This document shows, piece after piece, positions 1 to 64,000 of a stretch of DNA of 64,000 nt (the stretch's first letter is position 1; each line of letters begins with the position of its first letter). The notes under the pieces were generated by a model. The model did not search any database and was not told the origin of the DNA. It was given only the letters and a program-made list of their open reading frames with translations. A program made the position numbers and the translations under genes. The DNA lies in the IMG/VR virus record IMGVR_UViG_3300044912_000678, positions 1-64,000 of that record. One strand, written 5' to 3'. This DNA is from a virus.

Positions 1-2
1 TC

Positions 3-974
3 GGTCAACTTCCACCATTTAAAGCAGAAGCTTTTATGGAAAGATTAAAAGATCAATTTCGTAAAAGAAAAACTGCTGGTAATCGTGCAACAACAGGTGC
101 AAACCTTGTAGAAGAAAGATGGCAACCACCAGCACAAGATGAAGACTATTGGGTTCCAGTTCGTCCAAATGCAAATAGTAGAATTGAAACTCTTCCGGGC
201 GCACAAAACCTTGGAGAAATTGATGATGCTGTTTATTTTAGAAATAAATTATTTGTTTCATTGAACTTTCCAAAAAGTTATTTTTCAAGTGAAGATGTTA
301 ATGCAACTAGAATTACATTATCAGCACAAGATGTTAAGTTCGCAAGAATGATCGAAAGACTTCAATCGAATTTTGAAGATGGAATTTTAGATATATGCGA
401 AAGACATCTTGAACTTCGTGGATTTCCACAAGAAATGTTTAAAGATTTAAAAATTCGTATGACTCCACCATCAGATTGGAGAGAATTATCAAGAGCCGAA
501 GTAAAAACAGCAAGACTTACAAATGCAGGTTCTTTAAAAAGTGGTTTGTTAATGTCAGATTATGACATTTATACAAAAGTTTTAATGTATTCAGAAGAAG
601 ATACATCTATGATGTTGAGCAGACTTAAATTGCAAAAATTAGAAGATCTAAAAATTCAGATTATGTCTCAAAATCCTCAATTGCTAGGTGTTGGTGTTCC
701 TACTCCAGAAGAAGCAGGAAAAGAAATAGGGTCTGAAGCTGGTGGTCCAACTCCAGATCTTGGTGCAGAAGCTCCACCGCCAGCAGAAGGCGAAACTACA
801 CCACCGCCAGCAGAAGGCGAAACTACACCACCGCCAGAAGGCGAACCTCCAACAACAGCAACAGATGAAATTCCAGATGCTGAAGAAAATGATTTGAAAA
901 AGTACAATCTTGAAATTATAAATTATGGAATAGAACAAGATCATGAAGATCGTGATGATAGCACAATGAGTTAA
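3..974 (+). CDS. gp20: Portal protein, T4 gp20-like (5'-truncated by the window edge)
   Basis: The frame is open from nt 3 (GQLPPFKAEAFM, cf. the gp20 GNLP..KAE motif). It contains EDYWVP..IETLPGAQNLGEIDD..YF..KLF and lies upstream of gp21/22/23. Confidence 0.93.
   Translation, partial: GQLPPFKAEAFMERLKDQFRKRKTAGNRATTGANLVEERWQPPAQDEDYWVPVRPNANSRIETLPGAQNLGEIDDAVYFRNKLFVSLNFPKSYFSSEDVNATRITLSAQDVKFARMIERLQSNFEDGILDICERHLELRGFPQEMFKDLKIRMTPPSDWRELSRAEVKTARLTNAGSLKSGLLMSDYDIYTKVLMYSEEDTSMMLSRLKLQKLEDLKIQIMSQNPQLLGVGVPTPEEAGKEIGSEAGGPTPDLGAEAPPPAEGETTPPPAEGETTPPPEGEPPTTATDEIPDAEENDLKKYNLEIINYGIEQDHEDRDDSTMS
774..850 (+). repeat. 27-bp coding tandem repeat (PPPAEGETT x~2.5) in the portal's acidic tail
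   Basis: ccaccgccagcagaaggcgaaactaca is repeated directly. Confidence 0.9.
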
Positions 975-975
975 T

Positions 976-1224
976 ATGATAACAATTAAACAATTAGCAC
1001 ACTTTGCTTTTAAAAATAAAAATCTACAAAATGTAGCAGTGAATGCTGGATGCTATCATTGCACTAAAATTTTCAAAGCAATTGATGTAAAAGAATATAC
1101 AGATGCAGGGCAGACAGCTTTGTGTCCACTATGCTCTGTAGATTCAGTTGTTTTTGATAATGCAGAATTTGAATTGACTGAAGACAGTCTTAAAAAAGCT
1201 TATCAATACTGGTTCCAGAAATAA
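976..1224 (+). CDS. Small CxxC/CPxC zinc-binding hypothetical protein
   Basis: GCYHC...TALCPLCSVDSV; directly follows the portal stop. Confidence 0.7.
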   Translation: MITIKQLAHFAFKNKNLQNVAVNAGCYHCTKIFKAIDVKEYTDAGQTALCPLCSVDSVVFDNAEFELTEDSLKKAYQYWFQK

Positions 1225-1560
1225 TTATGCCATGTCAGAAGCGTTTGGAGCAACTACATCTGGTTCATCTTTAGAAGTTTTCAAACCAGATTTTGCAGCC
1301 GTTCTCAAACCAGACAAAAATGCAGAATCATTAAGATCATCCATATTTGACTTATCTAGTTCTCCTTGAACATCTGGACCTTCGCTTTGCAACAAAGTCA
1401 GTAGTCTTCGAGCAAAAGTTGGGTCGTCAGCAATTGCAATACGAACTGCACGAAGAAGATGAGCTAGTACTGGTCCTTTTGATGCACTTAGACCCCTTCC
1501 AGCTATTTCACGACCAAGATCCATTGCGACATCTTCAATATATTGTTGAAATGTTTTCAT
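1225..1560 (-). CDS. Putative internal head protein with capsid-targeting-like N-terminus
   Basis: N-terminus MKTFQQYIE is close to the T4 IP signal MKTYQEFIAE; GAGG RBS upstream. Confidence 0.65.
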   Translation of the reverse strand: MKTFQQYIEDVAMDLGREIAGRGLSASKGPVLAHLLRAVRIAIADDPTFARRLLTLLQSEGPDVQGELDKSNMDDLNDSAFLSGLRTAAKSGLKTSKDEPDVVAPNASDMA

Positions 1561-1764
1561 TTTTTACCTCAATTTTAATCCCAAAAGCATACTTATATAG
1601 TTGATAGATGCTATTTTTATATTGTCGATCTAATTTTTATAGTGTTAATCTATTTTTTAAAATTGGATTTAAAATATTATGGCGTGAGTAATATATAGCA
1701 TAATGACAGCATTGAAAATCGTGCTACATAAATCATAACTTACAGGCACAGGAGTTGATGAGAC

Positions 1765-3603
1765 ATGAAAAGAAAACTTATAAGCTTTGAAGCATTCAAA
1801 AATTTGCAAGAAAATTCTTTAACCCGTATTGAAGAAGAACTTATTCTTGCTGAAGACATTTTAGGTAAAACTCTCGGCATTGATGTTGAGTTGTTTTCTT
1901 TCACCGAAAACGCTGTTACCTACAAAACCGCTGATGATAACTTCATCAATGCAATTTACAAGCTAGAAGATGATCAAGTTATTTTTGAAAACATTCAAGA
2001 ACTTGTTATCGATGAAGAATCCGCTAAGAAAGGTGCAAGACAAACTATTTCTGAAATGGTGGATGCAATTATCGAAAGCAAGGATGAAATCGCTGACAAT
2101 AAATTTGACGAGTACTTCTCGCTACCAAATGTTCGTAAACAAATTAGCGAAGCAGTTGCATTTAAAGTATCGGTTTCCAAACCTACTGGCAAACGCAGCA
2201 AGCTATTCCACAAGAAACAACCACGCAGCTTAGTAGCAAAGCGTGTTCGTATGAGAAAGCTAAGTCAGAGAAAAATTTCGAAGAGCAAAAAGAAAGAATT
2301 AGGTCGTAAGCGAGCTACAGCTGCAAGGAAACTTGGAAAATCTAAAAATCCTCGTTGGAGAACTTATGTTCGTGCAGTAAAAAATATGAAAGAATGGGCT
2401 AATTTAGCCAATAATGTATCTGGTTATGTTGAATACAAAAATTATGGTCATATGTTGACCGAATCTATAATTCAACCTGACAATAAAGGAAATATTGTTG
2501 CTGTAGCTATTCCAAATACACAAAAAAGGAACGAAGGTAAAATCCTTTCCTTCCAATGGAAAACAATCGATACAGATCTCAAAATTCTTCGTGGTAGTGC
2601 CAAGAAGCTTAATGAGAATCAGACATTTGTAAAGGCTATCGCTGAATTAAAGCGATATAACAACACATCTGATAATTCTTCCCTTGAAGAAGCTCTAGAA
2701 AACATGGTTAGCAAATTCCCCGGAGTTCTTTATTTAACTCAGGAAGAATTGACTAATAATATCGCTGAAGCTTTCGAAATAGCAAATATCACAAATTATG
2801 ATGATGATACTTGCAAGTTTATTGCTGAAGCAATTCTTAGAACTGCACACAGTGCATATACAGATCGTGTAAAGAAAATTGGTACTGCTGCTGGTGTTAG
2901 AACTGATATCACCGCAGAATGCAAAGAATGCAAAGATGCTTATGTGGAATTCCAAAATGTAGCCACTAAGTTATTTTCAAAACTTGATGAAAGCGAAAGT
3001 ATTGATATGAGAGTTTTCTCAGATCTTTATAAGGCTCTTCATGAAATGCACAAAACAGCAAGCGAAATCGGTGACGAAGCAACTAAGATTGAAACCGCAA
3101 GTTTCATGTATGATGTTGAAGCTGTATTAAGCAAAACTCAATCTCCGTCCTTAGAAATGGCTGAAGAAATCGCTGATTATATCAATGATTTAGTTGAAGC
3201 CAATATTGATAACTCTGGCGAATGGAAAGATCATGGAGTTCATACTTCCGCTGATGGAGATCATCCAAATACTGCTTGGAATGCAAAACAAACCGATGCA
3301 GTTCCTTCCAAATTCAATGGAAGGGATGAATATGGTGTTAACCATGCACCTGTAAGTGATGGAAAGGATTTGGGCGGAGATGAAGAAATGGCTCATAATG
3401 CTTTGGGTAATGACGGTGGTGACCATACTTGGCCATCCTTAAGTAACCCTTACATTCCTGATCCCTTCACTTTCACTCTAAAGGGCGAAAAAGGTGTTGA
3501 TAAGGATAATGAGGAAATCGGCACATTCCAGTCGAATGATACTTGGCCAAACCTCAATAATCCATTGCATCCAAAGGCTGAAATAGCCCAACCAGTTGAA
3601 TAA
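1765..3603 (+). CDS. Large prohead core/internal protein (position of T4 gp67/gp68)
   Basis: Lies between portal and protease. Acidic, with a K/R-rich basic block and many [L/I/V]xE sites; N-terminus LISFEAF..LQE. Confidence 0.6.
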   Translation: MKRKLISFEAFKNLQENSLTRIEEELILAEDILGKTLGIDVELFSFTENAVTYKTADDNFINAIYKLEDDQVIFENIQELVIDEESAKKGARQTISEMVDAIIESKDEIADNKFDEYFSLPNVRKQISEAVAFKVSVSKPTGKRSKLFHKKQPRSLVAKRVRMRKLSQRKISKSKKKELGRKRATAARKLGKSKNPRWRTYVRAVKNMKEWANLANNVSGYVEYKNYGHMLTESIIQPDNKGNIVAVAIPNTQKRNEGKILSFQWKTIDTDLKILRGSAKKLNENQTFVKAIAELKRYNNTSDNSSLEEALENMVSKFPGVLYLTQEELTNNIAEAFEIANITNYDDDTCKFIAEAILRTAHSAYTDRVKKIGTAAGVRTDITAECKECKDAYVEFQNVATKLFSKLDESESIDMRVFSDLYKALHEMHKTASEIGDEATKIETASFMYDVEAVLSKTQSPSLEMAEEIADYINDLVEANIDNSGEWKDHGVHTSADGDHPNTAWNAKQTDAVPSKFNGRDEYGVNHAPVSDGKDLGGDEEMAHNALGNDGGDHTWPSLSNPYIPDPFTFTLKGEKGVDKDNEEIGTFQSNDTWPNLNNPLHPKAEIAQPVE

Positions 3604-3613
3604 AAGGAGATGA

Positions 3614-4291
3614 ATGAGCGACAACAAAATGCTACTTGTTGACTCCTGCAATAATGGAGGACTCTTTCTAAATCTTAATGAATCCACCGATAAAGGACTC
3701 ACTAAGTTTAGAGGAAAATTCCAAGAAGCCGAAGCTGTTAACAAAAATAAGAGGATGTATCCACACGGAGTCCTCGATGAAAATGTAAAGAAACTTTTGC
3801 CAGTAATTGAATCTCGTGGGTTGGTTGGCGAACTTGACCATCCCACTGATTCTATCATTCACTTTGAAAAGGCATCTCATGTCATTACAAAGTTGTGGTG
3901 GGAAGGCAATAACCTCATGGGTGAGGGAGAGATTCTTAATACTCCACATGGAAGAATCCTCAAAGCACTTATCAATGATGGTGTACGAGTCGGAATTAGT
4001 AGCCGTGGCGTAGGCAACGGCAAAGTGGACGAGAACGGCATCCTTGTCATTGGCGAGAGCTATAAACTCTTAACTTTTGATGCGGTTGCAGATCCAAGCA
4101 CACACGCTGCCTTTCAGGAGAAGGTGGTAAATAACAAGCGAGAAAATTACGCTCCAATAAATAATTCTATGGAAATACCTGCTAAAAATGAAAGTAGCAG
4201 CATACATAGAGTTAGCAAAGAAGCGTTAATTGCTTGCTTGGGTGGAATAATCGAGGATCAAACAAAAAGTATTAAATCAAAAATTGTTTGA
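3614..4291 (+). CDS. gp21: Prohead protease, T4 gp21-like
   Basis: NKNKRMYP, GELDHP, ILNTPHG, GISSRGVG and FDAVADPS motifs. Confidence 0.95.
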   Translation: MSDNKMLLVDSCNNGGLFLNLNESTDKGLTKFRGKFQEAEAVNKNKRMYPHGVLDENVKKLLPVIESRGLVGELDHPTDSIIHFEKASHVITKLWWEGNNLMGEGEILNTPHGRILKALINDGVRVGISSRGVGNGKVDENGILVIGESYKLLTFDAVADPSTHAAFQEKVVNNKRENYAPINNSMEIPAKNESSSIHRVSKEALIACLGGIIEDQTKSIKSKIV

Positions 4292-4333
4292 TTATTTCTT
4301 AAAACGAAACACTAGCAAAGTGAGGTTAGGCTA

Positions 4334-5236
4334 ATGGAAAAGATAATGGAAGCGATCAAGAAATTGTTGCCTGAGTCCGATGTAAAGGAAGTATCTTCTG
4401 CTATCAGCGAGATGCTAGATCAGGCTAAAGTAAGTCTCGAAAAAGAGTATAATGAAAAGCTTGAAGAAGCATATTCAGATCTCTCTGGCGAACTAAACAA
4501 ATCAGAAAATACTGCGGAAAAAGGCTATGAAGAAGCTTATTCTATCATTGCCGATCTTCGCAATCGTCTTGAAATTCAAGGCGAAGAGTACAAGCAAGCT
4601 ATGGAAGAAGGATATGAAGAAGCCTATCAGATGCTTAAATCTGAAAGAGCTAAAAACAATTCTCTTGAAGTAGAACTGTACGAAGAATACGACAAGAAAC
4701 TTCATGAAATGAAGGAATACATTGTTGATAAGGTAGATCAATTCCTTCAAGTGAAGGGTCAAGAAATCTATGAACAAGCTCGCAAGGACATCGTAACCGA
4801 TCCTCGCTTGGCTGAACATAAGGTCGTTCTCGATAAGATTGTTGACCTCACCAGCAATTATCTTTCCGATGATGAAGTGAACAATGTCTCTTCAGCAAAA
4901 GTTGAAGAAGCAATCAAACAAGCCGATGAACTTAAAGGTCAACTTCGAATTATGGAAGCCCGTAATATCAGGCTTTCTACCGAAAACACTAAACTTAATG
5001 AAAATGTACGCTATGCTAAAAATTTAATTACAGAGCAAACAAGGGCGGTTGAAAGTCGAAAAAAGTCTGAAGTAATTACAGAACAGAATGCAAGGGTTGA
5101 AAAAGCACAGAATGTAACGGGGAGAGGTAATAAGGTTGTTGATCAAGAAGTCGTAATTGCGGAAAATTATGACAACAACAACAGCAGTGAAATAGACCAA
5201 ATCTTGGTTCTTTCAGGTGTGAAAAAACCAAAGTAA
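4334..5236 (+). CDS. gp22: Prohead scaffolding protein, gp22-like
   Basis: Acidic coiled-coil between gp21 and gp23; contains IVDKVDQFL. Confidence 0.85.
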   Translation: MEKIMEAIKKLLPESDVKEVSSAISEMLDQAKVSLEKEYNEKLEEAYSDLSGELNKSENTAEKGYEEAYSIIADLRNRLEIQGEEYKQAMEEGYEEAYQMLKSERAKNNSLEVELYEEYDKKLHEMKEYIVDKVDQFLQVKGQEIYEQARKDIVTDPRLAEHKVVLDKIVDLTSNYLSDDEVNNVSSAKVEEAIKQADELKGQLRIMEARNIRLSTENTKLNENVRYAKNLITEQTRAVESRKKSEVITEQNARVEKAQNVTGRGNKVVDQEVVIAENYDNNNSSEIDQILVLSGVKKPK

Positions 5237-5270
5237 AAGCTAAATTCTAACAGTAAAAGGAAATTTTAAT

Positions 5271-6701
5271 ATGAACGCTAATGCTAGATTTTTAAATGAA
5301 GCTAAAGAGTTAGAAGGACGCTGGGCTAAAACTGGTCTCCTCAATGGAATCGAAGACCGTAATACTCGTGCAGCCACAGCAGTTCTTCTCGAAAACCAAC
5401 GCCTTATCAACGAAGTGTCTACCGACACCGCTGACATCGCACAATTCAAACGAATCTCCATACCATTGGTTCGTAGGATTTACCCACAGTTGATCGCTAA
5501 TAAGATCGTATCCGTCCAGCCTTTGCTTGGACCTACTGGTCTTGTTTATTATCTCCGCTTCCGCTATTCATCCAATAAGGGTGCTACCCGTGGTGCAGAT
5601 AATAATGGCGGCTTCCCCGGTGATGACGCAAACTCCTTGATGCAGAAGGCTGATGGTACTGCAAACCTTGATATCTTCTATTCTCACCAGTTCGTTCAAA
5701 ACGAGAGACTAGTAGATGCAGGTGGCGATACCACTTCCAACTTCACACTTGAACGAGGACCAATTTTGGCTGGTACTATTACTGGTACTATCTATGATGG
5801 TGCTACAGCAGTATATACATTCAATTTTAGTGCTGGTGGCACATTCAATAAAACTGAAATTGGCTCACCTTCACCCGCTGTATCTACTGGCACAATTGAT
5901 TTGACCAGTGGTGCATTGACATTGACTTGGGATAGCGATCCCGGTGCAAATAGCGTAGTAATGAGCTACGAATCTAATCTTGAATGTAATCAAGACCTTC
6001 CAGAAATCAACCTCGTTGTTGAATCTGAAGATATTACCGCCAAGACCCGTAAGTTGAAGGCTGTATGGTCTTATGAAGCTCAACAAGATCTTCGTTCGCA
6101 ACACAACTTGGACGCTGAAGCCGAATTGACCGCAGTTCTTGCTCAAGAAATTAATCTTGAAATTGATCGTGAAGTCCTCACCGACCTCCGTCAAAATGCT
6201 GGTACTGTAACCGCTTGGGACTTCAACACCTCCTTAGGTGATACCATCAAGGAAAAATACGAATCTCTCTATGTGAAGATCGTTGAAATTTCCTCCGTTA
6301 TTCATCGTAAGACCCTTCGTGGTGGTGCTAACTTCATCGTTACATCTCCCGAAGTTGCTTCGATCTTCGAAACCGCAACCGCTGGTTTCGCTCCTGCTCC
6401 TAGCGAAACATTCACTAGCTCCCTTGGCATCCAGTATGTCGGAACTGTGAACAATCGTTGGAGATTATATAAAGATCCATTGTTCCAAAGCAATCAAATC
6501 CTTATGGGCTATAAAGGCGATTCATATCTTGACTCAGGATATTTCTACTGCCCTTATGTTCCTCTTACTCAGACACCTGTTGTTCTCGATCCAGAGAGCT
6601 TTTGCCCCAGAAAAGGTATTTTGACAAGATACGGAAAAAAATTGTTAAGGGAAGGTGCTAAATTCTACGCAAGAATGTCGATTGCTAACTTTATTATTTA
6701 A
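5271..6701 (+). CDS. gp23: Major capsid protein, T4 gp23-like
   Basis: LLENQ, VSVQP..GPTGL, TAKTRKLKA.W..E..QDL...H.LDAEAEL...L..EI..EIDRE, YCPYVPL and TRYG motifs. Confidence 0.97.
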   Translation: MNANARFLNEAKELEGRWAKTGLLNGIEDRNTRAATAVLLENQRLINEVSTDTADIAQFKRISIPLVRRIYPQLIANKIVSVQPLLGPTGLVYYLRFRYSSNKGATRGADNNGGFPGDDANSLMQKADGTANLDIFYSHQFVQNERLVDAGGDTTSNFTLERGPILAGTITGTIYDGATAVYTFNFSAGGTFNKTEIGSPSPAVSTGTIDLTSGALTLTWDSDPGANSVVMSYESNLECNQDLPEINLVVESEDITAKTRKLKAVWSYEAQQDLRSQHNLDAEAELTAVLAQEINLEIDREVLTDLRQNAGTVTAWDFNTSLGDTIKEKYESLYVKIVEISSVIHRKTLRGGANFIVTSPEVASIFETATAGFAPAPSETFTSSLGIQYVGTVNNRWRLYKDPLFQSNQILMGYKGDSYLDSGYFYCPYVPLTQTPVVLDPESFCPRKGILTRYGKKLLREGAKFYARMSIANFII

Positions 6702-6732
6702 TTTTTACTCTCTATAAAAATAGTAAAAATTT

Positions 6733-6769
6733 AAGAACCCAACTAATGATAGTTGGGTTCTTTTTTTTT
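6733..6769 (+). terminator. Rho-independent terminator after the capsid gene
   Basis: aagaacccaacta-atga-tagttgggttctt followed by a T run. Confidence 0.9.
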
Positions 6770-6809
6770 GTTAAAAGAAAATTTTTAGAAAAAGATCAAA
6801 ATTTTATGA

Positions 6810-6838
6810 TTGACTAAAAAACAGATTTCGTGTAGAAT
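6810..6838 (+). promoter_or_regulatory. Sigma70-type promoter
   Basis: TTGACT-17 nt-TAGAAT upstream of the AAGGAG RBS of gene 6859. Confidence 0.75.
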
Positions 6839-6858
6839 GAAATCACAAGGAGTTTAAC

Positions 6859-7998
6859 ATGAATATAGAAGAATTTAAATTTAAGTATATAACATTTAAA
6901 GATATAGAAAAGATTGAGATAAATTGTGATCATCCACAACACGAACCAAAAGATGAAATTATTATCATTGGAAAGCAACCAGCCAAAAGAAACATATTAA
7001 AAAATGATGGCGAAAGTTTTATCTGCAGAAAATGTTATATGCATCACAACAATCCAGTAAACAAAGTTGGAGAAAATCGACAAACAGAAGAAATTGTTAA
7101 TGTTTATTGTCCTCATCCAAAACACGATGGAAATCATTGCCGTCAAATGAAAAAACGCAATTATTATGGTTCATTACAAGAACCGTATTTACAGCTTTGT
7201 AAAAGTTGCATTCAATTAGGAAAAGAAATTAGCGAAGAACAAAAAGAAAAAATTCGCATGAGTCTTACTGGAATCAAGCGTAGCGAAGAGTTTAAGAAAA
7301 AACTAAGTAATTACATGAAAAATAATCCAGAAGGTATAGCCAGAGCAACAAAAAATATTATCGAAAATCATTGCATTAATGGAATGTTAGGAAAAGTTCA
7401 TTCCGAAGAAACAAAACAAAAAATGTCTGAATCCCACATGGGAAAAGAATTTTCTGAAGAGCATTGCCAAAATATTTCAGAAGGCAGAAAGAAAATGCTT
7501 GAAGAAACTGGAGGGTTCACCAGAGAGCATAAAGAGAATATTTCAAAAGCTACTGTCGCACAATACAAAAAAGGTTTTGATCCAAAACTTCATCATTTGA
7601 GTGGCTGGCATGAATCTTCAAAAGCTGGAAGAGTATTTTATAGATCGTCCTATGAGAAGAAAGCATATTTAAAATTAGACGAAGACGATTTTGTAAAAAA
7701 TTATTTTGTAGAAAAAATTGAAGTTGAATATTTTAATCCAATAAAAGAAATAACCTCCTCCTACATCATTGATATCTTAATAGAATATAAAGATGAATCA
7801 AAAAAATTAGTCGAAGTAAAACCAGAGAAATGGTTAAGTGATGAAGTTGTCATATGTAAAATCAATGCTGCTAAAATAAAAGCAAAAGAACTTGGTATAT
7901 CGTTTGAGGTTTGGACAGAAATCAATTTATTTGGTCATGTTTATAATGAAAAAAATATGAGATCTTTTATCGAAAAGATAAGAAAAAAAACTAAATAA
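6859..7998 (+). CDS. Putative free-standing homing endonuclease (Zn motifs + NUMOD3-like repeats + TnsA-like PD-(D/E)xK domain)
   Basis: Repeats such as HSEETKQKMSESHMGK; C-terminal YRSSYE..Y..D.L.EY....LVEVKP; two N-terminal C-x-HP-x-H/CxxC units. Confidence 0.75.
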   Translation: MNIEEFKFKYITFKDIEKIEINCDHPQHEPKDEIIIIGKQPAKRNILKNDGESFICRKCYMHHNNPVNKVGENRQTEEIVNVYCPHPKHDGNHCRQMKKRNYYGSLQEPYLQLCKSCIQLGKEISEEQKEKIRMSLTGIKRSEEFKKKLSNYMKNNPEGIARATKNIIENHCINGMLGKVHSEETKQKMSESHMGKEFSEEHCQNISEGRKKMLEETGGFTREHKENISKATVAQYKKGFDPKLHHLSGWHESSKAGRVFYRSSYEKKAYLKLDEDDFVKNYFVEKIEVEYFNPIKEITSSYIIDILIEYKDESKKLVEVKPEKWLSDEVVICKINAAKIKAKELGISFEVWTEINLFGHVYNEKNMRSFIEKIRKKTK

Positions 7999-8001
7999 AT
8001 C

Positions 8002-8358
8002 ATGTTGCTATCATATTCAGAATGGAAAATAGTCAGTAATTTCAAACCTTATGAATTTTATAGGGAAGGGATTGCCGACTTTATTTCGCCATCTAAAATC
8101 ATTGAAAAAATCAAAAATCATTATGAGAGACTATCAGTCAAATATGGCAAGAACATGGCTAAAATCATCATAGGAGTGGCATTACTAGGCACTTTATCTC
8201 CGATTCCGGGTTCTAGCATTATTGCTGCATTGCCTTTTGTTGGTTTGGCTGAAATTATCAATTTGATCAAAGGAAAGCCAGAAATCGAAAAAGAAGTTAT
8301 GCAAACTCATGAAAAAGAAACAAAAGAAATTATAAATGATTTACAATTAGAAACATAA
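8002..8358 (+). CDS. Hypothetical protein with hydrophobic hairpin and CTS-like start
   Basis: MLLSYSEW; IIIGVALLGTLSPIPGSSIIAALPFVGL segment; CTAAATA just upstream. Confidence 0.55.
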   Translation: MLLSYSEWKIVSNFKPYEFYREGIADFISPSKIIEKIKNHYERLSVKYGKNMAKIIIGVALLGTLSPIPGSSIIAALPFVGLAEIINLIKGKPEIEKEVMQTHEKETKEIINDLQLET

Positions 8359-8401
8359 GTGTTATATTCTTTTAAGTTAAATCTTTCTAAGGAGATACAT
8401 T

Positions 8402-8692
8402 ATGAAAATTGAATATTTAAAGATTTCTACTGGTGAAGATGTTCTTGCACAAACTTTATCTTCTGATAATGATACTTTTGTTTTAAAGAATCCGATGATT
8501 TTTGCCATTTCAAGAGAAGGCGTTGGTATGATGCCATATGCACCTTTTGCCAAAGATCAAAAAATGACCATAAATAAGTCTCATATTGTTGCGTATGGAG
8601 AGCCAGACGATGAGATTAAAAACGCATACAACAGCAAATTTGGCAGTGGGATTGTGGTTGCATCTTCTGGTGGAATTCAAATTCCTCAGTAA
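8402..8692 (+). CDS. Sm-like domain protein typical of T4-like phages
   Basis: LKISTGEDVLA...LKNP...MMPY.PF...Y...FGSGIV pattern. Confidence 0.7.
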   Translation: MKIEYLKISTGEDVLAQTLSSDNDTFVLKNPMIFAISREGVGMMPYAPFAKDQKMTINKSHIVAYGEPDDEIKNAYNSKFGSGIVVASSGGIQIPQ

Positions 8693-8735
8693 TAAAATAA
8701 CATTTTGAATCATAGATACTTTCATGGAAGGTATT

Positions 8736-9422
8736 ATGAATTTTTCAAAATGGTTTTATGAGCAAGGTTCTACCATTGGCACAGAAAATGTCGATGAGAC
8801 CCAAATTGATTCTGCATATAAAAGTGCAAAATATTCAGTAAAGTTAGTACAACTTTACGATAGATTGACAGGTCAGAAGTTACTTAAAAATATAAGCACC
8901 ATTGCGTTATTGCAATCAGGTGCTTATGGTCTTTATAGTTCAGCAGAAAATAAAAAAATTGTAGGGGCTTCTGTTGCAAACAAGATCAAAATGAAATTTG
9001 GTTCTGACATTATGATGAATCAAAAGTTAAATACAGTTCCTAATGCTGTTATCAAGAAATACATTCCAGATATAGATGTAAATCAATTACAGCCATCAGA
9101 TGTAATTCGTGTAAATGTTCAAAAGCATTTAGCAACTCACGGAGATACTTTGGATGCTATAATTGAAATAGCCAGTACGATTGTTCACGAATGCACTCAT
9201 GAGATTGAGTTGCAAACAACGGGAACAACAAGTGAAGTTGGTCCTGTAAGGGCTGAAAAAATATTCATAGATTGGGTATCCAAACATTGGCAGGTTATTC
9301 GCCAACAAATACCTATACTAGCGTCATATCGAAGCAAAGGTCAATCACAACAGCCTAATACTATGCAGCCAAACAAAGTTCAATCACAACAGCTTAATAC
9401 TATGCAACCAAGGCAAATCTAA
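8736..9422 (+). CDS. HExxH metallopeptidase-like protein with CTS-like start
   Basis: TIVHECTHEIE plus a downstream E; start moved to MNFSKWFYE (GGAAGG RBS). Confidence 0.55.
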   Translation: MNFSKWFYEQGSTIGTENVDETQIDSAYKSAKYSVKLVQLYDRLTGQKLLKNISTIALLQSGAYGLYSSAENKKIVGASVANKIKMKFGSDIMMNQKLNTVPNAVIKKYIPDIDVNQLQPSDVIRVNVQKHLATHGDTLDAIIEIASTIVHECTHEIELQTTGTTSEVGPVRAEKIFIDWVSKHWQVIRQQIPILASYRSKGQSQQPNTMQPNKVQSQQLNTMQPRQI

Positions 9423-10037
9423 TTCTATGCGTCCCGGTTTGTTTACATAGTCTAAATTTTTAATAGGATATTTTTGAATATCAATTGGTGGGTTGTCAAA
9501 ATATTTCTTATTTACCAGTGTAATTTCCAATGCAACTGGAACTAGTTCCTTACAATTTCCATAATTATTCCCATGAACATGAGCGACATAATGTGTATCA
9601 AGCATCTTTTCCATAACTGATAATGGTGTTTTTTTAGGATTCATATGGAGATGCAATTCAAAAGCAAAGCAAGAAATTTTTTCTTCAAAATGTTGCATAT
9701 TCATTGTTTCAAAAAAATTCCATTCCGAACCTTCGGTATCTATCTTTAGAACTATTTTATTAGATTGTTGTACTTCTGGTATGTTTGCGAATTCTTCATA
9801 GGTATCAAGTTTCATTTTTCTTGCCCATGCGTGTCGTGTTTTTAATGCAATATCATATCCAATAACTTTTTTATTCCTATTCAATAAATCTTTTTCGTAA
9901 GTAATATTATTTCCCAATCCAAAAGAAATACAAAGATCACCTTCATCGATACATTTTTTAGGAAGAACATATCCTCCATCTTTGTTATTTCCTATTCTTA
10001 TTTTTTCGAATTTTCTTGGTATTATATGTTTATTCAT
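9384..10037 (-). CDS. FkbM/Methyltransf_22-like SAM methyltransferase
   Basis: RIG..KDGGY, SFGLG, YD, LKIDTEGSEW, ELH, HVHGNN motifs; start moved to MNKH. Confidence 0.75.
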   Translation of the reverse strand: MNKHIIPRKFEKIRIGNNKDGGYVLPKKCIDEGDLCISFGLGNNITYEKDLLNRNKKVIGYDIALKTRHAWARKMKLDTYEEFANIPEVQQSNKIVLKIDTEGSEWNFFETMNMQHFEEKISCFAFELHLHMNPKKTPLSVMEKMLDTHYVAHVHGNNYGNCKELVPVALEITLVNKKYFDNPPIDIQKYPIKNLDYVNKPGRIELDLPWLHSIKLL

Positions 10038-10389
10038 CCATTGAAATATTTGCATTTTTTTTAAAAACCTTTGTATAAAAGATATAGACAATAATGCTAG
10101 TGAATATGAACTTTAAAAATCCATTCATCATTGATCCAATTTCAAATTCAAGACCAGCGGTTGGCACAAAAACAAGATTTCTCCAGTTTTCTCCAGCATT
10201 ATCAACAAAGTAATTTATAATTGGCATTAATACATTTTCGCTAATGCTATTTACTATTTTTTCTGTAGCATTAGCCATAGTTAGAGATAGAGCCAATGCA
10301 ATTAGATTATTGGAGAATGCAAACTTTTTATATGATTCTAATTCTTGTTTCAGTTGATTTACATTTATAAAATTTTTCTCATCGTTCAT
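10030..10389 (-). CDS. mscL: MscL-family mechanosensitive channel homologue
   Basis: YKKFAFSNNLIALAL..ANATEKIVNSISENVLMPII...IGSMMNGFLKFIF..IIVY matches the MscL S1-TM1-TM2 layout. Confidence 0.75.
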   Translation of the reverse strand: MNDEKNFINVNQLKQELESYKKFAFSNNLIALALSLTMANATEKIVNSISENVLMPIINYFVDNAGENWRNLVFVPTAGLEFEIGSMMNGFLKFIFTSIIVYIFYTKVFKKNANISMDE

Positions 10390-10449
10390 TTTATATTCTC
10401 CCATACATATATATGATAATCATATAATTTTAATGGACTAGGAGATAAT

Positions 10450-10806
10450 ATGAATAAAATGATTATGTTGTTTTTAGTTGTTGCTATTTTTGTGACTTCG
10501 GGATGCGGCAGAATCAGGCATAGGAATTTCGAAGGTGAATACAGTGGATTTCCAAGAATTATGAAAGATAAGGAACAATTTAAAAATACCAGTTTATGCA
10601 AGACTACTGATGATGTATTATATGCAAAACCTTGTGCGATGACAACACTTATATCAGAGTCATTTTATAGTGGATACACAGATGCTTTGAATGGTAAAAA
10701 ATTTAAGTTGTTTGGAAATAATGATGATTATCAAACTGGACATGAGATGGGAATTAAGGACAAAGAAAAAGGTTCTGTCCGTAAGTTCGAAATAAAAAAG
10801 AAATGA
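10450..10806 (+). CDS. Predicted lipoprotein
   Basis: Basic N-terminus, hydrophobic core and lipobox-like TSGC. Confidence 0.6.
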   Translation: MNKMIMLFLVVAIFVTSGCGRIRHRNFEGEYSGFPRIMKDKEQFKNTSLCKTTDDVLYAKPCAMTTLISESFYSGYTDALNGKKFKLFGNNDDYQTGHEMGIKDKEKGSVRKFEIKKK

Positions 10807-10851
10807 TTGAAACAAATAAAATACTCGTTATTATCAAAAGGACAAATAATC

Positions 10852-11187
10852 ATGATAGACAAAAATAATCCAAATTATAAATTTTACTTAGCTGGCATTA
10901 TAAGTGAGAGTGAATATTTTGACATGTGTGAATCATCGACATCTATACCTTCTCCTACTTTAAGAAATGAAGTTTCAGATGATGGTAATGACATGTTGAT
11001 GCGTAATTTGAAAGATATAATAAATGATGCGAGCATGATGTTACAAATGCTCACTCCCGATGATCAACTTGAAGAATGGATGGAGTACAAGATATCTGTA
11101 TCCCGTGCTTACATTTCTGATATTTTCCATGCGTTCAAACACGACAAGGAAGAGGAAGAAAAGCATTCTGGCGGTTGTGGGATGTAA
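10852..11187 (+). CDS. Hypothetical acidic protein, possibly head-associated
   Basis: LAGIISE motif; QLEEWMEYKIS....YISDI helix; start at the ATG after AAGGA. Confidence 0.5.
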   Translation: MIDKNNPNYKFYLAGIISESEYFDMCESSTSIPSPTLRNEVSDDGNDMLMRNLKDIINDASMMLQMLTPDDQLEEWMEYKISVSRAYISDIFHAFKHDKEEEEKHSGGCGM

Positions 11188-11193
11188 TTTTAC

Positions 11194-11490
11194 TTACCAG
11201 CTTCTACCTATTCCTTGTGTTGCCATGTGAAAATATGGATTATTGAATGGCATATATCCACTTGGCGTTACATATCTGTTCCAATTATTGTTGTAATTGT
11301 AATTGTAATTGTAATTGTAATTGTAGTTGTTATATCTATAACCATAATTATAGTTGTTGTAGTTGTATCTATAATTGTTATAATTATAGTTGTTGTAGTG
11401 TCTTACTTGTGGATATACAACGATAAATTGTGCCTCTGAAACACCACTAAAGCCTAAAAAAATAACCAAAGCCAAAATTAAAGATTTCAT
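11194..11490 (-). CDS. Secreted Tyr/Asn-rich low-complexity protein
   Basis: Signal peptide MKSLILALVIFLGFSGVSEA then (NY)n repeats; GGAG RBS. Confidence 0.7.
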   Translation of the reverse strand: MKSLILALVIFLGFSGVSEAQFIVVYPQVRHYNNYNYNNYRYNYNNYNYGYRYNNYNYNYNYNYNYNNNWNRYVTPSGYMPFNNPYFHMATQGIGRSW

Positions 11491-11515
11491 CGTATGCTCC
11501 TTTATGAATATATAT

Positions 11516-11860
11516 TCATATTTCTTTTTTAAATTGTTCAATTAATTTCTTTGTAGTTTTCCCAGTTAAAAAAACCTTTTTCAAATCATTGTTCCATGTC
11601 AACATTCCATCTACTTTATAATTGCAATTTGAATATTCATATTCTTGATAGATTGGTTCTGTGAGGAAGTGTTTTTCCTTACGAATTTCATCTTCCAAAT
11701 CAACATTACTTTTCCCACATTTAGTAATACGCATAACGCTTTGAATTTCAATATCAACAATTTTTAATTTTTTTTTGTATTTAACTGAAAACATGATGAA
11801 TACTTTCGACCAATTTAATTCATCGAGGTGCATCCAAATATCTTCTCTTGTTTTAATCAT
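11516..11860 (-). CDS. Hypothetical protein
   Basis: 114-aa ORF with AAGG RBS. Confidence 0.55.
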   Translation of the reverse strand: MIKTREDIWMHLDELNWSKVFIMFSVKYKKKLKIVDIEIQSVMRITKCGKSNVDLEDEIRKEKHFLTEPIYQEYEYSNCNYKVDGMLTWNNDLKKVFLTGKTTKKLIEQFKKEI

Positions 11861-11989
11861 AAATTACCTTGAAAAAAATTTATTTTAGTTTATTATTAGT
11901 ATGTAGATAAAGGAGTTGTATGTTTTTAAAAGAGTTGTTGATGTGTTGCATAATTTACATAATTATATATAAATTAATGCAACTAATAA

Positions 11990-12184
11990 ATGATATATTT
12001 GATTATTTTAAGGAAGAAGATGATGAATAATTTTTGTGCAAAGCATGGGAATTATTGTGGAGAAAAATGCAATCAATGCATCAAAATTAAAGAAATCCAC
12101 AAGAATATCGTCAAAGAATATAAAGAAAAGTTTACAGAAAAAGAGAGATCTAAATTTTCACAACTTTGGAATTCTCACAAATAA
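11990..12184 (+). CDS. Small CxxH/CxxCxxC hypothetical protein
   Basis: FCAKHGNYCGEKCNQC; true start probably near 12020. Confidence 0.4.
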   Translation: MIYLIILRKKMMNNFCAKHGNYCGEKCNQCIKIKEIHKNIVKEYKEKFTEKERSKFSQLWNSHK

Positions 12185-12608
12185 TATCTTCTAGACCAAA
12201 TGGTATATCGTATGTTTTTTTGTTTTCTATCTGTTCTAGAAGTAATTTTATTGAATTTCTTTTTTCTTCAAAGAAATTAATACCGTTCTCAATTTGGGTT
12301 TCTTTTGGCAATAAAGTTGATCCATATACACCAATACCAAAAAGCGATCCAATTCCATCGGTATCTCTTAATTTTATTACATTTTCAACATAATTTTTTA
12401 TATCTTCATTAGTAATTTCTGATTGTTTTTTCAAAGACTCAAAATTGAAACATGCAGATATTTTGGCGAAATCTTGCAATGAAAATTCAATATTTATTTT
12501 TATTTTTTCATTATTGATTTTTAGATAAATTGATTTTTCATCAAATGATTCACGATAAAGATGAAAATTTTCACAATAATATAGACTACACTTTGTACTC
12601 ATGGTCAT
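12150..12608 (-). CDS. Hypothetical protein
   Basis: 152-aa ORF. Confidence 0.55.
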   Translation of the reverse strand: MTMSTKCSLYYCENFHLYRESFDEKSIYLKINNEKIKINIEFSLQDFAKISACFNFESLKKQSEITNEDIKNYVENVIKLRDTDGIGSLFGIGVYGSTLLPKETQIENGINFFEEKRNSIKLLLEQIENKKTYDIPFGLEDIICENSKVVKI

Positions 12609-12699
12609 ATTCCATAATGTATCGTTGTTGTAATATCTAATTGAATCATACGATAATTCAACAATTGAATCAAATTTAAATCATAAAAATTTTAATTTC

Positions 12700-13266
12700 T
12701 TAATCATTTACCATAAAGCTTGGCAATCTATGCGAAAATGTCTTGAGATATTCTTGTGAGCCTTTATTATCAAAAACTATTTCAAATCTTTCTTTTTGTT
12801 TCTTTATTGTGCATGTGCAATCCAAAGAATTGAAATATTCTGCAATAATATTTGAACCTTCTTCTCCGAACTTTTGTGTCCTAAGATACACTTTTCTTTT
12901 ACTTTTCCTACCACTATCGACATACCACACCATCCAAGCAAGATCATTCAGAGACTCTAAAATTTCTTTAGTTACAGTTTTTTTACCATCTTTATAGAAT
13001 GATCGATAAAGTTGATTGAAACAAGGATATGCGACAGAGTAACATCTATATGTGTTTTTATCTTTTTTGATAGTGGTGCTATCTAACTTAAAAAAATCTT
13101 TCAATTCATTGATTTTATATGAAAGCCAATTAAGGTTATTGTCTCTCATTGCAAGATAACAATTTCTACCATGTGTTGGATTGACAATAGATGATCCACC
13201 AAGTATGGTTCCATACAAAATTTGTTGTTGAAATGATTTAGTTTCTGGGCTTGCTTCATATGTCAT
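12700..13266 (-). CDS. LAGLIDADG_2-family endonuclease-like protein with degenerate catalytic motifs
   Basis: QQILYGTILGGSSI and LAWMVWYVDSG (canonical G.LLGDG and W..DDG); FYKDGKK and LRTQKF also match. Confidence 0.7.
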   Translation of the reverse strand: MTYEASPETKSFQQQILYGTILGGSSIVNPTHGRNCYLAMRDNNLNWLSYKINELKDFFKLDSTTIKKDKNTYRCYSVAYPCFNQLYRSFYKDGKKTVTKEILESLNDLAWMVWYVDSGRKSKRKVYLRTQKFGEEGSNIIAEYFNSLDCTCTIKKQKERFEIVFDNKGSQEYLKTFSHRLPSFMVND

Positions 13267-13374
13267 ATAAGTATATATCTGTTTTCGCAAAATTTATTCC
13301 ATGCTCTAATCACAATTACGATGCAAATGATAGATATTATTAGATAAATACACCTAAATTTCAAGGAGATTATT

Positions 13375-14142
13375 ATGGGTGCAACAAGTCGAGAAGGTGT
13401 AGGAATAGGCTCTGTAAATAAAATTAAACCACTTATAATAAATGGCGTAGTAAAAGCTGAAAACCTCGGTGTCGATATTCTACACAACTGGAAATACGAC
13501 ATCAACGCAACTGGCGATATGACAACCGAATCAAATATCAGTGCAGATGGCGACATTTCGTCTGGTGGCGATATATCCGCTGATGGTGATATTTTATCTG
13601 GTAATAATATATCCGCTGATGGTGACATTTCGTCTGGCAACAATGTAACCGCAGATGGCGATATATCCGCTGATGGTGACATTTCGTCTGGCAACAATAT
13701 AACCGCTGAAGGTTACATCAGAGGTGACGCAATTGGACAACACTTGAATACGAGTTTCTATACATTCACCGCTGGCGAATTGACCAACAACAGTAATGAC
13801 TATACTGATTTTGCATCAGTTTCATACACGCCAGTATCCAACAGCAGTTCCTTGTACATTGAGTATAATGCAACTTATGCTGTTGGTGGAGGCTTGGCAG
13901 ATAATTTCAGATCTAGAATAACGGTAAATGATGTTGAGATAACATGGAGAAACCAAGCATGGACAAATAGTGCAGGTGGTGGCACTAGAAGTGCAGTACT
14001 GTTTCCCATTGCCATGGTTTTTTCAAATTCTGTCACAACTGCGTTGACCATTAAAATCCAAGCAAAGAGGGATGGAGCAGATGACATCCTCACCTTGAAC
14101 ACCAACAGTGCGGTGTTGAAAGTTTCTGAGTACGCAAGGTAA
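13375..14142 (+). CDS. MGATS-leader protein 1 (beta-repeat shaft + C-terminal beta domain; fibre/decoration-like)
   Basis: Shared leader; (I/V)(S/T)ADGDI(S/L)SG repeats. Confidence 0.6.
   Translation: MGATSREGVGIGSVNKIKPLIINGVVKAENLGVDILHNWKYDINATGDMTTESNISADGDISSGGDISADGDILSGNNISADGDISSGNNVTADGDISADGDISSGNNITAEGYIRGDAIGQHLNTSFYTFTAGELTNNSNDYTDFASVSYTPVSNSSSLYIEYNATYAVGGGLADNFRSRITVNDVEITWRNQAWTNSAGGGTRSAVLFPIAMVFSNSVTTALTIKIQAKRDGADDILTLNTNSAVLKVSEYAR
13535..13712 (+). repeat. 36-bp degenerate coding repeats (ISADGDISSGxx)
   Basis: atatccgctgatggtgacatttcgtctggcaacaat and variants occur about 5 times. Confidence 0.85.
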
Positions 14143-14170
14143 CTTGGTTTTTTTAAAACTAAGTTTTTTA
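14141..14170 (+). terminator. Weak terminator after MGATS gene 1
   Basis: aacttggtttt/aaaactaagtt stem (one G.U pair) followed by a T run. Confidence 0.5.
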
Positions 14171-14198
14171 ATTTCTACTTATTACAAAGGAGATCATT

Positions 14199-15170
14199 AT
14201 GGGAGCTACAAGTAATGAAGGTGTCGGAATAGGATCGGTAGAGAAATATTTACCGAAAATCGTAAACGGTGTCGTGAAAAAAGAAAACATACAACAAGGT
14301 AAAATTTTCGAAAACTTTACATCGGATATTTTGATTTCCACGGCAGATGGAACTGCTGGCAATAATGATGCAAGCAGCATTACCATTAAAGCAGGTGATG
14401 GATATCCGTTAGCGGTCGATCCTCCCGAGGCTGATGGAGTCGGAGATGATGCTGATGGTGGCAGTGTTTTCATCTACGCTGGTAAAGCTAATGGTAATGG
14501 CGAAGGCGGAAACATTGAAATATTCGCTGGTGATACCGGCAATGGTCCAGATGCAAACGCTGGAAATGTAACGATTAGAGGTGGTGATGCCGATAGTGTC
14601 GAAAACAGCGATGCTGGCGATGTAAACATCTATGGTGGCGATGGATCAAGTGGTACTACTGACAGCGAGGGTGGCGATATTAATATTGAAGCTGGCGATG
14701 CTGGTGGCGATGGTGAGGCTGGTCATGTCCATATTCATGCTGGCGATAGTGGAACTGGAGATGGCATCAATGAGGGTGAGGATTATCCAGAAGCAGGCGA
14801 CATAGAAATCACTGCTGGCAATTCACTAGCCACTACAGATGTAGATGGCGGAGACATCCGTATCGAAGCTGGTGATGGCACAGTTGATGGTCGTGGTGGC
14901 GATATCGAGATTACTACTGGTAATAGCGTTGGCACAGATCGTGCTGGCGATATGTTTCTTACTTGTGGCACTAATTCTGGTTCTGGTAGAAATGGTCACA
15001 TTTATATTCAAAGTATGCCAATCATGCCAGTATATGCAAATAATACTGCAAGAGATGCTGCTGCTGGTACTGCAACCAACGGCATGTTTTGTTACAACAC
15101 AGCGACAAGCAACATAGAAGTCTATGTTGGCGGTGCATGGAAGAGTGTGGATGTAACTGCGATTGTTTAA
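14199..15170 (+). CDS. MGATS-leader protein 2 (Gly/Asp-rich GGDIxIxAG repeats; fibre-like)
   Basis: About 9 G(G/A)D(I/V)xIxAG repeats; C-terminal NGMFCYNTATSNIEVYVGGAW, a type seen in phage fibre proteins. Confidence 0.6.
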   Translation: MGATSNEGVGIGSVEKYLPKIVNGVVKKENIQQGKIFENFTSDILISTADGTAGNNDASSITIKAGDGYPLAVDPPEADGVGDDADGGSVFIYAGKANGNGEGGNIEIFAGDTGNGPDANAGNVTIRGGDADSVENSDAGDVNIYGGDGSSGTTDSEGGDINIEAGDAGGDGEAGHVHIHAGDSGTGDGINEGEDYPEAGDIEITAGNSLATTDVDGGDIRIEAGDGTVDGRGGDIEITTGNSVGTDRAGDMFLTCGTNSGSGRNGHIYIQSMPIMPVYANNTARDAAAGTATNGMFCYNTATSNIEVYVGGAWKSVDVTAIV

Positions 15171-15175
15171 TGTAA

Positions 15176-15245
15176 TATTTGAACGGTTTTAAATTTCTTG
15201 AAGCCGTTCAAATAAACTTAGTCTTTATGTTAAGCTAAGTTTATT
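15176..15245 (+). terminator. Tandem hairpins after MGATS gene 2
   Basis: tatttgaacgg/ccgttcaaata and aataaacttag/ctaagtttatt inverted repeats. Confidence 0.65.
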
Positions 15246-15281
15246 GTGTTTGATTTTTTTTATATATAAAAGGAGATTATT

Positions 15282-15845
15282 ATGGGAGCTACATCAACAG
15301 AAGGAACAGGACAAGGTTCTGCATCAAAAATCAAGCCATTGGTTTTCAATGGTTCTGTAAAAACAGTAAACATCGAGCCAAATGCTGTGACCGCAGCTAA
15401 TCTCGACAACAACGCATTGTCAAAAGCACCATTCGTGCTTAATGTTGCGACAATAACTCTTGATTCAAGCAAAGCTGGAATTCCTTTGGTTTTCACTAGG
15501 GCAGCAGGTGTTGTTGCTACTCTTCCAGCAGCTACTGGAACTGGTGATATTTATAAGTTTTATGTTAATACCACTGTAACTAGCAACAGCTACAAAATTC
15601 AAGTAGCTAATGCAACGGACATTATTTCTGGCTTGGCTCTTGCCGATGACGGAGAGGGTGAGCCAGCAAATGGTTGGCCAACTACTTCGACTACTGATAC
15701 CATTACAATGGATGGATCTACTCAGGGTGGCATCAAAGGCGACAGTCTTGAGATAATAGATATCGCTTCTGGTCAGTTCTGCGTAAGGGCATTCCTTACA
15801 AATAGCGGTACTGAAGCGACTCCTTTCAGTGCAGCAGTTTCTTAA
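15282..15845 (+). CDS. MGATS-leader protein 3 (beta-rich virion-type domain)
   Basis: Shared leader; TLPAATGTG.Y.F...GD.LE..D motif typical of phage structural proteins. Confidence 0.6.
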   Translation: MGATSTEGTGQGSASKIKPLVFNGSVKTVNIEPNAVTAANLDNNALSKAPFVLNVATITLDSSKAGIPLVFTRAAGVVATLPAATGTGDIYKFYVNTTVTSNSYKIQVANATDIISGLALADDGEGEPANGWPTTSTTDTITMDGSTQGGIKGDSLEIIDIASGQFCVRAFLTNSGTEATPFSAAVS

Positions 15846-15854
15846 GTTCAATTG

Positions 15855-15946
15855 GGTATGCGTCTTGGTTTTCTCCAAGACGCATACCTTTTGCTTTTAT
15901 AATTTAAAAAAAAGACAATGCAGTTTTAAATGCATTGTCTTTTTTT
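15855..15946 (+). terminator. Two consecutive terminators after MGATS gene 3
   Basis: ggtatgcgtcttgg/ccaagacgcatacc + TTTT; aaaaaaagacaatgca/tgcattgtcttttttt. Confidence 0.85.
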
Positions 15947-15979
15947 GTTCATAAAGCTTACATATTATAGAGGTGAAAA

Positions 15980-16336
15980 ATGGGTGCTTCAAGCGTTACT
16001 GGAATAGGTTGTGGATCGGTTGGAAAATCATCACTTACTGCTACTTCTTCTAATTCAAATGATTCTTGTGTTCCTTTATCTATAAGTAGTTTGATGGGTC
16101 CAAGAATTATAGCTGCTGGTGTCATGAATTTGAAAGAAGAGAATGCAGAAATTGTATTTACGGCTCCATCAGGATCTGTAAATGAATATACTGTATTTTT
16201 ACAAGATAACAATAAAGTGGCAATTGTTAGTTCAAATTTAAAGGCAGATGCCCATAATAGCAACTGGAGTTTTTATATTACGGGCAAGCCAAAAACAACA
16301 ATTTCTTGGATGGTTATAAAATTAGGTATCTTTTAA
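15980..16336 (+). CDS. MGASS-leader protein 4
   Basis: MGASSVTGIGCGSVGK leader followed by a small beta domain. Confidence 0.6.
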   Translation: MGASSVTGIGCGSVGKSSLTATSSNSNDSCVPLSISSLMGPRIIAAGVMNLKEENAEIVFTAPSGSVNEYTVFLQDNNKVAIVSSNLKADAHNSNWSFYITGKPKTTISWMVIKLGIF

Positions 16337-16890
16337 TTATCATCCTTATCCTGTTTGTTGAATTTCAAGTATCTATCGGACCATTCAATTGCCATGTGCA
16401 GTCCTCTGGCTAATAATCCAACAAGATGTGTTGGATTTCCATTTCCTTCAATTGCAATATTGTCTTTAATGTTTTCTTCCATCCAAACCATGGCAAAAGT
16501 CAAATTTTTGCGATTTTTTAGCTCTTTGGCTATTTGTTTGATTGTGACTAGAGATAAATCTGGAACTCCGTATTCGTCATAGGCTACAACTTTATTTTTT
16601 TCAACGAACATTTTAATTCGAGATGAAAACAACTTCAGTAATCGATCTACATCTTGATGAAAAACAAGTTGATATGCAGGTTTATCTTCATTAATTGGAT
16701 GAGTTAAATTCATCATTTTGCAGATTTTATCATCTGCTATTTCTTCGACCAAAGCCGTTAAAAGGGCGATAGAATGATCTGATTCACAAGAAAAGAAGAC
16801 CCAAGTTGTAGGTTCCATTTCTTTCTGGAAGATATCGATACCTTCTAAAGAATTCAAATTATCTATAAAAGATTTGTATTCATAATCCAT
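16333..16890 (-). CDS. Hypothetical protein
   Basis: 185-aa ORF, GGAGG RBS, coupled to the upstream gene. Confidence 0.6.
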   Translation of the reverse strand: MDYEYKSFIDNLNSLEGIDIFQKEMEPTTWVFFSCESDHSIALLTALVEEIADDKICKMMNLTHPINEDKPAYQLVFHQDVDRLLKLFSSRIKMFVEKNKVVAYDEYGVPDLSLVTIKQIAKELKNRKNLTFAMVWMEENIKDNIAIEGNGNPTHLVGLLARGLHMAIEWSDRYLKFNKQDKDDN

Positions 16891-17426
16891 TAGTCCTCCA
16901 TGATTTTAGAGTCATTTAACGATTTGATCAATTTGATCAAATGCTTGCACATTCCGGGTGATTCATTCACATTTGCAATTCTTTCGTTGCTTTTTGACTC
17001 ATACTTACTTCTTTTTCTTCCATAAAGGCTTTTATCAATTGAGTTGTAGTAATTGAATCTCCAATAAAAATCAGGGCAAGTACATCTTACGACAACCTCA
17101 TTAACATCTGACTTTATAGTTTCAAGAATATATTTCTTTTCATCGCTTGCAATCAACTTAATGGAATTTTTAGATTCCTTAGTTAGATATTTTATTCCTT
17201 TAAACAAAGCAACTGTTGTATATTCCTTTTGATTACCAATATTTTTTGCTAGACCTTTTACGAAAAGTGTCCTCATTCCAAGATAAGGCAAAAAATTCAT
17301 CTCAATAATTTTTATCATATCGATGGAATTTTGTCTTTTCGTAGTTTTAGGAAACGCATCCACAGTACTATTATAAAGATCGATAACAGTGGACTCATTA
17401 AGTCTAACAAACTCATTGAAATTCAT
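16890..17426 (-). CDS. SWIM-type zinc-finger protein with CTS-like start
   Basis: VRCTCPDF...PGMCKHL; N-terminus MNFNEFVRLNE. Confidence 0.7.
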   Translation of the reverse strand: MNFNEFVRLNESTVIDLYNSTVDAFPKTTKRQNSIDMIKIIEMNFLPYLGMRTLFVKGLAKNIGNQKEYTTVALFKGIKYLTKESKNSIKLIASDEKKYILETIKSDVNEVVVRCTCPDFYWRFNYYNSIDKSLYGRKRSKYESKSNERIANVNESPGMCKHLIKLIKSLNDSKIMED

Positions 17427-17455
17427 AATATATTTAAGCCGATAGGATTTTTAAA

Positions 17456-17761
17456 ATGAATAAAAAAAACCAACAAATGGAAACAAATAATCCAATTCCA
17501 GAAGGAAAGAGCAAATTTGAAGTAAGAATGTATATGGCTGAAAAGGGAAATCTTAAGCAAGGGATTTTTATTGATGATCAATTGCTAGATTGGTCTGTAG
17601 ATGTACATGATCTTTTGGAAGCTAAAAAAATGGGTACACAATATATAAAAGATTTAGAAATTGATGTTATTAGACATTTTCTTCAATCTATTTCGGATTT
17701 TATTGGAAGAAAAGTTTCGGTTGAAGAAATGAATCAAGCTAAAAAAAATGGATACATTTAA
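17456..17761 (+). CDS. Hypothetical protein
   Basis: 101-aa ORF. Confidence 0.6.
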   Translation: MNKKNQQMETNNPIPEGKSKFEVRMYMAEKGNLKQGIFIDDQLLDWSVDVHDLLEAKKMGTQYIKDLEIDVIRHFLQSISDFIGRKVSVEEMNQAKKNGYI

Positions 17762-17845
17762 GTGGAAAGACAATACTTTAATTGTTTCGTGTTCAAGGGG
17801 GTGAATTTCACTATTTGCGAAACATCTGATTGTCTTTCCGCTTAA
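17758..17845 (+). other. Long interrupted RNA hairpin between convergent genes
   Basis: 17758-17774 pairs with 17829-17845, and 17783-17790 pairs with 17817-17824; each stem has one G.U pair on the + strand. Confidence 0.6.
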
Positions 17846-17866
17846 TGCTTATTTTTGTATAATTAC

Positions 17867-19204
17867 CTAAGGACTTGGCGGAACCATAGTTTTGATAATT
17901 TTAGATAAATTTTGAATTCTACTTAGAGCATTCGGATTTTCCATAACCATCTGAAACTCTTTAGTTTTCATAATTTTTTCTTGAATGTCTTTAGGTAATT
18001 TTCTGATTGATCCAACCACACTAAGTTTTCCTTTAGTTGTTTTTTCTGGATAATTTTTCAAAAACTCTTCTGGTGTTGGTTTCGCTGTTGGTTCTGGTGG
18101 TGGCGTTTCTTCCGCTTCTGCTGGTGGTGCTTCTCCTGCTGGTTTAGATCCAGATTCTGCTGGTGCTTTAGATGTGGCTACATTTCTTAAATTTGCATTC
18201 AGATCTGCAATTTGTTTTGAAAGTTCTTTATAATTTGCAGCATCAAGTTTACCAGAAAAATCAGTTAGATGTTTTATAGCATCTTCAATTGATTTTATAT
18301 CATATTGATCGTATTTTTCATCTCTACTGCCTTTGTAGCCTTTTGTGAAAGCATCCCAAACACTTCCTTCTCCGCCACCCATAAAGCGATCAAAGCCTCC
18401 AGCCAAACCACCTTTTAATCCAGCCCATGCTCCGCCAAGCCAATTTGCCTCATCTAGAACATATTCGTTAGCAATCCATTGTGCGAACAATTTTGAATTA
18501 AAGCCTCTTCCTTCTACAAGAAAACAAAGATTTTTAATCCTAGTTTCCATTAATTTTATATCTATGGGATTAATTTTTCCATGATGAGAAGATTCATAAT
18601 TAAACTGGTCTGGACTTGATGCTCTATCGGTGGCAGCACCAGCAGCACGAGCTTTAGAAGCAGCGTCAACAGTTGGTGGTCCGCCAGCCATTGGCTTCAT
18701 TGGCTTTGCACCAGCTTGTGGTGGTATTGGTGGTGGTTGAGTTGCCACTGGTGTATTTTTCAAGGTTTTTAATATGCCGTACAATGAGTCTTGAATATCT
18801 TTTTGAGCAAGTCGAGAATTTTGCCTATTACTTTTCTTTATAAGGTCATTTATTTTTTCTACTGCTTGATTGCTTGCCACAACCAAAGGGTCTTGATTAG
18901 ATCCAGATCCTGCCATCATTTTATTGCCAGCATTTTGCATAAAATTGCCAACAGCACCTTGAACTTTATTTGCAGCACCTTGCATAAAATTGCCAACATT
19001 TTGAAAAAATCCTTGTTCATTAACCTTAAGTTCGGTAACGACCCATTTTTCGGCTTTATCTGCTATATGATCGGTTTCTGAATGAATATCGAGCCATTCA
19101 ACAAATGATTCTGGACTAATACCTCTGATGATCATTTCTCGAAAACATTCTAATGCCAATTTTTCAGTTTTTTTTAATTCCAAAGATTCTTTAAAGCTGA
19201 TCAT
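17867..19204 (-). CDS. Putative internal/ejection protein with CTS-like start and internal duplication
   Basis: MISFKESLE; two RG....F..W...[V/L]xE + Gly-rich amphipathic units, each followed by a Pro-rich linker. Confidence 0.55.
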   Translation of the reverse strand: MISFKESLELKKTEKLALECFREMIIRGISPESFVEWLDIHSETDHIADKAEKWVVTELKVNEQGFFQNVGNFMQGAANKVQGAVGNFMQNAGNKMMAGSGSNQDPLVVASNQAVEKINDLIKKSNRQNSRLAQKDIQDSLYGILKTLKNTPVATQPPPIPPQAGAKPMKPMAGGPPTVDAASKARAAGAATDRASSPDQFNYESSHHGKINPIDIKLMETRIKNLCFLVEGRGFNSKLFAQWIANEYVLDEANWLGGAWAGLKGGLAGGFDRFMGGGEGSVWDAFTKGYKGSRDEKYDQYDIKSIEDAIKHLTDFSGKLDAANYKELSKQIADLNANLRNVATSKAPAESGSKPAGEAPPAEAEETPPPEPTAKPTPEEFLKNYPEKTTKGKLSVVGSIRKLPKDIQEKIMKTKEFQMVMENPNALSRIQNLSKIIKTMVPPSP

Positions 19205-20028
19205 TTTCTTGTGCCTTTCACTTCAAAATCCCTCATCCATATCTGATAAATAAGTGTTTGAGGTTGTTTTTTATTTTCCTTATATATGAATGACAAAGCC
19301 CCTTCTGATTCATCATCCCAAGTTTTTATCCAATAAATTGGAGAAAAATAAGCTTGGTTATTTAAAAACAAAGAATCAGAGCCACGAATGGAACTTGTAA
19401 CTCCAATAACTTTATATCCATCCTTATAAAATAAAGGTCCGCCAGAATCTCCGAATATTGTATAACAATTCGATCTTAGAAATCCTTTAAGATTTTCTGG
19501 CTTTTTTGTATCGACAGATGTTATTGCTCCGAAATCAATGCGTATATCATCTCCAAGACCATATCCTATTTTAAATACATCTGTTCCAAAATATGGCTTA
19601 GAATTAAAGTCCATATCTGCACAAGGCATTTTTTTATCTGATTTAAATATCAAAATTGCCAAATCCATTTTCTTATTGATGTTGTAGATTAATGCCTGAT
19701 ATGTATCAAATTTCGTAAGGTTTGACCAATTGTCATAAACTCCGCAATGAACATCGATAGCCGATGCTACATTTTCGACATTATGTGCAGCTGTGACTAT
19801 AACATTTAGGTATTTTTTATCAATAAGTTGAGATTGAATTAATTCTGATTTGACGATAAATCCACTGGCTACTGCTTGTGGTGGTTTTTTCTTACAATCA
19901 TCGCAATCGCAATTGTTTTTACTATAACTTATCTTTATTGTAGGATATAAACTTTTCTCATGTAGTTTTTTATCTGGTTCTACACTAAATAACCATAAGG
20001 GAAATATCAAAAATATTAGATGTTTCAT
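19201..20028 (-). CDS. Trypsin-like (S1) serine protease with signal peptide
   Basis: VTAAH, DLAIL and GDSGGP catalytic triad motifs. Confidence 0.88.
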   Translation of the reverse strand: MKHLIFLIFPLWLFSVEPDKKLHEKSLYPTIKISYSKNNCDCDDCKKKPPQAVASGFIVKSELIQSQLIDKKYLNVIVTAAHNVENVASAIDVHCGVYDNWSNLTKFDTYQALIYNINKKMDLAILIFKSDKKMPCADMDFNSKPYFGTDVFKIGYGLGDDIRIDFGAITSVDTKKPENLKGFLRSNCYTIFGDSGGPLFYKDGYKVIGVTSSIRGSDSLFLNNQAYFSPIYWIKTWDDESEGALSFIYKENKKQPQTLIYQIWMRDFEVKGTRK

Positions 20029-20048
20029 TTTAAATCCTTGGAGGTATT

Positions 20049-20330
20049 ATGGATAGAAGCTTCCTATATGGCATAATAGTTCTGCTTTCTTTGACAGATA
20101 CTGTTATCTATATACAGAAAACAAACCCTAATCTTATAGAAAAATTTATGCCGTCTTCTGAAGATGGTAGTTGGCAATCAAAAGATCCGGGTTGGAATGT
20201 AAAGCCTGATATTGATAAAAAAGAAGAAAAAAAAGATGGTGCGAATGAAAAAAATAATTCAGTACCAGAAAGCGAAGATGAGCCTAAAGCAGACACAAAA
20301 AAAAGACATCACTTTAGATTCTTTAGGTGA
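20049..20330 (+). CDS. Small membrane-anchored protein
   Basis: N-terminal hydrophobic helix; GGAGG RBS. Confidence 0.55.
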   Translation: MDRSFLYGIIVLLSLTDTVIYIQKTNPNLIEKFMPSSEDGSWQSKDPGWNVKPDIDKKEEKKDGANEKNNSVPESEDEPKADTKKRHHFRFFR

Positions 20331-20355
20331 GGAAGTAATTCAAATTGCTAATAGC

Positions 20356-20390
20356 AAAAAGCCTCTCAGTTTGAGAGGCTTTTTTTGTTT
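20356..20390 (+). terminator. Rho-independent terminator
   Basis: aaaaagcctctca-gtt-tgagaggcttttt plus a T run. Confidence 0.85.
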
Positions 20391-20419
20391 TCTTTCTCTA
20401 TTAACTGGAGGACAAAAAT

Positions 20420-20677
20420 ATGGATGAAGTTAAAGGTTGTTATTTTTTCATTGAGGGAGAAAATGAGGACGACAAAATAATTCGCTGTATGTGCATGGAA
20501 TGTCACGACACGAATTTCAAAAAAGTTGGCTGGTTTTATAACGCCAAGCATGGATATGGTCCGTTTGATTATATTTGTGTCAAATGCAAAAAAGCAATTT
20601 ACAAACATACAGGAAATACCGATGAAAAAAATGAAACAGACAATAAAAAAAATGAAACCGATAGTGAAAAAAAGTGA
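20420..20677 (+). CDS. Small zinc-ribbon protein
   Basis: CMECH...CVKC; GGAGG RBS. Confidence 0.6.
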   Translation: MDEVKGCYFFIEGENEDDKIIRCMCMECHDTNFKKVGWFYNAKHGYGPFDYICVKCKKAIYKHTGNTDEKNETDNKKNETDSEKK

Positions 20678-21356
20678 TGATCAAAATATAACGGAATGGA
20701 TTATTGGTGAATTTCCAGAATCATATCAAAACATGATTTATATTGATGTAATGTGTAGAGATTTGAATATTATGTTGGCAAAGGAAAGATCAAAACTAGA
20801 AATATTGAATGATACTCACGAAGGAATTATTCAAGTTTATAGGGCAATTAGAGACGAAAATAAAGATTTTTCTAAGAAAATTTCAAATGTAAGATGTACA
20901 GAAACCACATTTCAAAAATACCTAGAAAATCAAAATTTAAAATTTGATGATTATTTAGACAAAGCCGTAAATGAATTTGTTTTGCGTAAATTAAGCAAAA
21001 GCGAAAACAAAGAGGTTTTTTCAAATAAAAAGGTTGAATGGAAAAAAGTTTTGCAAGAAGTTAATGAGCTTCATAAAAGATTGCAAGAAACCTTTATCAT
21101 GAATAAAGAAGCAATAGAAGTTGTACAGAAATTCAATCACAATGATAGCGTTCTTTATTATGCTTTGCCTACTGGTCATAAGGATCAATTTTACACTAAA
21201 TTAGCCAACACATTTAAAAACTTCAGCGGACATGCAATCATTTCTTGCTCGGATCATAAAATTTTTAAATTATTTTTTCCAGATTGGAAATTAAAAAGAA
21301 AAATGTTTCAGAAACTAAATAAGAAAAGAATTCAATACATTTGGAAGAACTATTGA
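20622..21356 (+). CDS. Dam-family (D12) DNA adenine methyltransferase-like protein lacking catalytic motifs
   Basis: WII..FP...Y.D, EILND....IIQVYRAIRD and A.EV...N..DS.LY are recognisable. FxGGG is replaced by MCRDL and DPPY by ALPT. Start is uncertain (20622 or 20652). Confidence 0.65.
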   Translation: MKKMKQTIKKMKPIVKKSDDQNITEWIIGEFPESYQNMIYIDVMCRDLNIMLAKERSKLEILNDTHEGIIQVYRAIRDENKDFSKKISNVRCTETTFQKYLENQNLKFDDYLDKAVNEFVLRKLSKSENKEVFSNKKVEWKKVLQEVNELHKRLQETFIMNKEAIEVVQKFNHNDSVLYYALPTGHKDQFYTKLANTFKNFSGHAIISCSDHKIFKLFFPDWKLKRKMFQKLNKKRIQYIWKNY

Positions 21357-21362
21357 GGTCAA

Positions 21363-21590
21363 ATGAGAAAATGTCAAATACATGAATGTAAAAATATAGC
21401 AAAAAAGTGCGTAAAAAAAGGCACAATTCGTAATGGGATGGCAAGCAGCAAAGATTTCTGGCATTGTGACGAACATGATTGTCACAATGTCGAAAAAGAA
21501 TTTAAAGATAAAAATATATCAATACAAATGAAAAACCCATTCTGTGATGTCAAATCGGCTATTAAAATCAGATCAAAGACGAATAAATAG
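21363..21590 (+). CDS. Small Cys/His-rich hypothetical protein
   Basis: CQIHEC...HCDEHDC. Confidence 0.55.
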   Translation: MRKCQIHECKNIAKKCVKKGTIRNGMASSKDFWHCDEHDCHNVEKEFKDKNISIQMKNPFCDVKSAIKIRSKTNK

Positions 21591-21593
21591 AAT

Positions 21594-21809
21594 ATGAGTC
21601 TTATTTCTTTCAGAGAATGGCTAGATAAAGAACAAATTGATTTGCCTCTTTTGGGTCAACCAAATAGCAATGCCGATGAAGTATTTGGTTTAACTGGCGT
21701 TAAAAGTAAATATGCCATGACAAACACGAAAAGTGGTCAAACTGATTTTAATCCAGATGAGAAGTTTTTTTGTGGTAAGAAAAAAAATAGAGGAAGGAAA
21801 AAAACTTGA
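21594..21809 (+). CDS. Small protein with CTS-like start
   Basis: MSLISFREWLDKE; ATAAATA immediately upstream. Confidence 0.6.
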   Translation: MSLISFREWLDKEQIDLPLLGQPNSNADEVFGLTGVKSKYAMTNTKSGQTDFNPDEKFFCGKKKNRGRKKT

Positions 21810-22087
21810 TTTTAGTTTCTTTTTGTTCATTGTTGGAAAATATGAGAAGAGAGCCATTAGGTTTGAACAACAAATCTATTGCGGTTATAGAAAAAGGCAT
21901 GGAACTAGATGAAAAGTTTTGGGATAATTTTCTTCAAATTTTAAACAATACAGATGGATTGGCTCAACTGTTAGATATATCAAGTTCCAAAATCTCAACA
22001 TGGCATGAAAAAATTAAAGATGCCATAAAAGAAAGAGATGAACTTAACAAGAATAAACCAGTTGGAAAAAACAACAAACTTATATAG
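21806..22087 (+). CDS. Hypothetical protein with possible HTH
   Basis: GLAQLLDISSSKISTW; TTG start overlaps the previous stop. Confidence 0.5.
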   Translation: MILVSFCSLLENMRREPLGLNNKSIAVIEKGMELDEKFWDNFLQILNNTDGLAQLLDISSSKISTWHEKIKDAIKERDELNKNKPVGKNNKLI

Positions 22088-22096
22088 GGGTGTATC

Positions 22097-22543
22097 ATGT
22101 CCTTGAAAAAATTTACTGAGTGGTGCGAGTTTAAAGAAATGGATGCAAATCAAATGACTATGGGTGGAACTACGCCAATGGCATCCGCACAAGCTCCTGC
22201 TCAACCCGCTGGCAACAAGCCGTTGGGAAATGTATCATCCACCCAATCCAATGCTTCTGAACAAGAATTGTCTAAATTAGCTTCAAATGTTGAAAGTAAA
22301 TATCAAAACTTTATTGGCGTTTTGCCTAAAAGCATGCCAAAAGCAGTGTGGGTGAACTTGTTGCATAATTTCGCAACAATTGCCAAGGAAAAAGCAGGAC
22401 TAAAAGATGACGAATTAAAAAGAATTATTCTTGGGCAACACGCCGTGACTCAAAAAATGATGAAGAATCATTCTGAACCACAAGTTGGAGGCGTTCCAGC
22501 TAATCAACCACAAGTTGGAAATCAACCGCAAATGGGTCAATAA
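22097..22543 (+). CDS. Gln/Pro-rich protein with CTS-like start
   Basis: MSLKKFTEWCEFKE. Confidence 0.6.
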   Translation: MSLKKFTEWCEFKEMDANQMTMGGTTPMASAQAPAQPAGNKPLGNVSSTQSNASEQELSKLASNVESKYQNFIGVLPKSMPKAVWVNLLHNFATIAKEKAGLKDDELKRIILGQHAVTQKMMKNHSEPQVGGVPANQPQVGNQPQMGQ

Positions 22544-22550
22544 TTTTTAA

Positions 22551-24254
22551 ATGATTTACAAAAAATATCAAAATGCAACAAAAGATGTAGTTGAAAAAAA
22601 AGGAATTATCAAAATAAATTACATGGAGGTAAAAACTCCATCATGGTTTAATTCATCTGAATTAAAAGATATAGATATTTCTATCATAGTTCCATGCTAT
22701 AAAAGCAAAGATTATATAATTGAACACATAAAATCTTGGGATTTAACAAATCATAATTTAAAAATAGAAATCATTTATGTTGATGACCATTGCCCTCAAA
22801 AAACACATCTTCAATGTGTCAAATCTTGGGAAGAAAGAAAATCAGAATTAAACAATCCTATTGGCAAATGTTTCCTAATATTGGGAAACAATTCTGGCTT
22901 TTCAAATGCTTGTAATACTGGAGCTAAAGAAGCTAGAGGTAAATATTTACTATTTTTAAATGCAGACACCATATTGACTAAAAATTGGCTACAGCCAATT
23001 TACAATTCTTTCAAAATTGATGAAAAAATAGGCATTGTTGGCAACATGCAATTATCAAAAAATGACTTTATTGACTCTTGTGGTTCTGAATGGAGTTGGA
23101 AAGATCATCTGTTTTTTCATATTGGAAGAAACATATATCAAAGCCAAGGAATTGAGCCATTTGAATTATCTTCTGCTCCTGCAGAAGTAATAAAGAGCAA
23201 AGAAGTGAAAATGATAAATGGTTCTTGTTTGATGATATCAAAAGAATTATTTGATAAAGTCTGTGGATTTGATAATGCATATAAAATCGGATATTGGGAA
23301 GATTCTGATTTATGCATGAAGGTCGTCATGGAAGGTTATAAAATTTGGTTTTGTGGAGAATCAAAAATTTATCATTTTGGAGGTCATAGTGGGCAAAGTA
23401 ACCACAAATACTCTTCGGAAAATAAAACTTTGTTTTATAATAAATGGATAAAAACAAAATTGTTGAATTGTCACCTTCAAGATTCTAATAAATTGAATGT
23501 TAATTCAAACAATTCGGTTGTATACACATCGATAACAAATAAATACGATTCTCTTAAAAACCACAAACAAAAAGACATTCCATATGTTGCGTTTCTTGAT
23601 GAATATATAAATAGTAAATATTGGAATATAAGATCAGCACATAAAGAATTTTCTGATCCGAATAGAAATGCAAAAATACACAAGATTCTTTCGCATGTTT
23701 ATTTTCCAGATAAAGAATTTAGTTTATGGGTTGATGGAAGCATAAAAATCAAGTTTCCTTGGAGTATGAAATCTTTATTTGAAACATATTTAAGTGATTG
23801 CGACATGGTTGTTTTTAAACACGGAGAAAGAGATTGTATTTATGAAGAAGCAAAAATTTGTTGTGAAAGAAATTTAGATGATATAAATACAATCACAAAA
23901 CAAATGGAAAGATATAAACGCTTTAAGGTAAATAAAAACAAAGGTCTTTCTGAGTGTTCGGTGATTTTAAGAAAACATAATGAAAAAGTAAAGTTATTCA
24001 ATGAAATTTGGTGGGAAGAAATCTGCCAAGGATCAAGGAGAGATCAACTTAGTTTTGATTACTCAGTCAAAAAAAGTGGTGTTAATTTAAAATACTTTCC
24101 GGGAAATCTTCCCAATAACAATTACTTTTTCAACAGAGAAATTCATGGCATACATACCGAAGATTCAAATTTCTGCGAAATAAAAGAAGTAATTACAGAA
24201 AGTATTTTCAGTAAGTTTAAAAAATCTATTAAAAGAATAACAAATGTTTTTTAA
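22551..24254 (+). CDS. GT2 glycosyltransferase fused to a DUF616-like glycosyltransferase domain
   Basis: ISIIVPCY, YVDD, GFSNACN.GA, FLNAD and WEDSDLC; then VYTSIT..YD, KIL.H.YF, WVDG, H..RDCIYEE and RDQLSF. Confidence 0.85.
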   Translation: MIYKKYQNATKDVVEKKGIIKINYMEVKTPSWFNSSELKDIDISIIVPCYKSKDYIIEHIKSWDLTNHNLKIEIIYVDDHCPQKTHLQCVKSWEERKSELNNPIGKCFLILGNNSGFSNACNTGAKEARGKYLLFLNADTILTKNWLQPIYNSFKIDEKIGIVGNMQLSKNDFIDSCGSEWSWKDHLFFHIGRNIYQSQGIEPFELSSAPAEVIKSKEVKMINGSCLMISKELFDKVCGFDNAYKIGYWEDSDLCMKVVMEGYKIWFCGESKIYHFGGHSGQSNHKYSSENKTLFYNKWIKTKLLNCHLQDSNKLNVNSNNSVVYTSITNKYDSLKNHKQKDIPYVAFLDEYINSKYWNIRSAHKEFSDPNRNAKIHKILSHVYFPDKEFSLWVDGSIKIKFPWSMKSLFETYLSDCDMVVFKHGERDCIYEEAKICCERNLDDINTITKQMERYKRFKVNKNKGLSECSVILRKHNEKVKLFNEIWWEEICQGSRRDQLSFDYSVKKSGVNLKYFPGNLPNNNYFFNREIHGIHTEDSNFCEIKEVITESIFSKFKKSIKRITNVF

Positions 24255-24963
24255 AAAATCAAATGTATCAATAATAATTCCAACCTGCAACAGATATGAT
24301 GTTGCCATGGAATCAATAACAGAAATTAAAAAACAAAAATATAAAAATTATGAGATAATTATTTGTGATGATAGCGATAAAGACTACTACATTAAAAACT
24401 TTTCATGTTATGAGAAAAAATTAAATTCATATAAAGTAAAGCACATATATGGTGCGAGATATGATATAAATGGAAAAAAAGATTATGGATTAGCAAGAAG
24501 TAGAAATCTTGGAATTATTGAATCTATAGGAGAATTTTTAATTTTTATAGATGATAGGTTTACATTCGCAGATGAATTTGTAATTGAAAAATTCGTCAAA
24601 GAGTTATCGAAAGACAAAGAAAAAGTTTGGATATTTGGAAACAAGGGTTGTTATAACATCATTGATGAAAATGGAAATTTAAAACAAATAGAACAACCAA
24701 AGACAACATTTGTTGAAAACTTTTCAGCAATTAGAAGAGAACACATTATAAATGCTGGTATGTTTTGCGAAAGAATAGACCAATATGGAGGCATGACAGA
24801 AGAGATAACACTTAGACTTAGCAAGCAAGGATTTAGATTTTTCTTTCATTCTGACATACAAGCAAAACAAATTTGTAAGAGTTCTGGTTGGGATAAAAAG
24901 CCAAAACAAATCACGGCAATGTCAAAAGTTATATATAAAATGCATAAATATAAAGCAACATAA
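24244..24963 (+). CDS. GT2 glycosyltransferase
   Basis: SIIIPTCNR, IICDD, LARSRNLG and FIDD motifs. Confidence 0.85.
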   Translation: MFFKKSNVSIIIPTCNRYDVAMESITEIKKQKYKNYEIIICDDSDKDYYIKNFSCYEKKLNSYKVKHIYGARYDINGKKDYGLARSRNLGIIESIGEFLIFIDDRFTFADEFVIEKFVKELSKDKEKVWIFGNKGCYNIIDENGNLKQIEQPKTTFVENFSAIRREHIINAGMFCERIDQYGGMTEEITLRLSKQGFRFFFHSDIQAKQICKSSGWDKKPKQITAMSKVIYKMHKYKAT

Positions 24964-24979
24964 CAATATATATTTTATT

Positions 24980-26080
24980 ATGAATAACAATAACGCTACA
25001 TTTTTCGGATTCTCCTCTTTCATGCGATTAGATGAAATTGACTGGGAAAATACATTTAGTGATGTTGGCAAGGTATGTCCAGACGCAAAAGAAGTTGTAA
25101 AATACTTAAATGATGTCAAAGGAAATGCAAATGCTGCCTATGGAGAAAGAAAAAAGTTCCCTATAAAATCACCATTTATACATTCAAAATCTAGTTTTTT
25201 TCAAAAAGGCGAATCAGAAGTAGATGTTGATGAATTTATTCAAAGAATAACAAAGCAGCCAAACAATATCATTAATACAAATGAAAAGATTTTAAAAAGT
25301 GGTGGTCCTCATGAATTTGTCTATAAGACAGGCATTCCAGCATTTAGAGGCATAGTTTACGATTTAGAAAATAAGAAGTTTTTTTTCGTAAATACTTGTC
25401 CCGGAGCAGGAGATTGTGTAGTTAAGTGTTATGCCAGAAAAGGCAATTATATTAGATATCCAAATTCATATGATAGCATGACACGAAGAATCAATTATTT
25501 ATTGAATTCTCCAGATAAATATGAAGAACAACTATATCAAGAATTAAAAGCAAAGTGCGAAGAACACGGAGCTAAACAAGGTTATAAACCAACAGTAGTT
25601 ATTCGATGGAATGACTCTGGTGATTTTTTTGGTGTGAAGTATGAAAATATTGCCACTGATGTTAAAAACAAGTTAACTAAAGAAGGCTATAAGATAAAAG
25701 CATATGCTTATACTAAAGTTGCTGAGACTGCGAAAAAAGGTAAAGTTGGTCTTGTGACTTTTTCGCAAGGAGCAAAAAGTTCAGAAACAGAAAAAGCCAA
25801 AAACATTGAGAGAAATTCTTATATCATACCAAAATCAATTTTTTCTAATTTAGATTTGATGAAAATAGAAGACGAAGATAAACTTAAATTGAATGTAATT
25901 TCTTATATGAAAAGTAAATTAAAAATAGATATTCCTTTTATGAATTTACTTAGTTACGATGAATTAAAGCAAATGCCAGAACAAGGAATTCCTAGATGGT
26001 ATGTCATAGTCACATCTGAAGACGGAGATGATGCAGCATTTCGTAAAGATGTAAAAGGCGTTTTACTTTTAGAACATTAG
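24980..26080 (+). CDS. GP88-like Cys-motif protein with CTS-like N-terminal extension
   Basis: TCPGAGDC...CYARKG, IRWNDSGDF and YAYTK; N-terminus FSSFMRLDE. Confidence 0.65.
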   Translation: MNNNNATFFGFSSFMRLDEIDWENTFSDVGKVCPDAKEVVKYLNDVKGNANAAYGERKKFPIKSPFIHSKSSFFQKGESEVDVDEFIQRITKQPNNIINTNEKILKSGGPHEFVYKTGIPAFRGIVYDLENKKFFFVNTCPGAGDCVVKCYARKGNYIRYPNSYDSMTRRINYLLNSPDKYEEQLYQELKAKCEEHGAKQGYKPTVVIRWNDSGDFFGVKYENIATDVKNKLTKEGYKIKAYAYTKVAETAKKGKVGLVTFSQGAKSSETEKAKNIERNSYIIPKSIFSNLDLMKIEDEDKLKLNVISYMKSKLKIDIPFMNLLSYDELKQMPEQGIPRWYVIVTSEDGDDAAFRKDVKGVLLLEH

Positions 26081-26937
26081 AGATTATGTAAAAACATTTC
26101 AATATAATCTGGTAAATCAAATTTTGGTTTCCAATTTAATTCTTTTTCTGAGAAAGAAGTATCTGCTAATGTTTCGTAAGCCTCTCCAATTCTTGATGGA
26201 ATATATTCAATCTTTGAAGGTTTAAACATATGTGCCACTTCATTTATTGAATAATTTTTACCTCTTCCTAAATTAAAAATTTTTCCATTCCAATTTTTTT
26301 CATGCATTTTTAATAGTCCGGAACAAACATCTCCAACATAAGTAAAATCTCTTCTTTGTTCGCCATTTCCAGTTATTGTTAAAGGTTTGTTTTTTATAAT
26401 TTGATTTTCAAATATGCCAATAACATTTGCAAATTCGCCATTTAAAATTTGTCTATTTCCATACACATTGAAGAATCTTGCAATTGCTATTGAAAGACTA
26501 TAAATACGATTGTACATAATGCAATTTTGTTCTGCGATATATTTAGAATGGGAATAAGGATTTGCATATATGTCATGCTCAACAGATGAAGAGCCAGCAA
26601 AAATAACTTTGCTTTTTCTCAATCTTGCATACTCCAACATATTGACAGTTCCAAGACAATTTACAAATAAAACTTCACTTGGATTTTTAAAACTTGGTGC
26701 AATTCTTGGCAGGGCAGCTAAATGATAAATAACTTGAGGATCATAACTCTTCAAAGCATTATTTGACTCCCAATTATCTTTAACATTAAAATTTACAAAA
26801 GAAGCTCTATGATTTATATTTTTTTTAATTCCAGTTGTCAAATTATCAACTACCAAAACATCATTATCTTGTTCGATTAAATAATCTATAAGATTACTTC
26901 CAATAAATCCTGCTCCTCCAGTAACTAAAATTTTCAC
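26077..26937 (-). CDS. NAD-dependent nucleotide-sugar epimerase/dehydratase
   Basis: TGGAGFIG, HLAA, YSHSK, RFFNVYG and RDFTYV motifs; GTG start. Confidence 0.9.
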   Translation of the reverse strand: MKILVTGGAGFIGSNLIDYLIEQDNDVLVVDNLTTGIKKNINHRASFVNFNVKDNWESNNALKSYDPQVIYHLAALPRIAPSFKNPSEVLFVNCLGTVNMLEYARLRKSKVIFAGSSSVEHDIYANPYSHSKYIAEQNCIMYNRIYSLSIAIARFFNVYGNRQILNGEFANVIGIFENQIIKNKPLTITGNGEQRRDFTYVGDVCSGLLKMHEKNWNGKIFNLGRGKNYSINEVAHMFKPSKIEYIPSRIGEAYETLADTSFSEKELNWKPKFDLPDYIEMFLHNL

Positions 26938-27001
26938 AGTTAAACCTCATTTGTAAATTGCCATTTAGACAACTATATAAATGATATGAAAGGGAAATAT
27001 T

Positions 27002-27424
27002 ATGATTAAAAAACAACTCACAACAGATGAAGTGCAAGAAGTAATTGAAGTAATAAAAAATTATATCATTGATTTAAAAAATCGTTGGGATTTAGAAAAA
27101 CCACCACATGCTAGTAAATTCGGCATATGTCGTGAATATCTGACAAAAGGAACATTGTTCATTTTGAAAGTAACAGATGAGATGATCCAATTCGTTGAAG
27201 GCATTATACCAAATGGAAAAGATAAAAAAGAAACTGTATTGTTGGTTGCTGGAAGTTTGTTTGATTACATCATTATATCTTCTTTGCCAATATGGTTGAA
27301 ACCTATGTCTGGATTGATTAGGAAGATTGCAATTGAGGTGTTATTTAGCGAAATGATTGAATTTATAGTGGAGAAATATAGCACTGGTTATTGGAAAGTA
27401 GAAAATGAAGAAAAAAAATCATAA
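27002..27424 (+). CDS. Hypothetical protein (holin-like GxxKK motif, tentative)
   Basis: NGKDKKETVL followed by a hydrophobic/amphipathic stretch. Confidence 0.45.
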   Translation: MIKKQLTTDEVQEVIEVIKNYIIDLKNRWDLEKPPHASKFGICREYLTKGTLFILKVTDEMIQFVEGIIPNGKDKKETVLLVAGSLFDYIIISSLPIWLKPMSGLIRKIAIEVLFSEMIEFIVEKYSTGYWKVENEEKKS

Positions 27425-28346
27425 ATGCAAATTACTTCCATTCGAAAGAATGGAAGTAATTTCTGTTCAAGAGGCGAAACAAAGATGCAATTGGGGAGTT
27501 ACCGCTTTCAATTTGCCAAAAATGTGGAAATCATCACAAGGCGAAGGCGTTAAAGTTGCCGTAATTGATACTGGTTGCGATTTGCAGCATCCAGATCTTA
27601 TAGATAATTTGCTTCCCGGCAAGAACATGATAAATGAAAAAAAAGATCCCATAGATGGTAACGGTCATGGAACCCATGTTGCTGGAATAATTTGTGCATC
27701 TAATAACGAATTTGGTGTTGTTGGTGTGGCTCCAAAATGCAAAGTAATTCCAATCAAAGTATTAGATGACAACGGAAATGGCGATCTCATCACTGTTGCC
27801 AATGGAATTAAATGGGCTATAGAACAAAATGTCGATTTTATAACTTTAAGCTTAGGTAGTCCAAGTCCTGTACAGCAGGTAAGAAAGGCAATTCAAGCAG
27901 CCGAGGAAAAAGGTATAGTTACCTTTTGTGCTGCTGGAAACGCTGGTAAAACGCATGAGATTTTCTATCCAGCAAATTATCCAGAAACAATTGGAATAGG
28001 CTCAATAGATCAAAATTTAGAACGATCTAAATTTAGTTGTACTGGTCAAGATTTAGATTTTTTAGCTCCGGGAAATAAAATATTAAGCACAGTTCCAGAA
28101 TCTTGGTATGCCATTTTATCTGGCACTAGTATGAGCAATCCTTTTGCTGTTGGAATTGCCTCATTGTTATTATCTTGGAATAGAAGTAATGGAAATAAAA
28201 TAAAATTAAATTGTTCTGAGGATTATAGAACGATTTTTAAAAAGCATACTTTTTCCGTGAAAGATAAAAATTTTGCGAAGAATAAGTTTTTTGAAGGGTT
28301 TGGAATTATTGATCCAAAAGATCTAGAGTCTTGGCTTTCCGAATAA
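27405..28346 (+). CDS. Subtilisin-like (S8) serine protease
   Basis: VIDTG, HGTHVAG, AAGN and SGTSM motifs; no signal peptide or long propeptide. Confidence 0.93.
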   Translation: MKKKNHKCKLLPFERMEVISVQEAKQRCNWGVTAFNLPKMWKSSQGEGVKVAVIDTGCDLQHPDLIDNLLPGKNMINEKKDPIDGNGHGTHVAGIICASNNEFGVVGVAPKCKVIPIKVLDDNGNGDLITVANGIKWAIEQNVDFITLSLGSPSPVQQVRKAIQAAEEKGIVTFCAAGNAGKTHEIFYPANYPETIGIGSIDQNLERSKFSCTGQDLDFLAPGNKILSTVPESWYAILSGTSMSNPFAVGIASLLLSWNRSNGNKIKLNCSEDYRTIFKKHTFSVKDKNFAKNKFFEGFGIIDPKDLESWLSE

Positions 28347-28737
28347 TTGCATCTTTGCATTTTTTAGCAAGTTCGTAGTTTTCAACTACAATTGCAGACA
28401 TCATAATTTTTTCAATTTTTTCAATTGTAATGTTATCAAAACATAATGGTCTTTTGCCACAATGAGTTAATGATTGTTGACATTTTCTTAATATTTTATC
28501 GATAAATAATTTGAACTGTACATAACAATTGCCACATCCCATTTTCCCATTGTTTTGCAAATCCATCAATAATAGACCACAATTTGAACAAGATATAAAA
28601 AAAATGTCTTTAATGTCAATGAATCCACTGCAATTTTGACATATATCGCAATCTTTTATATTATCGCCATCATTGATGTGATAATGAATATTTTTCATGT
28701 TAGAGCAAGGATTGTTTGATATTGGGCAATTATCCAT
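28306..28737 (-). CDS. mcsA: McsA-like protein (CxxC motifs + UVR domain)
   Basis: CSNCG...GCGNCY..F....HCGKRP...AIVVENYELAKKCKD.I. Confidence 0.72.
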   Translation of the reverse strand: MDNCPISNNPCSNMKNIHYHINDGDNIKDCDICQNCSGFIDIKDIFFISCSNCGLLLMDLQNNGKMGCGNCYVQFKLFIDKILRKCQQSLTHCGKRPLCFDNITIEKIEKIMMSAIVVENYELAKKCKDAIIRKAKTLDLLDQ

Positions 28738-29258
28738 TATTTCGAGTCCTTAATTTTTTTCATATAACTCGATATCTCTTCAGTTGTAAGTTCGCTTTTA
28801 TATTTTTCAAAAAAAACATCATTATATTTTTCTAATTCTGCGACAAATTTTTTCCTTGAAATTTCTAATTTATCTAAATATGCCAATACTTCTTTTTTTG
28901 TAGCAGGTCTAGATTCTGAAGATGTAATCAATTTATGATTTGGATTATCGAATCTTTTAATTTCTTCTTGCCAATATTCTTCTATTTTTAGAATTGAGCT
29001 TAATGTTCTATTTCCAACGACAAACATAAACATATCTTTTTGATATTCACTTAATTCATTCCATAATAATTCTTTTTCCGAATATTTGTTCTTTAAAATA
29101 ATTTCTGTCCATGTGTTTTTTTCAAAAACTCCTTTTGCCATTTTTGCCACATGATCAATTTTATTTTCATATTCAGCCACTGTTGGAGAATATTGTTTAT
29201 GTGTTTGAGAAAATGCAAATCCTACTATAAACAAAAAAAATATAAGTAATAATCTCAA
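28737..29258 (-). CDS. Secreted helical hypothetical protein
   Basis: Signal peptide LLLIFFLFIVGFAFS. Confidence 0.55.
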   Translation of the reverse strand: MRLLLIFFLFIVGFAFSQTHKQYSPTVAEYENKIDHVAKMAKGVFEKNTWTEIILKNKYSEKELLWNELSEYQKDMFMFVVGNRTLSSILKIEEYWQEEIKRFDNPNHKLITSSESRPATKKEVLAYLDKLEISRKKFVAELEKYNDVFFEKYKSELTTEEISSYMKKIKDSK

Positions 29259-30094
29259 ATTATCTCCCCTTTAATCCTTAAAGAGAATCCGTCATTTTCC
29301 ATTGAGTTTATACCAGCAACAACGGTTCTTTTTATCCAAACTGGTAAATATTCAGTTGGCTTAAGATTACCTATAAGTAAAGGAGATGATGACGATGTTT
29401 CGACAAAAGTAATATTATTTGGAGCATTAATTTCTGATGCTATTTCAGTGGCTGTTTTTAATTTTGGTCCTCCATCAAAAACTTTTTGTAAAGTGAATGT
29501 TGCATTTACATCTACAAATGATTGCGACAAATTAACAACTTCTAATGATTCAAAATATCTCTTTGAACTTGTGCCAATAAAATTCACAGAGAAATAAGCG
29601 GTAGTTCCAAGATAAGACCCACTTATTGTAACTTGTTCTAATCCAGAAATAGATCTAATTGAGGTTTGAAAATTACTAGCCCAAACATTAATGTTTAAAT
29701 CGTGTGCGAATGAAAATTGAATATTTGCGTCTGTAAAGAAATCATACAATTGCAATGTTACAGTTCCAGATGATACATTGCCAGCATTTGTAATATAAAT
29801 GTCTTGTCTCTCATTATTTACTTCAATTCCAATTGTAATTGATGCACCACCAGAAACTTGACTATCCACATAAATTGCAGCATTGAGCAATGTATCTGTA
29901 ATATTAATATTGTTGAAATACACACATCGATAGTCTGTATGTCCAGCAGAATTTTGTACTGCAGAAACATTATCAAATATTCTATTAGATGATAAAACAT
30001 AATTGGAGATCGCCCCTCCAATGCTAGAGTCCGGATCATTATTTGATCCACCACCAGAATAAAACAATTTTATATCATCATTTTGCAGAGTCAT
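29255..30094 (-). CDS. Putative virion structural protein
   Basis: SIGGAIS..FDNVS....AG..DYRC.Y..N...L.IG.L......VW.KRTV pattern seen in tail-associated proteins. Confidence 0.55.
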   Translation of the reverse strand: MTLQNDDIKLFYSGGGSNNDPDSSIGGAISNYVLSSNRIFDNVSAVQNSAGHTDYRCVYFNNINITDTLLNAAIYVDSQVSGGASITIGIEVNNERQDIYITNAGNVSSGTVTLQLYDFFTDANIQFSFAHDLNINVWASNFQTSIRSISGLEQVTISGSYLGTTAYFSVNFIGTSSKRYFESLEVVNLSQSFVDVNATFTLQKVFDGGPKLKTATEIASEINAPNNITFVETSSSSPLLIGNLKPTEYLPVWIKRTVVAGINSMENDGFSLRIKGEII

Positions 30095-30389
30095 GTTCCC
30101 TCAAAGGATTTTTCAATATGTACCTTACATTCCTTGCTGAATATCCTGTAAAATTTGCGATTTCTTTAATTCCCCATCCCAAACCATGCAAGTGCTGAAC
30201 CTTTTCTTTGTGTAGGTTCTTTCTATTGGGATTTATTTGGCTTACATGAAGTATCCGATAAACCTCTCTTTCTGATAAACCAAACATATTTCCAATTTTA
30301 GATACAGAAAGATCGGGTCTAGCCAAGTAAATATTTATTACTTGGCTTTCGTTTTGATTGTTTTCAAAAAATTCAATAAAGCCTTGCAT
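30078..30389 (-). CDS. Double-HTH DNA-binding protein with CTS-like start
   Basis: SVSKIGNMFGLSEREVYRIL and GIKEIANFTGYSARNVRYIL; N-terminus MQGFIEFFE. Confidence 0.7.
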   Translation of the reverse strand: MQGFIEFFENNQNESQVINIYLARPDLSVSKIGNMFGLSEREVYRILHVSQINPNRKNLHKEKVQHLHGLGWGIKEIANFTGYSARNVRYILKNPLREHDSAK

Positions 30390-30399
30390 AAATTATATA

Positions 30400-30429
30400 T
30401 TGAATAACCTTTTCGAAAAAACTTATAAT
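30400..30429 (+). promoter_or_regulatory. Sigma70-type promoter
   Basis: TTGAAT-18 nt-TATAAT upstream of the GGAG/GTG start at 30447. Confidence 0.55.
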
Positions 30430-30446
30430 TAATCATTGGAGTCATT

Positions 30447-31193
30447 GTGTTTAAAAGATCTATTAGTATTAAGTGGTATGATGACGATAAAAGGAACAAT
30501 AATATTTTACAAATATATAAAAAGGGTCTCGAATTTTCCTTTGTATCTGAAAATAACGAGCAATGTCATCCTTTTGTGTTTTGTAAGGATTTCTTGCAAA
30601 TAGTTATATTTGCAAATATTTACAATAGAATCATAAGCATATTCAATTTTCATTATAATCCAAGAAAAAATCCAATTTGTTTAGAAGAAATTCGTATCTT
30701 ATTGAAAAACAAATCAGATAAAGAATTTATAGACAAAATCAACAATTCAATTAATTTTATCAATCAATTTGAAAAAAAATTAAAAATAAAAAAAACTAAG
30801 TTCAAAATATGTGAAGATAATACCGCACTTTTAATTGCAAGCAAAAGATGGCTTAAATCTCCTCCTCTAATATCAATGTATATGTTGCTAATTCGCATAG
30901 GAATGGTCCACAAAATAGACAAAAAAACTGATTTCACAATAAATGGGATTTTAGAAAGCAAAATAAAACCGTATCAAGTAAAAGATTGCTCATTATTGAA
31001 AAATTCTATGTATGGAATAAAAAAAATAATGAGTATTGGTGATCGAAAATGCTTTTGCCAAGATATCCGTAAAAATTATCCAGATATAAATCTTATTACA
31101 ATTCATAGAGATGGAATACTATCTTATAGCACAGACCTATTTCAATCAGATAATCAGAATTTGCAAACAATTACTCGATGGCAATCACTATAG
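30447..31193 (+). CDS. Hypothetical protein co-transcribed with the COOH-NH2 ligase
   Basis: 248-aa ORF; CKDFLQ and W..SP..ISMY.LLIR motifs. Confidence 0.55.
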   Translation: MFKRSISIKWYDDDKRNNNILQIYKKGLEFSFVSENNEQCHPFVFCKDFLQIVIFANIYNRIISIFNFHYNPRKNPICLEEIRILLKNKSDKEFIDKINNSINFINQFEKKLKIKKTKFKICEDNTALLIASKRWLKSPPLISMYMLLIRIGMVHKIDKKTDFTINGILESKIKPYQVKDCSLLKNSMYGIKKIMSIGDRKCFCQDIRKNYPDINLITIHRDGILSYSTDLFQSDNQNLQTITRWQSL

Positions 31194-31202
31194 GAGGCAA
31201 TT

Positions 31203-32123
31203 ATGTTTTCATTTGGCTCTGATCCAGAAGTATTTATTTCCAGCAATGGCAAAATAATAAATGCCATTAATGTACTTCCAAACAAAGAAAACAAAATTAG
31301 CCGAGGTTACACATCCATCTATTATGATAATGTTTTGGCGGAAATGCAAATTACTCCTGCATATTCAGCATCTGAAGCTATTCATAATATTCGCACGGCA
31401 TTTCAGATGTTGCAAGAAAATATAAAAGATCATGAAATAAAAATCGAATCTGCTCATTGGCTTGATAATCAAGATCTTCTTGATAAGGAATCTAGAATTG
31501 TTGGGTGTAATTCTGAATTTTGTGCATATACACTTGAACAAATTCAGCCACCAGAAGATGTGATTAAAAGCACTGGATTTCGTACTGCTGGTGGTCATAT
31601 TCATTTGGGAAATAGTGATCTATTTCAAGATAGCAAAGGAATATTGAACACAGTTCGAATGTTAGATTTATTTGTCGCAATACCATCAGTGTTGCTTGAT
31701 CAAGATATAACGCAAAAATACAGAAGAAAAATCTATGGTCATGCTGGAAGTCATAGAATTCCAGATCATGGTTTAGAATATCGTTGTCTTGGTAATTTTT
31801 GGTTAAAAAGCCCAAGACTTGTAGAGTTAATTTATGACTTGACTGCGTATACAATTAATTTTGTGGAAAAAGAGAAAAACAAACTTTTTTGGATTACAGA
31901 CGAAGAGTTTGATGAAAATGTTGATCAGACAACCTTTTGTTTTGGTTATGATGCCAACCTACTTCAAACTTGTATAAATACATGCGACAGAAGAAAAGCC
32001 GAAAAGTTTATGCATATTGTAAACTGTCATCTACCAAAAGACTTGGCTTATAAAATAGAAGATTTCTCTGAAACTAACTTTGATTTTTATCATGAATGGG
32101 GAATAGATTGTTTGGATTCATAA
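31203..32123 (+). CDS. phiEco32-like COOH-NH2 ligase type 2
   Basis: GSDPE, DNVLAE, GC..EF, RTAGGHIH, RRKIYG.AG..R and GLEYR motifs. Confidence 0.85.
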   Translation: MFSFGSDPEVFISSNGKIINAINVLPNKENKISRGYTSIYYDNVLAEMQITPAYSASEAIHNIRTAFQMLQENIKDHEIKIESAHWLDNQDLLDKESRIVGCNSEFCAYTLEQIQPPEDVIKSTGFRTAGGHIHLGNSDLFQDSKGILNTVRMLDLFVAIPSVLLDQDITQKYRRKIYGHAGSHRIPDHGLEYRCLGNFWLKSPRLVELIYDLTAYTINFVEKEKNKLFWITDEEFDENVDQTTFCFGYDANLLQTCINTCDRRKAEKFMHIVNCHLPKDLAYKIEDFSETNFDFYHEWGIDCLDS

Positions 32124-32713
32124 AAAAAAACTCAAACAAAAAGATAGAAAAAAATATATTTCTTTTGGTTGGAAGAAACCAAGAGCCAGAAGCCCTATTA
32201 TCTTTGTATGAAAATAATTCGGAGATAATGAAGAATTGTAAAATTAATATTATAACACCAGAAGTTGAATGGTATCCAAAACCTTCTGGAATTACAAATC
32301 AAAACAAATCAATCAAAGGCTTGGTGAAAACATCATTGAGTTTGCGTCATGTTATAAATGACATCATGAATCTTGAAAAAATAGATCCAGAGAACACAGT
32401 CATTGGCGGTTATTCTGCTGGTGCTGTTGTAGCCTTTCAAATTTGGATGACAAGCAAAATCAAAACATGCATAAGCCATAGCGGGTGCATATTAAATGTT
32501 GATAATATTATTTTAAATGAAACTCAAAAAAAATGTTTATTGATTCATAATCGTGATGACGAAATTTTCACTTGGGAAGAAAGATACTTGCCCACAAGAA
32601 ATTCACTAGTAGCGTTAAATTACGATGTTACAGCCATTGAAGGAACATATGGTGGTCATAGCATTTCGGACAAACACATAAGATATGTAAGTAATTATCT
32701 TGATTTGTTTTGA
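32096..32713 (+). CDS. Alpha/beta hydrolase (phospholipase/carboxylesterase-like)
   Basis: GYSAG nucleophile elbow, HNRDD and GGH. Confidence 0.75.
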   Translation: MGNRLFGFIKKNSNKKIEKNIFLLVGRNQEPEALLSLYENNSEIMKNCKINIITPEVEWYPKPSGITNQNKSIKGLVKTSLSLRHVINDIMNLEKIDPENTVIGGYSAGAVVAFQIWMTSKIKTCISHSGCILNVDNIILNETQKKCLLIHNRDDEIFTWEERYLPTRNSLVALNYDVTAIEGTYGGHSISDKHIRYVSNYLDLF

Positions 32714-33417
32714 TTTCTTATATTCCTGCAGTTTGAATTTATATTTATTTCTCTGCACTTTCTACAAGACCAAACTTTATCCATAGATAAAAATGCTTGG
32801 ACTTCAAGCTTTAATCTTTTTTTGTGAATAATGAAATGATTTTTACAATTATGACAAAGACTTTTTTTGAAATTTTCTCGTAAGGTTTTTACCTTTGGTG
32901 TTTTTCTTGTTTTAACTTCGCTTTTTCTTTGATTTTTTCTATTCTCCCAATAAAACTTTAACAATTCCTCTGGCATTGGTGGTATTGGAAATGTGCTTTC
33001 TTTCAAAAATCTGTAGCGACTACCATTGACATGTATAGAAGGAGGAAATACTGATTGAACATTATTGCCCCTAAATTCAATACCACGAAATTTTGTTGCA
33101 GTTAATGTCACATCTGGATTTAAAAATATGTGATGAATAGATCTGCTGCTTTCAAAACAAGGATGTTTGTAATTTCCTATTAAAGAATAAAGTAATTCAT
33201 TTGATTCTTCTGTATCTGCTTCTACATCAATAATATCGCCAAGTAAAATTCCAATATTAAGATTATCATGTTCCTGCAATAACATTTTCCATTTGTTTTG
33301 ATCGTATTTAGAATTCCACTTAGATAATAGTGGCTTTTTAGATGTCGGATGAAGTAATATTGGCTTAAGCCCAATGCTTAAGTATTTTTCAAAATATGTT
33401 TTTATTTCATTGGACAT
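32695..33417 (-). CDS. Bifunctional primase/polymerase (prim-pol) domain + C-terminal Zn ribbon
   Basis: KKPL..W, NIGI, DVEAD, H, IEFRG and VFPPSIH..G..Y; then CHNC...CRKC. Confidence 0.8.
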   Translation of the reverse strand: MSNEIKTYFEKYLSIGLKPILLHPTSKKPLLSKWNSKYDQNKWKMLLQEHDNLNIGILLGDIIDVEADTEESNELLYSLIGNYKHPCFESSRSIHHIFLNPDVTLTATKFRGIEFRGNNVQSVFPPSIHVNGSRYRFLKESTFPIPPMPEELLKFYWENRKNQRKSEVKTRKTPKVKTLRENFKKSLCHNCKNHFIIHKKRLKLEVQAFLSMDKVWSCRKCREININSNCRNIRNQNKSR

Positions 33418-33471
33418 AATTGACAAAAAACCTCAAAATGATCCTATCTTAATGATAAAGGAGATTTAAAC

Positions 33472-34371
33472 ATGGCAAGAATATTAGTTACTGGTGCTTC
33501 TGGATTCATTGGCTCCGCATTAGCAAATAAACTTCATGATCTTGGTCATGAGATCATTGTATCTGGAAGTAGGAGTGAAAGGAAGTGCAAGCATGATTAC
33601 TTTTTACCTCCGAACTGTTCCGGACTAAGTAAATTAAAAAATTTAGATTATTGCTTTCATCAAGCAGCACACAATGATACTACGGACACCGATGAAGAGT
33701 ATATGTACTCTATAAACTGCGATTTCTCTTTAGAAGTTTTTAATCAAGTTGCTGATATGGGTTGCAAAAAAATTATTTACGCAAGTAGTGCATCTGTCTA
33801 TGGTTTGTTGCCTCCTCCACATCGAGAAGATGGCGAAACATGCCCCGCCAATATTTATTCGCAATCGAAAAATAGACTAGAAAATATCGCAAATAAATTT
33901 TCAGAAGATAAAAAAATACCAGTCATTGGTTTGAGATATTTTAATGTTTATGGGATTGGAGAACAGCACAAAAAAAACCGAGCAAGCATGATTTATAAAT
34001 TGTGCAAACAAGCAATACAAAATGGAAAAGTCAGTGTATTTAAATCTGGCGAGCAAACAAGAGATTGGGTTGCAGTTGAGGATATTGTTGATTTAAATAT
34101 TTCCTGTTTAGAATATAACAAATCTGATGTTTTCAATGCTGGTACAGGTGTTGGAACTTCTATAAATGATATCATATCCACTATTAAGGAAAATTTAGGG
34201 AAGCCACTTGAAGTGGAATACCTAGATAATCCATTTACTTTATTCTTTCAAAATCACACTAAAGCTCATATCAGAAAATCTCAAGAACTATTAAATTATA
34301 ATCCAAAAGTCGATATTAAAACTGGTGTAAAGAATTTACTTGAAAAAATGAAAAAAGCCTCAAGTCTTTAG
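33472..34371 (+). CDS. hldD: ADP-L-glycero-D-manno-heptose 6-epimerase-like SDR
   Basis: TGASGFIG, FHQAA..DTT, YASSASVYG, YSQSK, GLRYFNVYG..EQHK..RASM and GEQ.RD. Confidence 0.75.
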   Translation: MARILVTGASGFIGSALANKLHDLGHEIIVSGSRSERKCKHDYFLPPNCSGLSKLKNLDYCFHQAAHNDTTDTDEEYMYSINCDFSLEVFNQVADMGCKKIIYASSASVYGLLPPPHREDGETCPANIYSQSKNRLENIANKFSEDKKIPVIGLRYFNVYGIGEQHKKNRASMIYKLCKQAIQNGKVSVFKSGEQTRDWVAVEDIVDLNISCLEYNKSDVFNAGTGVGTSINDIISTIKENLGKPLEVEYLDNPFTLFFQNHTKAHIRKSQELLNYNPKVDIKTGVKNLLEKMKKASSL

Positions 34372-34383
34372 ACATGAGGCTTT
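34354..34383. terminator. Probable bidirectional terminator
   Basis: aaagcctca/tgaggcttt stem between convergent genes. Confidence 0.55.
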
Positions 34384-34403
34384 AATTTTATATTGAAAAA
34401 ATG

Positions 34404-35249
34404 TTAGCTAATACCATCATAGAATTTTCGAGTTGGATTTGCACCAAAAACTCCTTCCATCCAAGAAGATTCATTTTTAATCTTCTTCATTTTCTTTTTT
34501 GCAACTGCAATTGCAAGTTTTTCTGGTAATCCTTTTTTCACAAGTTTGCTGATTATAGCTGCTTCTGAATCTTCGCTTGCTTCAACATCTGAGTCAGTAT
34601 CTGAATCAACATCTTTTTTTGGCACACTTTTCTTAGATTTCTTTTTGTGCGTTGATTTCTTAGATTCATTATAAGAAGATTCTTTCATGCACTTCATACA
34701 CTTCATGTGTTTCATATGCTTTTTATGCTTTTTAGATTCTTCAAATTCATCTCCATCACTTTCATCATGATCTTCATCACCTTCATGATCCTCATCACCT
34801 TCATGATCCTCATCACCTTCATGATCTTCATCACCTTCATGATCTTCATCACCTTCATGATCTTCATCACCTTCATGATCTTCATCACCTTTATCTTCAT
34901 GATCCTCATGATCCTCATCACCTTTATCTTCATGATCCTCATGATCCTCATGATCCATATCTTCATGATCCATATCTTCTTTTTTCATATTTTTGGAATA
35001 TTTTCCACAATATTTACACTTGCTCATCTTTGGCTCATCTTTTTCTGATGCTGCTGGTACTGTTTCTCCATCACCACTTTCATCTTCGATAACTTCTTTT
35101 TTTGCTTTAGCTTCACTATGAACTGGATCAAAAAGACTAGAAGGACTAACTAATCCCAAATTTTGGTGATTTGAAAGACCTAAAGTTTGATTAAAAAAGC
35201 TTTCGTTTAAAGATTTCCAATTTTTATAAGACAACATATTATTCTCCAA
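34404..35249 (-). CDS. His/Asp/Glu-repeat protein with CTS-like start
   Basis: MLSYKNWKSLNE; (DHEGDE)n block flanked by basic segments. Confidence 0.65.
   Translation of the reverse strand: MENNMLSYKNWKSLNESFFNQTLGLSNHQNLGLVSPSSLFDPVHSEAKAKKEVIEDESGDGETVPAASEKDEPKMSKCKYCGKYSKNMKKEDMDHEDMDHEDHEDHEDKGDEDHEDHEDKGDEDHEGDEDHEGDEDHEGDEDHEGDEDHEGDEDHEGDEDHDESDGDEFEESKKHKKHMKHMKCMKCMKESSYNESKKSTHKKKSKKSVPKKDVDSDTDSDVEASEDSEAAIISKLVKKGLPEKLAIAVAKKKMKKIKNESSWMEGVFGANPTRKFYDGIS
34762..34980 (-). repeat. 18-bp tandem repeat array encoding DHEGDE/DHED
   Basis: tcatgatc(t/c)tcatcacct occurs about 7 times, plus degenerate units. Confidence 0.92.
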
Positions 35250-35266
35250 TTCTTTACATAACTAGG

Positions 35267-36028
35267 ATGATGAAAAAATTCTACTTAGCATTGTTATTTA
35301 TCTTATTTTTTTTGTTTTTTTACAACAAAAGACAAACAGATGTCGTTTTTTTTAAAAAAAATGGCAATTCGCAAAATAAAACAGAATATAAATCTATAAA
35401 ATCATTAGCTTCATATAATCTATCCATACATCTAATACAAAAATTTCCAATAACTTTGAGTGGCAATCTTTTCTATGATGATAAAAAGTTTAGATTGTCT
35501 GCATCAAGTTTTTTTGGAAAAGAACTTGATATTGGCATAAATGATAATTTTTTATGGTATTGGTCAAAAAGATCTAAACCAAAAGCGATTTATTATTCTG
35601 ATGTCAAAAACTTGAGTAAGACTGGATTAAAATCAGCATTAAATCCAGAATGGATAATACTTAGCCTTAATATTAACAACAATGTTGAAAATTCAAAAGA
35701 GATTATAAAACTTCCACAAGGAAATTTACATCTTAAAGATCATAATAATGCTTTGGCGAATGGCATGACTGTTGGAACTTTGATTGACAACGATACCGTT
35801 AAAGGTAATTATTTATTTTCCAATAATGGCAAAATGATCGCCAGCAGTGAGATCATCGAAAATCAAACTATTGCTGGCGTTTTACTTCCAAAGAAATTGC
35901 ATATCATTTGGTATGATGAAAACATTATTATGGATTGGCATATATCTGATGTTCGATTAAATCAGAATATCCATAATAATGTGTGGGTAATGCCAAACAT
36001 TTATCCAAAAATAGACATTGGAAAATAA
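35267..36028 (+). CDS. Membrane-anchored LolA/DUF4292-like beta protein (tentative)
   Basis: N-terminal TM; KFRL.A...FGKELDIG.ND..LWYW and LP.KL.I.W patterns. Confidence 0.5.
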   Translation: MMKKFYLALLFILFFLFFYNKRQTDVVFFKKNGNSQNKTEYKSIKSLASYNLSIHLIQKFPITLSGNLFYDDKKFRLSASSFFGKELDIGINDNFLWYWSKRSKPKAIYYSDVKNLSKTGLKSALNPEWIILSLNINNNVENSKEIIKLPQGNLHLKDHNNALANGMTVGTLIDNDTVKGNYLFSNNGKMIASSEIIENQTIAGVLLPKKLHIIWYDENIIMDWHISDVRLNQNIHNNVWVMPNIYPKIDIGK

Positions 36029-36029
36029 T

Positions 36030-36281
36030 TTACTTTCCAAATGCTTTCCGTATGGCATCTCTTCTTACTTGTTGTATTTTTCTTTTTTCGTTGTATGCTC
36101 CAGAAGCACTGCGAGGTGCAGGTGGAGTTTGCGAAGTCGTTTGTGCCATTGTCTGCATGTTTTTAGGGGGCATGACAATATTTTTTGTTGAATTTGCAAC
36201 AGGCTTCAATGCAGCCTGTTGTCTTGGACCCGAACTAGATCTATTTGCTCCAAAGCTATTTTTTCTGCATCCGCAAGCCAT
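36030..36281 (-). CDS. Small basic protein starting MACGC
   Basis: GAGG RBS; MACGCRK. Confidence 0.6.
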   Translation of the reverse strand: MACGCRKNSFGANRSSSGPRQQAALKPVANSTKNIVMPPKNMQTMAQTTSQTPPAPRSASGAYNEKRKIQQVRRDAIRKAFGK

Positions 36282-36290
36282 AAATCACCT

Positions 36291-36482
36291 CTATAGATAT
36301 TTGATTTTTTTCATTTTATCGTGCAGATCCTGCAATTTTCGCTCCTTACTAACTGTTGGGCGTTTATTCTTGCAGCCACATCCCTTTTTAACTCCTTGTT
36401 TTGCCACTTTCAAATCTTCTTGCAAAGGTTGTTGTGGAATTGCCTCCTGCAATTTATTTTGATCTGGGTTCTCTTTTAACAT
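36291..36482 (-). CDS. Small basic protein with GCGC motif
   Basis: KKGCGCKNK; ATAAATA upstream on the - strand. Confidence 0.55.
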   Translation of the reverse strand: MLKENPDQNKLQEAIPQQPLQEDLKVAKQGVKKGCGCKNKRPTVSKERKLQDLHDKMKKIKYL

Positions 36483-36505
36483 AATATATTTATGGAGAAT
36501 AAAAA

Positions 36506-38032
36506 ATGTTTAACGAAGAAGAAATAAAAAACATCAAAGAAAAAGCAGAAACCTTGCTTATTGATAGGTTTTCTTGTGGAAAAGATAGAGATGCAGAACT
36601 TCTTGCGACTCAAATCTTAAAAATAGATCCAAATAATGCAAAAATAATTCAACTTCTTGGATTGTTGAAACACAAACAACAAGATTATGACGCAGCTTTA
36701 GATTACTTTAAAAAATCAACATTAATTGAGCCAAATAATTTTGAAAATTACAACAACATTGGATTATGCCTCTCTGGTCTTGGTAAATACACCGAAGCGA
36801 TTAAGGTTTTAGAAAAAGCAAAAACCCTAAGACCAGATTTAGATTACATTTATTCTAATCTTGGCTTGCAATATAGAAGCAACAAACAAATAGACAAAGC
36901 AATTGCGTGTTTTGAAACTGCTTTAGAAATAAAAGAATCGGCAGAATCTTGGAGTATGCTTGGTGGTTGTTATGGAGAAATTAGAGATTTGTATAAAGCG
37001 GAAAGTTGTTTTATTGCTGCGATAAAGTTAAATAAAGATTCTGCTGCTGCTCATGTTGATTTAGCATCAATATATCAATTTAGAGGTCAATGGAAAGAAG
37101 CTTGGTCTGAATATGAATGGAGGTTCAAACTTTACGAACAGTCTAAGTTTTGGGATTTTATATTCGATCCAGAAAAAAGGCTTAAATGTGGACAAAACAT
37201 AAATGATAAAAGAATACTAATCCATTCCGAACAAGGAACTGGCGATATGATTCATTTCTTTCGTTATGTTAAATTTATGAAACAAAAGGGTGCTTATATA
37301 ATCTTACATTGTTGGGAAAGTTTAAAGCCGTTGTTCGAATCGGAAGTTGATGAAATTTATACAAAAGAACCAGCAGAAATTCCGGGATATAAGCATAGGG
37401 ATGCTGATTTCGACATGCCAATTCATGATTATCATTGCTCTATTATAAGCCTACCATACATTCTTGATATGAATTTTATTCCCAATGATCCATATTTAAA
37501 ATCAACAAAAAAGTTCAATACAGAAGATTATAAAGATAATTTCAAAATTGGAATTGTTTGGGCTGGAAATCCTCAGCATCCAAATGACAAATACAGATCT
37601 TGTAAATTAAAAGATTTTAAGAAAATACACGACATTCCTCATGTCAAATTATTTAACTTACAAAAAGATATGCGTCCTAGAATGTATCGTTTTGAAGATG
37701 AGCCTGTAGATTTAACAGATGGTGCAGATAATTTTAAAATTGTAGATGCATCTGAATTTCAAAAAGATTATGATTATACGGCTTCGATTATTGAGGCGAT
37801 GGATTTGATTATTACTGTCGATACTTCAATATTGCATTTGGCTGGTTCATTGGGAAAGCCAACATTTGCCTTGATTTCTTGGAATGGTGATTGGAGATGG
37901 AAGTTAGATGGTACAAAAACTGAATGGTATCCATCCGTAAAGTTATTTAGGCAGAAAAATCTCAATGATTGGGATTATGTTTTTGAAGAAATTTACGAAG
38001 AAATCATGAGGTCACATGAAAACAGTTTATAG
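36506..38032 (+). CDS. TPR repeats + GT9 (heptosyltransferase-like) glycosyltransferase
   Basis: About 5 TPRs, then EQG.GD.I.F.RY, IGIVWAGNP, DLIITVDTS..HLAG.LG.P, WRW and WYPS..LFRQ. Confidence 0.87.
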   Translation: MFNEEEIKNIKEKAETLLIDRFSCGKDRDAELLATQILKIDPNNAKIIQLLGLLKHKQQDYDAALDYFKKSTLIEPNNFENYNNIGLCLSGLGKYTEAIKVLEKAKTLRPDLDYIYSNLGLQYRSNKQIDKAIACFETALEIKESAESWSMLGGCYGEIRDLYKAESCFIAAIKLNKDSAAAHVDLASIYQFRGQWKEAWSEYEWRFKLYEQSKFWDFIFDPEKRLKCGQNINDKRILIHSEQGTGDMIHFFRYVKFMKQKGAYIILHCWESLKPLFESEVDEIYTKEPAEIPGYKHRDADFDMPIHDYHCSIISLPYILDMNFIPNDPYLKSTKKFNTEDYKDNFKIGIVWAGNPQHPNDKYRSCKLKDFKKIHDIPHVKLFNLQKDMRPRMYRFEDEPVDLTDGADNFKIVDASEFQKDYDYTASIIEAMDLIITVDTSILHLAGSLGKPTFALISWNGDWRWKLDGTKTEWYPSVKLFRQKNLNDWDYVFEEIYEEIMRSHENSL

Positions 38033-38867
38033 AATTAGCGATAATGGATATGTGAAGCCAAAACTTCCCGGAGCAACCAAATTGCTTTGTCTTGAAAACT
38101 TTTTAGAAACATTTGGAAAAATTGATTATTTAATAGCTGACAATTGCTCGAATGAAACAATTGAAAAAATTTCTACTGTGGCGGAGCAATTCCATGTAAC
38201 CAAACTTGGTAATGCACCTTCATTTATTTATTCTGTCGATATTCTTGCTAAAGAAGGTATAGAAAATGATGAACTAATTTATTTTGTTGAAGATGATTAT
38301 CTCCATCATCCAAACAGTAAAAGTACTTTAGAAAATGCACTCAATCTAGCTGATTATTTGACTCTTTTTGATCATCCTGACAAATATTCTAGAATGTATA
38401 GTTGTGGAGAAACAAGCAAGGTACAACGAGTTAAAAATCAACATTGGAAAACCTCTGTCAGTACCACCATGACATTTGCCTGTAAGTATAAAACTATTAA
38501 AGATGATTTTTTTAGGGTTTTCAAAAAGTTTTGTGTCAATTTTCATCCAAATGATCACGAGATTTTTGAGCGTTTGCAAAAAACATATAAAAGAAAATTA
38601 ATGGTTTGCATACCGGGACTTTCATTCCATACAGATGTTACCACATATATTATGAATGTTGATTCTCTTTCCGAAAGCATGGATAGTTGGGCAGTTGATT
38701 ATATAATAGAAAAAATGAAGGTTCTTATTTTTAAAACAAATGATGGCGACTTAGTAGAAGAGCTTGAAGTATTGATAAGAACAAAAAATCGTGATTACTC
38801 AGTCTCAAATAATTTGGCATATTTAGAAAATTTATCTACGATATATGAAAAAAGAAAATTAAAATAA
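38016..38867 (+). CDS. GT-A fold glycosyltransferase
   Basis: IADN, YFVEDDYLH, DHPDKY and STTMTF motifs. Confidence 0.7.
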   Translation: MKTVYRISDNGYVKPKLPGATKLLCLENFLETFGKIDYLIADNCSNETIEKISTVAEQFHVTKLGNAPSFIYSVDILAKEGIENDELIYFVEDDYLHHPNSKSTLENALNLADYLTLFDHPDKYSRMYSCGETSKVQRVKNQHWKTSVSTTMTFACKYKTIKDDFFRVFKKFCVNFHPNDHEIFERLQKTYKRKLMVCIPGLSFHTDVTTYIMNVDSLSESMDSWAVDYIIEKMKVLIFKTNDGDLVEELEVLIRTKNRDYSVSNNLAYLENLSTIYEKRKLK

Positions 38868-39497
38868 AAAATTATTAGAGAATAATTTTAGCTTATCTAA
38901 TGATTGCTTTTGATTTATCAAAGGCAATATAATGATTGGATTTTTTATGGTGTTTATATTTTCAATGGCAGATTCAATTGCTTGTTTTATGGAACAATAC
39001 ATAAAATGAGAATCTATTTTTAAATAAGATGGATTGAAGCAGACCAATATCTCAATTATTGTTTTTTCTAATTCTCTAAACAATATTTGATTACCTTCAT
39101 TGCCAATAAGATCGATGTTCAAAAACCAATTAAATGACTCATCGTCATAATCCAAAGCCAAATGTTTAAGTCCTGATTTTTTATGAATTTCTATATAATC
39201 TTCTATTTGGCTTAGAAACAATGGGTTTTCTGAGTTTTTTGATTTATAAATTTCATAAAGATAAGCAATGATTGATTTGAATGAAAAGATGACAATTTTT
39301 TTTGATTTCATATCTTTGCGAAAACAAAAGCTGCAAAAAAATTCATCATCAACAATACTTTTGGGAATTTTTTGTACCATATCATGATTTATTAGCACTT
39401 GTTTTGAGCAAACTGTGCAATTTTTATAGAATTCATCAGATAATTCTTCTTTCATTTTTTGTTCGACTGGAAAAATTTCGATTTTATACTCATACAT
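38859..39497 (-). CDS. Zn-finger hypothetical protein
   Basis: CTVC...FCSFC. Confidence 0.6.
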   Translation of the reverse strand: MYEYKIEIFPVEQKMKEELSDEFYKNCTVCSKQVLINHDMVQKIPKSIVDDEFFCSFCFRKDMKSKKIVIFSFKSIIAYLYEIYKSKNSENPLFLSQIEDYIEIHKKSGLKHLALDYDDESFNWFLNIDLIGNEGNQILFRELEKTIIEILVCFNPSYLKIDSHFMYCSIKQAIESAIENINTIKNPIIILPLINQKQSLDKLKLFSNNFLF

Positions 39498-39532
39498 AAT
39501 AAAACCCCTTCTTCTTAGCTTGCTAAGTTTTG

Positions 39533-39561
39533 AAGATAAATGGTTTATGGTCAGATGTCAA
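39533..39561 (-). promoter_or_regulatory. Sigma70-type promoter
   Basis: TTGACA-17 nt-TATCTT on the - strand. Confidence 0.65.
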
Positions 39562-39679
39562 CGATTATAGACCAAGATGGCTGATATATTTTAAAAATTT
39601 TTGAGATCAGAACCCTAAATAGAGCATATGATCTTAGGCTGGCTAATGTCAGTTAAAATGAAATTTAAAGAGGTTAACT

Positions 39680-39928
39680 ATGAAGTCTTTTATTGAATTT
39701 TGTCAGGAAACGAAAAAAGAATTGCCCGTTTACGATTTGTCAGAAAAGACAACTAGGGGCGGGATTATGAGTTGGGCTTATCCAGATGCATATATCAGAA
39801 GCCACTATCCAGCAGCTTATTTTATGCCAACATCCGCTGATGCGGTTCAAAAAATGGGTAAAAAAGTTGACGATAGTAAAGTTGATCATGGACAGTTCAA
39901 GTATAAAAATCATGACAATCTTGACTAA
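39680..39928 (+). CDS. Small protein with CTS-like start
   Basis: MKSFIEFCQE; GAGG RBS; CTAAATA at 39615. Confidence 0.65.
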   Translation: MKSFIEFCQETKKELPVYDLSEKTTRGGIMSWAYPDAYIRSHYPAAYFMPTSADAVQKMGKKVDDSKVDHGQFKYKNHDNLD

Positions 39929-39941
39929 GATACATCTGATC

Positions 39942-39988
39942 AACAAAAAAACCTCTCTTGAATTAACTTGAGAGGTTTTTTTGTTTTT
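39942..39988. terminator. Bidirectional terminator
   Basis: aacaaaaaaacctctc/gagaggtttttttgtt between convergent genes. Confidence 0.8.
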
Positions 39989-40313
39989 AGTTTTTTGCAT
40001 TTTTCAGTCTGTGTTTATGATCTTCTTCGGTTGTTGTATGTTTTTTCTTGGGAATTAAATCTAGATGATTTTCCCAATAACCCCACATTTCTTCATTTTG
40101 AGGGCATTGAAAAATCATACCTCTGTTAAAATATTTTTGAATAATTTCTTCAACCCTTTGTTTTGATAGATTTGCTTCTTTAGATAATTGTGCGACACTT
40201 CTCCATTTCCACTTCGAATGTCTAGATATAGCAATGAAAAAACCTTGTTCTTCATCACCTTCTTTTGTTCCTTGAGGATAAACCTGTGTCCAATTTTTAA
40301 TTTTATGAGCCAT
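39987..40313 (-). CDS. Winged-helix-like protein
   Basis: WRSVAQLSKEANLSKQRVEEII. Confidence 0.55.
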   Translation of the reverse strand: MAHKIKNWTQVYPQGTKEGDEEQGFFIAISRHSKWKWRSVAQLSKEANLSKQRVEEIIQKYFNRGMIFQCPQNEEMWGYWENHLDLIPKKKHTTTEEDHKHRLKNAKN

Positions 40314-40427
40314 AATTAAACCTTTTAAATAAAAAACAAATACAAAATATTATAGTTGATTTCTTTTTATAAAAAACAATTTTCTTAAAGATACTAGATT
40401 AATTGACACCAACCAAAAGGAAAAGTC

Positions 40428-40859
40428 ATGCCAAAACCAAGAAGACTCACAAAAGAAGAAAAAATTCAGAAAAGAGAAAATAGTTTTAAAGGTACTGGAC
40501 TCTATATTTATGAGAACAATACTGATGGCTATTTAACTTTACCAAAACCAGCAAGTGATGGTCGAAAAGTAATTCCGCCTCGTGGCAAATTCAATGGTGA
40601 TAGTTATTTTATGCAGCTTGTAAAACCTCCATCAAACTTATTGCGTTTTATGGAAGAAATAAAAGAGGAGAAAAAAATGACAGAACAGAAACTTATTCTT
40701 GATCAACCTGATACCGTAACTGCAAAGGGAACTATCGAACATGTTGTCGATAACAATGTTCCTTCGCAACGAATCAATGATTCTGTAGATAATACTAAAA
40801 AACCAGATGTTCTTTTGAACGAAAGTCCAATTGATGGTCTAGAAATCATTAAGGCTTAA
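40428..40859 (+). CDS. Hypothetical protein
   Basis: 143-aa ORF, AAGGA RBS. Confidence 0.6.
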   Translation: MPKPRRLTKEEKIQKRENSFKGTGLYIYENNTDGYLTLPKPASDGRKVIPPRGKFNGDSYFMQLVKPPSNLLRFMEEIKEEKKMTEQKLILDQPDTVTAKGTIEHVVDNNVPSQRINDSVDNTKKPDVLLNESPIDGLEIIKA

Positions 40860-40870
40860 TTGCAAAACAG

Positions 40871-40920
40871 TTGTTCAAAATTGTCTAAAACTCAAATATA
40901 TTTTAGACAATTTTGAACAA
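40871..40920. repeat. Perfect 20-bp inverted repeat with 10-nt spacer
   Basis: ttgttcaaaattgtctaaaa / ttttagacaattttgaacaa. Confidence 0.9.
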
Positions 40921-41039
40921 TATAGCGTTTGATGAACAAATGTATACATAAATTTCTCTAAAAAATTACATTTTAAATAACATTATCTTGTCGATATTTG
41001 TAAATAACTTCATAGAAGATTTTTCTTTAGTGAGGTTAT

Positions 41040-41552
41040 ATGGCAGAAAATATACGCTGGATAGCCCAAAAGAATCTTTACTCTTGTGGTCCTATTGCCA
41101 TTTTAAACACATTAAAATGGATTGGATTTCCCATAAGCTATAAGCAAAATTATAAATTTTGGAAGAAAAAATGTCGTTGCACAGAAGGTGGAACACATCA
41201 ACACTACTTTCAAATATGCCTAAACAATATTAAAAACGCAACAATCATTTCGAAAAATCTTCCAACCATAGCATTAATCGAACAAGCTTTGGCATCTGAG
41301 CAAATTATAATTATGAAGTCTTCTTATGTTCTTGATAAAAGAAAAATAGAAGGACATTTCTTTATAATATCAAATATGACAGATGAACAGTTTTTCTGCG
41401 TAAATGTAGAAGGCAAACATATGTGGTACAATAAAAAATTATTTGCTCAGTATTATTTGCAATACCACAGGGCTTATTGTGACTTTTGTGGAACTTCAAA
41501 TTTTTGTGGAGTTTCGCCATATGCTTGGTTTGTAAAAAAACAATATGTTTAA
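41040..41552 (+). CDS. Papain-fold C39-like cysteine peptidase
   Basis: Q....SCGP.A..N, GT and GHF motifs. Confidence 0.7.
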   Translation: MAENIRWIAQKNLYSCGPIAILNTLKWIGFPISYKQNYKFWKKKCRCTEGGTHQHYFQICLNNIKNATIISKNLPTIALIEQALASEQIIIMKSSYVLDKRKIEGHFFIISNMTDEQFFCVNVEGKHMWYNKKLFAQYYLQYHRAYCDFCGTSNFCGVSPYAWFVKKQYV

Positions 41553-41976
41553 GGGAACGATGATAATTTCAAAATTAAATGAAGAATCAATAGATCAGAA
41601 TTTTATTGATACCATTTCAACCTTTCGCCCCTGCATAATTTCAGTGTCTGAGGCAAAAGAAATATATCGCTCACTTCCAATCAATATTGAGATATATATT
41701 GCTAAAGATTTAAACAAAACAATAGCTTCTGGAACACTCATGATAGAACAGAAGTTTATTCACAATGGCGGAAAAGTTGCTCACATAGAAGATATTATTG
41801 TTCATCCAAACTATCGTGGTCGTGGAATTGGAAAATTACTCATAGAACACCTGCTATTTGAAGCCGATAAAAAAAATTGCTACAAAACTATCTTAGATTG
41901 CGATGAAAGTGTAAGTGTATTTTACGAAAAATTTGGCTTTAAAAAATCTTCTTTACAAATGCGTAAAGATTCATGA
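41545..41976 (+). CDS. GNA1-like glucosamine-6-phosphate N-acetyltransferase (GNAT)
   Basis: EQKFIH.GG...HIED..V...RG.G.GK, CYK.ILDC and FYEK.GF. Confidence 0.8.
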   Translation: MFKGTMIISKLNEESIDQNFIDTISTFRPCIISVSEAKEIYRSLPINIEIYIAKDLNKTIASGTLMIEQKFIHNGGKVAHIEDIIVHPNYRGRGIGKLLIEHLLFEADKKNCYKTILDCDESVSVFYEKFGFKKSSLQMRKDS

Positions 41977-41986
41977 GGAATAAAAT

Positions 41987-42736
41987 ATGAAGGGCGTTAT
42001 TCTAGCTGGTGGTCTTGGAACCCGTCTCATGCCTCTTACTAAAGTTACAAACAAATGCTTATTGCCAGTTTACAATAAGCCAATGATTTATTATCCAATA
42101 GAAACATTTGTAAACAGTGGCATTACAGACATTCTTATTGTTTGTGGTGGGAATGCTGCTGGTGAATTTCTTAGAATTCTTGGGAATGGCGAAGCATTTG
42201 GTCTAAAGCATCTACACTATACATATCAGGCAGAACCAAAAGGCATTGCCGATGCTCTTGGTTTGGCAGAAGAATGGGCGAATAACGAACCTATTGCGGT
42301 AATTTTGGCTGATAACATCTTTGAAAATGATGTTGAAAAATCAGTTCTAGATTTTGAAGAAAATCCAAGTGGTGCAAAAATATTTCTTACGCAGGTAAAT
42401 AATCCAGAACATTATGGTGTTGTGCAAATAAATTCAAAAGGCGAAGTCGAAAACATTGAAGAAAAGCCAAAAAATCCAAAGTCAAATTGGATTGCCACTG
42501 GTCTTTACATGTACGATTCTTCAGTTTGGAAAATAATCAAAGGATTATCGCCATCTGCAAGAAATGAACTTGAAATTACAGATATAAATAAAATGTATTT
42601 AAAATTAAAAATGCTAAAAGCAATTGAAGTCGATGGTTGGTGGATGGATGCTGGAGAAAATATTGATGGGTATATGGAAGCATGTGTAAAAGCTCAAGCA
42701 ATTACTCAAAAACAAAAACCCAAGTGCCACAAGTAA
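41987..42736 (+). CDS. rmlA: Glucose-1-phosphate thymidylyltransferase (RmlA/SpsI-like)
   Basis: LAGG.GTRL.PLT...NK.LLPVY.KPMIYYP, Q..P.GIA.A, EEKP and SAR.ELEITD. Confidence 0.88.
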   Translation: MKGVILAGGLGTRLMPLTKVTNKCLLPVYNKPMIYYPIETFVNSGITDILIVCGGNAAGEFLRILGNGEAFGLKHLHYTYQAEPKGIADALGLAEEWANNEPIAVILADNIFENDVEKSVLDFEENPSGAKIFLTQVNNPEHYGVVQINSKGEVENIEEKPKNPKSNWIATGLYMYDSSVWKIIKGLSPSARNELEITDINKMYLKLKMLKAIEVDGWWMDAGENIDGYMEACVKAQAITQKQKPKCHK

Positions 42737-42778
42737 AACAGATTTCACAATTTGTATAATTTTTACAACAACTACAAA

Positions 42779-43324
42779 TCATTTTGGACCTCTTTTTAAA
42801 TTAACTGGCTTTAATTTATCTTGATGTCTGTCTGGCTGATCTTTCAGATGGTGCATCATATTTTTAACTTCTTTTGCAATCTCTGATGCATTATCAGCAC
42901 ATTTTTTAGTTGATTGTACAGATATTGTTTTTCTTTCTTTGTTGTAAAATCCTTTAGAAATAAGAAAACATTTTTCTTTGTCACTCCAGCTTATAACACC
43001 AGTCCATTCTCCGTCATCCCAATTTCTTGAACTAACAAGTAATCGCAATGGCTTCTCTTCAAATACATGCTTTGTGTGCAATCCCATCTTTTTAAGACCA
43101 GCACTGACATAGCCAAGAACTAATTTTGCAAATGCTTCCATTACATCTTCTTTGTTTGTTCTATAGTCAACATTAATGCTATAGCGAGATGTTTGAGATG
43201 ATTCGACAAATATTTTTTTAGTTAATTCTTTAGCAGCAATTGAAAAAACTTCACTTTGAACTTTTTCAAGTTGTGAATGTAATTCTTCGTGATTTTTAAC
43301 AAGCCATGTTTTGTAATCTACCAT
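42779..43324 (-). CDS. Hypothetical protein with CTS-like start
   Basis: Start moved to MVDYKTWLVKNHEE, directly after the gp13 stop. Confidence 0.6.
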   Translation of the reverse strand: MVDYKTWLVKNHEELHSQLEKVQSEVFSIAAKELTKKIFVESSQTSRYSINVDYRTNKEDVMEAFAKLVLGYVSAGLKKMGLHTKHVFEEKPLRLLVSSRNWDDGEWTGVISWSDKEKCFLISKGFYNKERKTISVQSTKKCADNASEIAKEVKNMMHHLKDQPDRHQDKLKPVNLKRGPK

Positions 43325-43325
43325 T

Positions 43326-44198
43326 TTAACCCCAACTTGGACCAAGGATATCGCCAAACTTATTGAGTAACTTTTCTTCCCATTCTTTCTTCTCTTGCAA
43401 TCCTTCTTGCAAAATAGCCTGACCATCTAATTGAACACCGCCATTTGGACCGGGAGGATTTGAAATTTTACTTCGGATTCTACCAAGAATAATTTTTGTA
43501 AATGCCAATGCGCCTTCCTGCATTACTTGTGTAACTTGAGCAAAGTCAGGCTTCTTCTGTAAATAGCGAACAATTACAGGATAAACTCTATATGGAGTTG
43601 GATAAATCTTAACATTTTGATATCCGCCCAACCATTCCCAACCACCTTGTTGTCCAGAAGCTCGGTTATACATATCTTCATATTGCTTGTAAAGTACCCA
43701 CTCATTCATTTTTCCCCATACTGGAGTTTGTGGGTTTACACCACCAGCAATACTACCATACGCACCAGCACCCATATATTCTAATGGTATAACGCCACCT
43801 AAATCGGCAGCAGAAAAAGCATATTGTGCTGTTTCTTTATAAGAAACGCTTCTAACATATCCAATTTCATAAGGCATTTCATAGACTGATTGTCCCGGAA
43901 CTGTCATGAATGTATAGTACTGAAAATATTCCATTGGTGCATATTCTTCGAATACTTGTAGTGCGAAGTCAATTGCGTTACTAATTTGCTGATCATCTAA
44001 TTCTAATGAAATTACTGGTGCGCCAAGCATCGTGAGAACATATTCTCTGATTTGTTCTCTAACTTTTAATCTATTTCTTCTTGGTGATATTTTCTTAAGG
44101 GGGTCGGTTGGACCAATATCGCTGCAGCCACCACACTCTGATAAACAGTTGTATTGGTCTGATGTCGGTCTTGGAATATACAATTTATTAGTGTCCAT
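43326..44198 (-). CDS. gp13: Neck protein / head-tail adaptor, gp13-like
   Basis: YVL.MLGAPVI..EL...Q...AI..AL and LG..RSK....PGP.GGV.LDG..I..EG..E. Confidence 0.85.
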   Translation of the reverse strand: MDTNKLYIPRPTSDQYNCLSECGGCSDIGPTDPLKKISPRRNRLKVREQIREYVLTMLGAPVISLELDDQQISNAIDFALQVFEEYAPMEYFQYYTFMTVPGQSVYEMPYEIGYVRSVSYKETAQYAFSAADLGGVIPLEYMGAGAYGSIAGGVNPQTPVWGKMNEWVLYKQYEDMYNRASGQQGGWEWLGGYQNVKIYPTPYRVYPVIVRYLQKKPDFAQVTQVMQEGALAFTKIILGRIRSKISNPPGPNGGVQLDGQAILQEGLQEKKEWEEKLLNKFGDILGPSWG

Positions 44199-44244
44199 AT
44201 TACTATATAGATAAAATAATTAGAATCTAAAAGCAGGTAATAAA

Positions 44245-46521
44245 ATGAAATTTTTAAATTTTATAAAACGAAAAATTTTTAACGAAATGGCAATTATGGG
44301 AGATGTTATTCGTCAACCAATTCGCCTAGATAAAGACGATATTGAGTTTTTATATCAATTTCCTCCAGAACTTTGGGTTCAAGCAATTAAAAAAAGATAT
44401 CATGATGATCTTGCAGAAGCTTTAGACGCAAGAGGTAAGGCAAGACTAAGTGACAAAAATAAGATTAAAGAATTGGCAATTAAATCTATTAGATCTAGAA
44501 ATTTCAAACAACTCAATGATGATTATCCACAATATTTTGATGAAAAAACTGTTGACAAATTGCGTAAAGAATACAACAAAATAGAAAAAAAACATTATCA
44601 AGATCAAGGTTCAGAAGAATATGAAAAAGCATTGGAAAATGCTGGGAATGCCATTGCTTATTATGCTGTAGAAAAAATTCATCCTCACGCAGAATTAAAG
44701 AATGCTCCTAAAATATATGATTTTAAATTTGGACAAAAAAAAGTTACAATTACGGCAAAACCATTCATTAATCGGCTTATTCATAAATTAGAAAAAACAA
44801 AAGGCGAAGCACATGATAAAGTAGTTGGTCTACATCCAGATGAACATAGTCACGGACAATATGGTTATGATTTACAAAAGACTTTTTCTGGACATGGTTT
44901 ACTTCCCGGTGCAACTGAAGGTATGCAATTGATAACCAAAGATATGGCAGAAGAAGCAATTAAAGAATTATTGAAAGACAATTATCAGCATTATTACGGC
45001 AAACTTCCAGATGTTGGCGAAGAGGTAAAATTGCCAGATGGAAGCACTAGAAATATAGAAAAAGAAGCTCATGTTGTAAAAAAGTTAGGATCAAAAACAC
45101 ATCGAGAAGACAATACAATCGAAGGCGAAGACAAAAGAATAAAACTTCCAACATTCAAACAAAAAATTACTATGAATGGCGAAACTATTGAAATTGACAT
45201 GCCATTCATTATGTCAACAAAATATACCAAATATGTTGGTCCAAACAAAGGCAATATTGGAAAAAGAAAAGATAGAATTGAAATTGATCCTGATGATTAC
45301 ATGAATATGGCTTCTGAAGCCGGTGTAAGTAGTGGTGGATCTTTTACATCTAATAAAAATAGAGCCGCAGAAAGAAAAAAAGCATTTGGAGTTGCTGGAT
45401 CTAAAGAAGAAAGAGAAAAAGTTATTGGAGTAATGGAAAAGTATGGTCCAGAAAACAAAGATTATCCAGATCTTTATAAAGATATTGTTGCTGGTATTAT
45501 GCAAGCGATAACGCAAAAAAAATCATATACAGGTATTAGAGATTGGGAATTTACCATTGCGAAAAATAACATTAAAGAAATTCATGATATGATTTTAAGT
45601 AAACTTGAAAATAATATAAGTAACAAAAAATATCATGGAAAAAATTATAAAGCAAATCAGGCAAGAAGAGATTTTGCAAAAAATGCAACCATTTCAATTC
45701 TTGGTCAAAATATACATGGAGGAGAAACAAGAAGATTACGAACTTCTCAAATGGATGCTCCAGAAATAATTCCAACATCTTTAAGAACACCAAACCAAGA
45801 AGAATTAATTTTAAATCTTGATAAAATGTCAAATGAATTATCTGCGACTGGCAGAAAAAGAATTGCTGGTGAATTAGCATTTCCTTACACATACCTCAAA
45901 AAAATTGTTAAAAACATTGAGGATGAAAGTGCCGAAGCAGAAAAAGCAGATAGAATCATAGGACAATCGGCAGACATAGCTCCAGAAGTATTAAAAAAAA
46001 TATTTGGAGAAAATCATCGTAGAAAAGCACTTTTGATTTCTGCTATGAAAGAAGTTTTGGAAAAGCTTATTTTTACAAATTCTGCCGGTACATTAAGTAC
46101 GCCTAAGTCCGAAGAAGAAGCCAACAAAGTTATTACAAATCAAATACTTCCTAAAAAAACAATTTCTGCTATGGTGGCTTCTTTCGCTCATTTGACAATG
46201 GTTCAAAACGCAATGCGAGAAGAACCAGTTGCTACTATTCCAACTAGAGATTTTGAAAATAAACAAAAATATTCTAAATTACCAAAAGACATGCTTGATC
46301 CTCGTCAAAGAGCCAAATCAAAAAATTTGCTAGTCTTGCAATCCGATAAAGATTGGTTGGCACTTACATTTAAGTATAATTTCATGGTTAATGCTGAAAT
46401 GGGAACTCTATTATCTATAGAGAAATGGATTAATGATCAATACACAGCTGGTAAGATTCCTAATCAATATTATGCTCCAGCAATGGCAGAAATAAAGCAT
46501 TATAAAAATATCAAGAAATAA
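44245..46521 (+). CDS. Large hypothetical protein with CTS-like start (putative internal head protein)
   Basis: MKFLNFIKRKIFNE-MA; 758 aa, charged and helical. Confidence 0.55.
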   Translation: MKFLNFIKRKIFNEMAIMGDVIRQPIRLDKDDIEFLYQFPPELWVQAIKKRYHDDLAEALDARGKARLSDKNKIKELAIKSIRSRNFKQLNDDYPQYFDEKTVDKLRKEYNKIEKKHYQDQGSEEYEKALENAGNAIAYYAVEKIHPHAELKNAPKIYDFKFGQKKVTITAKPFINRLIHKLEKTKGEAHDKVVGLHPDEHSHGQYGYDLQKTFSGHGLLPGATEGMQLITKDMAEEAIKELLKDNYQHYYGKLPDVGEEVKLPDGSTRNIEKEAHVVKKLGSKTHREDNTIEGEDKRIKLPTFKQKITMNGETIEIDMPFIMSTKYTKYVGPNKGNIGKRKDRIEIDPDDYMNMASEAGVSSGGSFTSNKNRAAERKKAFGVAGSKEEREKVIGVMEKYGPENKDYPDLYKDIVAGIMQAITQKKSYTGIRDWEFTIAKNNIKEIHDMILSKLENNISNKKYHGKNYKANQARRDFAKNATISILGQNIHGGETRRLRTSQMDAPEIIPTSLRTPNQEELILNLDKMSNELSATGRKRIAGELAFPYTYLKKIVKNIEDESAEAEKADRIIGQSADIAPEVLKKIFGENHRRKALLISAMKEVLEKLIFTNSAGTLSTPKSEEEANKVITNQILPKKTISAMVASFAHLTMVQNAMREEPVATIPTRDFENKQKYSKLPKDMLDPRQRAKSKNLLVLQSDKDWLALTFKYNFMVNAEMGTLLSIEKWINDQYTAGKIPNQYYAPAMAEIKHYKNIKK

Positions 46522-46547
46522 ACAGCTACAAAAAATTTGGAGAAAAT

Positions 46548-46814
46548 ATGTCGAATGGAAATTGGTTTAATTTCATGTCCAACCCGATGGCTCATTACAT
46601 TAAAAAATCAATGTTTGAACTATTAAAAGAGCGATATGGAAAACACGAACAAATAATTGATAGAATTGGAAATTCTCTTACCACCGAAAAAGATATGAAA
46701 GATTTTATCGCTATGATGATTGACACCTATGAAGTTGGGTTCATCAGAGCTATTGACGAACAAAGAGATAAATTAGAAAAACTTGGTTTGGGAGTAAGAA
46801 TTACAGGAAAATAG
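46548..46814 (+). CDS. Hypothetical protein
   Basis: 88-aa ORF, GGAG RBS. Confidence 0.6.
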   Translation: MSNGNWFNFMSNPMAHYIKKSMFELLKERYGKHEQIIDRIGNSLTTEKDMKDFIAMMIDTYEVGFIRAIDEQRDKLEKLGLGVRITGK

Positions 46815-46816
46815 AA

Positions 46817-47407
46817 TTAAACATTTTCAAAATGTGGCTGATAAGAAGATGGGTAGCAAGAATATACATAACCACCCGTCTTCTGTTCTCTATCAACTAT
46901 CTTCCACCATCTTTTATGATTGGTTTTAGGAAATATAACGCTTTCTTTATCCATTTCTGTTGTTGTCCAAAAATTCAAAAATAAATCATGTTCTTCTGTA
47001 ATAACCGCCTCAAAAGAAAAAGGATTTCCGTAAGTAACTGTTACAAATTCTTCATCATACAAATTATCAATCTTTTTTTGAAGTATTGATGGCAAACAAT
47101 AAATAAATGATTTTTTCAAACCATCATCTTCTTTTTCTTTTATTTTTTCTTTTTCTTTTATTACAACAGGTTTTCTTTCAATTATTGGCTCTTCTTTTGG
47201 TGGTTGAGTCATGTTTAATTCATCTATAAATTTGTCTTTTATAGAAAAATCAGTGTTTAAAGGCTCTATTTTTATAGTGTCTTCTTGAACAACTGGATTC
47301 CATTTCATGTTGTGAATTGTATACTTAGTCCAAACATTTTGCTCTTTTAAAAGCAAATTAGGACCACGAAGCCTATAGACAGAACCATCTTTATTTTTTA
47401 GTACCAT
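46817..47407 (-). CDS. Possible paralogue of the gp14-like neck protein
   Basis: N-terminus MVLKNKDGSVYRLRG vs MALKNTDGTCYKPLG of gene 49558. Confidence 0.45.
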   Translation of the reverse strand: MVLKNKDGSVYRLRGPNLLLKEQNVWTKYTIHNMKWNPVVQEDTIKIEPLNTDFSIKDKFIDELNMTQPPKEEPIIERKPVVIKEKEKIKEKEDDGLKKSFIYCLPSILQKKIDNLYDEEFVTVTYGNPFSFEAVITEEHDLFLNFWTTTEMDKESVIFPKTNHKRWWKIVDREQKTGGYVYSCYPSSYQPHFENV

Positions 47408-47483
47408 ACTATTCTATTTAAGGAAAATTAGAAAAAAAATTATCATTATCTTCTAAATAAGACACAGTCAAAGGAGAATTAAC

Positions 47484-47912
47484 ATGAGTTTACTTGTACC
47501 TGATGTTGGCGAAATTTTAATGTTGCAGTATCTTGTAAATATGATTTCTACAGATGGAACTGCTGCTCCAGCTAATGGCGAAAGACTTTTACGATTATTT
47601 ACGAACAATCTTACACCAGTAGAAGGAACTACTCTTTCAACCGTTACGGAAGCAGTTGGCTCTACTGGATATGCACCAGTAACATTAGTTGGATCAAGCT
47701 GGACGACCACTCAATCTGTTGGCGTTACCACTGCAGTTTATAGCGAACAAACATTCACATTTACAACTGCGGTAACTGTTTATGGTTACTATGTAACGAC
47801 CATTTATGGATCTCCAGCCTTATTATGGCTCGAAAGATTCTCTGGTGCGCCTTTCATTTTGCCAAGTGGTGGCGGTCAAATTGCAATTAGTCCAAGAATA
47901 AGTTTAGACTAA
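47484..47912 (+). CDS. Virion structural protein (Thr-rich beta protein)
   Basis: LRLFTNN.TP, GYA..L...W, TVYGYYV and L.W.ERF motifs; late-type CTAAATA upstream. Confidence 0.6.
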   Translation: MSLLVPDVGEILMLQYLVNMISTDGTAAPANGERLLRLFTNNLTPVEGTTLSTVTEAVGSTGYAPVTLVGSSWTTTQSVGVTTAVYSEQTFTFTTAVTVYGYYVTTIYGSPALLWLERFSGAPFILPSGGGQIAISPRISLD

Positions 47913-47930
47913 TAAATATAAAAATTATGT

Positions 47931-47962
47931 AGAGACTAATTGAAAAATTAGTCTCTTTTTTT
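47931..47962 (+). terminator. Rho-independent terminator
   Basis: agagactaat-tgaaaa-attagtctct followed by a T run. Confidence 0.8.
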
Positions 47963-47998
47963 ATTTATTGTACATAAATAAGCCTGAGAGGTAAATAT

Positions 47999-49555
47999 AT
48001 GATTAATATTTTATTTAGAAAATGGTTCTTAGAGAACGACACATTCACAATTTCTTTATTCAATAATTCAATTAACGAAGCGAAAAAAATGGGAGGAGAA
48101 GGTTTTTTAGATGAATTATCCTTAGAGTATTATGAAAAAGAAATTAAATATAGAATCAAACAATTCGCAGATAGGTTGAAAGATAAAGAAAAAATAAAAC
48201 AAATTGTTCCTTTTAGCATATTAGAAGATTTAGCTAAACAAAAAAAAATTACAATTAATGTACTTATAGACGATATACATAAGGCTGCAAATAAATATAA
48301 CAAAGATGAAGATGAAATAAAATATACTTCTTTTTTGCAAAATTTGCACATTCATAAAATGCATCCAAGTGGATCAGATGCTTTAGCGACTTCTCTTTTT
48401 CAAAAAATAAAATCTAAAACCAAACCAAATTACATTTATCGTAGTCTTAAGACAGTGGATAAAATTATTGATAATGATAAATCAGAACTTAAAAATCCTC
48501 CAGAAAATCCAAAAATTGGAGATAGGCACCAAGCCCAAGGTTACACATGGAAATTCATGAGTGACAGAACATGGATAAAAATTAGAAAAGACACAGACGA
48601 GTATGAAGGAACAGAATTGTTAAATATGTTTAATAGAAGCAAATTAGATCGTCCTATGTTGAAAGCAATTTTGCATTATTATGATAATGATTATTTTAAT
48701 GAAAAAGAAGTCATGAAAGACTTTGAAGGTTCATGTAAATATATTGGAAGAAATCAATTGAAAAAAGATATTGGAAAAGATGCAATGGTGAAAGCCGATC
48801 CATACAAAGGAGATAAAACCAAAATATTTGAAAGAGCAAAAATTAAATTTCCTAATCCAGAAATAGATAGTATCTATAAAGACGAAGAAACTAACACTAC
48901 TTGGAATTGGATTTATTCAAAGAAAACAAAAGGCATGGGATGGAAAGAAATTCTAAAACAAAAACCAATTTCACATATTAGCTTACACGGTGAAGACGGA
49001 GATGACCTTGAAGTAGAAGGAAGAGAAAAAGAAGAAAATCCATTAGATCCAGAGAGTGAATATAGTTCTAAAGAATATGATGCTGAAATTAAAAAGTATG
49101 GTGATTACGAAGTCACAAAACCATTTGGCATTAAAAGTCCTCAAAAAAAACCAACAACAGATCAAAAAAACACAATAAGAGATATTGTTTCAGGTCTAGA
49201 ATCATTTAAAAGCTATTTAGAAACCACCACAACATTGGCGAATGATATACCAAAATCTAAAACCAGATATGGTTATATTAAAAAAGATAATACCGAAAAA
49301 GATAATTTTTCTGTGTACGAATTTTACCGTAAAATTTTTATTGAACTTACTGATGATTTTATCTCACAAATCAAAGGTGGAAAAAATTCATCTGATGTAC
49401 AAAAGACTTTTCCAAAGTGGTTTGCAAATAAAGAAATTTTATTGCCTAGCAATGCTAAAAAAATAGCACTCTGGTCGAGATTTACAAAAGAAAAATATAA
49501 CTATGAGCTTGAATCATATGCATATAAAAATAATTTTAAAATAAAAGATAAATAA
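47999..49555 (+). CDS. Large hypothetical protein with CTS-like start
   Basis: MINILFRKWFLE; two P.NP.I...TW.(F/W) mini-repeats. Confidence 0.55.
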   Translation: MINILFRKWFLENDTFTISLFNNSINEAKKMGGEGFLDELSLEYYEKEIKYRIKQFADRLKDKEKIKQIVPFSILEDLAKQKKITINVLIDDIHKAANKYNKDEDEIKYTSFLQNLHIHKMHPSGSDALATSLFQKIKSKTKPNYIYRSLKTVDKIIDNDKSELKNPPENPKIGDRHQAQGYTWKFMSDRTWIKIRKDTDEYEGTELLNMFNRSKLDRPMLKAILHYYDNDYFNEKEVMKDFEGSCKYIGRNQLKKDIGKDAMVKADPYKGDKTKIFERAKIKFPNPEIDSIYKDEETNTTWNWIYSKKTKGMGWKEILKQKPISHISLHGEDGDDLEVEGREKEENPLDPESEYSSKEYDAEIKKYGDYEVTKPFGIKSPQKKPTTDQKNTIRDIVSGLESFKSYLETTTTLANDIPKSKTRYGYIKKDNTEKDNFSVYEFYRKIFIELTDDFISQIKGGKNSSDVQKTFPKWFANKEILLPSNAKKIALWSRFTKEKYNYELESYAYKNNFKIKDK

Positions 49556-49557
49556 AA

Positions 49558-50100
49558 ATGGCATTAAAAAATACAGATGGAACTTGTTATAAGCCTTTAG
49601 GAAGTGTGCAACAGTACAATCCCAATGCACCAGAACATGATCTTTTCAATCAATGGGATCAAGAATCTATCAGGCGTGGTGGATCTCCTTTGTATTACTA
49701 TGAAGTTTTTATTCAACAACAAACTGTAGATCCACTTTATTTGGAAGATCGTGGTAAAATATTTTCAAACAATCCAATTCAATTGTGGTGTAGTTACGAA
49801 CCAATACCATCTCAAAATGCATTAAGTCAATTTGGTATAGATTCACCAGACGAAATGGTATTTGAAGTAAATTACAAGGCTGTTCTTCAATCTATAGGAC
49901 ATCCTCCAAAGATTGGATCAAGAATTTTTAGTCCTCACTTAAGAGAAAATTGGGTAATTATCCAACGAAACTTAGGTGAGTTTAAATTGTGGGGAGCATT
50001 AAGAATGGAACTCATTTGTCAGAGATTCCAAGAATCTGTTACGACTGGCGAAGGCGAAGTTACACAGAAACAACCAGACCTTAAAATTAAAATTGTATAG
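49558..50100 (+). CDS. gp14: Neck/head-closure protein, gp14-like
   Basis: E.I...G..L.YY, DPLY.ED..K.F, S.FGI...DE..F and P.IG..I..P. Confidence 0.75.
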   Translation: MALKNTDGTCYKPLGSVQQYNPNAPEHDLFNQWDQESIRRGGSPLYYYEVFIQQQTVDPLYLEDRGKIFSNNPIQLWCSYEPIPSQNALSQFGIDSPDEMVFEVNYKAVLQSIGHPPKIGSRIFSPHLRENWVIIQRNLGEFKLWGALRMELICQRFQESVTTGEGEVTQKQPDLKIKIV

Positions 50101-50108
50101 GAGATTTC

Positions 50109-50558
50109 ATGGGTATATTTTTTGAATTCTTAGAAAAAATTCGTATTGAAAAAATGTTATTAGAACAAGATGCACCACAAGGATCGCCACAAGGTGGTAA
50201 TCCTCAAGATCAAGGAAATATGACAGCACCAGACGCTCCTCCAGAACAGCAAGATTCAAGTTCTGGTCAAGGCGAAGAAAGTGGTCTATCTCCAACTGCT
50301 CATGACGATAATTTTTCAAAATTAATTGATATTATGAAACAAGCTTTGCCAGATTTGAAACCAGAAAATAGAAAAATTATTGATGCATTTTTAAAAACAA
50401 ATAATTTATCTGGCGGAGATGAACCTAAAAAAGATTCCCAAGACCAAGACCAAAGTCAGGGTCAAGACCAAAGTCAGGGTCAAGCACCGCCAACAGGAAT
50501 GGGCGATCAATCAGGAATGCCAGCACAACCTAACCAGATGGCTGCTCCACAAATGTAG
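50109..50558 (+). CDS. Gln-rich protein with CTS-like start
   Basis: MGIFFEFLEKIRIEKMLLEQ. Confidence 0.6.
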   Translation: MGIFFEFLEKIRIEKMLLEQDAPQGSPQGGNPQDQGNMTAPDAPPEQQDSSSGQGEESGLSPTAHDDNFSKLIDIMKQALPDLKPENRKIIDAFLKTNNLSGGDEPKKDSQDQDQSQGQDQSQGQAPPTGMGDQSGMPAQPNQMAAPQM

Positions 50559-50706
50559 TGAAGTTTTGTTTTTCATATAGATTAGGCTTATGTACATTTG
50601 TTATAAGCGACAAAGGTATTTTTGGCTGTATCAGTCTTTCGCTTTGAAAGATCAAGGGTTTATAACTCTTGGTCTTTTTTTTCAGTTTGAATGGTGGGAT
50701 TTTCAT
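50530..50706 (-). CDS. Small basic ORF (58 aa, MKIPPFKLKKK...), not in the ORF track
   Basis: AAAGGA RBS with an ATG overlapping the end of gene 50660; fills the gap between genes. Confidence 0.35.
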   Translation of the reverse strand: MKIPPFKLKKKTKSYKPLIFQSERLIQPKIPLSLITNVHKPNLYEKQNFTTFVEQPSG

Positions 50707-51520
50707 TTTTTCCTTTTACTAATTTTCTAGCTATACGACCCCTTGGTTTTGCTTTTATTTCTTCTAAATGTTTTTGAACATGAGGACATCCATGTTTCGC
50801 AGCAACAGATGCAAGTTTTTTATATTTATCGTCAAACTGGTGACCGCCTTCAGATGTCCATGTTAAGCCAGCAATACTTCTTGCGTTATCTGCAATTATT
50901 CCGTCTTGCGATCCTCTTTTAAAAATTTCTTGTTCTGTCATAGGCTCTACTTCATAAGAGACTTTTTTTGGCAAAATTAAAATTTGTGCATATGGCTCGT
51001 CTTTTCTAAATATATATTTTTGTCCTTCAACTGGATTTTTGAAAACAACAAAAAATATTTTTGACCACCAACTAGTTTGCAAATGCCCCGGAACTACACA
51101 TGGAACAGTATTTGTTGTGTCGGTATAAAATCTTGGATGAGACTCCATTCTTAGTACATATCCATCTGGAACTTGTATGTCTAAGCATGATGTCATTCCA
51201 AAATGACCATCAGCAAAACAAGCAAATGGAGGGAGATGAACTCCTTGTGATTTTGTAATTTCATTTTCTGCTGCGAAATCACCTTCAAAATGCATCTTGC
51301 CATCACGCATTGTAGCGTGAAATTCCGTTTCAAACGGAAATGTTAATTCCATCCCATAAGTTGAACCATCGATAAATGGCTGGCAGTGCCATGGTTGTGC
51401 CTTACTTCCATTTGTGTGTGTGTGATCACAACCACTCCAGCCGGGAATTTGAAGTTTTATAGATTTTGGTGGTTTTCCCAAATGCCATGTTCGACACTTA
51501 ACTCTAATAGTTTCAGACAT
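50660..51520 (-). CDS. DUF6065-like hypothetical protein
   Basis: HCQPF..G..YG.EL.FP, PG.LQT.WW and F.K.EP.AQI..LP. Confidence 0.5.
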   Translation of the reverse strand: MSETIRVKCRTWHLGKPPKSIKLQIPGWSGCDHTHTNGSKAQPWHCQPFIDGSTYGMELTFPFETEFHATMRDGKMHFEGDFAAENEITKSQGVHLPPFACFADGHFGMTSCLDIQVPDGYVLRMESHPRFYTDTTNTVPCVVPGHLQTSWWSKIFFVVFKNPVEGQKYIFRKDEPYAQILILPKKVSYEVEPMTEQEIFKRGSQDGIIADNARSIAGLTWTSEGGHQFDDKYKKLASVAAKHGCPHVQKHLEEIKAKPRGRIARKLVKGKNENPTIQTEKKDQEL

Positions 51521-51561
51521 TTTTGGTGTCACACTCCATAACTAGGTATAAAGGAAAAAAA

Positions 51562-52554
51562 ATGAACGATATTAATCATCCATCAAAAGGTCTCAATGAA
51601 TGCAATGATAAAAGCCCTTTGAATTATAATGAAAATCTTGATTCATTTCCATCAAATTGCAAACCCGGAGAAAATAATTCCAATTTTCGCCAAGTCAATG
51701 ACGAATCATTGAATTGGCTTAAAGATACGACAAATAAAAAAGTTGGTTTGGGTGCTGCTGCAAATTGTGATCCTATGCAGACTGGATCTATTTTAAATGA
51801 TCCTAGTAAAACTAGTCGTGACACCATTTATCGTTATTCAAAAGCGAAGCGTGGTTGCGATGATGCGATGAGAGACCTTTTTACAGATATTGTTGTTATT
51901 GATGAAAATGCAAAAGCTCATCCAATTCCAATTATTTGGGGTACACAAGAAAAAGCAGTTGCAGCAATTCTTTTAGACAATGTAAGAAAAGATGAAACAT
52001 TAGTTGTTGATAGAATTAAATTACCGATGTTAGCAATTCATGATTCGGACATTCAGTTCAATACAAGCAGATATACATATCACAAGGCTTTAGATTATAG
52101 AAGATATCTAAGAGAAGATAATAAGCCGGGATTTACAATTGATGAAAAATACAATAGAGACACAGTGCTTGGATTTGCTCGTGGAATACCAGTAGATATT
52201 ACATATACTCTTTATGCTTGGACATTATATGTCGAAGATATGAATCAAATTTTAGAACAAATTTTGTTAAAATTTAGTCAAACAGCATATATAAGCGTAA
52301 CTGGCGTTCCGTATGAGATAATAGTAAAGCTTGATTCGATTGCTAATAATTTGGATTATGAACCCGGAGATCAAGCAATCAGAGTTATAAAATATCAGTT
52401 TAATATGACAACTGAAACATATATACCTCAACCGATCACCAGACAAAAAGCCGTACTAAAAACAAAAATTGATTTTGTTGATGGCTTAGAAGAAAACGAA
52501 ATTCAGCAGGTTATGGCGAGATTGGAAGAAAGTGTAAAGGAACTTAAATGTTAG
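51562..52554 (+). CDS. gp15: Tail terminator/sheath stabiliser, gp15-like
   Basis: PIPI.WG..EK, LPMLA, PVDI.Y.L..W....EDM.QI.EQI...F; lies upstream of the sheath. Confidence 0.8.
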   Translation: MNDINHPSKGLNECNDKSPLNYNENLDSFPSNCKPGENNSNFRQVNDESLNWLKDTTNKKVGLGAAANCDPMQTGSILNDPSKTSRDTIYRYSKAKRGCDDAMRDLFTDIVVIDENAKAHPIPIIWGTQEKAVAAILLDNVRKDETLVVDRIKLPMLAIHDSDIQFNTSRYTYHKALDYRRYLREDNKPGFTIDEKYNRDTVLGFARGIPVDITYTLYAWTLYVEDMNQILEQILLKFSQTAYISVTGVPYEIIVKLDSIANNLDYEPGDQAIRVIKYQFNMTTETYIPQPITRQKAVLKTKIDFVDGLEENEIQQVMARLEESVKELKC

Positions 52555-52775
52555 AAATTAAGAACAAGCATAGATTTCCAGTTCAATTAATCATAAGGTC
52601 AAGGAAGGCTCCTCGTGCTTTCACAACTTTGAATATTCCGGGAATAGGTTGTGGAAAAAATATTTTTTATTTAGAAGATGAACGAGCAACTGAATATATA
52701 GACAGAGCAGTAACTGACGGATTTATCTCTGTCAAGCATGTACCGAACAATATTTTGTTAAAAAAGGGAGAATAG
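52548..52775 (+). CDS. Small hypothetical tail-region protein
   Basis: Translationally coupled between gp15 and gp18. Confidence 0.6.
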   Translation: MLEIKNKHRFPVQLIIRSRKAPRAFTTLNIPGIGCGKNIFYLEDERATEYIDRAVTDGFISVKHVPNNILLKKGE

Positions 52776-52778
52776 ACT

Positions 52779-55130
52779 ATGGCGATACTTAGAGGTTTTC
52801 CACCATCAAACACAATCAGTCCAAGTGTTCGCATTGCCGAAAAGGACTTGAGTTTTGTCGCACCAGAGCAATCTTTGCACAGGGCGGCTTTAATTGGATT
52901 CGCAAGCAAAGGTCCAATTAATATTCCTACTATAATTGCAAGCCAAAGACAGCTTCGTAGAACCTTTGGTAATCCTCATCCAGAAAATGGAGATCCATAT
53001 CTTATCTACGCTGCAGAAAGTTATTTGCTTATTGCAAATGAATTGTATGTTGTTCGTGTTGCAGATACCGATCCAGTTAGCGATGAATCTGCGACTATGG
53101 CAGAAGTAGAAGTTCCTTCTGCTGGTACAATTATCGAAATTGTTTCTGATACTCCTTCACCATATGTTTTCGATCAAACTAGCTTTTTCCGTTGGAGACT
53201 TAATGGTGTACTCAGCGAAAGAACTTTGATAGTTGAAGAAAATGGCACAGGTTACGATACAGATGAACTTGTAGAATTACTGAACGATCAAATTGATTTT
53301 CAGAATGATGGCATTCAATTTTTTGGTGGAGCAGATGATAATATAGGAATAAGAACTCTTTGGGCTTATGGTCCTTCTGCAGAACTTGAATTTGTTGCTG
53401 TACAGAACTCCATTTGTGGTTCCGAAGGATCTACTGGTCTTGGAACAGATATGTTAGTTGCTGAAATCCAAGGCACTGCGTCTCATTATCCCGATGTTAC
53501 TTATACAACATCAGGGTATTATAACTTTGATGGATTAACTGGCATTACTCTCAATATCGTTGTTGATGGAACAGATAATGTTCTTATCGACAATGTAGTT
53601 CAAGTTATTGATCTTTCAGCCTTTGACGGCATGGGCGATGTAGATATTGATGATATCGTTACTGAAATCAATAGCCAAGTAGAAAGTGGAAGTCTTCCCG
53701 GTGGTTGGATAGCTTCTGTATTTGGAGGAACATCTTTGAAGTTTGAAACGCTTCATAGTGGTCGTGATGCTAGATTGCGTATTAAACCAGATAGCACTGG
53801 CGAACTTATATTCGGATTGCCGACAACAACCGCAAGTGGTGACACTCCTCCCGGCGATATGAGTGAGGCATCCCTTTGGACATTTGGTAGAGTGGCTGGC
53901 GATACCAATAACGATGGATCTATTTCTTTCTTGGTTACTGCAGACTCAGTTGGTATTGAAGGAAACTTCACTCAAGTTGTTGTTAAAAACAACACTCGTG
54001 ACAGCAATTGGATTCTAGAAGTTTACAACAATGGAAATCAAGTAGAATCTTGGGGTCAACTCACAAAAGATTCTGCAAGTACATTCTATATTGGAAGCTA
54101 CTTATCTTTAGTATCTGATTATATTCGATCAGTAGACAACACAGATGTTCTTGCTGGACCCGCAGACGGAACATATACATTGTCTGGTGGTTCTGATGGT
54201 ATTCCTTCAGATCCAGATTTACAAGATTCTTTATTGATCGGTAGTTCTGTTGGATACAGTGGTATTTATGCTGTATCTGAATCTGAACAATATGACATCG
54301 ATTTAATTGCGGTTCCCGGACATAGCAGCACGACTGTAGTGACAGAATTGCTTTACATGTGTCAAAATTTCCGCCAAGACTGCATGGCAATTATTGATGC
54401 TCCATTCGGCTTGACCGTAAATGAAATCATTGCATGGCAAAATGGAACTCATCCTTTAAACACCACTAGATTCGATAGTGACTTTGGTGCGCTTTACTGG
54501 CCATGGGTTCGTATTCGTGACAACTTCAACAGAGTAGACATTTGGGCGCCACCTAGCGGATCTATAATGGCAGTTTATGCACAGAGTGATCGCTTGGCTC
54601 GTCCTTGGTTTGCTCCTGCAGGTATCACCCGTGGTGTTGTTCCCGGTATTAATGATGTTTATTCTCGCCCTTCGCAAGAAGAAAGAGACTTGATGTATGG
54701 CTATAGGAACTGCATTAATCCTATCGTACAGTTTGTAGATACTGAAGGTTTCGTGGTTTGGGGTCAGAAAACTATGCAGAGAAGACCCACTGCTCTTGAT
54801 CGTGTAAATGTAAGACGCTTAATGTTTTATATTGAAAAGCAAATCAAGGCTAAGTCACGAATTCTATTGTTTGAACCACATGATGAACAATTTAGAGCAG
54901 AGTTCATAAGAATTGCAACTTTAGTTCTTCAAGAGGTTCAGACTGACCGAGGTATTACAGCCTTTAAAATTAAGGCTGATGCCGAACTCAATACTTCCGA
55001 TGTGATCGATAGGAATGAGTTTAGAGCAAGAATTGGTGTACAGCCAACAAGAGCAGTTGAATTCATGTTCCTTGAGTTCAGTATTCATCGAACCGGCAGT
55101 GACTTCACCGAAAGCACAGATGCATTCTAA
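52779..55130 (+). CDS. gp18: Contractile tail sheath protein, gp18-like
   Basis: SPSV...E.DLS, G.A.KGP, YWPW, PPSG, PWFAPAG..RG, INPI, WGQKT, DRVNVRRL and FEP.D. Confidence 0.96.
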   Translation: MAILRGFPPSNTISPSVRIAEKDLSFVAPEQSLHRAALIGFASKGPINIPTIIASQRQLRRTFGNPHPENGDPYLIYAAESYLLIANELYVVRVADTDPVSDESATMAEVEVPSAGTIIEIVSDTPSPYVFDQTSFFRWRLNGVLSERTLIVEENGTGYDTDELVELLNDQIDFQNDGIQFFGGADDNIGIRTLWAYGPSAELEFVAVQNSICGSEGSTGLGTDMLVAEIQGTASHYPDVTYTTSGYYNFDGLTGITLNIVVDGTDNVLIDNVVQVIDLSAFDGMGDVDIDDIVTEINSQVESGSLPGGWIASVFGGTSLKFETLHSGRDARLRIKPDSTGELIFGLPTTTASGDTPPGDMSEASLWTFGRVAGDTNNDGSISFLVTADSVGIEGNFTQVVVKNNTRDSNWILEVYNNGNQVESWGQLTKDSASTFYIGSYLSLVSDYIRSVDNTDVLAGPADGTYTLSGGSDGIPSDPDLQDSLLIGSSVGYSGIYAVSESEQYDIDLIAVPGHSSTTVVTELLYMCQNFRQDCMAIIDAPFGLTVNEIIAWQNGTHPLNTTRFDSDFGALYWPWVRIRDNFNRVDIWAPPSGSIMAVYAQSDRLARPWFAPAGITRGVVPGINDVYSRPSQEERDLMYGYRNCINPIVQFVDTEGFVVWGQKTMQRRPTALDRVNVRRLMFYIEKQIKAKSRILLFEPHDEQFRAEFIRIATLVLQEVQTDRGITAFKIKADAELNTSDVIDRNEFRARIGVQPTRAVEFMFLEFSIHRTGSDFTESTDAF

Positions 55131-55152
55131 TTTTTGAAAGGGGAATTAAAAA

Positions 55153-55737
55153 ATGGCACAGTTAATGCACTTAAATGAGTTGGCTACAAACACCAACTTG
55201 GTATTCAAAAGAAAATATAGATGGACATTCGAAGTTCAGTGGAACGGCAAAAAGGTCGGCAAAAACTTTGTAAAGTTGGCTAGTCGTCCTAATTTAACAA
55301 TCGAAGAAACTGAAATCAACTACTTGCACGGAAAAATGTGGATTCCGGGCAAGGCAAGTTGGGAAACCATCACTGTAACCTATTATGATGTTGCTCGCTC
55401 AACAGGCAACGGCATGACAGATCTTTACAGCTGGTTAGCTTCGATCTATAATTTTCAAGATCAAGGCGAAAAGATGATGCAGCAGACCACCGTCCAAGGT
55501 GATGGTAATAATGGTGGTTGGGCTGGCAAAGGTACTTTGCTTATGTATGATGGTTGCGGAACAGAACTCGAATCTTGGGAACTTCGAGGCGTTTGGCCAT
55601 CAGCCGTAAACTTTGGCGATCTCGACTATAGTTCTTCTGAAGAAGCAACTATCGAGTTGACCCTTAGATATTACCAAGCTATATACAACAATCTTTGTGG
55701 AACGAATCCTCAACCACAATGCATAGGTTGTTCATAA
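55153..55737 (+). CDS. gp19: Tail tube protein, gp19-like
   Basis: RP.L..EE, PGK..W..ITVT.YD, WP..V.FG.LDY and L.LRY; follows the sheath gene. Confidence 0.88.
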   Translation: MAQLMHLNELATNTNLVFKRKYRWTFEVQWNGKKVGKNFVKLASRPNLTIEETEINYLHGKMWIPGKASWETITVTYYDVARSTGNGMTDLYSWLASIYNFQDQGEKMMQQTTVQGDGNNGGWAGKGTLLMYDGCGTELESWELRGVWPSAVNFGDLDYSSSEEATIELTLRYYQAIYNNLCGTNPQPQCIGCS

Positions 55738-55758
55738 TAATAATCCTTTCAAAAATTG

Positions 55759-55797
55759 TAAAGCTCCGAATCTTATAAAGATACGGAGCTTTATTTT
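55759..55797 (+). terminator. Terminator after the tail tube gene
   Basis: taaagctccg/cggagcttta stem followed by TTTT. Confidence 0.7.
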
Positions 55798-55811
55798 CAT
55801 AAGAGGCGATA

Positions 55812-56324
55812 ATGGCACAAAGAATGAGTTTTGATTTCGGATTGGACAAAACAACCGCTTGCTTCAAACGCAAGTATAGATGGCTTTTAAAAATTGATGG
55901 TGTTTCGGCAGAAGGAATTGATGCTTTGCCTCCAACCAAATCTGGTCGTCCAAGCTTAACATTTAAAAGCATGGAAGCACAACATTTTCATGAAACCATT
56001 TATTTTCCCGGCAAACCAGATTGGAAACCTATAAATTTAACTTTATTTGATTTAAAAAAAAACAAACATCCAGTAATAGAATGGATCAATGAATATTACG
56101 AAGTAAATTCTTCTGGTGTCAAACTTAAAACTGCGACCAATGGATTTAAAAAACAAGGAAAATTAGAACTATATGATGGCTGTGGCGAAATAATAGAAAA
56201 GTGGATATTTGAAAACATGTATCCAGAAACAGTAGAATTCGGTGAATTAGATCACAGCGATTCAAATATAATTTATGTAGATCTTAGCTTAAGATACGAC
56301 AGAGCTTATTATGAGCCAGTTTAA
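55812..56324 (+). CDS. Second gp19-like tube protein (tube paralogue/initiator)
   Basis: Shares FKRKYRW, RP.LT, PGK..W, YDGCG and FG.LD with gene 55153. Confidence 0.8.
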   Translation: MAQRMSFDFGLDKTTACFKRKYRWLLKIDGVSAEGIDALPPTKSGRPSLTFKSMEAQHFHETIYFPGKPDWKPINLTLFDLKKNKHPVIEWINEYYEVNSSGVKLKTATNGFKKQGKLELYDGCGEIIEKWIFENMYPETVEFGELDHSDSNIIYVDLSLRYDRAYYEPV

Positions 56325-56578
56325 TCTTCTTCTGGATCTGTTGAGCTACTAAAATAAAGATCATTCTTTAAAATTTCTCTACACTCTTCAAGTGCCTGTT
56401 CGAGTTCTTTTGGTTTCCATCCCAAAACTCGACACGCACCACTCTTGTTGAGTCTTCCCTTTTTAGTGTACACATCTTTTTCATTTTCAAGAAGTGCATC
56501 TATAAGTGGTGCATATCCCTTTTCCATTAATTTTTGTATAAGTTCTTGTTTTTCTAATTGCTCAATAAGATTGCTCAT
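56321..56578 (-). CDS. Small HTH-like protein
   Basis: LNKSGACRVLGWKPKEL. Confidence 0.55.
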   Translation of the reverse strand: MSNLIEQLEKQELIQKLMEKGYAPLIDALLENEKDVYTKKGRLNKSGACRVLGWKPKELEQALEECREILKNDLYFSSSTDPEED

Positions 56579-56619
56579 ATGTTACCTAAATTAAGTGGCG
56601 TACAATATCCACTATTAAA

Positions 56620-56648
56620 ATTATAAGTATGCTGGAAATATTTTTCAA
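56620..56648 (-). promoter_or_regulatory. Sigma70-type promoter
   Basis: TTGAAA-17 nt-TATAAT on the - strand. Confidence 0.7.
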
Positions 56649-56663
56649 GCAATCAAATAAAAG

Positions 56664-57200
56664 TTACCTATCATTTGATTGATAATTTTTATATGTTCCT
56701 TTAATCTGTCTCTGGCTCTGTTCCATGCTCACGCTTAAGTGATCTTGATATTTTTTTTTAAGTTCATTGTAATTTCTTGCTGTTCTATACAATTGTCTGA
56801 AGTGATTGATAATGCAAGTTGTCATATAGTTGAATGCTTTTCCTTTACTTGGATCAAATCTATCAACTTTTTCAAAGCATATGAGAACACCTTCTTGAAC
56901 TGCATCATCTGGATCAATAAGGTTAAATTTTCTATATCTAACAATATTTTCCGACAATAAATAAAAAGCAGTGGTCAATTTATCTTTTAATTTGTTGTAT
57001 TCTGCAAAATAAAATTGGAATTCTCTTTCATAAGAATCCCAAGATTCTGGTCTTACAAAATTATCTCTTTTAGATGTTCTTTCTTCTGTAGCTTTTATTT
57101 CTTCTATAAGTGTTTCGAATTTTACTTTATTTCTTTTAATTTTTATAAATTCAGAAATAATGACTTCAAAATTTTTGTTATTTAGATATTCATTAGCCAT
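56664..57200 (-). CDS. gp55: Late-transcription sigma factor, gp55-like (region 2 only)
   Basis: Y.NNK.F and DD.VQEG...C...VDRFDP.K.KAFNY.T..I.N.F. Confidence 0.8.
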   Translation of the reverse strand: MANEYLNNKNFEVIISEFIKIKRNKVKFETLIEEIKATEERTSKRDNFVRPESWDSYEREFQFYFAEYNKLKDKLTTAFYLLSENIVRYRKFNLIDPDDAVQEGVLICFEKVDRFDPSKGKAFNYMTTCIINHFRQLYRTARNYNELKKKYQDHLSVSMEQSQRQIKGTYKNYQSNDR

Positions 57201-58098
57201 TAAGTTCCTTAGATTTTAAATGAATGTTCATGTTATTTTCTTTCTTCCATTCTTCAATTCGTTCAAGAGCTTCTTTTTTGGCATCTTCATACCATTTGTC
57301 GCATATCTTATAGTAGGAACGACTATACAATTTTCCTGATGTAAAACTTCTAAAGTGATCAATATTATCATCTAATGTTCTTTTGAAATTTTCTTCTTTG
57401 CCAATTAAGTGTGGTTCAATTTTGTGTGATCTTAAAATATAATTACCCAACAACTCCGTATCTGGCCAACAAGGTCGTCTTGGATCTGGTATTGGATCTT
57501 TGATATTAAATATGTTGCAAAGTCTGCGTAAACTCCATCCAAAGCCGATTATATCCATTGTTGGAATGTGGTACATGGTAGCGGTATGAGAAACCATTCC
57601 CTTCCAATCTTCGTGCGCTCTAGGCGATATTTCATATCCAACAACTGGAGAATTTGTTTTGCACAAATCGATCATCTCATTTAAAAGTGTTTTTTTTCTT
57701 AAAAAAACATCAGAATGAGTGGCAAATAAATATTCAGTTCGACAGCATGAAAATGCTAAATCCATGGCAATAGCTGGAAAGTCACTTGGATGGAGAACGC
57801 CATTAAATTTCAAACTGTGAACCTCAACATCATCATTCCTTAAGCCACATATCTTTTTGTATTCTTCTTCATTGCTACCAGTATCTACAATTACAACAAA
57901 TGGCTTTGATGATTGTTCTTTCAACAGTTGAATACATATGTTAAGTTGTTCGAATGTATCCATGACTGGAATAACCGCTGTAACTTTGTGATGCCAAGGT
58001 TTTTTTTCGATACTTCCTTCCCATGGTTTCTTTAGCGTAAGGACATTACGAGTAGGAGCGAATTTGTTGAAAATATCTGATATAATGTTAGGAATCAT
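57193..58098 (-). CDS. GT-A/GT2-like glycosyltransferase
   Basis: TAVIPV, IVDTGS and FATHSDVF motifs. Confidence 0.7.
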   Translation of the reverse strand: MIPNIISDIFNKFAPTRNVLTLKKPWEGSIEKKPWHHKVTAVIPVMDTFEQLNICIQLLKEQSSKPFVVIVDTGSNEEEYKKICGLRNDDVEVHSLKFNGVLHPSDFPAIAMDLAFSCCRTEYLFATHSDVFLRKKTLLNEMIDLCKTNSPVVGYEISPRAHEDWKGMVSHTATMYHIPTMDIIGFGWSLRRLCNIFNIKDPIPDPRRPCWPDTELLGNYILRSHKIEPHLIGKEENFKRTLDDNIDHFRSFTSGKLYSRSYYKICDKWYEDAKKEALERIEEWKKENNMNIHLKSKELNG

Positions 58099-58246
58099 TG
58101 AAAATCCTCATTCGCCAAAGTATTACAAAGAATTATGTCTGTATTATAATCATATTGGAAGGTACAACGAAGCCGAAGCCATTATACATTTAATTGAAAC
58201 GAAATTTAATGAAAAATTTCACATTCGTAATAACATGCAGAAATAA
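58064..58246 (+). CDS. Small TPR-like protein
   Basis: NP....YY.EL...Y...GRY.EA; coupled to the next gene. Confidence 0.4.
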   Translation: MLKISDIMLGIIENPHSPKYYKELCLYYNHIGRYNEAEAIIHLIETKFNEKFHIRNNMQK

Positions 58247-59165
58247 TGAATCTACACTTGCCGAGTGTATTGATTCATGTAAGAAATTAGATTCCGAAAT
58301 ACTTATTGCTGACATAAACAGTTCGGATAAATCTTCTGATATCATCGAAAAGATTGGATGCAAGACTATATTCTTTGGATTTCACAACGATTACGCAAAA
58401 ATAAAAAACAAAATTATAAATCAATGCGAAACAGAATGGATGATGTTTTTAAATGCCAATGAAATTATATTAAAAGGTTTAGATAAAATACAAGAATATA
58501 TTGAAGGTAAAGATTGCAGAAGAATAAGTGTCATACAAGAACAGGTTATTACAAAACCAATTCGTTTGATAAATAAATCAAATAATTGTATTTTTTCAAA
58601 TCCAGTATTCGAACACATATCTCATTCTTCTAAACATAGTGATATATTCGTGAAATCTCAAACAATTGATCGTTATGAAGAGAACATGGAGATCATAAAA
58701 AATTGGATGAGAGAAAAGCCACTAGTGGCACAAACTCACTATTACTTGAGTTGTATTTATCTTGGAAAAAATAAATGGAATGATTTCATTAGAACTGCCA
58801 ATCATTATTTGTTTTTAGAAAAGAACAAACCTATGTCATATTTTATGACAAAATATTATCTTGCAATGATTTATGCATATGTTGAAAAGAATTACAAATT
58901 AGCATCACAAATCTTGTTTGAAATTATTATAGAAAAGCCTCTGATGGCTGAATATTGGTGTTTGCTAGGAGACATATATTATTCCTTAGATAAATTTGAA
59001 AAAGCATTTCATTTTTATGAAAATGCAATGCTTTTAGGTTCACGAAGACTTAAGGATGATGAATTTCCATTCCATATTGAAAAATATAAAAAGCATCCAG
59101 AAGAAATGATGTTAAATTGTAAAAATGTTATAAATTCCTCTAAATTGTATAAGTCTAATAAATAA
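58209..59165 (+). CDS. GT2 + TPR protein with degenerate DxD
   Basis: RNNE..L..C..S, D..SSD.S, FLNANE (canonical LDADE) and VFE; C-terminal TPRs. Confidence 0.75.
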   Translation: MKNFTFVITCRNNESTLAECIDSCKKLDSEILIADINSSDKSSDIIEKIGCKTIFFGFHNDYAKIKNKIINQCETEWMMFLNANEIILKGLDKIQEYIEGKDCRRISVIQEQVITKPIRLINKSNNCIFSNPVFEHISHSSKHSDIFVKSQTIDRYEENMEIIKNWMREKPLVAQTHYYLSCIYLGKNKWNDFIRTANHYLFLEKNKPMSYFMTKYYLAMIYAYVEKNYKLASQILFEIIIEKPLMAEYWCLLGDIYYSLDKFEKAFHFYENAMLLGSRRLKDDEFPFHIEKYKKHPEEMMLNCKNVINSSKLYKSNK

Positions 59166-59541
59166 CATCTAAATCATTCACAATAACAGTAACTTGGTCT
59201 TCGTATCTTGATATCGCAATTTGTTTTCTTCCAACTCCAAGTTTTCTCAAATGACCTTCAAGATCATCTACAGAACAATTTATAACTGAAAATTTATTCT
59301 GTGCGAGTCTTTTTACTTCTTCTTGAATATTACTAATTTCACGATTTGGAAAATACTGTTTTATTTGATCGGAACAATCAGATAAAATTTTTCGATACAA
59401 TGGCATGTTGCATGCACATCCGGGGTTTTTTAAAAATTTATGTACTTCTTCCATCATGTCTGGTGGTAAAGTATCTCTAAATCTTGAATCCTTAAGTGCT
59501 TGCTTAATATCCAGAAGAGTTATCGTCTTGTTTTGGCTCAT
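59155..59541 (-). CDS. Hypothetical protein
   Basis: 128 aa; NPGCACN motif. Confidence 0.6.
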   Translation of the reverse strand: MSQNKTITLLDIKQALKDSRFRDTLPPDMMEEVHKFLKNPGCACNMPLYRKILSDCSDQIKQYFPNREISNIQEEVKRLAQNKFSVINCSVDDLEGHLRKLGVGRKQIAISRYEDQVTVIVNDLDVIY

Positions 59542-59767
59542 TGTACCTCATTATAAATGTAATGTGACCACATTTTGGACATTTGATTTTTGATTTTCCT
59601 TTTTTTTGCTTAGGTGTTTCTATTTTCTTTGTAAAAGGATTCAATATTGGTATTCCAGATTGTATATCAACACTTTTTTGGAGAGAAAGATCTTTCACAT
59701 CTTCATCTCCAAATATTTTTTTATAGTGACATGTCTGACAATAGATTTGATACTTATATATTTTCAT
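59504..59767 (-). CDS. Zinc-ribbon protein
   Basis: CQTC...CPKCG. Confidence 0.65.
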   Translation of the reverse strand: MKIYKYQIYCQTCHYKKIFGDEDVKDLSLQKSVDIQSGIPILNPFTKKIETPKQKKGKSKIKCPKCGHITFIMRYNEPKQDDNSSGY

Positions 59768-60107
59768 TTTTTTGTTCTGGTAAATTAATTATGGTTGCTG
59801 ATTCGATATAATTCAAAATCATTGCAGCCAAATTTGAAAGAAATCCGCCAGCACAACCACAGGCGAATGTTGTCAAGATGCTAAGAGTTATATTGTTTAT
59901 AAAATATCCATAAACAATATATCCCATAAAAAATCCAGCCCATGTTCCAGAACACATGTAGCATTCGACAATTTCGCCAAGTTTTGGCAAATTAATCTTT
60001 TTCGTAAATGACTTCACAAAATCTCTAAATGATTCGAGAATTGATCCATCCACAATAATATGAGCCATTCCAATAGATCCAAAAGCAAACAAAAGAAAAT
60101 TTTCCAT
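59754..60107 (-). CDS. DUF1360-like membrane protein
   Basis: I...FRD...LGE...C.MC.G.W with TM helices. Confidence 0.6.
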   Translation of the reverse strand: MENFLLFAFGSIGMAHIIVDGSILESFRDFVKSFTKKINLPKLGEIVECYMCSGTWAGFFMGYIVYGYFINNITLSILTTFACGCAGGFLSNLAAMILNYIESATIINLPEQKNENI

Positions 60108-60109
60108 TA

Positions 60110-60472
60110 TCATCTCCAAGTGGTTATAAAAACTGTGTTTCCACGCCTTGTCAAACAAAAATCATTAAAGCTATCAAACTTACAAATTTTTTCTTCCAAT
60201 TCATCAATATTAAATGAAAAGCTTTCAGTCAACTTGTCACTCATCTTGTCAATAAAAATAGGTTCTCCAAAAAAAGATGCTAATTTCTCAACAGACTCTT
60301 CTTTAATGTTATTTAAGAAATCTAGTATAGCCCTTTTTCCTAAATCTCTCAACCCCGGAACTCTTATTGATAGCAACCAATTATTATAACATTGACTTAA
60401 TTCTGGTATATGTTGCCATACTTTTGAATTATAAAAAATTATTTCTTCGATATTTTGAAAATTTATTTTCAT
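60110..60472 (-). CDS. Hypothetical protein
   Basis: Start moved to MKINFQ. Confidence 0.55.
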   Translation of the reverse strand: MKINFQNIEEIIFYNSKVWQHIPELSQCYNNWLLSIRVPGLRDLGKRAILDFLNNIKEESVEKLASFFGEPIFIDKMSDKLTESFSFNIDELEEKICKFDSFNDFCLTRRGNTVFITTWR

Positions 60473-60525
60473 ACACACTATTTTAAAGGCAAAGGTGAAT
60501 TTTAGCAACAACATAGGAGTCAATA

Positions 60526-61563
60526 ATGGCAGATAGTAATTTGAACAAAGAAGGAAGCCCAATCAACATTCAAGGGAATGTACCACAAGAATTTTTGCAA
60601 GTTTTAAAAAATCAAGGAAGTCAAGGCAATCAAGATGCTCCACAATCTACCTTGCAAAAACCCAATCAATCTTTTGCAAATTTGCGAGATAGGGATAATG
60701 GCAATACAAATGCTCCTAGTGTGGCTAAAGCACCATCGTCATATCCGCAAAACAATCAAAGTGGAAGACTTAAAGAAATTCTTGAATCCCTCAAGGGATC
60801 ACTTGCACAATATGAAGAATTGCAATTACCATCAAAAGGAAGATTCTATGATGGTACAAATGGACCTGCAGATGGCATTATTCATATTCGTCCAATGACA
60901 GGCGAAGAAGAGCAAATTTTAGCGACTCCTAGATTTGTCCGTAAAGGACAAGCAATCAACATGATCTTTCAAAAATGCATTAAAGAAGATTTTAAGGCAG
61001 AAAATTTACTCACTGTAGATCGAACCTATCTATTACTTTATCTTCGTGGCATCTCTTATTCTCATAGCTACGATGTCGAAGTAAAGTGTCCCGAATGCGG
61101 TGCCAAATTCAGCACAAATGTTGATTTAAGTGCTTTGTTTGTAAATCAATGTCCTCATGATTTTGGACCAATTCTTGAAGATGTTTTGCCAAATTCAAAA
61201 TATCGATTCAAGTATCGCCTTTCAACTGGTCGTGATGAGCAAGAAATCAATGAATATCGTGAACGCAGAATGAAGATGTTTGGCGATAATGCTACTGATG
61301 ATACATTGACTTATAGAACTGCTCAACTATTAGAAGAAATTGATGGAATCACCGATAAGATGGAACTTCAAATTTTATTGAAGAACCTTCCAATCAATGA
61401 TGTTTCTTATATTCGTGGCATCATCAACGAGCCTCCATTTGGTGTAGATACAAATGTAGAAATTAATTGCCCAAGTTGTTCTGCAGAATTTTCAATCGAT
61501 TTGCCTCTTGAAGCAAATTTTTTCTTCCCCCGGAGGAAGAAGGAAAAGAACACCCAAGCATAA
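60526..61563 (+). CDS. gp26: Baseplate hub / tail-assembly chaperone, gp26-like
   Basis: LPSKG..Y, IRPMT..EE.IL, DR.YLL..LR.ISY, CP.C twice and NFF at the C-terminus. Confidence 0.8.
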   Translation: MADSNLNKEGSPINIQGNVPQEFLQVLKNQGSQGNQDAPQSTLQKPNQSFANLRDRDNGNTNAPSVAKAPSSYPQNNQSGRLKEILESLKGSLAQYEELQLPSKGRFYDGTNGPADGIIHIRPMTGEEEQILATPRFVRKGQAINMIFQKCIKEDFKAENLLTVDRTYLLLYLRGISYSHSYDVEVKCPECGAKFSTNVDLSALFVNQCPHDFGPILEDVLPNSKYRFKYRLSTGRDEQEINEYRERRMKMFGDNATDDTLTYRTAQLLEEIDGITDKMELQILLKNLPINDVSYIRGIINEPPFGVDTNVEINCPSCSAEFSIDLPLEANFFFPRRKKEKNTQA

Positions 61564-61751
61564 CCCTTGGAAAAAACCTCCTAGAAGAAATATTTTTCTT
61601 TTCATATCATCTGCACCAAGACATGCAGAAGACATTGTTCATGCCAATCAATATCAGGCAATGGATGGTGCAGAGATTTATAGAGCAAAAAGAAAAAGAA
61701 AATCAAGCAATGGAAGCAGAGCGAAGAAAATCTAGTAGTAAAAGAAGGTAA
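61512..61751 (+). CDS. gp51-like chaperone segment in the -1 frame, lacking its own start
   Basis: Open frame ..LLEEIFFFSYHLHQD..TLFMPINIRQWMVQRFIEQKEKENQ..; its stop lies 2 nt before the next gene. Confidence 0.65.
   Translation, partial: SKFFLPPEEEGKEHPSITLGKNLLEEIFFFSYHLHQDMQKTLFMPINIRQWMVQRFIEQKEKENQAMEAERRKSSSKRR
61515..61524 (+). other. Candidate -1 programmed frameshift site
   Basis: A-AAT-TTT and overlapping T-TTT-TTC (both X-XXY-YYZ) in the gp26-like reading frame. Confidence 0.65.
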
Positions 61752-61753
61752 AT

Positions 61754-62497
61754 ATGCCACTAAAAGAAAGATTGCAAAATCCAACTTGTAACGACACGAT
61801 TAGATTGCGTCTATTCTCTTACAATAGCAACAATCGAGCCAATTTACAAGACATTCAAAAAGTGGACATTTACACACTTGATCCTAACGAAATATCACAA
61901 GCCAATCCTGATGGTCGAAGGTTAGTTGTAACAATAGATGGTGCCGATGTGATTTCTGAATCCGCTGGATCTTATTATGTCGATATATCTGCAGATTCTC
62001 CACTTTACACAATTGGAGATTATGTTGATGTGTGGGCAGTAAGCTTTGAAAGCGACCATTGTTCTTTGGCGGAAATTCAAAATAGATTTAGAATTTATCC
62101 CAACTTGTGGTTCACAAGTCCTGTTCCGCCTGTTTATGATTTTTCATTTGGATTTAGACCCAACAGAATTGTAAAAGGGTCTAAAAGATATTTGGTGATC
62201 CAAATTTCACCAAATGTTCCACGAGGAGCCGATTTACTACCATATTACGAAAATCTCGCCATAGTCTCAGATTTGCGTATTTCAATCGAAAAAAACTGCG
62301 GGGATTGTGTCCCACAGGAAAAAGATCTCCGATTGGTAGTAGATCGGCAACTTGTGGATTATCGTGAAAAAATGTATGGGTATTACTTTATTGACACATC
62401 AGATTACGATTCTGGAATATACAATGTGTGGTTTGAATTACAATATGCAGAAAACACATTCATCTCTGAGAAAAATCAAATCCAAATTTTCGAATGA
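61754..62497 (+). CDS. Hypothetical beta-rich virion protein
   Basis: Two Ig-like-looking halves (G.Y.D.W; G.Y.VWF). Confidence 0.5.
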   Translation: MPLKERLQNPTCNDTIRLRLFSYNSNNRANLQDIQKVDIYTLDPNEISQANPDGRRLVVTIDGADVISESAGSYYVDISADSPLYTIGDYVDVWAVSFESDHCSLAEIQNRFRIYPNLWFTSPVPPVYDFSFGFRPNRIVKGSKRYLVIQISPNVPRGADLLPYYENLAIVSDLRISIEKNCGDCVPQEKDLRLVVDRQLVDYREKMYGYYFIDTSDYDSGIYNVWFELQYAENTFISEKNQIQIFE

Positions 62498-62558
62498 TTG
62501 TATTTAAAAACTAAACAATTCGTGATATCATGCCTTTTTCAATTTTGGAGAAGGCTTT

Positions 62559-63605
62559 ATGAACTTAGATTACAAGTTAGACAATTGGATAAAATACAAT
62601 CAAAATGTTTTGATGATTGGAAAGCATGGTGTTGGGAAAACCGCACTCATAAAAAAAGCATTTGAAAGAAATGGTTTGAAGTGGAGATACTTTAGTGCAG
62701 CCACTATGGACCCTTGGACTGATTTTGTTGGTATTCCAAAAGAAGCAACAAAAGTTATAGGCGATCAATCTGTAAGTTACATAAAGATGATTCGTCCTTT
62801 GGACTTTGTTCTTGGTGAAGTAGAAGCAATTTTCATGGATGAATTCAACAGGTCTCCAAAGAAAGTTAGAAATGCAGTTCTCGAATTGATTCAATTCAAA
62901 AGCATAAATGGAGAAAAATTTCCAAATTTAAGGATGGTTTGGGCTGCGATAAATCCAGAAGATGATCCAGAGTCTTACGATGTTGAAAAACTTGATATGG
63001 CTCAAATGGATCGTTTTGAAGTTCATAGAAAAATTGATTACAAGCCAGATGTTGAGTTCTTTAGAGTTAAGTTTGGAAAGACCATTGCGGACAGTGCAAT
63101 TGCTTGGTGGTCAGAATTGGATGATTCCACCAAAAATTTAGTATCTCCTAGAAGATTAGAATACGCTTTAAACTCATTTTCTAGACAAGGAGATCTAAGA
63201 GATCATTTGCCACAAGAAAGTGGTGTTTCGAAGCTTTTACAGGCTTTAAAAGACGGTCCTACAAGTGATAAATTAGCAAGATTTATGTCAGAAGAAGATT
63301 CTGGTGGTGCTAAAATTTGGCTAAAAAATGAGAACAATTTTTCTTCAGCATCAAAATATATCATAGAAAGCAAAACTCTTTGCGATTGGTTTTTGCCATT
63401 AGTTCCTAAAGAGAAAATCATATCATTAATGACTTCTAATGAAAAATTAGCAAAACATGTTATGTCTAATGTCAATTCTGAAAAAACATATATGGAAATT
63501 TGTAAAGAAATATTAAATGCAAAAACTGACTACAAGATGTCAAATAAAATTAAACGATTTATGACTCAAAATCCCGACATGGCAAAATTTTTATCTGAAG
63601 ATTAA
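62559..63605 (+). CDS. MoxR-like AAA+ ATPase
   Basis: Walker A GKHGVGKT, Walker B FMDEFNR, A.NP, DRF and SPR. Confidence 0.85.
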   Translation: MNLDYKLDNWIKYNQNVLMIGKHGVGKTALIKKAFERNGLKWRYFSAATMDPWTDFVGIPKEATKVIGDQSVSYIKMIRPLDFVLGEVEAIFMDEFNRSPKKVRNAVLELIQFKSINGEKFPNLRMVWAAINPEDDPESYDVEKLDMAQMDRFEVHRKIDYKPDVEFFRVKFGKTIADSAIAWWSELDDSTKNLVSPRRLEYALNSFSRQGDLRDHLPQESGVSKLLQALKDGPTSDKLARFMSEEDSGGAKIWLKNENNFSSASKYIIESKTLCDWFLPLVPKEKIISLMTSNEKLAKHVMSNVNSEKTYMEICKEILNAKTDYKMSNKIKRFMTQNPDMAKFLSED

Positions 63606-63606
63606 T

Positions 63607-64000
63607 ATGCATAAGATAAATCCCGATGAATGGTTGGAAATATCCAACAAATTAGAACAACATCATGCAATCTTTTATAAGTTGTGGGCTGTTGGCAAAC
63701 CAATTTTTAAAGATGAGATTGAAACGGCAGCTATTGAATTTGATCGTAATGGAAATTATATACAATTTTCTTTCAATCCCATCTTCTGGTCTAACCTATC
63801 ATTAGATTCAAAGCTATTCGTAATATGTCACGAAATGTTACATGTAATACTAAATCATGGCAAAAGATCAAAAAATCTCAACATACAAAAAAAAGTAACA
63901 GCAAACATATGTCTTGATATTGTCGTAAATCATAGCTTGATAAATAATTTTGGATTTGAAAAAAATAATATAGAAGTAGGAATTCGTAATGCTATAAATT
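63607..64000 (+). CDS. DUF2201-like HExxH metallopeptidase (probably vWA-linked), 3'-truncated
   Basis: Translates as MHKINPD...TAAI...FNP.FW..L...KLFVICHEMLH....H..R...NICLDIVVN. Confidence 0.75.
   Translation, partial: MHKINPDEWLEISNKLEQHHAIFYKLWAVGKPIFKDEIETAAIEFDRNGNYIQFSFNPIFWSNLSLDSKLFVICHEMLHVILNHGKRSKNLNIQKKVTANICLDIVVNHSLINNFGFEKNNIEVGIRNAIN

Follow-up and report, generated by a model that had tools for sequence, protein, structure and literature searches.

In a fragment of a huge T4-type phage, about one in seven genes begins with a short common peptide, which is probably a T4-type capsid targeting sequence (CTS) deployed far more widely than in T4 itself. The fragment (the window; 64,000 nt, positions 1 to 64,000 of IMG/VR record IMGVR_UViG_3300044912_000678) derives from an uncultured phage of ~0.5 Mb of lake origin. 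Judged from sequence, it probably loads dozens of unrelated proteins into its head beforehand, because the tags match the key residues of the T4 head-loading signal. Thirteen tagged genes in the window are convincing by score or orthologue conservation, four are weaker, and one more lies beyond the window on the same contig (Table 1); the 76-kb contig thus has about 14–18. Apart from the tag, the proteins are mutually unrelated, as a first-pass annotation had stated: when the first 20 residues were removed, no pair of tagged proteins matched better than E=0.036. No published description of such a CTS expansion was found in the literature.

The tag emerged when every residue pair with a gap of 0–4 (~2000 pairs) was scored in an unbiased way, with no prior pattern: FxxF was the most enriched pair in the first 15 residues (13 of 88 genes vs 1.5 expected, p=4e-9). 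What is conserved is an aromatic residue, a second aromatic three positions later, a hydrophobic residue after it and finally Glu. The pattern [FY]xx[FWY]x(0-6)E, starting in the first 10 residues, was present in 16–17 of 98–99 genes, compared with 2.5±1.4 in random internal windows and 4.1±1.9 in shuffled N-termini, confirming the excess over shuffled sequence on which the earlier claim depended. When a weight matrix derived solely from a different genome (LR756511.1) was applied to the contig, 10 N-termini scored at least 8 bits vs 0.2 expected. Glu was preferred over Asp after N-terminal aromatic pairs relative to internal pairs in three genomes (p=0.025, 0.039 and 0.005). The T4 L/I-x-E cleavage rule fits the tags loosely, since Glu follows the aromatic pair at a variable distance (2–8 residues) and the residue three before Glu is Leu/Ile in only about one third of them. 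The predicted propeptides are 9–19 residues in length.

All 17 N-termini quoted in the first-pass annotation are encoded where it placed them, 13 of them convincing and those at 1765, 8002, 21806 and 24980 weak or atypical; the list missed the tag at contig 67115-67639(-). Most of its start codons can be kept as given, but the TTG at 35249(-) is most likely to be replaced by the ATG at 35237 (MLSYKNW...), as in the orthologues, and the gene at 8736 may start there or at 8724. Its observation that tail and sugar-enzyme genes are untagged was reproduced, none of the sheath, tube, hub, gp15-like and sugar-enzyme genes having the motif.

Table 1. Tagged genes, weaker candidates and head genes (window coordinates unless marked)
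Coordinates	Strand	Feature	N-terminus	Score	Basis, orthologues and remarks
1225..1560	-	tagged, 111 aa	MKTFQQYIE...	15.1 bits	between portal and protease; closest match to T4 CTS MKTYQEFIAE; 14 orthologues, only 30–38% identical overall, all starting MK[TS]F.[EQD][YF]
1765..3603	+	atypical, 612 aa, mostly helical	MKRKLISFEAFKNLQE	-0.5	conserved
3614..4291	+	prohead protease, T4 gp21 type (Peptidase_S77)			PF03420, E=4e-27
4334..5236	+	scaffold-like coiled-coil protein, gp22 position			position and composition
5271..6701	+	gp23-type major capsid protein			PF07068, E=1e-88
8002..8358	+	weak, 118 aa	MLLSYSEWKIV...	5.6	no Glu soon past aromatic pair; orthologue sought, none found
8736..9422	+	tagged, 228 aa	MNFSKWFYE...	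14.8 bits	orthologues start MKGFKQWLSE, MKKFKEWLSE, MKSFIQWLE
16890..17426	-	tagged, 178 aa	MNFNEFVRLNE...	14.9 bits	phrog_18980; late-type promoter 4 nt upstream of ATG; orthologues start MDFSEFFRLDE, MGFHDFVKIEE, MEFTKWLSLQE, MNFSGWLNE
17867..19204	-	tagged, 445 aa	MISFKESLE...	8.7 bits	no second aromatic residue; orthologue sought in G001 and LR756511, none found
21594..21809	+	tagged, 71 aa	MSLISFREWLDKE...	18.7 bits	contig's top score; G001 orthologue starts MRLSFKDWLHE
21806..22087	+	weak, 93 aa	(M)ILVSFCSLLEN...		orthologue starts MAVSFQKLWESME (G001), MTFLEAWES (LR756511), F-x3-W-E variants
22097..22543	+	tagged, 148 aa	MSLKKFTEWCEFKE...	15.2 bits	G001 same-slot gene (MMRKFHEWVNLRLRE) alike only in first ~40 residues
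24980..26080	+	weak, 366 aa	FSSFMRLDE from residue 11	2.3	GP88 domain (PF17338), residues 117-253
30078..30389	-	tagged, 103 aa, HTH / sigma-region-4-like DNA-binding protein (HTH matches weak)	MQGFIEFFE...	11.9 bits	LR756511 orthologue starts MDGFKEFFAE
34404..35237	-	tagged, 277 aa	MLSYKNWKSLNE...		start ATG 35237; counterparts start MLSYKQWKMLNE (G001), MISYKQWKILSE (LR756511), alignable only over first ~40 residues; different codons at half of conserved residues
39680..39928	+	tagged, 82 aa	MKSFIEFCQETKKE...		two G001 paralogues, MKTFLNWAGENKKE and MKSFIQWAWMNKKE
42779..43324	-	tagged, 181 aa	MVDYKTWLVKNHE...		body 57% identical to LR756511 473554-474063, whose N-terminus MLNFKDYVEE is not alignable yet motif-conforming
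44245..46521	+	tagged, 758 aa	MKFLNFIKRKIFNE...		orthologues start MLLKFKEFLDN (LR756511), ..VTFRDFFQD (G001); no lead from Pfam, PHROG or Atlas
47999..49555	+	tagged, 518 aa	MINILFRKWFLE...	8.4 bits	G001 same slot: non-homologous tagged 269-aa protein, MMDTTFRLWLIDE
50109..50558	+	tagged, 149 aa	MGIFFEFLE...	4.0	orthologue sought, none found
contig 67115-67639	-	extra tag	MNFKQFLINE		outside window

The S77 protease, 71% identical to its counterpart in the relative G001, is presumed to cleave off the tag behind Glu. The scaffold-like protein (66% identity in G001) is presumed to be the tag's docking partner; Pfam and PHROG searches gave no match for it, and a count of tag-like units within it revealed no excess. 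The major capsid protein, ~30% identical to that of T4, has a predicted maturation cut after Glu48 (LINE/VSTD), and in the alignment with T4 gp23 LINE/V falls on the known LTE/A site; this predicted site shares its form with the tag ends. An S8 protease and a McsA-like protein are also encoded in the window. A second N-terminal leader, MGATS..G.G.GS, is common to proteins within 13375-16336 and shows that the tag is not the phage's only N-terminal module.

Two full-length relatives carry the tag in excess. The strict pattern was matched 27 times in G001 (532 kb, 53% G+C) vs 6–7 expected and 50 times in LR756511.1 (595 kb, 41% G+C) vs 12–14 expected, an excess of about 20 and 35–40 tagged genes, respectively. 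These tags cluster in that half of each genome which holds the late and structural genes, and the term 'genome-wide' in the first-pass annotation was therefore too broad. No motif enrichment was detected in T4, XacN1, two cyanophages and another huge phage. The tag is retained in orthologues whose bodies diverge; some homologous bodies bear non-alignable tags that still meet the motif, and the same slot may be held by non-homologous tagged genes in different genomes. In the relatives, the tag precedes whole enzyme domains (NUDIX from residue 14, DUF3293 from 21, NIF phosphatase from 22, C39 peptidase from 27), and a 2H phosphoesterase and a nucleotidyltransferase are tagged as well. Housekeeping-like enzymes are also among the tagged (thymidylate kinase, CCA/poly(A) polymerase-like, phosphoribosyltransferase), for whose packaging there is no obvious reason. 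In LR756511, the tagged proteins are comparatively basic (pI 8.1 vs 6.2 for the other proteins, p=1e-4). Of the enzymes and regulators suggested earlier as cargo, the window has just one regulator-like tagged protein (HTH, 30078-30389); no recognisable enzyme is tagged there, tagged enzymes occurring only in the relatives.

The tag might instead be a docking or recognition signal for another late-acting machine, such as another virion substructure, a chaperone, a modifying enzyme or a proteolysis pathway, with the proteins not loaded into the head, which we regard as unlikely. An N-terminal leader common to several proteins can be there for a single enzyme and not for a capsid, and the S8 protease with its McsA-like potential adaptor, the second leader and the housekeeping-like tagged enzymes would all agree with such a role. 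However, Glu is not favoured by subtilisin-type S8 enzymes, the terminal Glu suits the Glu-specific S77 protease as well as the predicted capsid-protein site, and no partner enzyme co-varying with the tag was found. Moreover, the LR756511-trained matrix ranks T4 ipII and ipIII, which start MKTYQEFIAE, in the top 4 of 241 T4 N-termini, and the conserved tag positions correspond to the four mapped functional residues of the T4 CTS, of which Tyr4 and Phe7 are reported to determine targeting, and Ile8 and Glu10 processing (PMC9026906 section 2.6).

Less probable still is that the tagged proteins are transient parts of the prohead core or scaffold (cf. T4 gp67 and gp68), degraded and expelled, or form a structural inner body, as giant phiKZ-like phages do from processed head proteins (PMC5694885). 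For most tagged proteins no enzymatic domain could be recognised, and both 1225-1560 and 1765-3603 sit between portal and protease, at the place of the T4 prohead-core genes 67/68. Against this, the relatives tag whole enzyme domains, the window tags a DNA-binding protein, and payload turnover is rapid, like that of T-even counter-defence cargo (PMC3012670). A core role may apply to a subset, especially the 612-aa protein, whose N-terminus is tag-like yet atypical and in a different register. Its first 16 residues are near-constant in 57 orthologues of 36–97% overall identity, its AF2 model (pLDDT 67) has a helix at residues 8–16, a fold search with it gave no match, and it is covered by metatranscriptome contigs.

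The late-type element TA[ATG]ATA, reported earlier upstream of many tagged genes, was indeed present ≤18 nt from the ATG in 7 of 16 tagged genes vs 5 of 82 others, with odds ratios of 12, 24 and 19 in three genomes (p=4e-4, 1e-11 and 2e-17). That the motif is a by-product of expression signals, the first codons being constrained for translation initiation or mRNA stability, is very improbable: many tagged genes do appear to give leaderless late mRNAs, with the element 4–9 nt upstream of the ATG and often no Shine-Dalgarno sequence, but such a promoter is missing from about half of the tagged genes (many of these having a normal Shine-Dalgarno), about half of the genes with a proximal promoter are untagged, the motif offset varies from residue 2 to 11, and the tag is kept at the amino-acid level over 32%, 41% and 53% G+C with often different synonymous codons (Ser TCT/TCA, AGC/TCC) and with F/Y, F/W/Y and I/L/V/M/F exchanges that keep chemistry, not nucleotides.

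All the computable evidence (protease, capsid protein, residues, orthologues and promoters) thus supports the T4-type CTS proposed in the first-pass annotation as the type of tag. As a capsid targeting sequence, the propeptide of 9–19 residues would form a short amphipathic helix with the two aromatics and the next hydrophobic residue on one face, and this face would dock the cargo on the gp22-like scaffold core during prohead assembly, the 612-aa protein perhaps sharing the docking role. Upon shell closure, the S77 protease would cut after the Glu ending the tag, as it would cut the capsid protein after LINE(48), leaving the mature cargo free in the head. Tagged proteins would then be physically inside virions and leave with the DNA at infection, being injected to act ahead of phage gene expression. 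We propose that the payload genes are freely swappable because only the tag is needed. If this cargo reading is true, the contig would have ~14–18 cargo genes and complete relatives roughly 20–40. The extrapolation from T4 spans a large evolutionary distance, as other T4-type lineages use the motif little.

In T4, the CTS is carried by IPII and IPIII (MKTYQEFIAE), IPI and Alt (Mullaney and Black 1996; reviewed PMC9026906, PMC3012670), and the internal-protein propeptides are 10–19 residues in length (PMC9026906), close to the 9–19 predicted here. In both systems, aromatics occupy the places of CTS residues 4 and 7, the place of residue 8 is hydrophobic and Glu comes last. The two genomes also have the head machinery in common (S77 protease, gp22-like scaffold, gp23 capsid protein), and in both the payloads are unrelated, fast-evolving and tend to be basic, the tag alone being kept. 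The differences lie in scale and detail: only 2–3 T4 genes score with the motif, in contrast to the numbers on the contig and in the relatives; payloads reach 758 aa here and 1076 aa in LR756511, with complete enzymes in relatives; Glu spacing is variable and the L/I-x-E fit looser; and many tagged genes lie 4–5 nt behind a late-type promoter. The phiKZ-like phages (phiKZ, 201phi2-1, SPN3US) are likewise very large, with many different head proteins and a prohead protease that is related to that of T4 and cleaves behind Glu, but their propeptides are mostly >100 residues with no common N-terminal address, their cleavage motif is A/S/G-x-E, and in SPN3US only 8 of ~50 head proteins are processed (PMC5694885, PMC7411985). 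Here, one short common tag marks the set. A further parallel is provided by encapsulins, in which a short terminal peptide suffices to load unrelated enzymes into an HK97-fold shell and the cargo is likewise predictable from sequence. Their loading peptides differ in being usually C-terminal, not removed by a protease and bound directly by the shell protein, and the encapsulin compartment holds no DNA and injects nothing.

Of the 98–99 genes in the 76,363-bp contig, 16–17 begin with the pattern [FY]xx[FWY]x(0–6)E, starting in the first 10 residues. These genes were called independently with a codon-usage score, starts being chosen by Shine–Dalgarno sequence and start-codon type and the motif not being used. 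The first-pass annotation, made from the sequence alone, had claimed a looser form of this tag for about 15–17 unrelated proteins and read them as packaged and injected cargo; all 17 of the N-termini that it quoted are present in the sequence. Random internal windows taken from the same proteins gave only 2.5 ± 1.4 matches and shuffled N-termini, a control proposed in that annotation, 4.1 ± 1.9, so that the enrichment at N-termini over internal windows is beyond chance. As the tightened pattern was derived from the same data, two pattern-independent tests were run. A comparison of all residue pairs at gaps of 0–4 in the first 15 residues with internal windows placed FxxF at the top (13 of 88 versus 1.5 expected, p = 4e-9), the runner-up being four orders of magnitude weaker. 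A weight matrix trained only on LR756511.1, a 595-kb relative, scored 10 contig N-termini at or above 8 bits, compared with 0.2 expected; one of the ten, 19201–20028, was discarded as a false positive with a hydrophobic, signal-peptide-like N-terminus. An EM motif finder applied to the N-termini overfitted, with likelihoods like those of shuffled controls, and was superseded by the pair scan and the cross-genome matrix. On the pattern counts and the residue-pair scan, chance and AT-rich composition were rejected as sources of the motif.

The motif starts at residues 2–11, and the stretch from the initial Met to the first Glu past the aromatic pair is 9–19 residues long. On grading, 13 of the 17 genes first listed are convincing and four are weak or atypical (8002, 21806, 24980 and the gene for a 612-aa protein at 1765). 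The list was also incomplete, a further tag (MNFKQFLINE) lying outside the window at contig 67115–67639(−).

The contig is an IMG/VR viral sequence rated 16% complete by CheckV, so that the whole genome should measure close to 0.5 Mb; the window is its first 64 kb and has a G+C content of 30%–39%. The DNA runs containing the stretch, with matches at 99–100%, are lake-water metagenomes. Besides the head genes listed in the table, the window encodes a tail sheath, two tube proteins, a baseplate hub, and a gp15-like protein. The set of S77 protease, scaffold, and gp23-type shell is likewise present in the relatives G001–G005 and LR756511, and the contig is syntenic with the 333–445 kb region of G001, a complete 532-kb genome. 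The capsid protein has hundreds of IMG/VR relatives at 81%–99% identity, including contigs of 223–533 kb. Of the deposited phage records, the uncultured 595-kb LR756511.1 matches it most closely (78% identity), ahead of XacN1, Microcystis phage Mel-JY01, and cyanophages at 31%–36% identity; a megablast search with the window gave no match in cultured phages.

Head-module genes and annotated tagged genes in the window
Feature	Position	Basis or remark
Portal, C-terminal part	3–974	phrog_213
Prohead protease, Peptidase_S77	3614–4291	PF03420, E = 4e-27
Scaffold-like coiled-coil gene	4334–5236	between protease and capsid gene
gp23-type major capsid protein	5271–6701	PF07068, E = 1e-88
HTH/sigma-region-4-like small tagged protein	30078–30389	exception among orphans
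GP88-domain protein, weak tag	24980–26080	exception among orphans

Several features of this region deserve separate mention. Fifty-seven relatives conserve the 612-aa protein, whose gene lies between those for portal and protease and whose N-terminus hardly varies. The AF2 model of this protein is mostly helical (pLDDT 67, pTM 0.34) and gave no Foldseek match at E ≤ 0.001 against BFVD and PDB; from its position, the protein may belong to the core and not to the cargo. The N-terminus of the scaffold (MEKIMEAIKK, window 4334–4370) is similar to that of T4 gp67 (MEGLIEAIKS). We also considered the scaffold as a carrier of tag-like repeat units, but it is not enriched, ranking 11th of 61 by matrix matches with one conserved YEEYDKKLHE site. 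Directly 3′ of the capsid gene lies a NUMOD3/TnsA-like endonuclease gene, 6859–7998(+), which is absent from G001; as one metatranscriptome contig departs from the window sequence at 6702, the gene was probably inserted as a mobile homing endonuclease. The arrangement is much like that of T4, in which segD comes after gene 23. An S8 subtilisin-like protease gene adjoins a Cys-rich McsA-like gene at 27405–28737, and both are kept in G001 (62% and 29% identity). The G+C content is about 32% in this contig, 53% in G001, and 41% in LR756511 although the capsid proteins are 78%–85% identical, a spread that implies strong and fast compositional drift among these phages, perhaps tracking different hosts.

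The relatives carry the tag as well. A narrower pattern, [FY]xx[FWY]-hydrophobic-x(0–5)-E, matched 27 N-termini in G001 (532,729 bp) against 6–7 expected, an excess of about 20 genes, and 50 in LR756511.1 (595,163 bp) against 12–14 expected, an excess of 35–40 genes. The tag consensus is W-rich in LR756511 and F-rich in the present phage. The tags of LR756511 cluster in 350–595 kb, its late and structural half. The motif was not enriched in T4, XacN1, Mel-JY01, cyanophage ACG-2014f, or the unrelated huge phage LR756508. The tag persists in orthologues whose remaining sequence diverges: the 111-aa protein beside the portal has 14 orthologues that are 30%–38% identical and all start with MK[TS]F.[EQD][YF], and the 277-aa protein encoded at 34404–35237(−) can be aligned with its G001 counterpart only in the first ~40 residues. 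The body of the 42779–43324 product has a homologue in LR756511 at 57% identity; the N-termini of the two proteins (MLNFKDYVEE in LR756511 versus MVDYKTWLVKNHE here) cannot be aligned, yet both fit the motif. In two syntenic slots (47999 versus G001 406236, and 22097 versus G001 368915) the tagged genes are non-homologous.

Common descent of the tagged proteins would also yield a shared N-terminus, but the 18 candidates without their first 20 residues have no mutual similarity (best E = 0.036), and paralogy was rejected. A signal at the nucleotide level was likewise rejected as the origin of the tag, since about half of the conserved tag residues are encoded by different synonymous codons. The tag is portable, since its payloads are unrelated past residue 20 and are replaced at syntenic slots and the tags of relatives precede complete Pfam domains. 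Judged by these genomes, selection acts on the motif at the protein level, and the motif belongs to the clade as a whole. In LR756511, three adjacent small tagged genes at 589654–590531 (locus L152:9657–10531; MLTFMDWLKAKE, MKTFIDWLKVKE, and MLTFLEYVVRCDE) form a tandem array that recalls the T4 ipII–ipIII pair.

The late-type element that the first-pass annotation had seen just upstream of many tagged genes is indeed associated with them. TA[ATG]ATA usually lies 4–5 nt before the ATG, with an odds ratio of 12 in this contig (p = 4e-4), 24 in G001 (p = 1e-11), and 19 in LR756511 (p = 2e-17), as expected for proteins needed during prohead assembly. About half of the tagged genes do without this element, many of them having ordinary ribosome-binding sites, so the tag is no side effect of it. 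At 8002, 17426(−), 21594, 24980, and 30389(−), and also in G001 and LR756511, the element stands 4–5 nt before the ATG with no Shine–Dalgarno sequence, an arrangement that is conspicuous in the 53% G+C genome of G001 (e.g., ctaaataNNNNNATG) and suggests that the late mRNAs of such genes are leaderless or nearly so. Metatranscriptome contigs from four runs span 1711–6700, from the 612-aa gene through protease and scaffold to the capsid gene, and parts of three further tagged genes; as these contigs carry no levels, strands, or 5′ ends and may include DNA carry-over, they are a weak sign of expression, and the uncovered parts are uninformative.

[quoted passage not shown] Both ipII and ipIII begin with MKTYQEFIAE, in which residues 4, 7, 8, and 10 are Tyr, Phe, Ile, and Glu. 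The N-terminal 10 residues of IPIII are enough for head incorporation (Mullaney and Black, 1996, as reviewed in PMC9026906, section 2.6); residues 4 and 7 are the main determinants of targeting, processing depends on residues 8 and 10, and the T4 prohead protease gp21, which is of the S77 type, cleaves after Glu in L/I-x-E (PMC9026906, section 2.6). The weight matrix is informative at exactly the matching positions, with F/Y at 0 (4.3 bits), W/Y/F at +3 (5.0 bits), a hydrophobic residue at +4, and Glu at +5 to +8, and it shares with the CTS K/L at −2 and T/N/S at −1. When applied to 241 T4 N-termini, this matrix ranked ipII and ipIII in the top four (11.4 and 10.7 bits). The predicted propeptides of 9–19 residues are also similar in length to those of the T4 internal proteins, 10–19 residues (PMC9026906, section 2.6). 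Taken together, a prohead-targeting propeptide of the T4 CTS type is the best reading of the tag and a probable one, under which the tagged proteins would be packaged into proheads, cut after the Glu, and ejected with the DNA. The hypothetical T4 protein gp61.1 (54 aa; gene 61.1, AF158101 18966–19130, locus L154) begins with MKTFKEFIKED and scored 14.3 bits, above ipII and ipIII; by this resemblance, it may be an unrecognised CTS-bearing protein.

Two features give indirect support to the predicted cut after the Glu of the tag. In the alignment of the capsid protein with T4 gp23, LINE/VSTD (predicted cut at the slash, after Glu48) falls on LTE/AEIG, the known maturation site of gp23, and several tags end in a similar way (RLNE, SLNE, LINE, NLQE, and RLDE). 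Further, the first acidic residue after an N-terminal aromatic pair is Glu over Asp more often than internally in all three genomes (p = 0.025, 0.039, and 0.005), which fits the T4 finding that Asp reportedly blocks processing of the CTS. The spacing of the Glu is variable, and Leu or Ile stands three residues before it in about a third of the tags, the others having Phe, Tyr, or Cys, so the apparent fit to the L/I-x-E rule of gp21 is loose. The N-terminus of the capsid protein itself (MNANARFLNE, window 5271–5300) ends like a tag, and a second cleavage site may therefore lie after Glu10.

Pfam and PHROGs gave no match for most of the tagged proteins of the window, nearly all of which are orphans, and an ESM Atlas search with the 758-aa tagged protein gave no lead. 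In relatives, the tag precedes complete domains of NUDIX, NIF/HAD phosphatase, thymidylate kinase, DUF3293/SAM-lyase-like, 2H phosphoesterase, and HAD_SAK_1 type, as well as a poly(A)/CCA polymerase-like enzyme and a phosphoribosyltransferase, and a tagged C39 peptidase is present in both G001 and LR756511. Several of these enzymes belong to RNA-repair or nucleotide-signal-degrading classes, and we infer that they would be sensible as pre-delivered counter-defence. The tagged proteins of LR756511 are more basic than its remaining proteins, a further point for a CTS-type tag. Four consecutive genes at 13375–16336(+) have in common a second, different leader, MGATSxEGxGxGS..., after which they diverge; its G001 counterpart lies at 356431 (MGATSVTGVSGPG), and the phage has, with the tag, at least two shared N-terminal modules.

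A wider reading, which we put forward tentatively and hold to be somewhat short of probable, is that one conserved address peptide, possibly exchangeable with the T4 CTS, determines the entire packaged proteome in this uncultured 0.5–0.6 Mb freshwater clade. In each genome, some 20–40 different proteins would then all be delivered with the DNA, among them RNA-repair and nucleotide enzymes, peptidases, phosphatases, and DNA-binding regulators. The injected effectors of uncultured huge phages could be listed straight from their sequence, and the payload slots would behave in evolution as exchangeable cassettes.

In T4, three or four proteins, which are front-line counter-defence factors, are put into the head by a 10-residue tag. 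Should huge phages use this tag on dozens of proteins, it would give a sequence-only list of the proteins that an uncultured 0.5-Mb phage brings into the cell; it would also point to a rich source of candidate proteins for anti-defence and takeover and partly answer what the extra genes and capsid volume in huge phages are for. Those who build T4-based protein-delivery vectors would, in addition, have a natural collection of CTS variants to draw on. Our literature search for a CTS-like tag common to dozens of huge-phage proteins found no paper. The CTS has been suggested to let T4-like phages incorporate various proteins (PMC9026906). In the giant phiKZ-like phages, many head proteins are processed, but their propeptides are long, often over 100 aa, with no common N-terminal address and a cleavage motif of A/S/G-x-E (PMC5694885). 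The tags described here are unlike those propeptides in being 9–19 residues in length, in sharing one common address, and in the residue before x-E, which is hydrophobic and not small.
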